From assembly GCA_034780895.1 (NCBI GenBank), contig JAUZTB010000127.1, forward strand, positions 27,405,021-27,469,020: 64,000 bases of DNA, in the 5' to 3' direction. Below are positions 1 through 64,000 of the stretch, piece by piece. The stretch is from Rhynchobatus australiae (taxonomy: Eukaryota). The translations under genes and the position numbers were made by a program. Position 1 is the first letter of the stretch. Every line of letters starts with the position of its first letter. The notes beneath the pieces were generated by a model that saw nothing but the letters and a program-made list of their open reading frames with translations, did no database searches and had not been told where the DNA came from.

Positions 1-77
1 ATACATGTATGAACATTGATGCTATATACTAATCTGTATTGATTTGAAAACTAATAAAAAAGATTGAAAAAGAAAAG
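1..77 (+). mobile_element. 3' tail of a non-LTR retroelement (L1-like)
   Basis: AATAAA followed by A-rich tail (ctaataaaaaagattgaaaaagaaaa). Confidence 0.35.
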
Positions 78-1179
78 TGTGATTTCACATTGTTGCCAGA
101 TACAATCTAATGATCTGATTGTTATTTCGAGGATGATGTGGTGATAGTTTGCTGCCTGTGCTGACCATTCAACATGACATTGAGTAAGACCAAGTTACAG
201 GTTTTGGAAAGGATGGAGCATAGAGGACATAATGAGGAAACCAAGAAGCTACTGAGTGGAGTACCTCCCAGTTCACTGGCAACGTTGACTCCCCATAGTA
301 ACAGATGCAGGACAGCAAAGTTACAGAAAACTGAATGCGAGTGACATATGGCTATTACAAGCTGCACTGTACCAGGCAGTTTGAAGTGAAGCCCAAAAAA
401 TTGGCAAGGAAATTATTCCATGCTTAGCTTATTAATCCAGTTTTAGGTCTGCTCAATGGTAACTCCAAGCCCAACAGCCTGCTTTCTGATTTTGAGAGGG
501 TGACTGTTTAGGGTGACAGAGACATAGTGTAAAGGTGGATGTCAGCATTATGGAGATTGTAAACACCTGAAAGACTCTCTCCAATGTTTGAGAAACCATA
601 TCCACCAGGATTCTGACTTTAATTTCCTGTTAGTTCCATACTCTAAGTCACAACTTGGAGTTTTGAGAGGTGCAGACATGATCATTTCCAAAGTGTCTTG
701 ATACAGTTTTTGTTCAGTTTGAAAAGGACTGGCAATACCACTAATCACTGCAAGAGGCCCCTGTAGAAATCTACTGAGCTTCCCAGAAGTTGCTTTTGTT
801 TCTGTGACTCCACTCTTGTGACCTCTGCAGCCTCAGGTGAAACACTGACTCCCCAGCAGAGTTAGCAGAGGTTGACAACCCATGAAAAAAAAAGCACAGC
901 TGCTTCCTTTGGCTGGCCCATGCAGGACAATATTCGGGGAGGAGGTTCGGAAGGAGTGTGTTGCGTTGGTGTTATCCACACATGCTTGTGTACTACAGCA
1001 TAATGCATGCATGGAACAGCCAGCTACAATGTCTTGTGCTCAAGAGCACTGGTTCGAACAATGGAATTTTTAGTCTACGTTCTTTGCAAGGGGCCATGCC
1101 AATCAAACAAAGATCTCGCTCTGGATTAGATCTGGTTATAATATGCTAATCAAAGTACAGATTGGAATTATAACTAGAA

Positions 1180-1357
1180 CCTATTTTTCCTTGCACCATC
1201 ATCACTTTAGACATTTAATTCTTTTGCCTATCACCTTTAGTCCTTTCTTCCCTTCCTCCGTTCTCTGCATTTTAATAACTTATTTAATCTCTAACTGATG
1301 AAAAGTCATTGATCTGAAATGTTAACACTACATCCTCCACAGAGACTGCCTCACTCA
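1180..1357 (+). mobile_element. Penelope-type terminal repeat fragment with degenerate hammerhead core
   Basis: CTGATGA(1295-1301)-aaagtcattgatct-GAAA-tgttaac...ctccacagagactgcc, homologous to copies at 31198 and 47248. Confidence 0.55.
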
Positions 1358-2441
1358 CAAAATGACAAGGAATGATGCTCCACCATTGAAAATAGACTTA
1401 ACTCAGAACAACACTGCATCCACCTCTGGGCACCTTGGCATCCTATGAGAATTTCAACCTCTGACATTTCAGTGGGATCTTTGTTAACACTAGAATTCTT
1501 TTCCTGATGTATAACTGCCGCCNNNNNNNNNNNNNNNNNNNNNNNNNNNNNNNNNNNNNNNNNCCAATGTTATTTTCAACCCTACTGATTTGATAAATAA
1601 CTATTCTTATCTATTGTCGGAACAACCAGGATTTTACTGTGTCCCCTGAAACTGAACTATTTGAGGGGGCACAAACTGCATTCTTTGTCTTCAGTGAGAC
1701 AGGTGATCTTCTGCAACCTCAAATGCAGACTCACAAACTGCTTTGTTCAGAGATGTCAGGGCCACAGTCTCTCTCAGCCTCCTTTTAAGGATTATTCCAG
1801 GTTGCTGTGCTCTATGTCACAACTCACAGTTTGTTGCTCACTGTCTTTCAAGCTTTACACTCGGATAGCTCATCTACTTCATCTTCAGCCCACAGGCAGA
1901 ATGGACACAGGGGATTTGATGCCTCTCCGTCGTGCAAGCATTGATTATACTCAGTGGTATTATTCTCTATGGAAGCCTCTCTGGGAGTGCCTGGCTGTAG
2001 TCCAGGTGGCCCTCCTCTGCTCCCCTGAACGAAGAGCATTGCCTTCTCCTGGCTCTAACCTCGGATCTCCTAGGAGCATTCTTGCACTCCCGTCCTGATC
2101 ACATTATCCACTCCTTAAGCAGAAACACTCCCCAGTAGCTTGAAGAGTGCTGCTTACATTTGCTGAGGCCACAATTGATGATCTATATGCCAGCATCTGC
2201 AAAATTCCATGATAGATCAATAGAATTGCGCACACTAAAACTGACACAGTGCAGTGTTACTCAGGGAAACCTGATAACAAATTTCTGGGAACCTTACAAC
2301 TGAAGATCATCACCTTTATGGAATCATTACAAACAACATTAGTGTGACATACAATGCGGTTTTAATGGAACTAAAATGTAATAAAGCAACGTTTAGGTCT
2401 TATACTCACCCATTGCTTTGCAGTAAAAGAGATTTACTTAC

Positions 2442-2645
2442 CCATTAAACTTTGCCTTTCTTCTTTCTTTTTAGCTTTTTGCTTTGCCTCCAGCTGTACA
2501 ATGGATAATGGTGGCGTCATTATCGGGCTTGGCATGGCACTAGCCGCGAACCTGGCTAATAAGCCAAGGCCACTCTCATCCAGGACAGGCGAGGAAAGAC
2601 CATCACTGCAGTCATTCCTATAATCCTCTTCTTCAGAGGTGTAAT
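2442..2645 (-). CDS. TNRC18: TNRC18 coding exon, 204 nt, phase 1-1 (DYTSEEEDY...LDESGLGLLARFAASA...AKKKEERQSLM)
   Basis: Acceptor ttttcaatgtag|AT; donor ATGG|gtaagt; hand translation, absent from the ORF track. Confidence 0.92.
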
Positions 2646-3670
2646 CTACATTGAAAAAAGTGGGAAGTTACTAGCAGTAAAACAATGAACAATAGAGAGT
2701 GGGTTGAAAGTACTGGAGAATGAATCCTATTTGTGGTTTGAGTCTCTTTGTCATCAGTTATGCATCCTTCTTAAGGCTGGAGTAGAAATGTTAAAGTACG
2801 GACAGTTAGACTAAAATTCTTACGATTTTTTATTAAAGAGTAAGACATCCTAATTCCCCATCCAACCCACTCTAGGTTATGTGATATTTGTACTTAAACA
2901 TGAATAGTGTATTGACACTTTGAGGTAAAGGCAGGTATAACTATTAAGGTGCTGAGTGGGTGAAAGATTATCCATTCCTCAGTCACAAGCGATACAAATG
3001 GTGATAAGAATGGAGAGTGACCTTTCTACCTCGGGAATTCCCATTAATGGAACCATATTAAAATACATTTGCCTACATGGACCAACATTCTCCACTCCTC
3101 CAACCCACATTCCCGACATACAAATTTCACAGTACATAAATATAAAACAGATAAGAAATTAAATAACTTTGTGTGAAGGAATTCCATAATGCAAATCTTA
3201 TTTAGTCCTTTGACTGTTGGTAGCTATCAGATGGGCACCTTTTAGTCCAAGGATTAAATTTACAGATGTGTTTTACATTCACGTACCATCTCACAGAGAC
3301 ATCAACATTCATTTTCTTTTCTTTGACTTACATTCTATGCATATTTTAAAATATTTGCACCACTCGATGAAATTTTACTGGTTAACAGCAATTTTTGGTG
3401 GTTTTGCTTTGAAATGTTACAGAAAGTTTAGACCTACTAAACAGTGCAAGATTGGTTAGGGAAAAGTAAAGTTAAGAAAGCCGACTGTTAGCAGCACCTT
3501 TATTATTTCAGGAGATATCGAGCAGCGTAAGTATGTTAAGCAAAGAAAGCTTTCTTCTGAGCATGTAGTTCTCAGAGAAACACATCACAGCTTATTGGTA
3601 AAAGCAAGCAAGCCTACTGCGCACAAAGGAGGCTGTGTGTAGGCAGACTTCGAACAGTTTTGGGTCTTTT

Positions 3671-3684
3671 GTTGTCATGGTAAC
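3671..3684. promoter_or_regulatory. RFX X-box-like palindrome
   Basis: GTTGTCATGGTAAC versus canonical GTTGCCATGGCAAC (12/14). Confidence 0.35.
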
Positions 3685-5561
3685 AATTTATATATTTTAT
3701 CACAACAATATCTTTAATTGCAACAGCAAAAGGGATATTTGCTTCTCCAAAACATTAAAATTTAAATATGCTTGTATAGGTACAACTTATTAAACAAAAA
3801 AAAATGACAAGTCAGAGTTCATAGGTCACATGAAAAAAAGTGGTTTTCCTACCTACATAACAAAGTGCAAGCTTCTGCTGCCATGGAAAGTGACCCCACT
3901 GAGTGGTGTCTGCCCTACTCCCAGCCAATCACTTTGCTTCTTAGTGCAGCACGAGAGCAATGCAAGATACCGATAGACATTCAAGCATCATGGATAGGGG
4001 GTCAAAGGTGAAGGGGTGTCAAGCAGCTGCAAGGAGAAAGCGAGCAATCTAGAAAAGCCAGTTATTGTTTTAGTACTGACATTAGGGGACAGCCATAAAG
4101 AACCCTATTACCCAAATATCCCTTAAGGCAATTAGTAACATATTTTGCCCTTCAATAACAATACCAGGCAACCCTTCTCTGACCTTTTGTAGGCAACATT
4201 TCAAAAATTTCAAGAAAGCAACTTCACTATCAATGTACCATTGCCAATTATATGAAAACCCAGTGATCCTACTCCTCTCTTGCTTGTGCTGTTGAGTTTA
4301 CAAACATCCTGCCGCATTCAAGCAGAATATGTTAAACTCTAAATCCTTTACGGCCACATTGCTTGATCTCACAGCCCTGAATAAATCCACATGCACATAT
4401 GGTGGGCTGTTTTCCTAAGACAGACCAGCAGAAATGATCAATTCATTGCCACGGCAAGGACACTGTCTAGTACAGAGTCTATTGATTTGGCTGGTTGTTA
4501 TAAGATGTGTTAATGCAACCAGGCATTAATGGATTTTGGCACAGTGTCAACTGCAAAACCTGAACTTGCTGGTGAAGCTCTACTGGATTTCCCANNNNNN
4601 NNNNNNNNNNNNNNNNNNNNNNNNNNNNNNNNNNNNNNNNNNNNNNNNNNNNNNNNNNNNNNNNNNNNNNNNNNNNNNNNNNNNNNNNNNNNNNATGAAG
4701 AAAGACCACTGGATTATTTACAACTGGCATTGCTTCCTTTGTGAAGGTTCAAGAATAGTTTACATCCCAAATATGTTAAAAAATGAATACCCAAAGATTT
4801 AGGCTCAGTGAACCTCAGCCATTCTCACAGAACTGTATCATCCAGGAGTATACAATTTTGTTCAAATGGATGAGCAAAAGATTTAGATTTGATTTGCTTC
4901 TTTAAGGAGTATTCTTGTCTTTATTTAATATTCCATTATTTCCAGTTCATTTTGATCTGAAGCTAGTCCTGATTTTAGTTCAGAGTGATATTCTGGATAA
5001 TGTTATGACTAGCACTTAACTAAAAATAATTTGCCCTTTCCTACTACCTTAAACTAGCATTACAAATCGTAACCTTTTGCTCAGCCAAGTTCAAGTGTCT
5101 AGCCAACTGTTGACCATTGCCATTTAAAAAAAGACAAAATGGCTTCCGGCAATGGGTTCTAGCCTTCTGAAGATTTCATGTGGTTGCTTGCTGTTATGTC
5201 TCCACCTAGTCCTAATGCAAGTCCAGTTCTGTGAATTCGGGTATTTGCAGCAACCATGTTGATACAAAAGATGCACCTTGCTCAACAAAATACCCTCCTG
5301 TTCCCATTCAATTAGATTTGCCTCATTACACAGAAGGGACTTGCCTCTGAAAACAAAAAAAATGATTCAACAAACTCGGTGTATAAATGAGTTGGAATAT
5401 CTACACTCTGGAACAGAATAGAGGCGCAAAATACTGATACAAAGTGGGCAGCGATTAATTTAGATTCACCATTTTTATAAAAAAGGCATTCGCCCCCAAA
5501 TCTCCCTTGGAATGATACTATTTAAACAACAGAGCTTTAAGATATTAATACAGTTTACACA

Positions 5562-5567
5562 TTTATT
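5562..5567 (-). promoter_or_regulatory. candidate intronic polyadenylation signal
   Basis: Minus-strand AATAAA with upstream TGTA motifs and a downstream GT/T-rich element (ctgttgttt); second AATAAA at 5864-5869. Confidence 0.35.
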
Positions 5568-7106
5568 TCTTTAAATTATCATGTACAGAATTTTTTTTGT
5601 TCCAAAAAAAACAGTACACATAAACTTTCAACCTCTCCAAGCTTATCAGGGGATAAGGTGAATATCAGGCAACTGCTTTCAAACTGTGACATAATTTTAC
5701 AACTGGTGTGACAGTTGTCTCAAAATACATCATCGGCCCAACAAAAGAATCAAACTGTCAAATTTTTAAAAAATCTATAAGATCCCATCTTAAGTTAAAA
5801 AGTTACATCTTTTTCAGTTTAACTTAAATTTAACATGATTACAGAACTGCTGTTAAATGGCCTTTTATTGTACTGGAAAACCAGTTTGCTACACCAAAAC
5901 TTTGAAAATATCTGGGAAACGAGCTCATGAAAGCCCAGTGTCTCCAGATACTCAGTTACAAAGGACAATGACAATTTAAAACTGGGAATACAGGGAAGTA
6001 CAGTTACTCTGCATATTTAACATATTCTGGCAACATTATACTACACTCAGGCTGTTCAATCCAATGTATACTGAACATAACCAATGATTAAAATTCCACA
6101 ATGTCACTATTGACTTGAAACTTTCTAAATCCTTCAAATTGGTTAAATATATTAATTAGATCTTTCATAGGGTTCAACAAATGACACGCTAATAATTGTT
6201 CCTGTATATGAGTCCCCACCCAATGCTACATAATATTCTGGTTTCCATTGGGGGCGTTTGCTGAGTGCTTCAGTAAATGCAGATGCAGCCTTATTTAATC
6301 AGCCCAAGCAGAAAATGCCAATCAACTCCAGAGGAGAATATTCAAGCTCTGATGCTTCCGCATACATCTTTCATTTTGTGGCTTTGGGAAAAGTTTGAAC
6401 CAATAAAACAGAAAATGAAGAAACAAAAAAAGGAATATTGAAATTATTGGATATTCAAGGATGTATTAGAAACTAGAGGAGGCGATACCAGCAAGCTTCT
6501 AAGAAATGAAGACAAAGAAAACCAACATTGCTGCATTTCCTACAAACAGCCTGACATGAAAGGGATATCTGAATAATAGAGTGTTCTATTGCAAGTGGGA
6601 ATGAAGTGAAATGCCCTTTCATCTATTAGAAGGAGACTATATTTAAAAAAAATTAAAAGCAGATGCAAAGCAAGAGAGACGAAGCACGCTCATTTAGTTA
6701 AAAAAGAAATTAACATGTTTAATTAAGCTTCAGCACCAAATTGCAGTACAAACATTGGGAAAACACACACACGCACACAAAGTATTCAATTTACAATTCC
6801 AGTGGTTCATTGCAGCCTCTCAAGAGGCCAATGCCAAGGAAAAAAAGGACTTAGGAATTAGCCTANNNNNNNNNNNNNNNNNNNNNNNNNNNNNNNNNNN
6901 NNNNNNNNNNNNNNNNNNNNNNNNNNNNNNNNNNNNNNNNNNNNNNNNNNNNNNNNNNNNNNNNNAGCCTATTAGATACAGGCTCCAAAAGAGCCAATAT
7001 TTAATACATCACAGTTAGAAAAGGGCAGCCTACACTGCCAAATTCCAGATGGTCACTACTTTGCACCATCATTTTCTTTCAACACCTGAGGTTTACTTCT
7101 ATTAAC

Positions 7107-7412
7107 CTTGATTGAATGAGTCCTCCGAACTGTCAGTGAAGGAGGATCCAGCCTCAGCTTCCTCCAGCAGCATGGCAAAGTGCTTCAGTTTTTTCTTGTC
7201 TGTCGCTCGCTGTGATCGCACAGTCCCGGTGGCAGAAGCAAGTCTTTTGGCCTGCTTTGTGCCCAGTGAAGCCTTGCTTTTCTTTGATATTATGCCATAG
7301 AGAGCAGGTGCCTTCTGCTTGGAGCCCGATCGCTCGGACATACTTGAGGTGGACTGCAGTGGCCATTCATTCTTTCCCAACTCCTCCTCATCCTCATCCT
7401 CTGTGTCAGTAT
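7107..7412 (-). CDS. TNRC18: TNRC18 coding exon, 306 nt, phase 1-1 (NTDTEDEDEEE...AGSSFTDSSEDSFNQ)
   Basis: Acceptor ccactgcag|AT; weak donor CAAG|gttaat; lies in ORF 7102..7446. Confidence 0.9.
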
Positions 7413-7569
7413 CTGCAGTGGTAAAGGTAGCACTCAGTGTCACCACTTACAGCCTCAGCATACCACAGTATTGTGAAAGAAACATAAATGGCAAGTGACC
7501 AGGTTTCCTTAAGTTGCCAAATGCCTGACAATGGGGTTGCAGTAGATAAGATGCCAACGTTCACTAGCC

Positions 7570-7800
7570 AATAAGAAGTCATTGCCTATAATTTGTTGCC
7601 TCAGTTTTAAATTCTCAAGCTTGCATTCAGAACCCTCCCTGGCGTCATCCTTCCCAACCTCTGAAACCTCCTCCATCCCTGTTACAATCTGCACTGTTAT
7701 GCTCAAACATTCCTCCCAAAGCTCTCCACGCCCGCTCCTTGTAGGGTACCTTAAAATCCATCTGTTTGACCAAGTTTTATTCATATGTGTTAACATTTCC
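7570..7800 (+). mobile_element. degenerate L2-like LINE 3' fragment
   Basis: Resembles the L2 ORF2 end (tttaaattctc...ccatccct...cattcctcccaaagctctcc...ccttaaaatccatctgtttgaccaag); inverse of relic at 31545-32150. Confidence 0.45.
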
Positions 7801-9690
7801 TTTTGTGGCTTGGAGTCCAATTTTGTTTGTTAATATNNNNNNNNNNNNNNNNNNNNNNNNNNNNNNNNNNNNNNNNNNNNNNNNNNNNNNNNNNNNNNNN
7901 NNNNNNNNNNNNNNNNNNNNNNNNNNNNNNNNNNNNTGTTAATATGTTGAGTAAATTGTTTGGGATATTGTGTTTTGAGAAATTTGCAATATAAATGCAA
8001 CTTGTTGTAATGATGGCAAGAGATAGATTAGTAGAATGAATATATTACGATTATTTTTATATGTGCAGTATAGCTCTGTAAAACTAATCTTGTTTGCTAA
8101 TACATGGAAGAAAGAATTATACTCAATGCCATTCAAGCAGTTTTTTTCCCAGTTAAACCTTCCAATTAGGTTGGACCAATGAAAACCAACAGAACTAATG
8201 GGTAATTCACATATTTTTCCAGCTTGTTTATGCTCCTCTCCAAGTGCAAGTTCATTTTAGAGTAAGGCTCTGATCTTCTCCCAATAAACCTATCACAAAA
8301 ATGGCATTATTTCTCTGTCAGCCAGGAAAGTGATATGCATCACAATTGCACCCATTCCTCTCCTCACCATAATGTCCATACACACATAGATCCCGTTCAG
8401 GTCACTAGGGAGAGGCTAGAAGTGGAAGCAGGGATTGATTTGCCCTTTCTTCCTCAGCACAGGGAGACTGAAGCCAACTGTTAGCCTCTCTCCTGCCCCT
8501 ACAGGCAAGGGACAGGAGGATATCAAACCTGCCAGCTTGTCTTGCGCACTGACCAACACATTTATTTCCCAAAGTCACCAGGTCAGATAGTTCTGCTAAA
8601 AATGACAACTATCAGCAATCTAGTGATGACTATTATCTTATTATGTCGTCACAATGAGGTCACTAAAAGTAACAGCACAAGCAGATGGACATAATGTTCA
8701 AGACAAATGCAGTAGCCAAACAATTTTGGGATCAATCACAAGATTTTGGCTAATTGCATTGGCTTTTTTTTAAGTTTTAACATCAGTCATTGGACAGCAA
8801 CAATTAAAAAAAACCTCCAGTGATTACTCAGACCCACAGAACAAAGTGATTGTAGACACTTAATGCATTATCTGCTCAGACACAAAGAATGACACAAGCA
8901 GCATCCTGATGCTTGGGGTGGATTTTCAACTTGCTGATCAGCTGATAGAGAAGCCAATCAACTTTTCATTCACAAGGATTTCAGAGGAAATGAAAATCAT
9001 CTAGTCCTTTAAAAGCTGTCTGATCTGCAACAGTAACTCGACAGCCAGTGCAGTGAGTCTCAAATTGATCCAAGATTAAAACAGATCAGGGTAGTTGGGT
9101 TGGAAGCTACTTTCTACATCTGGGCAGAATCATACCAAACCTTGGAATGTTAATACTGGCTGCAAAATGGGAAAGTATTTCATTCCCAGTGCTGGCATCC
9201 ATTAACTTGAAAATGAAACACACACAGAATCACCAAAACCAAATCAGCAATATAATTATTTTAAGGAACTTCCAAAAGCAGTGTCAGTTTCATAGGATGC
9301 ATTTTGCACTACAAGGCACTCATGATCTAACCTCAACTGAGACTCTTAAACATAGACTAGTATGAAGCGAGACTGAGCATTTCATCTAAATGTGCAGGGT
9401 ACTTTTTTATACATCAGGGAGACTTTGAATTTTTTGACTCTGCATTTCCACATGCAGTAATCAAATCTCTTTTCGGATAATAACAGACTTTGTTTTGGAT
9501 CCTTCTAACGTAGGGATAATNNNNNNNNNNNNNNNNNNNNNNNNNNNNNNNNNNNNNNNNNNNNNNNNNNNNNNNNNNNNNNNNNNNNNNNNNNNNNNNN
9601 NNNNNNNNNNNNNNNNNNNNACGTAGGGATAATGTAGGGTATAGAAATCCGAGAAATATACTTCAAGTAATTGGGAAAAATGGAACTTAC

Positions 9691-10066
9691 TGTAGGAGTA
9701 ACTGCTGACCTCAGATCTCGCTGGAGAATGGGATGCCTTCAGCCTACCCTTGATCTTTGAACTTGACTCCAACTTCCTGCCTTTGACTGTCATTTTGTTT
9801 TTATTTTCTTTGGAAGAGAGCATGCTTGGTGAGCCACCAATGCTTTTATGCAATGTCTTCCTTCCATCCTTCCCCAAAAAGTCTTCATGAGATGCCAAGT
9901 GCCTACAGCTGTCTGTCGTGCTGCATTTCTGTTTCCCCGTCGAGCCATCTGCAAACTTAAAGGGTGACTTTAATTTAGTTAGCGAGAGGGTTTGATGCAG
10001 CTTGGTTGCCAGTTGATCCTGTTCACTGACCTTCCTCTTCTTCTTGAACTTAATCTGGCCGTGACT
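9691..10066 (-). CDS. TNRC18: TNRC18 coding exon, 376 nt, phase 0-1, Lys-rich (SHGQIKFKKKRKVSEQDQLATKL...SEVSSYSY)
   Basis: Acceptor acccaacag|AGT; donor TACA|gtaagt; in frame with ORF 9461..9898. Confidence 0.88.
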
Positions 10067-10663
10067 CTGTTGGGTTTAAAGTAACAGGAGATCAGAAGTT
10101 AATTGATTTCAACATACTGGCATCCTCAGTAACAGTAGGAGCAAAAAGGTACACTCGAGGAGAACAGGACATTGGATTGTCATTCCTACATAATCACTTT
10201 GTGGCTGGTAACAACGGAACACCACTCAATGTTCTTGCAAATGACTGGGTTTTGACCATCTGTGCATTATTGTTAATAGTTCTGAGTTTCAAATCTCAAT
10301 TGTTTCCTCAATTAGAAAGCTGGGATTGCTCTTCTTAGAGCAGAGAACATTGAGGAGACACTTAACAATGACCTTCGGCACATTAGGGATTTTGTGGAGA
10401 GAAAACTTTGATTTCTTCAATATTTTTCAAAGGAATATACAAANNNNNNNNNNTAATGTTTGATGATAGTATATGTAAAGTCTGATCAAAATATTCTAGA
10501 GTCTTTAATAATTTAGATGAGTGTGGTTATCGATGGATTTAAATTTCCACAGCATTCTCTTCTTTTAGCACTTGGGATCAAAGAGACACACTGCACTTGC
10601 TAAAAGCTTTGCTCCTATTGCAATTAAATACCAACTAAGTTAAGGTCAATATTTTAACTGCCA

Positions 10664-11215
10664 GCCATGGCTCAGTTGTCTACACTTCACTCTCTGTCAG
10701 TTGTTGAAGATACAAATCCAGCCTCACAAACTATGATATGTAACCTAGGCTGACATTCCAATACAGTANNNNNNNNNNNNNNNNNNNNNNNNNNNNNNNN
10801 NNNNNNNNNNNNNNNNNNNNNNNNNNNNNNNNNNNNNNNNNNNNNNNNNNNNNNNNNNNNNNNNNNNNACAGTATTGAGAGGGTGCTGCAATGTCAAATG
10901 AGGCAGTAAACTGAGGTTCTTTCTGTATTCATGAGGTGGTGGAAAAATGACCATGTAGTAATAATTAAGGAAAGAAAAGTTAGCTTTCTCAGTGATCTCG
11001 TGACGCACTCCTGGCTGACATATTTTGTTTAAACAACCTCACTAAAATATATATCTTGTCATTTTTTTCATTATTTTTGTGGAACCTGAGCACAATGGCT
11101 GCTGAATCTCCTACATTAGAGCTGTGACTGCACAAAAGGACATCACTGGCTAAAAAGCCCTTTATAGGATATTCTGAGATCTTCAAAGATGCAATGTACA
11201 TGCAACTTCCTTCCT
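10664..11215 (+). mobile_element. DeuSINE (SacSINE1-like) copy, interrupted by a gap
   Basis: tRNA-like head (tggctcagttg), ctaggctgac...cagta.tgag...gtgctgca core, atggctgctg...cctacatt...gtgact, tail atgcaacttccttcc; shared with other copies in the window. Confidence 0.6.
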
Positions 11216-12450
11216 CATTCAAGAAGTGGGATGTGAAGGTTGTCATTTTTCCTTTGTCACATTTGTGAGATAGTCCCATTGGTATTTGGCATCAGCTGGC
11301 ATACTGTGCTAGTGTTCATGAAAGAGAGAGAATGTGCTCTTTTTTCACTTGTATATTTATCATCTTTCATAGGATATCTCTTCTGATAGCCAGCAGTCAG
11401 AAACTGCATCATATTTCCTTTGAAAAACTGCTGATATTCTTTTTTTTATTTTCAGAAGAGCATCGAATAATAAAAACATTGCTGAAACATTCTCTCCGTT
11501 TGCTATTGGCTGACAAGTCAGAAATGTCGGCTTCAAACTTGCGCTCAGGATTTTCTTATAGGTAAAGAAATGAGAAATGATTTCCAAACTACAAACAGTA
11601 AGCAGAGGAACTGTGTCAGAGGGAATTTTCATACCTGGAGGAATCTCCTCTCTGCAAACAACATTAGAAAATGAAATTTTTATCAAATTGGTTCTTCTGA
11701 TTTAAGCAACCTGACCAATAGCTGCCTTCCAATATGAGAAATACATGCAGGAGAATGATAAGGATATGAAGGCAACCATTATTAAAATCTATAACCTCAA
11801 ATGAGCTATGATATCTGTGCAATCATTTAATTGCTACATGCTGTTTATTTTAAATATTCATTGGTTAGGAGCAGCTCCAAGACAATTTAGATGTAATTTT
11901 AACATGGCATTGTGGTGCAAATGACTTTGAAAGTAAAGAATATCACACGAGTTGTATAATGGGCAACCAATTAGTTTACTATTTTAAACCACTGTATAAA
12001 GTAAACACAAGCCAATTTGAATTGTAATTTTCTTGACAAAGTTCACCTCATTCAAACAATGAATAGGAATAATGAATTATGATGAGACCAGTATGTCAAC
12101 AGGCACAACTTCATACAACATCTTTTCATGGACCCCCATCCCTGATACGATATTCTTTTAAAAATGGTATTTTTAAAAATGGACAGTTGCAAAACAGTGT
12201 CTGTTTTTTTTCTGGACTGCATTTACACACATTGCATTCACACCACACACTTCCATCAAGTCATAATCAAATTAATTGAAGAGTAACTTTAATGATTTTA
12301 TCATTTCAGAAGTGCTGTTAGCCGACTTGGTTGAACAAAAAGCTGGGATTACTGAACTATGATTGTAAAAAATGGGACACCAAGTGAGGCAATAGTTTAA
12401 AAATGGATCATCAGGTCATCTCCAAAGCAGCCTCGCTTCCCAAGACTCAC

Positions 12451-12625
12451 CTCATGTGAAAAGCTTGAAGATGCGTCCTGCTCGTCCCACATTCGGTTTC
12501 TCCTTTTTACTTTCACACTCACACTTTCTGTCTCATCCTCTTCATCCTGGTTCACAGTCCTTGCTTTCTTTTTGGCCCCATCGCCCATCTCCAACTCATC
12601 TGACAGCAAGAAGCCCTTGCCGTGC
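12451..12625 (-). CDS. TNRC18: TNRC18 coding exon, 175 nt, phase 2-0 (HGKGFLLSDELE...SSFSHE)
   Basis: Acceptor gattaccag|G; donor GAG|gtgagt; lies in ORF 12397..12714. Confidence 0.87.
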
Positions 12626-13159
12626 CTGGTAATCGAAAGGTAGGGGTCAATGCCAGGCCAAGCGGAGGCCATAAAGGGGTGAGAAAGAAAAACCTTCCCG
12701 AACGGGCACACCATTTAATAACAGGAAGAAATGAAACACGGCTGTGCAGAGCAGGGTGACCTGGTGCCGGCTGGTCCTGAATTCCCTAAACTCACATTCC
12801 GGTAGAGTGCTGGCTTTTTCTTTGCTTCCCTGACTTGCTCCTCTGCCCCCACCCCACCAGCCCCCTACCACACCAGAATGATTAGGATTTCTTTCCAGGA
12901 GGTAGTTAGATAGATGGAAGTGATTAGGTGTTGGTTGCTGACACTTTTAGTGGGGGGGGGGGGGCAAAGTTTCTCGAAATCTGCCCTGCATTTGCCGCTC
13001 GTTATTTTGAAGACCCCAATCAGGTCTTTGCTTCAAGGGAGACAAACCCAGCCTATACAGTGCAGAAAACAGGCCCTTCAGCCCAACTCGTCCATGCTGA
13101 CCAAGTGGCCCACCTGAGCTGGTCCCAGTTTTGGTCCCAGCTGGTCTACTTTTGACCTT

Positions 13160-13520
13160 CTAAAACTTTCCCGTCCATGGACTTGTCCAAATATCTTTTA
13201 AATGTCATAGTTGCACCTTGCTCTACCACTTCCCCTGGCAGCTCATTCCACGTACCCACCACCCTCTATGTGAAAAAGTCCCCCTCAGGTCCCGTTTGAA
13301 TTTTTGCCCTCTGGTTTTGACCTCCCCTATCCTGGGGGAAAGACTGTGTCTATCAACCTTATCTACACCCCCAATGATTTTATAAACCTCTGTAAGGTCA
13401 CCCCTCAGCCTCCTTCGCTCCAGGATTTAAAAAAAATCTTTCTCTCCTCATAGATGAAATAACCCAACCTCAGGCAACATCCAGGTGAATCTCATCTGGA
13501 CCCTCTCTGACCCAATCACA
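13160..13520 (-). mobile_element. CR1-type LINE 3' fragment
   Basis: ctctaccacttcccctggcagctcattcca...ccaccctctatgtgaaaaa...tataaacctctgtaaggtcacccctcagcctccttcgctccagg: reverse complement of a typical CR1 ORF2 end. Confidence 0.7.
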
Positions 13521-13793
13521 TCCCCAGTATCATTTCTTCTCATTGCATTNNNNNNNNNNNNNNNNNNNNNNNNNNNNNNNNNNNNNNNNNNNNNNNNNNN
13601 NNNNNNNNNNNNNNNNNNNNNNNNNNNNNNNNNNNNNNNNNNNNNNNNNTTGGGGGGGGGGGGGGGGGGGGGGGGCCAAATGGACTATATTGCCAGACTA
13701 CTCAGGCCATTTGGCACTCATTGACTGTTCAGGCAACAATGGCCAATTCGCAGCTAACCAATAATGAACCATTTCTCTCACGCATTAACTTAC

Positions 13794-13922
13794 TTCCCAC
13801 TCTTGCTGTCACTTCTCCCTCTATCAACATGCGGTGATGGAGCACTTGAGCCATGCTTTCTCTTTCGCGGCCTTCCAGGTCCTCTCCGCGATAAACTCCT
13901 ACTTTTCTCATCCCGTTTTTCT
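13794..13922 (-). CDS. TNRC18: TNRC18 coding exon, 129 nt, phase 2-2, with AT-hook-like motif RRGPGRPRKRK
   Basis: Acceptor tctccgtag|A; donor GGAA|gtaagt; hand translation EKRDEKSRSLSRRGPGRPRKRKHGSSAPSP... Confidence 0.92.
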
Positions 13923-14369
13923 CTACGGAGATACAATATGGATTATTTTGAATGTGACTTAGTAACTAAGCTGTTTGTAGAGGCAAACTATTACTAAGCC
14001 TAATATTAATTTAGCGAATGAATTGACCCCTACCCCCACTTTACATCACATTACCGACCGGTCCTGTCTCGAAACTTTTCCCGGTTCAAGTTGTCTAGGC
14101 TACTGTTATTTTGATACTATTAATTTAGATGTTAATTATTGTTGCTGGAAAGATGGTTTAAGCTGGGAGTATGCCTTTTATTGTTGCTTGACTGTCAGTG
14201 TGGTAGCTGTCTTTATTGTGATTGAATCTCTGCAGGCAATGGGAGATTCTCAGGGTTTCAGATTTCTCAGTTAGTTGTGAGGATTTTAGTGAGGTGACAG
14301 CAAGGCCACACCAGCTTGGCTGTGATTCGCAAGCTTCTGAATAGGATGTCTTTGAATCGAAGTCACTTA

Positions 14370-14507
<138 letters not shown>

Positions 14508-14826
14508 CTAAATTTGAAAGCACGTTGTTTTAGAGAAAGTCCTGAAAGGTGCCAGCTGGACATAACCGAAGTGGAATTCAGGCTTGCAAAACAAGGAATT
14601 GGATCTCACTCTTATTTGGTGTGCTAAATGTACTTTGTGCATAGTGTTAAGGTCAATTCAGGGGTCACTGAAAATCTATCACAAAACTGGCACATTCTTA
14701 CTTTAAGAAATCACTGTCTTGATTCTCCGCAATTTGGAAGCAGTGGAATTTGAGCTGCGTGTTTACAGCGGCTGTCCCAGCGGCACACAGGCCGCGGAGA
14801 AGCAGTCCAGTTCCGATAAAGCTCAC

Positions 14827-14847
14827 CCTCCGTGACAGTCGCACACA
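14827..14847 (-). CDS. TNRC18: candidate 21-nt alternative microexon of TNRC18, phase 0-0 (CVRLSRR)
   Basis: Pyrimidine tract followed by cag|TGTGTGCGACTGTCACGGAGG|gtgagc inside a phase-0 intron; no stop; no transcript evidence available. Confidence 0.55.
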
Positions 14848-15734
14848 CTGCCACGGAGATGCGGGAAAACAGAGGACAGGAGTAAGGGTGGGCGGGGAGA
14901 GGGGAAACAGCCCTGCAAACTTCTCATGGAGATCATCACACTGAGCAAAGGAACTATACCATGCCACGAGCAGTCCCAACCCACAACGAGCAACAAGGCC
15001 ACTGGGTCACCATTGTCCAGCATGGAGGTGTGCAATGCAGAGATGCTGCAATCTGAGACAGGGCTGGCTGTAGATTGCAAATCTTTGATGCAACTCCTGT
15101 TGGAAGGTGGTAATGAGTGCTATGCTTGTTGAGGGGCACAAATGACGATGTAGAAATGATACCCGTGCTGGGGTGGATCGTGACAGGAAATGTCTGGAGC
15201 AATTTCTTCATGGGTGGGACTTTAACAGAAAATGAGTGCAAATATTTCAAAACAGGTGAAAAATGATATACATGTAAAAACAGACACAAACAGGTCAAAT
15301 TTCCACATAAATGTCTCCACGGATTAGAAATGAAAATATTTCAAAAGGAATTTTGAAACCTTTCTCTACATACAACTATTTTACAGGCAGTTAGGGCAAA
15401 GGTTCATACTGACATTTACAGTTTATGCTCTGTTGCTTAATAATCCAACAGTTTAAACTGAAATTGGAGACTAAGCCTTTCTCCACCAAATAATAACTGT
15501 ATTATAATATGTATTATAAATACTGTTAATAGAACAGCTTATTTTTTGAGTACAGAACCATGTTTTGTGCCACACAACTGCACATGTAATTTAGACAAAA
15601 TCCATCTACATTTACCACCAAAGAGAATAAACAGCAAAATGTGAATGCCCTGCATAATTATAAACTAGAATGAAAACATTTAAATAAAAAAAATAATATA
15701 AACTGTATTCTTGCCTATGAAAGGAGGTGTTAAC

Positions 15735-16040
15735 TGTGGCTCAGTGGAAGAACTATTTAAAGTTATATATTCTGGGTTCAAGCTCCACATCAGAAATGAG
15801 CATAAAATTTAGGGTGATGGTTCTTTGCAGCACTGAGGGATTGCTACACTGACCAACAGGCTGCCTTTCTAACATATTAACTAATCTCTATCAAGTACAG
15901 TCTTTGCAGTGCACGAATTGGTTGGGGTGTTTCATGCGTCACGTGTGTCTACTCTTAAGCAAAATACTGCATTGGATGAAAGGAGCAATGGGATCTCTTG
16001 AGACTGTGAAAATAGCATATAAATGCAAAACTTTATCCTT
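15735..16040 (+). mobile_element. internally deleted DeuSINE-like copy
   Basis: tgtggctcagtgg...gggttcaagctccac...gcagcactgagggattgctacactg...gtgaaaatagcatataaatgcaa. Confidence 0.55.
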
Positions 16041-16121
16041 TCTATAATTTCAGAAAGATAATGCTGATGCTGTGTGTTATTTTTACCAAATGGTGGCTCA
16101 ATTCAGCTTTAGTTAACTCAC

Positions 16122-16318
16122 AGGTTCATCCTTCTTCTGCATCCAGCTGTATCTTTTGTTTGGATTTAGCTCCCGGGGGAGCCTGATGGTCACTGGCCCA
16201 TTCTTTGTATCTTCAAGAGCTTCACTTCCAAGTAAAGGCATGGAATCCATCAACAATGCTTGTGTGCTAGCAACAAGAAGGCTTTCTAAGTCCAAGTGGG
16301 TCCCTCCTCCTTCTGGGC
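16122..16318 (-). CDS. TNRC18: TNRC18 coding exon, 197 nt, phase 1-0 (PEGGGTHLDLESLLVAS...SWMQKKDEP)
   Basis: Acceptor tttccttgaag|GC; donor CCT|gtgagt; in frame with ORF 16113..16295. Confidence 0.87.
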
Positions 16319-16444
16319 CTTCAAGGAAACCAGAAATGGAGACTTAATTTCTTAAAAGCTTTCTTCTTCCTCAGTATTAGACCCAATACATTTTTTCCAA
16401 AAAGAAATAGCAATACAGTATATCCCATTTATGTGTCAGTACGT

Positions 16445-16800
16445 TGCCACAATGGTCATGCTACTGAACCAATAATCCAGAAGCCTGGCGAAATAAACCA
16501 AAGAATATGTTAAAATTCTGGCATGGCAGCTTGTGAATTTGGATTCAGTTTAAAAACAATTAAATGAAAACCTGGTATCAGCACTAAATGATCTCCATGA
16601 GGTTCTAGACCATTGTAAAAATCCATCTAGTGCACTAAAGTATTCCAGGAAAGTGAGCCTTGCTACCTTTGAGAGGCTGGTCCCATGCATGAATCCAGCC
16701 CCATACCCATGTGCCAGTGGTCCAACATGACACTCAGTTCAATGAGGCTTAGGACAACCAGAAGCAGGTTCTAAATGTCAACCGTGCCAGTGATGCCTGT
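16445..16800 (+). mobile_element. SINE-like element with CR1-type tail
   Basis: tactgaaccaataatccagaagcctgg...atggcagcttgtgaatttggattcag...; homologous to 63070-63400. Confidence 0.5.
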
Positions 16801-18015
16801 TTCCAAAACCAAATTCTTTCGAAATATCATTCTTTTGTTTTGTTGATCTAAAATAGCACCTGAATTTGAATGTGGTTTCTAAGACAAAATGCAGGCTAGT
16901 GAGGCAGGAAGATTTTCTTTTTGCTTCAATATTCAGGCCAGTCCCTACTCCATCTCTCTCAGTTTTCCACCCCCCCTCCCCACCCGCCCCCTCCCCATGT
17001 CAATCAGTTACAAAGATTGATATTTGGGCTACTTGGAAGTCCCTGGAACTAAACTCCCATCAAGTAATGTTGACATCCCAGATGTTCAGCCTGACAGTGG
17101 AATTTGAGTGCTTGACAGCCCATGTAATTGGCACGCATTCACTCCTAGTTTTTGAAGTTTTTCCTGTCTGTTTTAAACAAAAGTTTTAACTGTACACTTG
17201 GGAAAACAAACATTCCCAACACCATTCTAGCAGCGTGTGACCGTACATCAAATATCAGAGATTTATTTCAAAGCACATCACCAGCAATCCAATTTATTTA
17301 ATGTCCTGTCTCTTGATATTGTAGTATTAGGAATCAAATCAGTGTGAAAGGAGGCTCAGCCAGAAAGAACTTTTAGGCTAACAGGCTCCAGGTTCTGGAG
17401 TTATGAAAAGGGAATGCTGGATTAACAGAAATGTGAGCAAACAAAAATATTTATTAATTTTCTTCATTCAAAATTGCAATTTCTAGAAGCAAAGTGGAGC
17501 TGCTCTCTGTCCATCGAAATTAAACCATTCAATATTTTACAGGCCTTACAATAACCCCTATGTTGGTGATAGAGTCAGAGTATTCTGCTTCTCTGCATTG
17601 GTAGCTTAACACAATGAAAGGATACTGTAGCGATGCTTCCAAACAAAAAATATAAAATGTTGTGAATCAAAATGGATCCAAACTTTATTGCCTGAGAGTC
17701 ACGTGAGTCTGCAATTATTTATGTCCTCTGTTTAAAGAAAAATTGACATTTCCAATATTGGGAGATTGTAGAAGATTTAGTTCTTAAGGTTGAAGAAAGA
17801 TTCAACAACAACTTATAGCTAAACTTTTGCGGTATTGAATAGATAATATATTATTATATAGATATTAGGTATTAGATTATTATTACATAGATATTAGTCT
17901 GTTAGCTCAGAAGTTCTTTCTATCTGAGTCTCCATTCGCACGGATTAGATTCCTCATAACACAATATAGATTCCCAAGGGCCGTGGAAGATAAAGCAAAA
18001 ACAGAGGTTACTTAC

Positions 18016-18978
18016 GTCTATTGATCTCACTTGTTCTGCGTCGTTCCAGTTCAAGTTCAGCAATTTCACTCAGCAAGGCAATGCCAATAAGGGAAGAACT
18101 GTCAGCCACACTAAAGTCAGAAGGAATTGGGAGAACACTGGACAGGGTAGGCTGAACAGCCATTGAACATGCTTGGGGAAGCTCCACAGCAGCCACCAGA
18201 GCATTCATTCCAGCCATAGGGTCATCCAGTTTTATTTCTGAGGTGTGATCATCGGGGATCTGAAAACACAGCAACTCCCGCTTCATCTCAAAGTGCTCAA
18301 AGTCAGGCTCTGTTGTATTCGAAGGAGTGCCCGGTAACACATCTTCACCAGTGCTCTCGACGTCCACTTTCTCGGTTTTAAAGTAACAATCATCATGCTC
18401 TGGCAATTCCTCTGCTTTTGAGTTATCCACTTCAGATTGTGTCATAGTGCTTTGATAGTCACCAAGAGGAGAACTGGCCTGCACTTGTTGCAGATCTGTC
18501 TTGGCCTCCACCTCGGTAGTGCAAGCTATTGTCCGGTAAGGTGACTGGCAGCTTTGGTGGTCCTCCTGGCTCTCCAGAACAGGTGAAGCTTTGGGTTCTG
18601 TGGTCAGGTCTGTTGGTTCACTGTCCACGTCTCCAGCAAACGATATGGGCTTGTTTTGCAGCTCAATATGTCGGTCACACCGAGTTTTGTTGTCCTCGAG
18701 GTCAATCAAATCTTCACATTGCACTTTGATCTGAATCGGCTCTGCATTTATGCTGGACGGCAAGTCTTCCTGTGCTGCTGAAGAATGCAAGTGTATGGGC
18801 TTGACATCAGGTGGGGATGGAGTAACCGAACAAGGTATGGGCTCGGAGGATTCAGCTGGCAGTGGTACATCTGGTGCCAAACCATCAGCGTCAGAGGCAG
18901 CAGTAGGCTGCAGGAGGTAGGGGTAATGGCTGCCAAAGGATGTTGGGAGGGACCGATAAGGATATCCTTGAGGAATCT
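18016..18978 (-). CDS. TNRC18: TNRC18 coding exon, 963 nt, phase 1-1, acidic (EIPQGYPY...DDPMAGMNALVAA...ALLSEIAELELERRR...)
   Basis: Acceptor tattttatag|AG; donor AGAC|gtaagt; lies in ORF 18008..19003. Confidence 0.92.
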
Positions 18979-19555
18979 CTATAAAATACAGGAAAAGAAA
19001 CATCTGAGTTATTTGATAAATAAATTAAATGGTTAACTCAGTTAAAAGTTGGCATATTTTGTAAAAGATTCTGCATTCCAAGTACAAAGCGCATTTTACA
19101 TAAACACACACATAGGTCAACAGTATTCCCTGAAGCTAATTAAACCTGAAAAGTTATCATACGTGGAATTAGTACCAGAATACTCTCAAGAACCAAGTGA
19201 CCTTTAGAGAAACATTGATCTTGACCCTATCTTCATTGTTCTTTTGTTACATTTGACGTGGAAGGTGGAACCAGTCAGCATTAGAACTGGTTTCCGTGAA
19301 AACCAATTTTGAGGCCTAGTGCAGCAAAAACAACTTGGGCCCTTTTCAAATGGATGTATTCATGTTGAGACCCAGAAAAGAAGGACAGATACAGATGAGA
19401 TGGACTCTGACCTCACGATCTACTTTGTTGTGACCTTGCACCTTATTGCACTGCACTTTCTCTGTAGCTGNNNNNNNNNNNNNNNNNNNNNNNNNNNNNN
19501 NNNNNNNNNNNNNNNNNNNNNNNNNNNNNNNNNNNNNNNNNNNNNNNNNNNNNNN

Positions 19556-19638
19556 TGACCTGTACGATCGGTATGCAAGATAAGTTTTTCACTGTACCTC
19601 GGTACAAGTGACAATAATAAACCAATACCAATACCAAT
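19556..19638 (+). mobile_element. LINE/SINE 3' tail ending in short tandem repeats
   Basis: tttcactgtacctcggtacaagtgacaataataaa then (ccaata)n; adjacent to a gap; similar tail at 24796-24880. Confidence 0.5.
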
Positions 19639-19998
19639 GATGGGACTGGACAATGTAAATAGAGTCCGTTTAAGAGTAATTAAGTTTACTAGAGTCCAGG
19701 TAAGTTGGGCTACCACCATGCAACACCAACCCATTCAGATAAAGATTTGGTTTCTGACACATGAACACCAATTATGGGAAGGGAAAAAGGCTCAACATTA
19801 ATGAAAGGACATTACACAGGGCAAAGTGTCCCTGGCCAGAAGATTAGGAACCTGCAGACTACACAATATGGGATACCCTTGATGTTCTCATTTATATCTG
19901 TAGATTGAACACTCTGGGTAAGAAATTCTTCATCTCCATTTGACATGACAATTATTTCACAAGATGATAAAAATCACCAGTAAAGCTCAACTTCTTAC

Positions 19999-20413
19999 CA
20001 GGAAATAAGGCTTGAAAAGGGGCAGAACCATCTTTCTCCAAACCTTTCTTCTCGGACTCTTCAGATCCTTCCACCTTCTGGGGCAGAGCTGGAGTTGGAG
20101 GTGGTGACCCATGTGGAGGGCTGGCTGGATGGGAGGCTGGAGACGGTGAAGGGTAAGGTCGTGGGGGCAAGGCCTCCCCCATGTCAGCTCTTACATCAGA
20201 CTTCAGTTTTAACCTAGGGGATGAGGTGTGTGATGAGGGGGGTGGGGTACACGTCTTGTGATAGGAGGTGGATGGCACTGGGGAGTGTGATGGGTGCCTC
20301 TTCTGTAATATTCCTGAAGAGGAGGCCACAAGCCCAGGTTTGCTTCCCTCGGCGCTCCTCTTGCACACTTTCTCTTCCATCTCATTTCTGTGCTCATTTG
20401 CTTTCAGCCTTTC
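19999..20413 (-). CDS. TNRC18: TNRC18 coding exon, 415 nt, phase 0-1, Pro/Ser-rich (ERLKANEHRNEMEEK...FQALFP)
   Basis: Acceptor ctttacaacag|GAA; donor CCTG|gtaaga; lies in ORF 19952..20452. Confidence 0.9.
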
Positions 20414-20809
20414 CTGTTGTAAAGATGAAATGCCAGTATGTAGTGAGCACATTTTTTTGATGATAANNNNNNNNNNTATACAAGTGCTTCAAAAGGTATA
20501 TCACCCCTTTTGGATCAGACCTGGAAAATGGACAAAGGATTAGCCACCCAAATTTTGCAGTAACCTAAGTTACAAGAGCTACCCCTGCTGCTGTGACCAT
20601 GCAGATTTTCCTTGGACAATGTGAGGTGGCCACCATCAGGCAGGTGGGATAAATGGGCAGAGTAGAGATTACACCTGTAAAGAAACTACCAAAAACTTGC
20701 TTCATTGTTGAGCTCACTCAGTTTATCTCTTGCTTCTCCAATGCCATGGCACATTGTAATCAACAACCGATCTATCCATTCCAACTTCCCCTCCGCCCAG
20801 TTAGTCACG

Positions 20810-21130
20810 GTCACAGAGTCACAGCACGGAAACAGACCCACCAAGTCCATGCCAACCATCAAGCACCCGTTTTGTGTCATCCTAAATGAACCCATTTATC
20901 CTTCCCATGTTCCCGTCAATTACCCCAAATTCTACCACTTACCGGCACAATTGGGGCAATTTCTGGTGGCCAATTAACCTACCAACCTGCATGTCTTTGA
21001 GATGTGGTAGGAAACTGAAGCATCTGGGTCACAGGGAGAACATGCAGACTCCAAGTAGGCAGCAGGGGCAGGGTCAGGATTGAAACTGGGTCACTGGAAC
21101 TGCGAAGCAGGCAGCAACACTAGCTGTTCA
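20810..21130 (-). mobile_element. V-SINE (HE1-like) copy
   Basis: caattaacctaccaacctgcatgtctttgagatgtggtaggaaactgaagca...cagggagaacatgcagactcca: reverse V-domain plus tRNA-like head. Confidence 0.7.
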
Positions 21131-21326
21131 TTCACACCTTCCATGTTTACCATCAGCAATGAGACATTTCACCGTGCCTGGCTGTATGCATAAGACCTGA
21201 TGTCATATCAGGGACAGGACTGTAGTGCCCAGTTCTTCTCTCCCCTTGGCATCAAAGAAACTGCCAGTCCACTTAATCTGATTAACAGGTTGGTGAAAGA
21301 TGCGAGCGGATACTGAGCAAACTTAC

Positions 21327-21511
21327 GACAAGCTGCGCGCTGCGCTGGAGCTCCATGGCATGGGCTGCCTGCTGCTGAAGCACATAGAGCTCGTGCTGAC
21401 GGAGGAGCTGCTGGTGAGACAGCAACTGGAGCTGGTGGGCGTGCTGCAGGGAGCTTCCTGTGGGGGGGTACATCGAAGGCCACAGAGGGGGGGCTCTTTC
21501 CATTAATTCAG
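21327..21511 (-). CDS. TNRC18: TNRC18 coding exon, 185 nt, phase 1-0, Gln-rich (AELMERAPPLWP...ELQRSAQLV)
   Basis: Acceptor tttttgcag|CT; donor GTC|gtaagt; lies in ORF 21282..21617. Confidence 0.92.
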
Positions 21512-22512
21512 CTGCAAAAAAGTACAAAGTAGTCACTATCAGGACAACAAGACAAAAATCAAAATTGTGCACAATACAGTGGTTACAGTGGCACAAAAGG
21601 TAGCAATAAAAGAGCAAACCTATTAACTACTGAAAGGCTTTATATATGGGAAGCCCGTTTGTTTTCTGCTCCTAGCATATACACATACAGAGACACACAT
21701 AGTCTTTCTCCCACCACACCCCACCCCACACACTCACTAAAGCTCCAAGCCAGCTAACGTACTTCAGTGAAAAATGTTCCCATTCCAGAAACATGCCCAT
21801 CCGTCTGCATTGCACTGATATCTCAAGATGTCAGTAACTGATCTCTCTAGCTCAGATGCATGATTATTAATTAAATGCAAGGATGAATTGGTTTCCAGGT
21901 GCATCACCTTAGTCGCACATAAACCCAAGTACTGTCCTTCAACACATTGGATAGCCCTTAATTGGGTGAGAGCAACTAGTGGACGGATCTTAATGTTGCT
22001 TGACTGGCAGTAGACCCAGGAGCTCCTCTCAGGCATGGTGGTGGGAACACCAATGTGTGAACATAACAACCACCATTTTCAGAGCATACTCAGTGAACAG
22101 GGCTCATGCCAGCTGAAGGTGCCGAGGTCCATCTCCTATCCAATCACGGTGGCACTGAGCATGTGTTCCTGAACCCAGACTTGAGGTAGCACCTTCCAAC
22201 AGCAGCGCTCTAAGCCTCGTCGTTTCTTCGTGGCTCTAGGTAGCTCACATTTCAAGCTTGTTGGTGAGATCAAAACCCGATAACTGGTGCTGTACCCACT
22301 CTCCTAATGCTCTGCATGTCCAAGTGTAATATTTCCCATCTTAGTCATGCAGCAAGCTTGCAAACACTGTGCTGGGTGTATTTACCCACAGTTCAGCCAC
22401 ATTATCGGTGCTCGGCTGTCTTTTTAATGTGGAACTTCTCCTTTCCAGTTTAGTACATATGGACACAGGTAAGTCTGACCCTTTCTCCAGAATATTTTTC
22501 TCTTTAACGTAC

Positions 22513-22659
22513 CAAAGTGCGGTAAATGTTCTGTTGGAATTACAACCAGCTGTCCTGACTGTGGGTCTCTTGCAAACTGGTACGTGGATGGCATAGAGCT
22601 GGGTATGCTGGGGGGAAATCCTGGCGGCATTCCCTGGTGTAATGATGAATGACCCAGTC
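22513..22659 (-). CDS. TNRC18: TNRC18 coding exon, 147 nt, phase 1-1 (GLGHSSLHQGM...EHLPHF)
   Basis: Acceptor gctttgggcag|GA; donor TTTG|gtacgt; lies in ORF 22424..22762. Confidence 0.92.
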
Positions 22660-23033
22660 CTGCCCAAAGCAAAAGAAAAAAACTGGATGTGAAGACGGTC
22701 CAAAATAATCTAAGCTCTTTATATTTATTAAAAGTAAATAATGTATAGGTAACACATATCAAAAATAAAATTTAACAGAATAAATAACATATAAAAAGAA
22801 CTATTCAGATTCATTCTGAGTTCAATTCACAGCCAATATCAACCAAACCTATATGACTTAAACATCTCAAAGGTCAATTGGTAATTCTGCCTTATGATAA
22901 CCATTGAACTGCACATAGTTATTGTCATCAGTGATCATAATCACCAGCTTTAAAGGATAGATCTCTTCTGAACATTGAGTTATTTAGCCTTTGATGTAAA
23001 GTGGACTGGAGCACTCTGGAGATCAGGGCAGAG

Positions 23034-23035
<2 letters not shown>

Positions 23036-23092
<57 letters not shown>
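23036..23092. repeat. (GT)n microsatellite running into a gap
   Basis: At least 28 perfect GT units. Confidence 0.97.
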
Positions 23093-23888
23093 NNNNNNNN
23101 NNNNNNNNNNNNNNNNNNNNNNNNNNNNNNNNNNNNNNNNNNNNNNNNNNNNNNNNNNNNNNNNNNNNNNNNNNNNNNNNNNNNNNNNNNNNNNNNNNNN
23201 NNNNNNNNNNNNNNNNNNNNNNNNNNNNNNNNNNNNNNNNNNNNNNNNNNNNNNNNNNNNNNNNNNNNNNNNNNNNNNNNNNNNNNNNNNNNNNNNNNNN
23301 NNNNNNNNNNNNNNNNNNGCTTTTGGCATGGTCCAAGTTTTAACAATGAACCTAAATATGTCATTGAAGCCGAGAGATTCCTTCCAACATCTCCGGAAGA
23401 CACAGCACTAGGAAGCTGAAAATTGTTTAATCCAGACTAGTACAAAATTGAACCCATTTCTGGCTGCCTTAACGCTAACAAGGAAATACAAGTCCTTTGC
23501 GACAGAATTTTTGTTTGCCCAGCACTTATTTTGACATAAAATTCCCCTAAACGATGTCAACAATGCTGCAACATACCAAATCTAGGGATTGCAAACGTAA
23601 GAGTTGCCGGTACATCTAATAAAGTATTCAGGAGAAACTTTTTTAACTCACTAAGTGGTGGGAAGGTAGAGCTTGCTTGCACTTGGTGCCTTTACTGAAA
23701 TGTAGATGTGTTTAAGGGAAAACTTGAGAAAGAAATTAAAAGAGAGAATTGCCTACTGGGCAGGAGAGGCTAGAGTGGAATGTACACACCAGCATGGGCT
23801 AATGGGCTCAATGGTCTGTTTCTGTGCTTTAAATCTCCAAAACTTGCAAAGTTAAATGAAAGAATTCCATATTCAGAGTTGTACTGAC

Positions 23889-24094
23889 CATAGGGATGTC
23901 CTGTCAGCCACATGGAGGGACTACCTGTACGAGGAAGCCAGGGATGAGAAGCGAGGTGTGAGGTGGGATCGGTAGGCCAGCGCCCAGATCCAGCCAGAGC
24001 TGGGCCTCCCATCACCATCAGATTTGAGTTCAGACCACCGCTGCTGCAGCCCGCAGGATGTAACCGGGCAAAATCCGCCAACTCCTTACTCTCT
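23889..24094 (-). CDS. TNRC18: TNRC18 coding exon, 206 nt, phase 2-1 (ESKELADFARLHP...MWLTGHPY)
   Basis: Acceptor cacccgcag|A; donor TATG|gtcagt; lies in ORF 23770..24108. Confidence 0.92.
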
Positions 24095-24795
24095 CTGCGG
24101 GTGGACAAGAAAATAGCAAATTAGATTCAATCAAAAATAAAGCAAAATAAAACCTTACCGTATAATCTAAATCATACATTGCACAAAGGAAACCTATGTG
24201 CATTTAAAATTTATTCTGAAACAACCTGTATGGAAACTGGTAAATGGGCATTATTATAGTTCTAATTACTGAATGAACGTGATTGAATAATTTACAAATG
24301 AGAAAACTTTTGAATTACATACGTTGTAAAATCTCTGAGGAAATAAAAATCCATGTGCACCAACAATCTGATGGATTTTACTTATAACCCTGTGCTTTCA
24401 TTTGAAATAAAAGTAAGATGTGCCAATAGGGCGACATTGTGCAGCCAAGGTGGGGTGGGGGTGGAGGTGGGGAAGGAGCTGTTTGTAGCCACCGTGATTT
24501 CAGTACAGGAGAGGAAATGGTCACTTAGGTCCTCCAGCACGTACCACCATTCACTGAGATCATGGCTGGTCTGTGACCACACTTCATTTTGGAAATCAGC
24601 GTTGCAAAACTTTTTCTACTGGAATTAAATTTGAGGAATTTGAATACATTTCACAATCTTCCATTCAAGCATAACGAAACGAAAAGATGCAACTNNNNNN
24701 NNNNNNNNNNNNNNNNNNNNNNNNNNNNNNNNNNNNNNNNNNNNNNNNNNNNNNNNNNNNNNNNNNNNNNNNNNNNNNNNNNNNNNNNNNNNNNG

Positions 24796-25210
24796 GCTGC
24801 CCCCAGAACACTCTACACAAAAGATGCATTTCACTGTGTGTTTCGATGTACATGTGACTAATAAAGATATGATCTGATCTCAAGAAGACTATTTTTCAGT
24901 GGTCTGGAAAGAGAGGAGAGTCAAGTGAAGTGTATTGCCATCTGCAGAAGTACAGTGAGGTACAGGTACAATGTAAAACTTACTTGCAGCAGCATCACCG
25001 GAATGTACGTTCAGACCACACACAAAATATAAATTCTAAAAAAATTATACAAGAGAGCGAAGGCAGAAAAAGACTGTGCAAAACAAGACATTAGTGCCAA
25101 ATAAAGCACATCCATAGTAGTGCAAGAGGTGGTCCATAATGTTCTGTTGCTGAGGTAGGATTCGGGTTGGGCAGGTCAGATCCCAAGAACCTGATAGTTG
25201 TTTGAAAGTG
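24796..25210. mobile_element. two tail-to-tail LINE 3' ends (L2-like)
   Basis: Plus-strand tail tttcactgtgtgtttcgatgtacatgtgactaataaa then gatct repeats; opposite-strand tail starting near 24920 (gtcaagtgaagtgtattgccat...gtacagtgaggtacaggtacaatg). Confidence 0.45.
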
Positions 25211-25216
25211 GCTGTT

Positions 25217-25247
25217 GAGAGAGAGAGAGAGAGCGAGAGAGCGAGAG
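25217..25247. repeat. imperfect (GA)n microsatellite
   Basis: gagagagagagagagagcgagagagcgagag. Confidence 0.9.
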
Positions 25248-26520
25248 AACCTGAGGGACTATGTCCAGAATCTATAGCTGACATGTTAATGTGGGCTTTC
25301 GACTTTCCCTGTCACAGAGGTGTGTGCCTTCCGTCTTTTTAGGATTTGAGGAAAAAAACTGATGACAATTGATTTGAGGGTTGAAGCAATTTGCTTAACC
25401 ATTACACATTCACTTGCATTCACTGCTTTATTTTGAATCAAACCAAGATGAATGTAACAAAGTTTAAGATCAAATTGCAGGACATCAGCATATAGACAAC
25501 AGCCACAGATGAATATTTACAAGCAGTGGATGTTAAGTTCACTGAAGACTGGGAGAGTGAGAGGATGTGGAGGGACAGATTTCTGTAAGGCTCTGACCTA
25601 TGCAGTAACTCACAAACTTCCTAAAGTTAAAGCATGAATGGTCAGATTTGTATTTTTCAAACCTTACTGTGTTATCTTTTATGTACATACATGTAGCTAT
25701 TGTGAGGGAGCTGGGAAAGTGAAGTTTGAAAGCACTTTGTAGGATGAACATCTTAAGCTTTCATCTTTGACTTATCTGTGCAAGCAGAAAGACAGGAAAG
25801 CATAAATCACTCAACAGTCTAACAGCTCTGCACCTCAGTGTAAAGCAGTGAATGGGCCCTCCCTCCCTATGCACACACTCAGCCATGCTAACAAAAGGCA
25901 AACAAACAACTTCTGAGGAAATCAGCCATTGCCACCAGTCTCCAGCCGGTTGTTTCAGAAACCTTTCATCCCAGACAAATAGAAGGAGGGCCATAAAAAG
26001 ATATTTTTATAAAAAACATTCTTTTCTCTCCAAAGACAAATTCCCCACCATTGTTCTGCTTTCATAAGTGAAGGCTAAAAGCTTTTCTGCCACTTATGTG
26101 AGGCCAAGCAGGCTGCTTTCTTTCTCTGTAACACCATCAGTTGATTTTCATCAGCCTTGAGTTCAAGTTTAGAACAACACAATCTGCCAAAAAAATGTGA
26201 TCATGGCCAGTTATCCCATCCCCAAAACCAAGGTGGCTCTAACCATTGTTGTATACTGGACACACTGTGGCAGGAATATTAGAAATTAAGTGCCAGTTTC
26301 AAGAAGGGTGCATTGGGAAGGTATAACAGAATTAAACCAAAAATGCCAAGACACAATCCATATGCAAGAGTCCAGTTGGCAGAAACACAGTTCCTTCTGA
26401 ACAATGCAGGTATCTATTCAAGTGTGCAGCATGGAGTCCAGCCCGAGCTTGCTCTTCTTCAGCGGAGTCTTGATGGAACTTGAACATTCAGACAGATGGT
26501 TGTCCCATTACTTACCCCTG

Positions 26521-26820
26521 CCACACACACACACGCGCACTTGCAGATGCGCATGCATACAGTTGCAGACACATTTGCGTGCTTACAGATACAAATGCTT
26601 ATAGAAGACACTCAAGGATATAGCCACATACTCACAGAGACACACACACACATAAATGTGCAGACAGACACATATTGATAAACACAATTGCAGGTGCACG
26701 TGTATACATACACAGCCACACATAGATATAGACATATATGAACAGAAAAACAGGCAGACATACACAGGTATGTACACACATGCATTTGCAGGTACAACAC
26801 AGATGCACAGGCACACAGAG
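26521..26820. repeat. degenerate (CA)n-rich low-complexity tract
   Basis: Interspersed acacac/catac/cagac units; produces the spurious CV/TH-rich ORFs. Confidence 0.8.
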
Positions 26821-27399
26821 CGAATTAGCAGGTAAAGAAGACAGTTTGATTTCCCTGCTACAACAGATTTCTGCTTCATGCGAGCTAAGTCATGAAGTGG
26901 CACCAACATTAGCTGAGGACAAACCTCTGACCAACATTTGCTCAAAGTGAGCTTTTACTGGTGGCATAAAGCAGCTTCCTACATTTTGGGAGAACTTTCA
27001 AATGTAGAGAGCAAATTTCCAACAGAACTTAAAAACTCTTGATATTTTACATAAACATTCATTTGCAATTTCATTTTTAAAGAGTATCATTAAACTATTA
27101 TGGAAAGTGCACACAGTAATATGTTGCTAATTGACTAATGAAACATTGTGAAGTGAATTCAATATTAAAATGTCTGCTGAGTTGCTTTAAATGTTAACAC
27201 CACAGGGACAGGCATTGTGGTGTCAGAATGCCAGGAGTCTTCAGAGACACCTTAATTGTGGCCATATTAAAAAAAAAGTTAAATTCAATTGCGGTAACTA
27301 AACCCTGCTGACTGCCACAGAGCAAGTGATCAGCAGGGTGCTCCTCATCTGCCTCCTCCCAGTGGCAGAAGTACTGCTCTCTAGATCACAGTGTGGATT

Positions 27400-28480
27400 C
27401 CATCTATTGAAGAGCACTTTGGACACATTATTTTCCATGCAACAACTCCAAGAGAAATATCTGGCCTTGCTTGAACTCTTAATAGCCCCTTACTCTATCA
27501 ATCAAGAGGGACTGTGATGCATCCTTCTCAAATTTGGCCTCCATGGAAATTTGACTCTGTTTTTGCCTCTGCTACATAACTGCAAGCTGTGATCTTAACT
27601 GACAAATCCACTGCTGTCAAGCAAGGCTACATTATTGCCCCACACCTCACCAATCATTTTTCTTGTAATGTTGCAGCATGGCTCCAATAAGCTTCCCACT
27701 GGATTGAAGATGATCTACAGGGCAAATGGAATTCAACAGTGCCTCTGCTCCAGAATCAAGGGGACTCTAATTTCATTTATTGAGCTGCAATATGTAGATG
27801 ACACCTGTGTATGTACAAGCTCAGAGGCCAAGCTTCAGGTGATCAGTGAACTCTCCAAGAGAATGAGCCTTATACTTCATATTCACAAGAGCAAGGTCAT
27901 TTACCAACCTGCCCCCAAACTACACAACCTGCCCCCTGCCAATAAAGGTCCACAAGGAGATCCTGAAAAACATGGACTGTTTCCCATATCTCAATGAAGG
28001 TAGACATTGATGATGAAATTCAGTATCACCTTCAGGGCACCAGCACAGCTTCTGACCATTTGAAGAAAAGAGTTTATGCGGATCAAGCCCTCAGACTCAG
28101 CACAAAGCTCATCATCAACCAAGCAGCAGAGATCACTGCCCTCCTGCACGTACCTAAGGCATGGACTACATACAGCAGGAACCTCAAGGCACAAGGGACA
28201 CATCAGCAATGCTATAGCAGTAATATCCTTCAAATCCACTGACAGATTAAGCAAACAAAGTGTCTTCTCTCAGACTTACACCCAAAGCATGGAGGCCCAA
28301 TTCCAAAGGGCAGGCTACGTTAGTTGCGAGCTCAACACTCTGCTCTGAGAAGTCATGGTAAAAAATTAGTTGTTGGACAGCAAACGCAATTCAAGGATAT
28401 TCTCAAAACCTCCTTGAAAACATTTAACATTCCCAGTGACCCATGGCCACTGAAAATGGAGAAGGAGCTTTTAGGGTGGG
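27400..28480 (+). mobile_element. decayed RTE-clade LINE reverse transcriptase fragment
   Basis: Frameshifted ORFs with IFSMQQLQEK, IELQYVDD (YADD catalytic motif), KSKVIYQPAP, DIDDEIQYHLQGTSTASDHLKKRV, AWTTYSRNLK, QFKDILKTSLK. Confidence 0.75.
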
Positions 28481-28732
28481 GCCTTAAGACCATTGATTGG
28501 GAGTCCAATGTAAATAGTGGAAGGATTGCACCACCTGCCCCTCGTGTATCACCAGTTGGCTGGAGCTGATAACTTTATACAGCCATCCTGGGTTAATAAG
28601 AGCCTGGAGACTGCAGTGCACCATTTTTTGGCTGGTTAAGCCATCAGTGCTCACTTGGGAGAACACTCACCCCTGTGTTAAGGTCCTCTGAGTAAATGAG
28701 TTTTGGGTTCAGCAGGAATTTGGCTTATATCA

Positions 28733-29020
28733 ATGCAGTACTGTGGGAATACTGATGGGGCATTCAACCAAGGTCTCATTAGCCCTCTCTGGGGCAAAAG
28801 ATACTGTGGTATTATTTCAAAGCCCTGACACATATTTATCTCACCAGGACCAATAAGACAGATTACCTGAGTATTGTCATGTTGCTATTTGTGGCACCTT
28901 GCTGTCCCATCTCCTACATTACAGCAATGTCTACATTTCCAAAAGTACACATTGTATGCAAGGTGCTTTGGGACAGCCACAGTTATGAAAGGCGCTGTAC
29001 AAATCTCAGTAAATTCTTTC
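28733..29020 (+). mobile_element. DeuSINE-like fragment
   Basis: tgcagtactgtgggaatactg...cagattacctgagtattgtcatgttgctatttgtgg...cctacattacagcaatg...gctttgggac...atgaaaggcgctgtacaaat. Confidence 0.6.
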
Positions 29021-31074
29021 CAATCCAGTTAGTGATGCCTCCATGTACCCAGTGAAGCAACAACAGATGTCAGAGAGATTCTCTGTTGTCATTCACTATA
29101 TATCTACCACACTTAAAAATTAGCCGGCTCTCTTTAATAACACCTGTAGATAATATTTATGAAAATTTTGGAACACACTGCTAATATTCTTATTAAAGCA
29201 CAAAATGTCCTTAAAAAGGAACTTAATAGGTTAAGTTTGATATAGAATGCTACTTTTTGGGTAAGTCCCAATCAGTAATTATCTAACAAAAAGGAAAAAC
29301 CAACTGTTGTGAATCAGGATTATTTAACAACATTAGACAAGTAAACCATAAAGGACCTCTTTGTGCTCCACCATTAGCTCTTCCATCTTGGACTCTTGCC
29401 AGCTTTATGCAACACAGCTGCACCCATGTCACTCTGTTCAGCTTGACCCTGTCTCGTTGACTGGGGTTGGTGGAGCACCAGACACTGTTGTGTCTTGCTG
29501 CTGTACCCGGAGTCCTTGTGGGAACAGACTCGTGGGCAGTGAAGTACAATAAAAAGAAAAGATAAAACTAACACATGGCCTTCAGGGAACCAATAGTAAA
29601 AAAATGATTCCTCTAGGGTACTGCTTTTAAAAACTGTTTGCTTTGGATTGACTGAACATAATAACACTCTGTAGAGGTAAAACTTAGTGTGATGGAATTA
29701 ATTTGGACATTTCTCATTTCCCACATTTTTGCATGGAGTGAATGGGCCTGATTGTTTTTTATGAAAAGAGTTTGTTCTATACATGGTTTACACTGAAGTT
29801 ACTGTCACTGTACAATCCTTACAAGACATTACTTCAACCTCACTAATTGGTGATATTTCCCTCTAAAAAGTTACTTTCTCCTTTTTAAGTTGTTCTAAGC
29901 AGATATGTTATGGCTTTACTCAATATCCAAATATTATCAATGCTCCAGCCTTGCACATAAAGCAGCTTCCATAGCTTGAGGACATGCTGAAGCATTTCAC
30001 AATCAGTGAAGTCCTTTAGAAGTATCATCATTCTGGTCACGTAAGTAAATATGAAAAGCAATTCTGCAGGAGGTAAGATCCCAGAAAGAGCAAAGCAAAC
30101 AACTGACGATTGACTACAAATATGTGTATGAAAATCTGTTTCCCAGAGAATACAATGCCATCAGTTGAACCAAATCACTTTAGAACTTCAATTGGGCACT
30201 GGAATGTTGAATCCATGAGCATGGACATGCCTCTTCCTGCATTGGACATCATTCTATTGCAAATTAGCTCATGTTGATCCAATATGCATCATACATTGGG
30301 CTCTTATAACTCAAGTGGGTTTTTACAGCAATGCTTGTTCAGGAGGTGGGCAATTTCAAGGGGGCCTCTCTGACTTGGTCCCGGCCTGGAATAGTGAACA
30401 GGACTCAGGCAGGCCCTAATAAAGCTATTTACTTACAGGCTCGCATCCATTGCGGTACCAATTGCACTCACCCATTCTCCCCAACCACCCCCTTCACATA
30501 ATCACTCAACATCCGATTCCACCATCAATTACAAAAAGCCCCACCCTGATGGGCAGCAACCATCCAACATAACTGCCAATCACAACTCCTTGAGTCTCCG
30601 CCTCCACAGCATCACCCAACTCCCAATCAGCGAAGCCCTGCTACGTGACCAGTCCCATCCACTGCCAGTTGCAGGGAGCTGACCACCTTCTCCAACCCCT
30701 TTCTGATTTGGGACCTTCCCTCTATTCCTGATTTCTATCACATACTTTGCATTGGAAAAGCCTTTTCTAGAGTCAATTCAGTATGATTAAATTTGATGAA
30801 GTCAGGGGCATACATGATGCCACAGAAGCAAGTGGTATCAGAGCATAGGGAGATTAATGGCAACAGAGCTACAGGCAACAAGGTACAAAGGGGTCAGTTT
30901 GATGACCAAATACTTGTCTTATGAGAACTTCTACAAGCAAAGGACCTTCAAGACATTATTGCCATCATCAAAGACAGGAATCCTACTAGATGGCACTCAG
31001 GTGGTGGGCNNNNNNNNNNNNNNNNNNNNNNNNNNNNNNNNNNNNNNNNNNNNNNNCACATCGGAAAAAAAAAA

Positions 31075-31294
31075 TCTGCAGGTGTTGAAAATCTGAAATA
31101 AAAACAGAAAATGCTAGAAACACTCAGCCGATTAGGTAGCACATGTGGAGAATGAAACAGAGTTACAGTTTCAGGTCAATAACCCTTCGTCAGAACTCTG
31201 ATGAAAGGTCATTGACCTGAAAAGTTAATTTTGTGTATCTATCCACACATGCTGCCTGACCTGCCAAGTTTTCCCAGCATTTTCTGTTTTTATT
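31075..31294. mobile_element. palindromic (head-to-head) Penelope-type repeat with hammerhead-like cores on both strands
   Basis: ~97-bp arms 31097-31193 and 31198-31294 are diverged reverse complements; CTGATGA...GAAA on +, CTGACGA...GAAAC on -. Confidence 0.7.
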
Positions 31295-31396
31295 CTAAAT
31301 TCACACATGCTGAGCTGATATGGCCAATCCTGTGTTAAAGCCCTGAGGCAGTAAGACACAGCAGTGAGAATGCTTCAGTGGCTCTGGACCACTCAC

Positions 31397-31487
31397 CTCA
31401 ATAGCTTCTCCTGCTCTCGGGCAATGAGACGCTCCTCCCGATGGCGGTGCCGATCATCACTCCGCTCTTCATCTGTCCGCCCATGTC
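31397..31487 (-). CDS. TNRC18: TNRC18 coding exon, 91 nt, phase 1-2 (GHGRTDEERSDDRHRHREERLIAREQEKLLR)
   Basis: Acceptor ttcttgcttgaag|GA; donor TGAG|gtgagt; absent from the ORF track but bridges the phases of its neighbours exactly. Confidence 0.88.
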
Positions 31488-31544
31488 CTTCAAGCAAGAA
31501 AGAGACCAAATGTCATCTCTCAAAATAACACCATAATCTCAACA

Positions 31545-32150
31545 ATTATTTATGTACCTCCTTTAACACAGCAAAACATCCAAAGGTGCTGCACTGAATT
31601 GTCATCAAACAAACCTCTGACTCACATAAAGAGATATTGGGATAGATGATTAAGAAGTTGAGTTTAAAGAGCATCCTAAAGGGGGAAAGGGAGATAGATG
31701 GAGGGGTTTAGGGAGGGAAATCCAGGTCTTGAGGACTTGGGAGGTGAAAGCAGCAAAATTCAAGGAGAATTTCGAATTGGAGGAGAATAAATGGCAAGCA
31801 AAGATGGAAGGTGGTAATTAAGGAGACAGTGAGGGATGTCCATCGAAGAATGGGAAACGTGGGTGAGAATTTCACACTCGTGGCTCTGCTTAACTGAAAC
31901 CAATAAAGTCAATAAGTACAGGAATGATGGGGAAACAGGACATAGAGTGAGCTAGGATATGTGCAGCAGGATTTTGGAGGACCCTGGCTTTTTAGAGGGA
32001 GTGCAAAAAGCCAAATATGTTCTGGAATGTTTAAGTCCAGGTGTAGAGAAGGGAAGGGAGGAGTGTTTAGGCATCAGGTGAACTTGAGGCGGGGTGGAGT
32101 CAGGTGATGGCACAGAAGTGGAAGGAGGTAGACTTTGTCATGGTGCAGAT
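31545..32150 (-). mobile_element. L2-like LINE 3' fragment
   Basis: Same tail as the DeuSINE copies (cctttaacacagcaaaacatccaaaggtgct) followed by a purine-rich body (ggaggggtttagggagggaaatccagg...). Confidence 0.6.
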
Positions 32151-34409
32151 ACATGGCCCAAAGTTCCTCGGTCACGTAATACACACATTTTTAGCTATTT
32201 AAGTTTGAAGAGCTTTGAAAAGTGCTGCCAAAGAGATTGAACTGTTACTCTTCTACTGGCAGATGACACGATAATTTGAAATGGAACTTTGTGAGGCTTT
32301 CAAACTAAGAAATGTAGAAACGATCACACCATTACAAAAATATCATTGCCTCTGAAAATATTTCCAACTGAAGATGCAACCTCATTTATCCAAGTGAAAA
32401 GCTTTAATTGTAAGCATCCAATTTTGTTTTAATCATGGCAATTGATAGGACATGCAGGTGGAAAAGATGAAGGAAGAATCCATGGGACATTTGTTTAATA
32501 AATTGTAGTAAATGGATATGTTCTAATCTCGCAGCACAATTAGTTCAGTCATCACAGGATGGGTACAGCACTGGATCTTTATGTGCTACTTTCATCAGAG
32601 CGGTGCCATTAAAACAATTCCTACTTGTACTCTGTTCCCCAACAGCAGAAAGCAGAAGAACCCAGCAGATTTCACTTGAAGATCCTATTAACATCTCATT
32701 AATCAACTATTTGACACAGCGTCACTAACACCTTTCAGAGCCTTACCAAGATCCTTTCAAAAGCAGGTTTGCCCAAGAATCACCAAAGGTTTCGAAGCAA
32801 ATCAATTTTATTTAAGTAAACATGCAGTGAATTAGGGTTAAGTAAACATTGTTCTAAATGTTAAAGCCCACGATAAAGAATCACAGCACAGGCACAGCCA
32901 CATGAATCATCTGGTCTCTTCCTCATTTTTCAATGCATTTAATACTCCTGGTTTTCAAGCATAAGTCTTGGTTGACTTTTGAGAAAGCATCTGCTTCAAT
33001 GGTGGTATTGAGAGAATTTCACATTTGTGCCACTTGATTTTACCTCCCTTTTGTTTCTTTTGTGACGGACAATTTTAAGCACTGGCTGAGAAACAATCTG
33101 CTGCTATTATCTAATCCTGTAACCCTCCTTCATCTCAAGGAACTTCAATGATTCTTGAACACTGGTCTGTTTGTGTTCAGGTCTGTGCCTTTTGTCCCAC
33201 TATCACCAATACTTCAACCCATCTGTGGCTAAATTCACTTGCACATCAGCCCCTTACCAAACACAACCAATGACACAACAGGAAACCTTTCATATATGCT
33301 GCTGGAATCTCGCTTTACTGCTTTCACATTCCCACAGAGAATCAATCTGATATCCAACACAGTAAAGTAAAAAATAAAGAAAAGATTTCTCCACACTGCA
33401 AAATTGTCGTAGTTTACAACAGTGAACTTTTAATTTAACTTGAATCATAAAAATGCATTGCTGATCCCTGCATGAAATAGAGCAGGTCATGGTGTTGGGA
33501 CAGGCAGGCCTTGTAAAGAACATTCATCCTCAGAAAGGAGTATTCAGTGTGCACTGGAAGGCAGTACATTCAGAATTTCCATTACAACCACTACTTATTC
33601 TGGACTTGTTCCAGCTATTATGGGTGGGAATTACTATCACAGTCTTGGTGTTTAAGTCACGTCACATTAAAATTGACAAAAAGGTCACTTTACTTTATAG
33701 GCTATAGCTTTCACACTGGCCTGCTCTGATATCCAACATGTGTTAGCCAAAATAATGCAATAAAAAAATGTGCTTAGACACTGGGTTGTCCAGTACTGTG
33801 ATTTTATGCACTGTTGATTCAATTTTAATTATGTCAATTACCAAGAAAAATTAGGGACTTAGGTGTCTAGGATCTGGGACTATTGTGTGACTCAGTGATA
33901 GTGCAGTTCACACATATCAAAACATGGCTTCACTATGCTTGTAATGTCTCCTTTCGTATAACTTACAAGGAACCTGCCTGAGAAGATCTCAGGGAACCCA
34001 TCTTATGTATCTGGGCAAGTGGGGGGTGCAGAGGTGGAACAGTAAAAGTGAAATGGTGATCCTCTCATCAGCCAATGATTACCTGTATTCACACACTGAC
34101 AGGAGTCAACCAATATTGGGCTGGCAAGGAAATCAGACCAATTCTAACCTTCTGTTCCCAAAACACTACCCATTGGAGATCACAGGTTGAACCTGAGATA
34201 TTCCCACTTTCAATGGACAACATACTATTACATTATGTATTTGCCATCTGACACTTTGAACATTCAGTTAGTCAGAGTTCATGCAAGGTGCAAAAAATTT
34301 TTTTAAAGATTCTATGAGAAATAATAAGCTGGGCCCAGGTGTGGAAGAAAAGTATTTCTGATGCCTAAATTTAACAGTTCAAATTATTTCTTTATGGTTC
34401 AGACTCTCT

Positions 34410-34815
34410 GCAGGCATCTTCTTGTACTCAATGCAGCTAAGAAGAATGAGAGATGAACTCACTGAAAAATATAAAGTGGCTTGTGAGGGTAGCTGTGGAG
34501 AGGATGTTAATGCTTGTGGGGTAATCTAGAAACATAAGATTTAGTTTCAGAATAAGGAATCATCCATATTTGGGATGTGGAAAAATTTCTTTCAGAAGAT
34601 CATGAGCCTTTGGTATTTTGTACCCTACAGAGCTGTGGTGGCCAAGCATTAAATGTATTCCAGGCTGAAATACACTTCTAGGCTATCAGGGAGTCAAAGG
34701 TTATGGTGAACAGGTAAGAAAGCAGATTTCAGTTCTGTATTAGATCAGATATGATTCACTGAATGATACAGTAAGCTTGTGGAGCTACTTCTGCACCAAA
34801 TTCTTATGTTCTAGT
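34410..34815 (+). mobile_element. degenerate CR1 3' fragment
   Basis: agaagaatgagagatgaactcactgaaa...agagctgtggtggccaag...gggagtcaaaggttatggtg...agatcagatatgattcactgaatg...ttcttatgttct. Confidence 0.6.
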
Positions 34816-37804
34816 ATTAAAAAGTAAATCAAGGTACCAATGAGTTTTTTTCAAAGAAGCCTAATATATGAAGTGTCCAAGTAATCTGAAGTGGCAAGTG
34901 GAGAGCACTGTGATTAGAAAAATGTTGTTTTCCTGTATCTGTTCAGAAGAGCAGATGGACAGGAAGATAGATAAAACTTGGAAGCTCATCTTAGGTTGTT
35001 TGTGTTAAATATGTGATGAAATAACATATGTGGGTTGTATTCAAAATTCCAAAGTTGAAATCAACAGAACAGAATTTCAGAAGCAGTGTGTAATGTTACT
35101 ATAACATTCACGTGTGGCTGAGGATGAGTTTCCACTCCCTCTGTTTGGAGAACCATCCAGGACCATGAATCACTGTACTTAATCCATCTGATCTTCTCGA
35201 CTGCTTTCAATTAGTTAAGGGAGCTGGAGAGGAATTTTCCAGAAACCTTTTTTTCCCTTTTGGACCCTGGATTTTTCCATTTGTTTGCCTCTCCCAGAAG
35301 ATTGAATTCCTGCAGAGGGTAGTTGTCTGACCATCATGAGTTTGGAGCAGATTTACATGACCAACTGGTCTCTTCCTGGCCCTCATTTTTATGTGTTTGA
35401 ATGAATTGCACATAAAACCCTGCCTTGTGAGTATAGCAGTGGGTGAGTCTGGTCTACATTTCATTTGCTTTAGTCATTTCTCATTACATTCCATCTAATG
35501 GGAAACCCATCTTTCACTGAAGCACAACCTACTAAGTGTTGCCTTTGAAAGTTCATATTTTGGGAGGGTTGAGCAGCAAAAAAACAACATTGAGTGAAGT
35601 CATAAAGGACGATTCTGTGTATAACTCATTTTTTTCTGATGATGAGAAATGCTTACTGAGCCGCAGTACAAAAACTAAAGGCGTGTTATGGCCATTTTGG
35701 AGAAATATGATTTCACGTTATGGTATTTTGGCTCAGGATAATAGAAGAGTTAAGTTGCGCGACTAACAGGGCCCCTTCTACTTCAACTGTACTTATAATG
35801 GGATGAAATAAAAAGCCAGAATAGTGTGATTTTATGCAACATTTATTATAATAATTGCTTTTAATTTCCCCCTTCCATTTATTCCTACAGGTGGTTCTGG
35901 AATGAGATAATTCTGCCTTATACAGAGAGCTGCTGTTAAAATCCATGAATAGAAGACTTGTCTTTAAGAAAAATGAAAAGAGTGTGTACAGGCCCCTCAC
36001 TGGCCATGCTCATGTACAGGCTTAGGCTGTGTCTAGGCAACCCTGCCCTAAATATCAGCATTTCATTCTTACAATACATCAGATTAGTCATCTAAACTGT
36101 GCTTTTACCTTTCTGTAAAGCTCAGTAGGTTCAGAGCCTTCTCTTATCACTGGCAGACTAATGTTATTACCAGGCTTTCCATGTGCAAGATAAAACAAAA
36201 TTAATACTTTTTCTCCCAAGGCTTGTCCCGTGTCGCCTAGCAACAGACTGGAAAACTGGTTAGAATTCCATTCTTGTTTGCAGCTTTTAGTTCTGCTCAG
36301 TAAATTACACTTAATGTTAGCTGCCTGTATCCTAGTCATTGAAATGCTTTACAAACAGCTCCCTGTGATGCCACTGCCGACTGTGGACTGTTGGGCCTTG
36401 GCAACAGCCAGAGAAACTACTTCATAGACAAAGATTTCCACTGCAGACCACATGATGTCTAGCCAAAAGAATTTCTATACAACGACATGCAAAAGAGAGG
36501 GAAGTGTTCTACTTTATTGTCTCCCACTGTGCCACCAATCAATTTTTACATTAAAAACACATCATATTGTTGATGATGGACAGGACTAGGTCATGTGAGC
36601 TGTACACAGAAGTGCTAGGTTGAATGGCATAGCGTTGCTTTATTCTTTGCCTCCTGCATGTAAATAAAAGAAGAGACTGCTATAGATCAGTTTAAATGGG
36701 AGGCTACATTCCAGCCAGCTAGTGAGTTGAAGGCAAACATTAAAAACAAACTTCTGTATGTCTGAACAAGCAATCGTCTTACAATACTACAGCTATGGGC
36801 ACTTTAAATTTTATAATTACCAACACACGATGGATTATGATTTTATTTCACAAGCTTCCAATAATTGTAAAGAAAATATATCTTTTCTACCCCTTGGTTA
36901 TAATGAAACTTAACCAACGTATCCAAAATTTTATTTTATATTTTGGGGTGTCCAATGTCAGTCTTAGTTATATAAAATACCTGGTTGCTTAAATCATTAT
37001 GAAAGGAAAAATCAATATTTCAGTTCAGCAATATTCAGGGCAAACAATTCTGTTTGTTTCAATATTCGATTTTGATTGCCAGTGCCCTCTGCAACAATAA
37101 AACTAAAAGCTTTCTGCACATACAGACCATGTTAGTTTAACCTTGCTGACTCTGTGTAGATATTTCCCTTCTCAGTGTTTGAAATTCCACAATTTAATGT
37201 TTGCTTCATGCATAGATCTCGAACCAGACGAAGCCCATTATTTTAAAAGTTCCCACTGTGCCCGTGAATAGGCCATTCAGTTCCATCTATTACACTGCTT
37301 ACTTTATCTGTGCAAATTCCTTTATTTAAAAACGTATTCACAACCAGCTAAAAAACACCGAGACCAAGTTATACAAGAGAAATTATAAAGTGAGAGACAA
37401 TGTTATCATTCATGTCTTTTCTAAAAATAATTATTAACCCCAAAGAAACAGGAGTCCTATTTCATAGGAGCACAATGAATAAAAGGAGCTGATAAACTAA
37501 AATAATAACATTATTACATTTGTTGACTAGGCTTTTCCATTCCTATGATACCCATCGATCTTGGAAGGACTAAAGTGGCAGATGCTGTGTGCTTCTTCTC
37601 CAGTGTTTCCCAGCTGCCAACCAGGCCATGGAATAGAGGCCATAGCATGAACAATAGACACATTGTCTAGCTACAGGAACAGACCCAAAGGAGATCCCTA
37701 ACCTTCACACCTCACAAGAGTCAAGAGCATTCAAGGACTAGCACTAGAAAACATGGTCCCACCCTGCCAAACGTGCCCCAAAACAACACTGGTCATTTCC
37801 TTAC

Positions 37805-39628
37805 CTTTTACACTGTTCATGGAAAGTGAGCGATCCCTGTCCATCACACTGGCACCAGGTTTGCCACTGTTGTCCTTCTGGCGGGCCACTGCCACTGCAA
37901 TCCCCACAGGTGGATGCCTCACTTCCACCTCGCCCTGCACTCCACTGCCCTCTCTCCCGAATGACTTTGCGCTCTCAGGCCTTTCTGGGTCTCTCTTGAG
38001 TTGTTTGTTCAGCTGCTGAAGCGGCAGGTGCTGTACCTTGGAAACGCTGTGCTGGCTGGAATCGGCCTTCATGTTCCCTAGCCCACCGAACGGGCTCTTC
38101 TTGCCGCTCCCAACCCGCCCTGCTGTCTCCTTAGCAAAGCTGCCGCTGTACTTTATTAAGCTTTGCATGGCTGAAACCTCACTGGGATTTCCCACTACGG
38201 CAGACCTTTGAAGGCTGGCTGGGTCCAGGAAAGCCTTCTTTTGTTCCTCCTCAGCTCGACTCACATGGTTATGCTGGGCTGCCAAGGCTGCCATTTGAGT
38301 GGTCGCGTAGGTTGCCATTTCAAATGGCTTCCACTTTGGCTCTGGAGTGCCAGAGCGCTTCAGCTGGGATTGCTCCAAGTGCAGCCTCGTAACATCTACC
38401 CCATTATAAACTTTACAAGAGTCCTTCAAGACAGACCTTTGGAATCTATCCCTCTCTTGGGTTCTGTGATCGACTTCAAAACCTGATCTCACTAAGTCTT
38501 TTGATGCGGCATTACTTGTGTGCAAGTCTCGACTCTCTGAAGGACTAAGGCCTGGCTTGTTCAAAAACAGTTCTGAAGTCATGGGCCTCTTTATTGCTAA
38601 AGAGTTGGACCTAATGACTGATCCTTCCTCCCTCATGTTTTCTGCCCTTTTGATATCTGCATGCACAGGCAAGTCTTGTGCAAGCATTAACCGGGAAGAT
38701 TCCACCAGCGTCCTTTCAGAAGAGGCTTGCAAAGTGCCTGCTCTGTCCCCAGAAGTTCTATTGATGTCTTTCTCTTTATTTTTGTCACTTTTGTTGTCTC
38801 TGGCCTGAGAAGCTATTTGAATGGGCCCATTTCTGTCCTCATAAAATCCAACTGAAGGCACAAAGGTAGGTGCAATCACTTTATGTTCCTTTCCCGGCTC
38901 CCTGGCAGTGGGGTATATTGTGTAGATACTGGAATGAACAGGAAGAGGGGGGAATGTGCTGGAAGGTGGCATCCGGGCTGTTTGAGAAGAATGGGGTGAT
39001 GGACAGCCACAGGAGACATGCAAAGTGCCAACCGAAGTCACGACTGAGTCACACTTCCGGGTCTTTTCCGTGTGAGCATGCAGCAGAGGTCTCATGTTCT
39101 CATCATGTTTCATGGAGTCTTTGGAGCATCTGTCCTGTTCACTGCCCGCAAGCCTTAACGAAGAACTGGAATCACTGTTACAATTACTGAGAGATAAGGT
39201 CTGTAGGGGGTTTTTAGACTTTGGTTCTCCATTGCCAGTCCCTCGGTTGGGAGAGTGATTGTTAAGAACTGTGGAGAGATGGTCACCAATCTTGATGGGT
39301 TTATCAAGAAGGTGCATCCTCCTGTCGTTTTCATTCCGAACGTCTTGTGTGAGGTCCACCACACTCCTAGGCCTGGATTCTTCCCTGGGCTTATCCTTCT
39401 CTTTTTTGGCCATATTCACATTTACCTCAGTCCTGTAGATTTTCTCTTTAGAGTCTTTGCTGAGATACCTCTCAGACTCTTTTGCACTTTTGTGAGGGTG
39501 ACATATTTCTTTCTCTCGTAGAACAGAACCTGGCGTGTGACTGGATGAGGTCCTTGGGATGGTAGTTGGAGGGTTTGCTGTGCCATGAAGGGATGATTGT
39601 CCTGCATGGCTGGGGAAATAGTATCCAT
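37805..39628 (-). CDS. TNRC18: TNRC18 large coding exon, 1824 nt, phase 1-1 (DGYYFPSH...SLSMNSVK)
   Basis: Acceptor ctcttattacag|AT; donor AAAG|gtaagg; in frame with ORF 37731..39419; contains KVIAPTFVPSV, WKPFEM, SAMQSLIKYSGSF, EVRHPPVGIAVAVARQKD. Confidence 0.93.
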
Positions 39629-39719
39629 CTGTAATAAGAGAGGAATAAATACACAGAGGTTAATCCAACAGAAACGGCAACAGTTCAGTTGCTACACATG
39701 GAATTGAAGTGGAGGATGG

Positions 39720-39856
39720 TGGAAGTGCTCAATAGGTTGGACCGCACCTGTGGAAAGAGGACTGGAGTCCTTCAGGTCGACGGCTTTTCATTAACAGACT
39801 TCTGAAAAATAGCAGTGACCTGAAACATAACTCAGGTTCTCTCTCCACTGATTCTG
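39720..39856. mobile_element. strongly degenerate palindromic Penelope-type repeat
   Basis: gtgctcaataggttggaccgcacctgtggaaagag...ttcaggtcga and tgacctgaaacataactc...tctctccac; homologous to 31075-31294. Confidence 0.5.
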
Positions 39857-39889
39857 ACAACAACACTTCTGGTCCCATTGGAGAGATTT

Positions 39890-40140
39890 AAATTAAATTA
39901 AAATTTAAATTTTATTAACAGTGTGGTAACAGGCCCTTCCGGCCCAACGAGTCCACACCGCCCATTTTAAACCCGAAATTAACCTACCCATACGTCTTTG
40001 GAATGTGGGAGCAAACTGGAGCACCAGGAGGAAACCCACGTAGACACGGGAGAACGTACAAACTCCTTACAGGCAGTAACAGGAATCGAACCCCGATCAC
40101 TGGTGCTGTAATAGCGTCGCACTAACTGCTATGCTACCAT
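39890..40140 (-). mobile_element. V-SINE copy, relatively young
   Basis: ttaacctacccatacgtctttggaatgtgggagcaaactggagcaccaggaggaaacccacg...gagaacgtacaaactcc; box-B-like atcgaacccc; (aattt)-type tail; retains CpGs. Confidence 0.75.
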
Positions 40141-40149
40141 AATGGTTCT

Positions 40150-40560
40150 GATAATGAGGGCTTTTGGCCACAAGGATAAACTGAAGAAGTCAGGGGGTAT
40201 CTCCTTACATCAAAGGAAGTTGACAGGACACTTGACAGGACACATATCAGTAGGCCTACAAGATCCTGACCAGTTTAGATAGGGTAAATGGAGGAAAGTT
40301 ATCCTCATCAGTAGATTCAAGGAGCAGGGGCAAAAATTTCAAATTTTGGGCAAAGGACGGGGATGTGGGGGAAACAGCTTTATTCAGAGAGTAGCAATGA
40401 TCTGGAATTCACTGCCTATAAGGATCAATAGGGGGTTTCCAAGAGGGAATTGGACAGGTGCTTGAGGGAAATTAATTTAGAAAGTTAGAATAAATGAAAG
40501 GGGAAATGACACTGACTGACATAGACCTGATGGGCTAGAGGACCTTCCTTCTATGACCTT
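40150..40560 (+). mobile_element. degenerate CR1 3' fragment
   Basis: tattcagagagtagcaatgatctggaattcactgcct...agggaattggacagg...catagacctgatgggctagaggaccttccttct. Confidence 0.55.
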
Positions 40561-43500
40561 ACACAGCATCTTTATAGCGGTGAAATATCCACAGCTGTTT
40601 CACAAAAGTAATGAGCAAATGAGAATACATTGTGTCCATAGAGTTGGCTGTCTTGTTGAATAAGAACCTAAATGTTAGTCTGACTTATTGACTTCCTCCA
40701 GTCTCTGCAAAACCAGTCTGGGTCTATTAAATTGAGAGTCCCTTCCACCTTATTCCAACTTAGGAATCTATTAGTCGGACTGATTCATCTCAGAGCCTGC
40801 TGAGTACCACAAGCGTACTTGCTTCCCCATGTGCTGACCCTTGGCTGAACATTAGTGAGTCACAACCCACAAACTGCGTGTGGTATCAACCCTGAAGGAC
40901 ACACACAACCCTGCTATATGTTTATCAGTGTTGTTTTTAAACAAAAGGTTTCAATTTTAAAGATGGATGAGTTCCTGCAAGAGCAAGTAGATTAAAAATT
41001 AGGTTCAAAATGATTTGAAATCATTAAGAATCAGACTACCACACCTAAAAACATTTTAAACCATTGGTTATTTGGCATCAATAGATTGTATTAATTGTGA
41101 AGAATGATATTCATATTCCGTTGGGCTGTTCAGTAGATTGATGCATTCCTTCTCTACAAAAAAAAAATTGGACCAGTTATCAAGGCATGGCATTGATTAA
41201 TGACCACGGGTGAAGTTCACAGCCCAGATAATCCCACTATCCTTGCTGAGGGACATACAAAATACAGGAGGCAGATACAAACTCCAGCCATTAAAAGCAG
41301 CTCCTGAGTTTGAATGTAATGGAACACAGACAACTGGATTTCCATCTTCCTCCTTGTCGGATTTACTGGGAAGGCTCATACTTAGTACATGCCTGTATCC
41401 TGGGATGTGTGTAACAAATGATTAATCAAGGATAACTCATGTCTTTAAGCTGCCTGACCAACACTAAGTCAGTGATGGATGTGATGCATTTGCTTTCATA
41501 CCAGCAGTTAGGCTTCCAATAAATCTCCTGCCAAATTGGAGTCTTCAGAAAGAGAAGTACAGTCAATTCCGGGAAAAATCATACTTGATGGAAGTGCATA
41601 GATCCACGGAGTGAGTTCCCAATCACTCTTAATAAGGTTTGCAGAAATAGTGATCCAAGTATAAAGGGTAGAAATTGGTGGGCATTGTGCTTGTTTATTG
41701 GGAATCATATGGATCACAGGTTCAACCAATTCAATGGTCAGACATTCAGCAGCCATTCTGCACAGGTTCAGGTTGCATGGGGGCCCCTTTGTTTAGGCAT
41801 TTGGGCGACACCTGTACTGGGTTGCATGAAAATGTAAATTAGGGGCTCAACACCTATTAAGTAACACATTTCTACAATTAATGAGAAATTCCACACACTG
41901 GATTCTTCAGACACCAACAAAAAGTATTTTTTTATTTGAAAATTGTGGGGTCTTTTTTGAAAATCGAAGAAAGAAGAAATGTTCCCATGATCCAATTCCA
42001 TCCCTGGGACTACCCAGGCCCCTCCCCTCCCCACAGAAGGAACTAGAGGGCTGCTTCTGGCATAGAAACAACTCAAAATTGAGATCCACTTTGCTGCTCA
42101 GCTGCGTGGTGATATGCGAGCAGGCAACCACAGTTTGTTGGCCTAATTTAGTTGGGAGTCTAAGGCCCAATATTAGTCAGGCCTCAGGCCTACCTGTTCC
42201 AATGCAGTCATTGTTTTCATGATCCCAGTTCATGCCTGCAAGCCTGTGCTGTGCAATTCCCTACTTTGTAAGGCTCACATTCTAATGATGCAAAAATACC
42301 ATTTAGATCCAATTATCTGCTGCTTCAGTATGTGTGGTGTATAAATGACATGGTTTTCAGCCTGTCATCTAAGGAGACCTACACAACCTACTCTAATTTT
42401 GAATGAAAACAGAAAGTGCTGGAAATCTACATGTCTATGGGAGAGACAAGTAATCTCAAGGGTGCCAGCGAAATGTTAACCAATCATTCTCATTCTCTTA
42501 CTGACACATGTGCCTTGTCTTCAGCATTTAACGTGTTGATTTTTTTTCCACCTTCTGCAGAGAAATATTCAAAATGCACATTTTGATTCAGCAAAATGGG
42601 GGGAGAATTGTGAATGCCAACTAAGATCAAAGGTATTAGCTATGACACCTTTTTAATTTGAAAATAATAAAAAGGGAAAGAAAAATTTTTAAGGCAAACA
42701 CATCAGTAGATGGTACCATCCAGCAGATATTCACTTCATTCATTGGATCACTTTTTATGAAGTCGGGTTTATGAAATATTCTGAAGTAGAATACCTTAAT
42801 AGATCTTGGCATGCGCTCCCAATGAGAAACAAAATGACTAAACAGCACAAATACACATGGCCCTGTACATATATCATTTGGGAAAGATATCCACATTATC
42901 GTGACTCTCAACAGAATGAAAGTACCTTCAGTAAGGTGCCATTGCTACCTGTGGAGGTAGATCACAACTGACCCACCTTAAACAGGTTTCATTATGAAAG
43001 CATTCCAAAAAGTTTTAAAAATAACAAGCAGAACAAGTAAAAACTTTGCAGAGCTTGATTAGCTTTACATTTGTCCCCGAAGTATATAACAAACATCATA
43101 CAGAATCAAAAGAGGCCATTAGATCTCCTTCTTTAAGTAGACATAGCAAAATCTGCACTAATGAAATCACTTCTCCAACTTATTTAATTTCCTGTGGAGA
43201 TCCGGCTGATCATAGGATTGGCTTCCAACATGTTGATGCTCTGCTAAATTTCATTGTGACTTATATTCCCCAAAGTCATTCAGTAGGATCCCATGACATT
43301 TACATTACAATCCATATTAATTGACCCTTACCAATTACATTCCCAATCATCCCAAAGGACTAGAGCAACAATGTCCCAAGTGATCTACTTAATTATTTTC
43401 ATACAGACCTAATGTGAACCTCTGTGTTCCCCAATTCAATTCAAAACCGGTTATATATTAAAATCCTTTGCAAATGAATTAAGTTAATAGTGTTAAAAGA

Positions 43501-44124
43501 ACAAGTACATGGGTTCATAGGTATATAAAAGAGCAATGTAACCCATGTACGTTGTTCTTTTATATACCTGGGAATCCTTTCAGGCAATATCTTTATCCAT
43601 ACATAAAACTTGCTTAAAAATTTTATTCAAGTACTTATGATTAAATAATCTGCTTGCAACAACATACTCCATTATTTGCAGCATTTCAAACTTAGACTAT
43701 ATCCTATTCCAATCTTTCTGTATTCAATAAAAGCAAAGTAAGAAATATTAATGCAAAATTATAAATTATTCATCTCATTAACTTCCTCACTTTGCTACAT
43801 GAACCAAGGCTTCTTGGACACAAAGTCAGTTCCATAATGTAAAATTTGTAAACTAGAATTATTGTGTTGGGCTTATGAGCTAAGAATGGAAATAGATATT
43901 TCTTAAAACACTAATTAAAAAATGTAACCAGAAGTGAATACCAACAACAACATTAAGTGATTGAGAGGCCTGGGTCCATTATTCTGCCATTGCAGAGCAA
44001 TTCATAAACCAAACACTATCTGTTCAAAGTACCAATGGATTAGCTCCCCAGTATTAGATTAGCTTGATGTACAAAAGAGACAAACAATGAAATGAGGATA
44101 TATCAGCAGATAGTAGGCACTGAC

Positions 44125-44250
44125 CTTTCTGAGAGTCGAACAGGCTGTGTTGGCTGAGCTGGGCTAGAATGGGGCTGCCAGTGCTTGGGTGCTCAAGGTG
44201 ACTGATGGGAATATAAGGAGGATAAAGGCTACTTGGCAAGTGTGAATAAC
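44125..44250 (-). CDS. TNRC18: TNRC18 coding exon, 126 nt, phase 1-1 (GYSHLPSSLYPPY...SLFDSQK)
   Basis: Acceptor tttgcag|GT; donor AAAG|gtcagt; lies in ORF 44054..44302. Confidence 0.9.
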
Positions 44251-44399
44251 CTGCAAAAGTAAAGAAAAAAATATTACTCATGCATGACATGACATGTATC
44301 ATTCAAGTTTAACATTAATACATTTCAGTTTCGTGTTATGCAAAAAACAGAGTTTATTTTAAGAACAAGATTGGAGTCCTATTTTAAGTTCTGATGCTT

Positions 44400-44935
44400 T
44401 ACAAGCTAAGGAAAGAAGTTGTATGTAACTGTGCCTTTCACATCTTCAGAACACTTTAAAGTGTTTAACACCTAATGGAATACTACTGAAGTGCAGTTAC
44501 TGATGCAATGTAGAAAATACGCCAAGCAACTTAACTTCCATGAACAGCAATGTGATAATAGTGAGAGAAACTGTTATTAATGAATTTGTGCAGGGGGACA
44601 ACCAGGATATTGGTCCTAGGGTGGTAGATCCAGTAGTAGTAGCAATTTATCTGTGTTGTTTGTGCCAAAGGTGTGATGCTGAATTCTGCTACTGAAATTT
44701 GGTTCTATTCCAGTCAATGAAACTGAATGTTCAATGCATCAATGTCACAGTACATGTCTACTGCATACAACAGAACAAAGTTCTACACTGACTCCCCTAT
44801 ATTCACCAGAGGGAGAAGATGGGCCTTAAGTTTAACAAATAATCCAAATGGCAGCACTTCCAGTAGTGCAGCATCTTCTCAGACTGCACTGGAGTGACAG
44901 CTTGGATTTTATGCTCAAATTTCAGAAGTGGAACA
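44400..44935 (-). mobile_element. DeuSINE-like copy
   Basis: gtgcagttactgatgcaatgtagaaa...aacagcaatgtgataat...gcagcacttccagtagtgcagcatc...actgcactggagtgacagcttggatt. Confidence 0.6.
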
Positions 44936-45714
44936 GTTTGGGAGATTTACAATTAACAAAATGCACTTGAGCACCAGCAGTTGAGCTTGCAACAAAACAA
45001 AAGCTTCAGCTAAGAATGGCATAGATTAAACTCCAGGTGCAGTAAAAAAATGTTCCAATTTTCTGGTTCACTTCTTAAAACAGGGAGATGGAAAATGACT
45101 GTTCCCCCGCCCTGCTCCCCCCAAGGTAAAGTTAACTGCTGCAAATGCAAAATTTGGTAAGCTTTCTGACAAAAACATTTCCCTCATACTTAACTCTTCA
45201 GTTTCTTCAACAATCTGTAATAATTTGCCTTGTAAAAGTTAAACTGGTAAAAGGAGATTTTTTTGGCGGGGGATGGTGGCTGCGGCTTAGTGAGGAACAA
45301 GGTAGGTGTATCCACAAAGCAGGCAATTCACAGATTGCATTTTTCCCATGCACATGGTAATCACGTTAACATGAAGCTTTTCAGTAATACTAATTAGGCA
45401 CTTTGTCAAACCTGCCAATAGAGTGATATCTGCAGTGGAGCCCAGATAATGGAAGCAGGGGTACATGAAGGCCAGAAGTTCAAAGGTTAGGTCCCAAGGC
45501 TTAAATAAGTATTTAGTAAGAGTCAGAGCAAATGTTTAACATCAGCCATTTCCAAAGCACACACGAGACTCAACAGGGGCTTTCTTTGATCTCAGTGGAA
45601 TTACTTGCAGGGGTTTACAAGATCATCTTGTCAGTTCATTGAGGTGTACAAAATGCCTACACACAAGAAATGGAGCACAATTTTTTTTAAATTCATTTAT
45701 CAAGATCCATGGTG

Positions 45715-46000
45715 AGACCACTGAAGACCTGGATTTACGACCATCCCTCATTCCCCTAAGGAGGCAGTGCTGGTAAGCCATCTCCTTGAGCCACTGCAGA
45801 TCTACTGCTGATGGTTTTCCCACAGTGCTGTCGGGCTGAGCAATGAAGATAATATATTTCTGAGTCAGGGTTGATGAGTGATTGGAAAGGAATCCCTGGG
45901 TGCTGGTGTTCTAGTATGCCTTCCGCCAATGTCCTACTTGGGTTTGGGAAGTGCTGCCAGAGCAGCCTAGCTGAGAAACAGTAGTGCACCATCTTCATTT
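45715..46000 (-). mobile_element. CR1-like LINE 3' fragment (second tail type)
   Basis: ccatccctcattcccctaaggaggcagtgctggtaagccatctccttgagccactgcag; reverse of tails at 48810-48900 and 63330-63395. Confidence 0.55.
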
Positions 46001-46479
46001 GTTCTTCAAAGATAAATTCAGTGACGGGCTAACAGCACCAGCAAATCTTGCTCTATTCATTAACATCTCCACACCAAATAAATCAACAGAGCTCTGCTCC
46101 CACATTTCCAGTTTTTGCCTCATTTTGGCTATACAATCCACCCAGTTCTTGGTGATGTCCCAGGTCCTCTGAACCAGATTCCCAGCACCTTCAGATATTT
46201 AGACTTGATAGTGAAGGGAACAAAGGATCAATCAGGCCAGTTCCCAAAAAACACCACAAAAAAACATGGCTTTTGCTATGATTGACTCTGGGCCTTGAGG
46301 CTAGTTCAGACTGCTTATCATTACACACACCAAAACACTGCTTATTCAAACTAGGCAGCTACATCCAACCAACCTTGGTCAGGAAACTGCTGGGCCCTCA
46401 TGGGTTCCAGTTCTAAGAATCAGACTTTTAGAATCACTGGAACTTTGTAAAACAGGTTTCTGATGTACAGAGTGCTCAA

Positions 46480-46910
46480 TTCTGGATGTTACACTTTAAG
46501 AAAGACATCAAATCTATGGCAAGACTGCTGATATTTATGAGGATAGTTCAAGGGATGATGGACAAAATAATTTGATATAAATCTTCTTAGAATGCAAAAG
46601 GGCTATAGGTAAATTTAATTGATGTATCCAAAATTATGAACAGTCCTGAAGGATTTAGTAAAATGAAAGCACTTTTGCAGGTGAGACAGCAATAGATGAG
46701 AAAGATTGGGGAAAAAAACACAATGGAGATGAGAATATCTTTTACATAATAAACTACTATGACCTGCAATACAATGCATAAGAGTGTGAAAGCAGATTTA
46801 AAAGAAAATTGTAGAAAGGAAAAAAACGACGTAACCAAAGGGAAAAGGCCTGAGTGTGAGATTAAACTGGACAGCTCTTTCAAGGAAACTGCAATATGAT
46901 TCCATGAGTT
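46480..46910 (+). mobile_element. degenerate CR1 3' fragment
   Basis: aattctggatgttacactttaagaaagacatc...gggattag-like tail with ctggacagctctttcaaggaa. Confidence 0.45.
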
Positions 46911-47228
46911 TTTTTTGAGCAAGTTTGTCTGATGTGTGTTTCAAAAGTTAGCACACTGTCCCCTGAGAGTTGAATATCTTGGCATTTAATGAATAGCATA
47001 AATTAGGCGCATTAACTGATCCAAAACTAAATTAATAATTAACTCACAGACAAATAGGAATGGGGCAGGGGATATTCATCCAGGGATCATCGCTGCCAAA
47101 GGATTTTCCATACATACCACACTTCGTCATCTAAACTGGAGTGTGTATATAAGATTCTATTTGGAAAACCCCGTAGGAGCGCAGGGTTTTCCAGAACAAA
47201 ACTGAAAAATTACCTAAAACAAGTCAAA

Positions 47229-47345
47229 AACCTGTAAGTGCTGGAAATGATGAAGGGTATTCAACCTGAAACATTAACTGTATTTCTCCTTCCACAGATG
47301 CTGCCTGACCTGCTGAGTTTTTCCAGCATTTTCTGTTTTTATTTT
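47229..47345 (+). mobile_element. Penelope-type repeat arm with near-intact hammerhead core
   Basis: aTGATGA-agggtattcaacct-GAAAC-attaactg...tccacagatgctgcctgacctgctgagtttttccagcattttctgtttttattt. Confidence 0.65.
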
Positions 47346-48479
47346 ATATGAAATCACCTAGGAATTTTACCTCACTTGCTTCAAGATTCAACCTTTATGA
47401 AGAGCAGAGTGCCTGAAGCTATCAGACTCTGCTAGCCTGCATTCCATCTTCAGGCTATGCTCATCTCTCTGTACGTCAGGGTGGGGAGATGCATCTGATC
47501 AGAGACGAGAGCAGCCTTTGCATATACATTTGGGAATCAGATTAAATTTAAAAATGAGTAGCTTTTACACTTGCATTTGTAAAGAAAACTTGGTTTACAA
47601 ATCAGCATGTGCATATTTTTAAAAGAGATTATAAAGGCAGTCGACAGTCACATAAAGGTGCCCAAAAAGCAAGACCCATTTCTCTGAGAACATTACCATG
47701 AGACTCCAAGTGCAGGTAATAAATCACAGTGTGCCAGATGTTTCAGATCATGCGATAAAATGTTGCATGAATCAGCAGCTCAGGAAGACAAGCTTGAGGT
47801 TTAGGATTTCACGAATCATTTTAAATCTTCACTGATTAAATACCAATTTAAGGAGACTTGATCATCTGCGAGAGTGCTTTGCAAATACAGGCAATTTTCT
47901 TCTGCTAACATATCAGGTGAGGTTCAAACAGCACATCACAAATTTTCTCAATGTTTTTTCAATGGTGGGACAACCTCAAATAGGGCACAAAAATTAACCA
48001 TTCAGCCCATTATGCCTATGGCAGCTCTTTGAAAGAACAATGATTTCCAATTTTTTGCTCTTTTGCCTGTAACCATTTCATTTTCAATAAATGTACTGTC
48101 ACATGGCATAACTCAGGTAAACAACATGATGTATCTGAGTGGAAAATGGCTCCCTTGTATGTGTTTAACTCTCTTTTGAAAGTTACTGTTTAACCTGGTT
48201 GCTCTAACTCTTCAGGCAATGTATTCTAGATCATGACTACTTGCCGCAGAAAGAAAACTTATCATTTCTCCTGAATTTCCAGTTAGCAATTCCCATCAGT
48301 GGAAAAAAGGAATTGGAACTTGTTACTGCCTCACACACTAATTGTGTGACATGGGAGTTTAGGTCTCTGCTCTGTGGAGATCATTCCCATTCTCTGGTTT
48401 CCCCACGCAACTGAAAGCTCTCGTCCACTCATTCATCATCGTTCAGTGAAAATCCTGGAACTTCTTAAATAACACCAAA

Positions 48480-48810
48480 AGAGGTCGACTTTGGTATAAG
48501 TCTGTATCCCGACCCAAATCTAACTATGGCCAATCTGAACCCAATCTGACTCTGAATACTTACATATGCAACCCAACCTTCACTCTAAATACAGCAATTT
48601 CAAACATGCCATTCTTCTGTTATAGAGGATGAAATCTAATTAATCAAGTACAGAGGATTCATCGTAAGAATATCATCATGAGCTGGATATAATACTGAAC
48701 CAAGTCAACATGCAATGGCTTAATTTGGTCTGGCCTGAAATGAATATGGACCCAACCTGACACATACAGTCGGCTGCCAACAGGCCTGGGTCAGATAGCC
48801 ACACTCCATA
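48480..48810. mobile_element. possible non-autonomous DNA transposon relic
   Basis: Repeated ccgacccaa/ctgaacccaa motifs on the left and complementary gtcggc...gggtcagatag on the right. Confidence 0.3.
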
Positions 48811-51772
48811 CTGGAGAACCTTCACCAGTTCAAGAGGAAGCTCACCATAATCCTCTCAAGGGAAATGAGGCAAGGGCAGCAATGTCTATATCTCAGAAAT
48901 GAATTTAAAAAGTACCTTTGCTTCTGCACCATTTCCAAAGTCTGGCTTGAAAATACCACTTCAGCTCTGCTGCCTGACATCCAAGCCAGAGAAAGACTAC
49001 AAAGAGGCCAGGTGAATATGAAATAATCATAAGACTATGGGCAGCGAACAGAGAAATGTGCGGAGTAGAAATTATGAAATACGCCCATTGGCTCTGATCA
49101 AACTACTTGTTTTTCTCAAAATCTCCAAAGTGCTAAACTCTGATAAAATAAATGACCTTCCCCTGTTATTTCGTTCTACAATGAACTGTTTCTGTTATTT
49201 ATAAAAATGATTTTATGATCACCTGACCAGACCATGGACTATTTTTAGCTATGCACAATTATATGGCCAGGAACCAAGAAAATGTAATGCACTGAAAGCC
49301 ACAGGAGAATCAGTGACATTTTTAATCCAATTTATTTAGAGAAATATATGAAGTATTGTCTGAATGCATTTAGTGCTCATTATTGACAATGAATCAAAGT
49401 TCTCTTTTGGAAGTTTATTATACAAGGAGTACAGATTCAGCCAGTGTGCATTTTATTTCTGGTCCTCCTGTCTTGTATCAGCCACAGGTGGTGGTGGTGT
49501 CTGCCCTATCCCTCAGTGGTGCATGCTCTTCAACCATGACTGTTATGCAAACCACAAGTCACTAGCAAACCTTCCTGGGTAAATAGATGGATAGCAATTA
49601 GAATCGGGAACACCAGCTGATTTCCTGCTCTACTACCAATGGGTACTGAATTCAAGTATCACATCCCAAAGAGAGCCGGGATAAATCAATGCAGCCTTAG
49701 GTTGAATGCCTACTGGTTGTATACAAACATTTTTGTTCATTATATACATAATATATAAGCAAAGAAAATTTTTAAAAAGCACAATTTTATTCTGTACTAG
49801 CATTAATGACTCTACTTTTAGAAATATTACAATGATGTTTGTTAAAACTTCAGTCAAGTAATTCACTGGGGAATCCAAATGAATGAAAACATTTAATAGC
49901 AGTAGGAAACAACTGAACCTTCTTTGAAAAGGCTGGTTATTCTTTTTCATAATTTTTTGATCATGAACAGGTGCTTTCATTTTATTTAAATCCTTCCTCA
50001 TGAAGGCCATTATTTACAATGGAAACTCAATCACCTTGGCTGTTGTGGTTGGGAAAGGGGCAAAAGTAATGAACAAAAAAACATCCTGCTGCTGACATGG
50101 GGTAAAGTAAAATAGGTCACGGGGTACCTTACTTTCCCAGGGTCAAGTGTCACATTGAATATAAATTCAACGCAGCTCAGGTCTGTCCTCTGGTTATCTG
50201 TTTTGCCAAGCTGAAGAACACAATCATTTTTGGTCCCAAGGGGGCAAACTTAAACTCAGGATCAGAACACAATTTTGCTACTTCCCAATGTTTATTTTAG
50301 CATGAAGGGCATTTATGTCAACCCCTCTGTGTAGTGTACCATCCATGAATCAACCCCTTCCACAACCCAGAAAGGATTAACGTTTCAATTTAAACTTCAA
50401 GTGGGTGAATAAATCTCAGGTAGCCCAAGGAGAGGAGGTGATGGTCTCCTTGGTCTCTTTGTGTCTCTCTGAGACACCTTTTAAACTAATTACACACCTA
50501 CAGCTCCCTCCAGCCCGATCATCACTCTTCTCAGTCAATCTGCGTGTCAGAGGTTGGGTAGGATGGGGGTGAGGGTGGGGGGTGGGGTGGGTTAAGAAGA
50601 TAAACTGCTGGAATAGAAGTGTAAATGTGAAGTTACTCTCCAGTGACCTTGAAGGAGAGTGCTCTGTTGATAAAGGAGGCAGAAATACACTTTAGTTGTT
50701 CGTGCTTTTTAAGTCTATTGACTGTCTTCGCTCTAGGCAATCATAAAGTGACGGTCAAGTTGTGTATTGTGGTTGGGAAAACCTGGTGCCATTTTATAGG
50801 TTCAAATTCGTCCTACCAGGAGTGCCACAATCTCATCAAGATATTCAAAGTGAATTCTGAGTCCAAAACCACTTGTTTTATTTTCCGCTGTACTCCTCTA
50901 ATTAAAAGCACAAGGTTCAAAAAGCCACAATGCTGAATATACACCTCAGCTGCTTGCCAGGTTCAAGACCATGTTTTTGATGACATTAGCTTAAAGAATA
51001 ACATTGGAAAGAGCAAGGTAGGTCATTGCCAGCAATTAGCATTCTAATTTAGTTGACAATCAAACAGTAAACATTAAAAAAAACTCAAATTGCACAAAGT
51101 CAGTTTGTAACAGTCATAGCATNNNNNNNNNNNNNNNNNNNNNNNNNNNNNNNNNNNNNNNNNNNNNNNNNNNNNNNNNNNNNNNNNNNNNNNNNNNNNN
51201 NNNNNNNNNNNNNNNNNNNNNNAAACAGTAAACATTAAAAAAAACTCAACTATTTCTCAATTAAAGCACTATAGTCTGCACATTTAATTGTCATTATTGT
51301 CACTACATTTCAGACAAATTCTTTGGAACTCACTTCCCGCAGGTTGAGTTGTTTATGAAATTCATTGGTATGTTTGGAAAACAAATTTAAAGAAGCAGAT
51401 ACATAGGGAAGTTCTGGTGGGGCAATTCAAAACAGAGAGGGTATAAAAATAAGATGTTTGAGGTTTAATGGTACTTTCTCATACGAAGACATGCTAGTGA
51501 TCTCTCTAGATCAGTTCTAAAGCCTCTAGTAATTTATGAAAATTACCAAATGCTCTGGGGATTTTGGAGTGAACTCCAGGTCACTAAAGAGAAGACCTTA
51601 ACACCACCTCCCCACACTTTTGCCAAGCAATGCCCTGAGAAGATATTTGCACCAAGCTGTGCCTGCAGCCTTTGGCCTGCAAGGCCTCAGGAAAGCTGAA
51701 GTGCCCAGGCATGCACAAGGGAATCAAAAATATGGAGCTCTCTCCTCTGAAAGGCAATTGGGGCTGGAGAAG

Positions 51773-51990
51773 GAAAAACTGCAGATGCTAGAAATCTCAG
51801 ATAAAACCAGAAAATGCAGGTCAGGCAGCATCTGTGGAAAAAGAAACACAATTAATGTTTCAGGTTAATGACCTTTCACTAGAACTAGGAAAATTTAGAA
51901 ATCAAAGATGCTCTAAATTTCAGAGAAAGAGGAGGGTTGTAGAGAACAAAGGGAATATCTGTGATAGGTGTTGGTGCCAAATGAATAAAC
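51773..51990 (-). mobile_element. Penelope-type repeat arm plus body fragment
   Basis: ctgcagatgctagaaatctcagataaaaccagaaaatgcaggtcaggcagcatctgtggaaaaagaaacacaattaatgtttcaggttaatgacctttcactagaact. Confidence 0.65.
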
Positions 51991-52089
51991 CTGAGATTAA
52001 TAGATTATTGATTTTGGAACCAAGGGGATGGAGTTAGGACACAGATCCGCTGAGATCTAATTAAAAGGTGTACTCCTTTTCTTAACACT

Positions 52090-53540
52090 TGACTCTTTGA
52101 AGATCCAAATTCATAACTTGGTAACCACGTGTGGCAAAAAGGAAGAGGCCAGTGTCGTTGGACTGGCTATTGGAGGTAGGATGGCAGGGAGTTGGTCAGC
52201 CTTTATTGATCATAGATTTAAACGGTTGGGTACTGGGGGTGGGCTCAGAGGAATAGTGCTGTTGAGGGATTGGAGAAATCTGAAGCATGGATCCAGAAGT
52301 GATTGGGAGATGTTTTCAGTGAATGGTGGGGGTATGGGTTGGTTTGGAGGTGGTGAGGAGTGAGAGGGCAGGGATGAAATGCAGATGACCTGGAAGATAG
52401 AAGCTAACCATGGTACTTAGTTTATCACTCGCAAAACCTAGTTGTTCTGGGAGTGGACAATGGCGGGTAATCTTTCGAGCAACATGGTCTACAAAAAGAG
52501 CTTTTACAGAGAATGTTACTTGGTGGACACTTGGATACAGAAATCACATCAGAGGTGAAAGCTTGATTCACGCCAGGAAGTGCCTGGTCCAGTTTCCATG
52601 GTGACATGCACAGATCCTGAAATAGTTGTTGCTAGGGAAAGTACATTTTCAATCACATATCACTGAGGTAAACAGTGCAATCCAATTTCTAGGCTTGCAT
52701 AAGTTCTGTTGTGGAAATCATATTTTTGGATGATCTGGGTGAGGTTTATTGAATATATGGATAACTGAGGCAGCCTATAGAGTGGAGGCAAGTGCGGCGA
52801 AGGGCAGTGTTGCTCGGCTGACAGCAGATAATGTTTGTGACAGAGAGAATTTGGGTTGGGAGGGAATGGCAACCAGTATGCTAACAATGCCCTTTTTTTT
52901 CTGGTATCTAACTGGATTCAGCTGATTCAGGCTGGTGGATAAATTGACAATATGACTTGGATGAGCAAACAATAAACTGCTGGAAGACCTCAGCAGGTCA
53001 AGCAACATCTGTGGAGGCAAAGGAATGGTCAATGTTTTGGGTTGAGACCCTGAATCAGGATCCTGTAGAAGTCCCATCCAGTCCTTATTCAGGGTCACGA
53101 CCCAAAACGTCGACCACGCACTTGCCGCCACAGTGTTGCTTGACCTGCTGAGTTCTTCTAGTAGTTTACTTTTTGTTCCAGGTTCCAGCTTCTGAAGTCT
53201 CATGTGTCTCCATGACTTGGATGAGGCAGCATATCAGTGAAGAAAAGGAGGGAAGCAAGAGTAGGTCTTTGGACAATTCCAAAGAGAATGGGATAGGGAT
53301 TGGAAGAGCCTCGTCAGAAAGGGATACGATCTTGATAGGTCAGGATGGAACAAGTGGCACCAATGGGAAACTAGGGAGACTTTGGAGAGGGTTAGTGAAA
53401 GCATTGTATCAAACAATATAAAGAGTTCAATGTAGATGAGGAGAGAGCATGCAGCAATTTTCTGATTACCATCTCAGCCAGAAAGGGCACTGATAAAAGG
53501 AGGGTGAGGTAGGATTGTTTGACCACATAACTGAACACAA
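52090..53540 (-). mobile_element. very degenerate LINE (L2-like) body, interrupted by the palindromic repeat
   Basis: Long G/A-rich strand-biased stretch similar in character to 31620-32150. Confidence 0.35.
52965..53195. mobile_element. palindromic Penelope-type repeat, second subfamily
   Basis: Left arm ctcagcaggtcaagcaacatctgtgg...ggtcaatgttttgggttgagaccctgaat and right arm attcagggtcacgacccaaaacgtcgacca...ccacagtgttgcttgacctgctgag are reverse complements. Confidence 0.7.
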
Positions 53541-56500
53541 GGCCAACTCTCACTGCCTCAGCTGGCAACTTGGACGAACTATTGGGCAATAGAAGTGGTT
53601 GACGAAACTGTGCTTTGGCATGAGTCAGTACCTTCAGAAAAGTCATAACAGAACAGAAGAAGGAACTGTCATTCTGATGATATCAAATTATATTTTTTCA
53701 GTGAAGTTGCATAAATAAAGCTTCTGGAGTATTTCTGCCTTAGAGGGTTTTCACTCTGAAATGTGGCTTGCAGTTTTAACGCATTTGTAATAAAATCACG
53801 CTGGGTGAACCCTGCTTGGTTTATTTAGCACTGTTTTCAGCCAATATGTAGCTTGAGTGCCAAGGTAATAAAAAGCAAAACCCAAGCTCCAATTCTCTCA
53901 GCTGGCACTGATATCTCTCTGGTTTCCTATAAAAGAGGCCCCAAAAAGCCAAAGGCAACTGCATGCAAAGCTGTAACTGAGCTCACAGTGGCTTATCGGA
54001 AACTTAAGAATTTCAAGTTTCCAAAAGACACCTTGTTCAAATGTGTAATTGAGCACAACCCTGAAATCTCTAAACAATAGCTCAACATAAGTCCCTGGAA
54101 AGTCCCAATCGGGTTCACCAAACGATTCTTTCAGACACTCTCCTTTTAGAATTCAGAGTCAGAAGTTCGGGATCGATGGAGTTTCCATCCATCCATCCAC
54201 ATAATTAAGTGGCAATTTATTAAATCTAAGATTAGTGGTATAAAACATAATTTGTTCAATAAAGTTATTGACAGCAAGCCAACATGAAACGTGTTTCTCA
54301 GTTTCACCAGCATTGTCACAATAAAACCAGTAACCACAATTCCCACTCACTACTTAAATGCAATGTAATTTGTAGAAATGAGAATACAATTGTTCAAATG
54401 GAAGCCTGTCTGTAAGAGTCCTGGCATGAAAGGGTTAATCCTGTCTTTTGGGGGGGGCAACTTCATTAGATGGATAAATTGGATCTGAACAGAAAAGTGA
54501 GATTCTTTCCAATAACCATTTGAACCGCTACTGAAAATGGATTTATACTGATTCATTATTTGCCAGCCAAACCATTTTAAAAAAAATCTTAAATAGAAAA
54601 GTGAGCTCAAAAAACAGGGGAGAAACTTGGGCTTGGCTTGAACACAAGAACTTGCTGGTGATCACAGCTATTATGTTAACCCTTCAATGGCTCTTCTCAA
54701 CTCCTCCTCCAACAGTATTCCATATTGACCTACATAGCTGGGTGTAGAGTAGTAGAGTTATTATGAGATAATTAATGTGATGCTTAATATTGCAATAAGA
54801 GACTGGATTCACTTTTTTATTTTGAAAAATTAACTGAATCAGTGGAAGTAAATTCAGTGCTGACTGCAAGAGTAGGAAGGTAAGAAACTCCCAGAGCTCT
54901 TGGATGTTAGAAGTGTTCCAGCAAACGTGAACCCTATTCCTGCAGTAGCACTGTCACTCCCTCTTGGTTGCACCACTGCCACGCATCTTCCATGAGGGAT
55001 TGGTGAAGAAAGAGAATCAATGAAGGAGAGAAATGGGGATGGTGGGGATAAAGAGAATTTTTTATAGTTTAAATGTGTGCAGTGATTATCATACACAAGA
55101 CAGTAACAGATAATTCAATCCAACAATCACTGCTGTTCCACATGCAAGCATTCTCCCAATCCACTCTGTCAGCAGTACTGGTTCCTTTTTCCCTCGTGTT
55201 ATTGTTTCCCTTTAAAAGAACTACTTGAAGGGAAACTAGACAAGCAGCACAAGCACTTCATGTCCTAGCCAGAACCATATGCTGGGTAACGAAGCTTCTC
55301 CTGAATCCCTTATTGTATTTCCTGGTGACTATCCATATTTATTGCTGCTAATCTTGGACACCCCACAAACGGGCATGTCTTTCATGCTATTACTGGAGTT
55401 GTTTTGAACAGAAAGCATCATCTGCTAGGAGGGACTTGCCTGCTGATTCCACAAAGCCGACCCCACCACCTACAAGGCACATGTCTGAAGGCTTTCCAGT
55501 TGCGTGGATACGTAAAGCTCCATCAACAGTCTCAAGAAGTACAAAACCATCAAGGTCAGAACCATTGATTTGACTGGCATTCCATCTACCAGCACAAGCA
55601 CTCCCGCCACCAGCACCTACACCCTCAGTGAGTACAACCTACAGGACACACCGCAGCAAGTGTCCTAGCCTTTTTGGTATCATCTTTTAAATTTGTGTTT
55701 CCATCACCAAGAAGAACATCAATCAGTTGGTTTGGAAGATTGAAAGAAACAAAGTTGAGTTTTAAATAGATTACAAAGCCAAATTTGAAACTTAAGATCC
55801 TGATCTCTGACCATCTGAAGTGCAGGGGGACAGGCATGTTAGAGAGGATCTTCTCCTGAGTCATTAGTAGACCCAGGCTGGGCACACTGTGTGAGGAGGT
55901 CACTCTGTTAACTGCCTGTTTTACTTCAGCAGTGTTTTCTGTGGGTGGGATTGCAAAGAGACCACATAGTGTCACCTGGGTGATTTGGGGTGACCAATGA
56001 GCACCATGATTTATAACTTTGCACTTTCGTGGACTTTACGTTTGTACTAATTCTGCTTTCACGGTTCACAACACAAGGGCAATCCATTTTCATTCTTTTG
56101 GGCAGATTAAAATAGCGGTCAGGTGCAAAGAGGGAAAGAGTAGCTTGGTAGCTTTTGGCCAGGGTGAGGCTCTGGATCAATCACGGATAAACTAAAGGAG
56201 CCAATCCAACAGGAAATCTCTGCTCAGCTGTCCAGGTTTTGCTGAAACGGTTGAGTTCCTGCAGCTGGAAGGCAATCAGTCTGCTCCAGCCTCAACTTCT
56301 GAAATGTATTGACTTCCAAAATAACAGAGGCCAGCCCAAGTAGGGTAACTGATTTGCTGTCGCTAATAATCTCTCCTGGTACACATCCTTATACAACAAC
56401 ATTATATTTCTCCAGCACCTTTAACACAGCAAAATGTCCCAAGATGATTCACAGGAGCATAATAGGGCAAGGAGCCAAAGAAACCAGGTGGCCTGGTCAC

Positions 56501-57464
56501 AGGGGGAGCTCCAAACCAGAAATGCCTGAACAAGGCAACTATCAACTTGAGGAAATGCATTGCTTCAATTACTGTCCCTAATTTACATGGAAGAGAACAT
56601 CCAGTATCCTTCACAATGGGTTTAGAATTCCCTGGTGGATGTAACATCTGCAGATATAACGTGTGCAGGGGAGTGGAGGGGGTAGCATAAAAACTGTGAA
56701 CTTTAGAAGATGGCAAACATTTACTGATGCGTACACAGGTTGTATTATACAGTGCTATTCACCGATGAAACCAGCAGCTTCCACTTCTACATGACAACTT
56801 CACAAGGATGCAGAGGCACATTTATAGAGCAGAATGCACAATATTGCCTGGAGTTCAGGCAGATCTTTGCTAAATCACGGGTTGCTGACTAAAAAGGTTC
56901 CCAACTCTGGCTGGCAGCAGGACATCCTGTGACCTTCGCCACCAGCCGATCCATCCAGTCCAACAGCCTTCCATGTTATCCTAATATTTTTACAACATAA
57001 AGTTCAAAAGAAAAAGAAATAAAAAGTTTTTTTTAATACCCTCAAGATGTTTTCTTTTCTTTCCTGGCATTGCAGTGACCAGGAGATGAATCGCAGTTTC
57101 CAAAGGTCTCCAGGGTAGCTCTGGAGAGGCTTGGACATTGTGAGGTGGGCAGTGACCTCTGGTGAAAAAATGAATCTCTTCACAACTATAGAAAAGGGAG
57201 CCATGGTGATATAAAGGTAAAACCAAGTTAAACCTACATCCAAAGAACTAATTTTTTCTACGAGCATGGATGGAGGAAAGTGGGTGAATAGAATAAAAAT
57301 TCATGAATGAATTTTCTCTACACTGAGGTTTGAAAATGCAAGAAATATTCATTCATCACCCCAAATGGGAGTCCCCAATTCTATTCTCATGCTAATCTGA
57401 AGTTACAAAGGCTAATCTCAGTCCACTTTGCTAATAAATTGCCATCCTACTTTTTAACCTTCAT

Positions 57465-57725
57465 CACAGAATCTTATAGTACAGAGGGTATGGTACAGCC
57501 CATCCACTATGAAATGGCCCTTTGTAAGAATGATCCAGTTAGTCCCCTTCCCTCACCCTTTCCCCATCGCTCTGCCAATTATTTCTTTTTCAAGTGTATA
57601 TTCAACTCCATTTTGAAGATAACAATTGAATTTATTGCTTTCATTCAGTGCACTGCAGACCATAGCAACTTGCTCACAAAAACAACTTCTCCTTTCTCCC
57701 TTGGATCTTTCACAATGACAATTTG
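57465..57725 (-). mobile_element. CR1 3' fragment
   Basis: cacagaatcttatagtacagagggt...cagcccatc...tccagttagtccccttccc...gcagaccatagcaacttgc. Confidence 0.5.
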
Positions 57726-57759
57726 TTTGTTGTTTTCTGCTAATGAGCATAAATCAAAT

Positions 57760-58170
57760 ACAAGACACAAGAGACTGCAGCAAAAAATAAACTGCTGGGA
57801 GAATTCATCAGGCAAGCAGTGTCTGTGGAGGCAAAGGGATAGCAGACATTTCGGATTGAGACCTTGCATCAGGACTGAGAGTGTAGAGGAAAGATAGCCA
57901 GTGAGAGGGAGAGGTGAGACAGAGGTGGACACATAAGAAAGAAAAGGCAGATAGAACCAGGTGGTGGAGGGGAGGAGGAAGGAGACAGAGGTTGGGAAGT
58001 GGTTAGTAGTACCACATAAGGGAGGGGTGATGGGTAAGTGGAACAGGTGGAGGAATGAATAGGGAATATGAACCAATGGAGAAGAAACCCAGATAGATAC
58101 AGTTATGTGGGTGAAGGGGATGAGTCTAGGTTATGAAGAGAGGACGGACAGAAAAGGGGAGGGGTCGAAT
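57760..58170 (-). mobile_element. Penelope-type repeat arm (second subfamily) plus purine-rich body
   Basis: acaagagactgcag...ctgctgggagaattca...gtctgtggaggcaaagggatagcagacatttcggattgagaccttgcatcaggactgag; homologous to the left arm at 52965. Confidence 0.6.
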
Positions 58171-58749
58171 ACGGCCTGGTTACTGACATGGCTTGCTTGC
58201 TCCATCATTATTGATTTTGCATACCTCCATGAAATCATCCATCAACCTTCTCTGAGCTATGGGGAAACACTTTCTGTTGACTCTCCACACAAAGCTAATC
58301 TAAGGAAGAAAGTGTGGATATGATCCAAGACCTTTCACAACCTGAAACAAAGTTACAGTTTAGAAGAAAGGACACTGCAAGATTTGCTCTTCACTTGGTT
58401 ACACAGAGCAGAGGCTGCAAACACACAAAATGCTCCCTGCCTCCTGAGAGACACAACGTCATGATTGCTAAACCAACACACGTCATTCTTTGTTTGCCAG
58501 GCGATTGGGTAACAGTAGATGATCGTTCATAGGGGAAATAACAAAGTCACAATTGGCTCTGGCCAGTTCCAAAAGCTTCGAGTGAGAGAACTAACATTCA
58601 AGTCCCTCAGATGTTGCTACTTTCTGTTTTCTAGACCATTTCGCCAAAGACTTTGCAACACACAAAACTGCTGACTCCAAAGCCCTTTGTTCAGCTCAAC
58701 AGCTGACTTAAATCCCAAAAACCAAGTGCAGTTGAGAATTTTTTTTTAC

Positions 58750-58926
58750 CTTCATGAGGGTGTGCCACCCAGAGTTGTGCCATCTGGATATTTGTGGGGT
58801 TGGGTCCACGGAAGGAAGGGTCAGAGGGCAAAGGAGCAGGGGTTCCGTGAGGTGCAGTCGAGGTCCCTAGGCCACTGGCGACGAAACCCCCAAGAAAAGG
58901 AGTTGAGCCACCGGGGTAGGCATCAC
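58750..58926 (-). CDS. TNRC18: TNRC18 coding exon, 177 nt, phase 1-1 (DAYPGGSTPFLGGFVASG...AQLWVAHPHE)
   Basis: Acceptor ccccaaatcag|GT after a pyrimidine tract; donor GAAG|gtaaaa; lies in ORF 58691..58966. Confidence 0.88.
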
Positions 58927-60119
58927 CTGATTTGGGGAGAGGGATGGGAAGGGTAGGGAGAGACATTATAGTCAGGATCTACTCGATTATGGTCCACAGT
59001 ATTAACCAATCGACAATACAAAAAAAACCCTCATACTTGCGTTAATTTTGAATTTAAAACATAATAAAGCAAACAATATAACATTTACTCTTACTACACA
59101 TTAATGTAGGGTTAAGCCTCCCAAATCTTTGCAATGCCTTTTCAAAACCACCTTTGGAGCTAATAGATTGAATTAAGTTGGACTTAAAAACAGTGTCTGT
59201 TCCAGTCCCTGTCCTTAGATCCAAGATCAGTGCTGCAGTTCACATTATACATTAGTCTGTAATTTGACAATGTTTAATGCAAGGAAATGTTCACATTTGC
59301 AACATTGGGGAGAGCAGGGTTTGTCCAAACCTTTTTAAATGCCTTTTTAAGTTCAAAGGAGCCATTGGGTATAGGGTTCAATAGACATGTAAAAACAACC
59401 AAAATTACAAATAATTTTCTGCACAGAAATCAAATGAAGCAGACAACAAAGTTTACAAGTGCATTAATCCATAATTATTAAAATGCAAATTTTTCTCCTC
59501 TTTTTCACATTCCTAAATGTAAGTGAAGCAAATCCCTTTTCCTTGTTATCTAGTTTTGATTGCACAGTAATCAGTGGCATTTGCTTACTGTGAATGAATG
59601 TTTCAAAATCCACCTTTATTAACCTGAATTCTGAGATCTTTAATGGTCTTGCAATTCAGCATTTTTCTTTCCAGTCACAATTACAGACCAATGGCCTTGC
59701 CCAGATCAGATAATATTCTGTGCACTTATTGAAGCTGTAAAGAGAGGAATATTTCGGGAAGTGGACAGGAGCCACAGCCGTAACATGGCAGAGCTAGATA
59801 CTGAATTATGACAGACAATAACAGCTCATTACTGACACTGCAAATGGTCCAGTTACATTACATCTTAGTAACATGTGGGATACATGGTTGAGCTTTACTG
59901 CTGCTAACCCCTCATTGATCAGAGAAAAAGCAAAATGTACAGATGGACCAGCTGCATATTCAAAGAAGCCTTTGCAGAGTAAGGTGCTATCATTGCAGAG
60001 ACAAAACATTGCAGACTGAGACCTGAGCACAGAATCTAAGCAACCATCGGGGGTATCCAATTAGTGATGTCTATCAATAAGCCTTTAAGTTGCCTTCACC
60101 CTGGACAAATTTTACTCTT

Positions 60120-60315
60120 CAACTGTTATTACTAAAACATTTAAGCTGGTTATTATCCTGATGCTATATGTGGGATCTTGCTGTGTACAATTTGTCTGCA
60201 AACCAACCACAAAATTTCCCATATTATAACAGTCACTACAGTGTAAAAATACTCCTCAAATGGTTATAAAGTGCTTTGGGAAGTTTTAGGTTGGAATATA
60301 AATACAAGTTCCTTT
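60120..60315 (+). mobile_element. DeuSINE/L2 3' fragment
   Basis: ctggttattatcctgatgctatatgtgggatcttgctgtgtacaa...ataacagtcactaca...aaagtgctttggg...tataaatacaagttcctt. Confidence 0.55.
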
Positions 60316-63069
60316 TGTCAAACAACATTTGATACAGGAGACAATTTAATCTTTAATATAAATACCACATTGAACATTACAGGCAAGAGATAGGGCAATA
60401 TCATAGGGTGGGGGTGAACTGACTTGTACAAGGTCAGTAAAGCAGGGAAACAGGTTATTGTGCAAATATGGTCCAAGAAAACTGCTGTGCACAAAATGTC
60501 CCGAGTGAATGGAAGGTCACGACCTCACAGCAGGAACTCAGATACAAAAAGGCACTGTTAAAGCCAATGGCACACGGCGTTTCATGCGTAGCCTGGCTGT
60601 TACTTGCTGCTTTCAATCCCAGACTCTTTAATAGCAAGCAAATCTGAATTCACTACAAAACTCTTAAGCTTGTGTGTGCATCATGTTTTCTGAAAGGAAC
60701 CATGAGGCAGACTACGGCCCTCCTGTGCGATGAATCCAGGTAGAGGCTTTGACTACACAAAAAAGGAAACCAGTTGAATTGCATGAAATCCTGCATCATC
60801 TCATAGAAAGCAAGGTTATGGTTTGGACGTATTTAGTAGTTGGGATTGAATGGTCATGTTTGTGCTTTTGTTGAAGTATTTCAACTCTGCCACCACCATT
60901 CACAGGCTCGGCATAAAGAGCATCATGCTGCGAATATTTGAGATTCCTAGACCCTTTCCCATCCTTTTTATTGGTGGTAAATAAAATCCCCTTTTCAATG
61001 CAGGAGGACTGCATACTCTAATAACTATGCCTGCTTTACTTCAACAGTTCTCAGAGAAGTCATTTCAGCTCTCCCAGTGGCTCAGTTTGTAAATTCTACT
61101 TTGAATCTGGAAATTCTCTATATAAACAGAGCAGGCCGAGCTCCATCAGTACTGCTTTGCGGCCCAGCTATTAAAGAGGCCTTATTTGGGAGGCACATTT
61201 GGTTTGGCATCTGTGCCTGGCCAGAGCAGGGATGATCGAGTAAACTCCTCCCTCAATCAGGCCTAGAGGTCGCACAACTGTAAGTGGCCTCAACTGATTT
61301 TATGACCATGATTTGTGGAATATAACTATCCTCTAGTCTCTGCTATTTACTGGAGAAATCACCCTGCAAACATCAGGGGCTGTTAATGCATTTTCAGTCA
61401 GGGGATTTCTCACTGTAGTTTGTAGAAACTCACTCTAAATAGTCTCTTTGCTGTAGAATGCTGTTTATATAATCTGCTGATTAAATGGACTCTGCTGTAA
61501 ATGGACTATTCCTGCCCAACTTTAACTCCTGGTATCTGGGTGAAACCTGTCTCAGCTCCTCACTTCAACTCCCTATTCAGTGATTGGGGTGAGACCGAGG
61601 ATGGGACTGACCTGTCCCTTGCTTATGCACAATGGCCTAAGCCCACAGTTGAGGTAAGGTCGCACTTCTTATAGGGTGCCAGAGGGGCCCTGTAGAATTC
61701 TACAGCACTGTAAGTACAGCAAGCGGGCTGTGGTGGGGAGGGGTCATGTAGTTGTGGACAACAGGAGAGGGAGTGTTACCATTTTTGCATTTGGGGAAGA
61801 GGGGGAGGGGGCTATTTGCATATGTTGATATTAAATGTGGCATATCACAATTAGTGTAAGACTTTTGCCCTGGTGCCCTGCCTTTTTCTGACTCTGGGGC
61901 AAGTTTGGATGTTCTTAATTGTTGTAAAAAATATATAAATGCAACTTATTTAAATGCAATTTATTTCTTCCATTTAATAGCCAACTGTCATGATGAGATG
62001 CTTTCTTTCAACAACAAAATAAAATCACACTATTTGTACGGAGTGCTGAAATCACATATTTATCAATTGTTTAGGTAACAACCACAGTTGTCTGCTGTTG
62101 TTCAATTAAATCTGATTATCAGAGTCAAATACTAGAGCAGTATGACTGTAGTTGTTTATTAATGGGCCTCTGTAGGTAATGTACAAAATGGAACACAAGA
62201 TATTCAGATTCATTTTGCTTTAATAAGGCAGCAGCAAGCAACTCAATACAAGTTTTTCTAATGTTGATAAAGACTTCCAAACAAAAACCTGTATTTAAAG
62301 AAAAGCCTCACTGCAAGAAACAAAAGAAATGCTGATGCTGCACTTTTTACGTAGCGGTATTAAATACAGACCTCATGTTCCCCCATCCCTTCCCCTCCCA
62401 AGCCATCTGCTGAATTCTATTAAAAACTATTGGGTTAAAATACACTGTTGGCTGGTTGGCAGTTCTGTATAGAACCACTGGCCAGATGTGGTACGCACTT
62501 CAGCATGTCTGGACTTCTATGTAGGTACATCTGATTCCTTGTTTCATCATTGGACTGAACATTGAGTCTAGGTAAATTCCATAGCTTGATGAGCCAAGCG
62601 GTTGAATAAACCAACTCCGGCCCCTCAGCTTTATACCAGCCATACCTGTTTGATGCCACCCTTCATTAAAAAGATATTTAAGTAAACTTGTATGATTTTC
62701 CTTTATTTCACTGTATATCTATGTTTTTAATTAATCAACATTTTAAATAAATTTATTGCTTTTAAAAATAATGGTTTAAAGTTTTATTTAAACCAATTTC
62801 AACAGTTTTTAAATTATTCACTCAAAAGTGCACTATTACACTTCAATGACTGCAGTTCAAAGCAATGTTTACTGTGAAATACTTGATTTTGTTAAAGGTA
62901 CAACATAAATACAAGTTCTTTTTACAATAGGTATTTTCAAAATCAGACATCACTGAACAACAAAGCTGGAACGTCAGCCTGCATTTTTGAAGATATTGTT
63001 CTCTCCTCCCTGTATACATGTGTACTAATAAACAAACACAGACATACATATACACATAGCAATATAATG

Positions 63070-63400
63070 GCTATGCTGTTGAACCAATAATCCAGTGTGT
63101 GAGAGTTCAAATTCTTGCATACCATCCTGAGCAACTGTAATACACTTTAAAGAAATATGAGTGGTGGAGGCCGGGGGGGGGAGCTGATTATCTGGAAAAT
63201 TTTCTTATTAATATCTAATGGAGTCTGCCTTCCCTACCCAGGGCTGGTCTAAATGTGACTACAGTCCCACACCATCGACTCTTAACTTCCCTCTGAGTTG
63301 ACCTAGGCAAGTCACTCAATTGTACCAAAGCTCAGGCCATCAAGGGATGGGCAATAAATACTGCCTTTGTTAATAATGCCTGCACCTCAAGAATAATTAA
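63070..63400 (+). mobile_element. SINE-like element with CR1-type tail
   Basis: tgaaccaataatccag...gagttcaaattc...gactcttaacttccctctgagttgacctaggcaagtcactca...agggatgggcaataaatactgcctttg. Confidence 0.55.
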
Positions 63401-63464
63401 TTTGAAACTGAACTGCGATCCTGGCATTCAGTCACAGTAAAAGGCAGTGGTAGTCCCCACTCCA

Positions 63465-63815
63465 GGGTAGCACAATGGTGTAGTACTAGTGCTACTGCTG
63501 CACAGCTCCAGTGAGCCTGGTTCAATCTGCCCTCAGGTGCTGTCTGTGTGGAGTTTGTACATTCTCCCTGTGACTGCATAGGTTTTCCCCTGTGTGTTCT
63601 GGTTTCCTCCCACATCCTAAAGACATGCTGATAGGGTAACTGGCCACAGTAAATTGTCCCCAGAGTAGGCAGGTGGCAGGAAAACCAGGGAAGGCTGATG
63701 GGCACATGACAGAGAATAAGTTACAGGGAAGTAAATGGGAGTAATGGGAATGCTCCAGGAGCTGGCAATGACTTGATGGGCCAAATGGCCTCCTTCTATG
63801 TTATAAGGAAATATG
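63465..63815 (+). mobile_element. full-length V-SINE (HE1-like)
   Basis: tRNA-like head (tggtgtagt...ggttcaatc), V-domain gtctgtgtggagtttgtacattctccctgtgactgc...ggtttcctcccacatcc, CR1-type tail gacttgatgggccaaatggcctccttct. Confidence 0.8.
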
Positions 63816-64000
63816 ACAACACAGAACTATCATAACCATACCTGCATGACCAGACATGATTGGTTCAGGCCCATCCACCATCAGCTCCTGGGAGGAAGTC
63901 ACTATTCCCAAGCTCACTTGGTGCATTCTAACACACTAAAAATCTCACTGTACAAACTATCTGAAAAACAATACCTTGATCAACAGTGGGCATTCTATAT

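What the first reader, a model, noticed from the sequence alone, without database searches (positions are those of the whole stretch)
1290..57880. Dispersed intronic repeat family whose consensus is a minimal type-I hammerhead ribozyme
Seen: at least seven related loci (near 1295 +, 31187 - and 31198 +, 39800, 47248 +, 51870 -, 53050 - and 53084 +, 57865 -) share the layout [arm]-CTGANGA-like-[hairpin such as aggtc-att-gacct or gggt-cacg-accc]-GAAA-CG-T-H-[complementary arm]. The 53079-53114 copy keeps gtc/gac arms, the ACGT palindrome and a GTC triplet. The 1295 and 31198 copies keep an intact CTGATGA and GAAA. Established: CUGANGA and GAAA form the hammerhead catalytic core, and Penelope-like elements and retrozymes carry minimal hammerheads whose very short palindromic stem III works as a dimer. 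Inference: this is a high-copy family of ribozyme-bearing non-autonomous retroelements with two subfamilies (AGTT/AACT arms versus GTC/GAC arms). Every copy here has at least one core or stem defect, so most are probably dead, which is expected inside a long pre-mRNA.
Basis: partly seen in the sequence, partly recalled or inferred. Interest (0 to 1): 0.72.

Follow-up and report, generated by a model that had tools for sequence, protein, structure and literature searches.

The report
Decayed Penelope retrotransposon ends with hammerheads
These short repeats in the introns of a TNRC18 gene are broken-off ends of a Penelope-type jumping gene carrying its already described minimal hammerhead ribozyme motif; every copy here is damaged and likely cannot cut RNA, so this is an ordinary example of a known kind.

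Summary
The repeat is real: ten arms in the window, all in introns of TNRC18 (minus strand). The family majority fits a minimal type I hammerhead, with a compensatory stem I change between subfamilies (U-A versus C-G). It is not a separate non-autonomous family. Elsewhere in the genome the same arm lies 336-532 bases behind broken RT plus GIY-YIG frames with a Neptune-type cysteine linker, so the copies are 5'-truncated ends of Penelope-like elements. One palindrome here has a 14-base target duplication. This layout is published. Only 4 of 210 sampled arms keep the whole motif. Three window arms belong to a subfamily with an inherited C or decayed C at core position 9. Depletion on the sense strand of introns was not shown (25:41, then 35:41 on replication). 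Cleavage was not tested. The scan has noted this family many times on other DNA. New member of a known kind; interest 0.25.

The parts
1247..1356 (+). Solo subfamily A arm, antisense to TNRC18: short pLTR remnant, core CTGATGA at 1295, GAAA at 1316; stem I 5' strand lost, stem III CpG decayed, tail cut short
31071..31199 (-). Long-tailed arm of palindrome 1 (subfamily A), sense to TNRC18; core starts 31193; stems I and II can pair; stem III palindrome broken
31197..31304 (+). Short-tailed arm of palindrome 1 (subfamily A); core starts 31198; stem I 5' strand absent, stem III broken. The whole palindrome is predicted to fold as one hairpin (-107.7 kcal/mol, z -12.5). Left flank is an assembly gap, so no target duplication can be read
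39702..39856 (.). Strongly decayed palindrome 2 (arms 39702-39790 - and 39816-39856 +), just upstream in gene direction of the large TNRC18 exon
42395..42425 (-). Possible tail-only fragment (weak: E 0.005 with the window-built profile, not found with the independent profile)
47222..47349 (+). Subfamily A arm 47248-47346 (short tail, starts at U4 of the core) joined to an inverted fragment 47222-47247 that resembles the end of the long tail: likely a lopsided palindrome
51774..51998 (-). Solo subfamily A arm, sense to TNRC18, long tail with a 14-base internal deletion, plus about 110 bases of upstream pLTR
52952..52965 (+). Left copy of a perfect 14-base target-site duplication of palindrome 3
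52966..53060 (-). Short-tailed arm of palindrome 3 (subfamily B, C9 type), sense to TNRC18; G8 and G12 lost, stem III CpG decayed
53080..53211 (+). Long-tailed arm of palindrome 3 (subfamily B, C9 type); keeps stems I, II and ACGT but G5, G8 and G12 are lost. The palindrome is predicted to fold as one hairpin (-130.5 kcal/mol, z -12.9)
53212..53225 (+). Right copy of the 14-base target-site duplication
57775..58165 (-). Longest copy: C9-type arm 57781-57878 plus about 290 bases of the pyrimidine-rich pLTR, 60% alike to the region behind the ORF in RT/EN-bearing loci; sense to TNRC18
37734..39659 (-). Host context: 642-residue open frame, the large exon of TNRC18; further exons at 58924-58748, 44251-44105, 31494-31396, 24096-23887, 22660-22511, 21551-21321 and beyond both window ends

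Best explanation
The repeats are old, 5'-truncated 3' ends of endonuclease-bearing Penelope-like retrotransposons (likely Neptune type) whose terminal repeat holds a minimal hammerhead motif that would cut only as a dimer, and the copies in this window are likely inert. How it likely worked: the element's RT-endonuclease cut the target with a stagger of about 8-14 bases and started copying inside the element RNA at one of two fixed sites, about 100 and 135 bases downstream of the start of the ribozyme motif (two 3' ends shown; cause inferred from the published in vitro work on an anole element). Copying ran back through the motif and mostly stopped within a few bases of the start of stem I (shown), perhaps the 5' end of the RNA (inferred); more rarely it went on into the pLTR, endonuclease and RT of a read-through template (shown). 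When both cut strands primed, one at each site, the two short copies met head to head and gave a palindrome with one long and one short tail (layout shown; two-ended priming inferred). After insertion the copies decayed, CpG sites first (shown).
For: Link to coding elements: a same-strand arm follows 16 of 29 endonuclease-like remnants within 500 bases (query locus left out; about 2 expected from the arm density) and 14 of 29 RT remnants within 1.5 kb (query left out). In the 8 of 20 ten-kb loci where the protein match reaches the C-terminus the arm starts 336-532 bases further on. 9 of 18 local frames match Pfam RVT_1 (E 2e-6 to 0.02, all below the curated cut-off). Full-length relatives carry RVT_1 and GIY-YIG; a local fragment aligns to the GIY-YIG region of P0097 at 30%, E 1e-14. 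A CX4CXXC linker is readable in 6 of 20 loci. Motif: arms clustered on the tail alone give majorities with CUGAnGA, one extra base, a 5-bp stem II, GAAA-CG-U-H and a 4-5-bp stem I. The stem I base that was not in the search patterns is T in 25 of 30 A loci and C in 29 of 30 B loci, matching A and G on the other strand. Layout: 34 of 46 adjacent pairs are head to head; both arms of one subfamily in 20 of 20 classifiable palindromes (p 6e-6); tails long/long 1, long/short 27, short/short 6 (p 4e-4); direct repeats of 8 or more bases flank 9 of 34 palindromes against 0.35 in shuffles. Decay: 18.5% mean divergence, 4 of 210 arms with the full motif.
Against: No intact or full-length element with two pLTRs was found; the assembly has gaps at many candidate loci. 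No local fragment matched Pfam GIY-YIG (0 of 1, 0 of 13, 0 of 18), so the endonuclease call rests on relatives and motifs. No Penelope protein remnant lies in the window itself. Covariation comes from two or three subfamily sources only, and related sequences can beat the shuffle control. The clade was assigned by motif, not by a tree. The start-of-RNA reading lacks a cap signature: the base before the short copies is G in 10 and A in 10 of 45. Target duplications on solo copies were no more than chance (3 of 22 against 1.3). Catalytic activity was not measured.
Confidence: 0.9

Rival explanations
1. A separate short non-autonomous element (SINE-like or retrozyme-like) made of the ribozyme and tail was transcribed on its own and mobilised in trans, and it accounts for most short copies.
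For: 178 of 266 gap-free arms that reach the core show no upstream pLTR, and similarity ends about 5 bases before the core. One short direct tandem with a 76-base period exists (L092/L093).
Against: 5' ends form a continuum into pLTR, endonuclease and RT. All three core types occur behind RT/EN frames (A type behind endonuclease remnants; B and C9 types). Direct tandem pairs are 7 of 46. In the one tandem the double-hammerhead fold is 12 kcal/mol above the predicted minimum (-20.0 against -32.4).
Confidence: 0.12
2. The palindromes are a fold-back or MITE-like unit that spread as a whole hairpin.
For: The 230-base palindrome finds other full palindromes on many contigs; target duplications flank some of them.
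Against: The centre differs in every one of the 34 palindromes printed; the ends are unequal in a fixed way; the same inverted layout with one long and one short tail frames long RT/EN copies L156 and L157.
Confidence: 0.04
3. Some intronic copies act on the host: active ribozymes or the acceptor-like tail harm pre-mRNA and are purged on the sense strand, or hairpins regulate TNRC18.
For: Solo arms pooled 60 sense to 82 antisense (two-sided p 0.08). Core letters intact in 4 of 35 sense and 11 of 42 antisense arms (p 0.15). Core identity 92% against 95.5% (p 0.053). The stem III CpG decays to the pair-breaking form more often in sense arms (p 0.005, post hoc).
Against: The orientation bias did not replicate (35:41, p 0.57). 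Intact ACGT is no rarer on the sense strand (16 of 70 against 13 of 83). The acceptor YAG is kept equally (36 of 56 against 50 of 75). None of the five sense-strand arms in this window keeps ACGT.
Confidence: 0.15
4. Chance resemblance of a generic repeat to the hammerhead core.
For: Rfam finds no hammerhead in the window.
Against: Rfam also misses five loci with intact motifs, so that blank says nothing. All four hallmark features listed by Cervera and De la Pena (PMC4209133) are met in the main subfamilies, at the position expected in a Penelope-like element.
Confidence: 0.02

Closest known systems
Minimal type I hammerheads (min-HHR) in pLTRs of metazoan Penelope-like elements (Cervera and De la Pena 2014, PMC4209133; parts 1-2 of 4 read)
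   Same: No loop III, palindromic 15.2-16.2, extra base between 9 and 10.1, 4-5-bp stem I, several subfamilies per genome, mostly solitary truncated copies, some on opposite strands close together.
   Different: Stem II is 5 bp, not 7-8 as in Schistosoma; subfamily A has G-U or A-U instead of G10.1-C11.1 and U at position 17; one subfamily has C at position 9. Cartilaginous fish are not named in the parts read.
EN+ Penelope-like insertions with an inverted 5'-truncated copy and a one-sided 30-40-base tail (Craig et al. 2021, PMC8557442; Arkhipova et al. 2013, PMC3846280; passages read)
   Same: Head-to-head inverted ends, tail on one end only, 8-14-base target duplications, RT followed by GIY-YIG, CX2-5CXXC linker of the Neptune and Nematis clades.
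   Different: Here both copies are often cut down to 60-135 bases, so the whole insertion is a 200-250-base hairpin; arms cover about 2% of the sampled introns.
PAc (Poseidon) of Anolis carolinensis (Frangieh et al. 2024, PMC11167929; parts 1-2 of 4 read)
   Same: Two fixed 3' ends about 30 bases apart downstream of the hammerhead, as expected from its two internal RT start sites and from extension of both target strands.
   Different: Different clade (linker present here); no biochemistry for this family; start of the ORF relative to the ribozyme not established here.
Non-LTR retrozymes of animals (preprint 10.64898/2026.07.22.740005, part 1 and passages read; PMC7229834, listing only)
   Same: Non-coding, type I hammerhead, derived from Penelope terminal repeats; reported in one chondrichthyan genome.
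   Different: Retrozymes are head-to-tail tandem arrays; the window copies are solo or head-to-head, and continuous with coding elements.

Membership tests
Minimal type I hammerhead (PLE type) | Core CUGAnGA ... GAAA ... UH in the family majority | tested here: met
   Majorities of tail-defined clusters, 77 and 100 arms; 66 and 377 exact genome matches. The C9 subfamily departs at position 9 (151 matches).
Minimal type I hammerhead (PLE type) | Stems I and II with compensatory changes | tested here: met
   Pair 2.1-1.1 is U-A in A and C-G in B; pair 10.1-11.1 is G-C, G-U or A-U; 80% of cells paired, 16-43% when slid. Only two such pairs, from few independent sources.
Minimal type I hammerhead (PLE type) | Palindromic stem III without loop (dimer requirement) | tested here: met
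   ACGT in the majorities and intact copies; in the window only the 53084 copy keeps it.
Minimal type I hammerhead (PLE type) | Extra base between 9 and 10.1; G10.1-C11.1 | tested here: met
   Extra A in 97% of arms; G-C in 46 of 66 B arms, but G-U or A-U in 24 of 30 A arms.
Minimal type I hammerhead (PLE type) | Self-cleavage at the predicted site | not testable with these tools
   Needs an in vitro assay; no RNA run on record for this stretch.
EN+ Penelope-like element | RT followed by a C-terminal GIY-YIG domain, with the hammerhead in the 3' terminal repeat | tested here: met
   frames are broken in all copies seen and none lies in the window.
EN+ Penelope-like element | Inverted 5'-truncated copy, optional one-sided tail, short target duplication | tested here: met
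EN+ Penelope-like element | Full-length copy between two direct pLTRs (partial tandem) | tested here: inconclusive
   None among 20 ten-kb loci; many are interrupted by assembly gaps.
Neptune/Nematis clades | CX2-5CXXC linker between RT and endonuclease | tested here: met
   6 of 20 loci; definition from PMC8557442.
Neptune/Nematis clades | Placement in an RT tree with named references | not tested
   No named reference proteins were at hand.
Non-LTR retrozyme | Head-to-tail tandem units each with a hammerhead | tested here: not met
   No such tandem in the window; 7 of 46 adjacent pairs direct; one 76-base tandem elsewhere.
Non-LTR retrozyme | Abundant circular RNA | not testable with these tools
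   Only contigs, none on record as RNA.
Conserved intronic hammerheads of amniotes (RECK type) | Single, intact motif at an intronic site | tested here: not met
   All window copies are damaged members of a high-copy family.

The most novel reading that the evidence does not exclude
These stubs are a genome-scale record of the unsolved Penelope integration step: both cut strands prime at two fixed sites on an RNA that begins at the ribozyme, and a whole subfamily with C at core position 9 spread from a coding master, showing in vivo that hammerhead chemistry is dispensable for Penelope spread (or that a new bulged-C core works).
Probability: 0.3. Interest if true: 0.55.

Novelty: new member of a known kind. 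Interest (0 to 1): 0.25.

Why it matters
As a window finding it matters little: the copies are decayed ends of a known class, and Penelope expansion in shark introns is already reported (whale shark preprint 10.1101/443036, passage read). Its use is as material. Hundreds of thousands of arms (rough extrapolation) allow the two ends of Penelope insertions to be mapped statistically. Natural core variants (A, B, C9) give a ready series for the open question whether the Penelope hammerhead is needed for spread; mutants did not block insertion in vitro (PMC11167929). The hairpins are also likely a large source of intronic double-stranded RNA in this lineage (inferred from folding only).

Tried and rejected
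Rfam: no hammerhead in the window or in five loci with intact motifs, so uninformative. Pfam on the 150 longest of 588 window frames: nothing over a cut-off. Pfam GIY-YIG on local fragments: none. Protein search with an endonuclease fragment among longer proteins: none. Orientation bias: first sample 25:41 (p 0.064), second 35:41 (p 0.57), pooled 60:82 (p 0.078); the second sample is 400 kb, not the planned 600 kb, and half of it comes from a gene already sampled. A regex suggested that acceptor-like tails are scarcer on the sense strand (16 of 60 against 36 of 82, p 0.052); the alignment-based count removed this. Strand-skew proxy for 54 intact loci: -0.010 +/- 0.010, too weak. A general transcription-linked mutation bias does not explain the stem III CpG asymmetry: other CpG and tail sites do not follow it; left unexplained. 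Cap-derived G at the 5' junction: not seen. Target duplications: found for 1 of 7 window insertions and not above chance for solos. Double-hammerhead fold of the natural tandem is not the predicted minimum. Expression: no RNA holder listed. Lunse et al. 2017 on dimer cleavage could not be read; it is known here only through the review PMC6765202 and may already list this family or the C9 variant. Searches that found no description of this family or variant; Repbase, Dfam and paper supplements were not seen.
Full report
Observation. A profile built from 58 genome copies outside the window finds ten arms in it and nothing in reversed control sequence. Each arm is the motif followed by a shared tail. 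The last is flanked by a perfect 14-base direct repeat at 52952-52965 and 53212-53225. The copy at 57775-58165 runs about 290 bases further upstream into sequence shared with long elements, and the one at 51774-51998 about 110 bases. Every window copy has a core or stem defect.

Setting. The long minus-strand frame at 37734-39659 matches proteins named TNRC18. Exon matches on the minus strand run from 110 kb past the window start to beyond its left end (the long frame left of the window is assigned to the gene by strand and position only), so all arms are intronic. The closest named relatives of the element protein come from a bamboo shark, which points to a cartilaginous fish. Contigs of two other organisms, about 2-7% different in the introns, run through or into the 51.8, 53.0 and 57.8 kb insertions at the same places, so these insertions are older than those splits.

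The motif. I sampled 894 kb of gap-free intron sequence from TNRC18 and from five gene spans inferred from same-strand Laminin G exon matches (the names neurexin-like and CNTNAP-like are recalled, not from a call). It held 210 arms, 9.5-36.6 per 100 kb by gene, 2.2% of the bases, or roughly 5e5 arms if typical. Of these, 177 could be clustered on the tail alone, which avoids circularity. Two groups of 77 and 100 resulted, each 18.5% from its majority, and both majorities read as a minimal type I hammerhead: stem I, CUGAnGA, one extra base, a 5-bp stem II, GAAA, CG, U, H, stem I. The first pair of stem I is U-A in A and C-G in B. In pattern-selected loci, where the 5' base was free, it was T in 25 of 30 and C in 29 of 30. 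The first pair of stem II is G-C, G-U or A-U. On 13 aligned copies 80% of cells pair, against 16-43% when the partners are slid; relatedness inflates such scores, and only two pairs truly covary. These are the features listed by Cervera and De la Pena (PMC4209133). Only 4 of 210 arms keep the whole motif by regular expression; by alignment 15 of 77 that span the core keep all core letters and 4 also keep ACGT. CpG sites are the most decayed columns.

A third core type. 19 of 59 B arms have C at position 9; an exact pattern matches 151 places. The type also lies behind RT/EN frames in L154, L157 and L161. The window arms at 53060, 53084 and 57878 belong to it, so this departure is inherited. 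Whether it is a dead core or a bulged C before the spare A is untested; one search found nothing in print, and the most relevant paper could not be read.

Link to Penelope elements. An intact A motif at L057 had an endonuclease-like frame upstream. A search with it gave at least 150 matches; 16 of the 29 other loci fetched have a same-strand arm within 500 bases, one of them tail-only at that distance. A B motif at L105 had an RT fragment upstream; 14 of 29 other RT loci have a same-strand arm within 1.5 kb, and many of the rest hold gaps. Twenty of those loci, chosen partly because they showed arms or long frames, were widened to 10 kb: where the match to a full-length relative reaches its C-terminus (8 loci) the arm starts 336-532 bases later. 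Local frames match RVT_1 weakly (9 of 18) and GIY-YIG not at all; the relatives carry both and align with the local endonuclease fragment. A CX4CXXC linker in 6 of 20 loci fits Neptune or Nematis (PMC8557442). No intact or doubly flanked copy was found.

Layout and likely mechanism. Of 46 adjacent arm pairs 34 are head to head. Both arms belong to one subfamily in 20 of 20 classifiable cases and the centres all differ, so each palindrome likely arose in one event, not as a copied hairpin. Arm 3' ends cluster near profile positions 100-110 and 130-139, and palindromes pair one long with one short end in 27 of 34 cases, two long ends once (p 4e-4). The long elements L156 and L157 show the same, as do palindromes 1 and 3 in the window. 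Direct repeats of 8-14 bases flank 9 of 34 (control 0.35). An inverted truncated copy with a one-sided tail and short duplication is published (PMC8557442; PMC3846280). Frangieh et al. showed for an anole element that RT starts at two internal sites bounding the tail, that both target strands are extended, and that ribozyme mutants do not block insertion (PMC11167929). The simplest reading is two-ended priming, one strand at each site; this is inferred. Arkhipova et al. offered self-priming on an antisense template instead, which I did not exclude. Short copies lose similarity about 5 bases before the core (this sample includes pattern-selected loci), which may be the RNA start, but no cap-derived G was seen.

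Effect on the host. A TNRC18 transcript would carry five sense arms, none with an intact stem III, and the palindromes are predicted to fold into long hairpins that bury the motif (z about -12.5 and -12.9).

Earlier notes. After I had reached this reading, the scan's notes showed 30 findings in this genome for these words and the same asymmetry in other genomes. They gave me the run-off idea, the duplication test and the paper PMC3846280.

Verdict. Observation confirmed; interpretation partly supported. These are decayed ends of Neptune-like Penelope elements with a known minimal hammerhead. New member of a known kind, interest 0.25.

Noticed in passing
window, tail of each arm (e.g. 47282-47300 +, 51830-51850 -): Just past the predicted cut site the tail reads as a pyrimidine tract, YAG, then ATG, like a splice acceptor; a second tract ending in CAG precedes stem I. 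No strand bias for the YAG was found.
   Followed up: partly
L092:1450-1615 (G000:C1:2828233-2828339): Direct tandem of intact B-type motifs with a 76-base period, next to an inverted RT fragment; the only retrozyme-like array seen.
   Followed up: partly
intron sample, stem III CpG of 134 arms: The CpG decays to CA more often in sense arms (31 against 15 TG) and to TG in antisense arms (33 against 20), p 0.005 post hoc; other CpG sites do not follow. Unexplained.
   Followed up: partly
L095, L104, L108, L117, L120 and cluster of 13: A younger B subgroup (10% divergence) with CUGAAGA core and only a 3-bp perfect stem I; it lies behind an RT/EN frame in L155.
   Followed up: partly
window 39902-40141, 20953-21110, 63495-63660: Another dispersed repeat family, up to 87% alike to copies in other loci; not identified.
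   Followed up: no
window 17316-17387 and 17896-17967: Inverted repeat pair, 72 bases, 81% complementary, 508 bases apart, possibly ends of a small DNA transposon.
   Followed up: no
window 51062-51088 and 51223-51249: Identical 27-base stretch on both sides of an assembly gap, likely an unmerged contig overlap.
   Followed up: no
window 31301-31396 and 39659-39702: Two palindromes lie within about 100 bases of TNRC18 exons; any effect on splicing is untested.
   Followed up: no
window 27599-27994 +: 132-residue frame that looks by eye like a decayed LINE reverse transcriptase piece (recalled resemblance; no Pfam hit).
   Followed up: no
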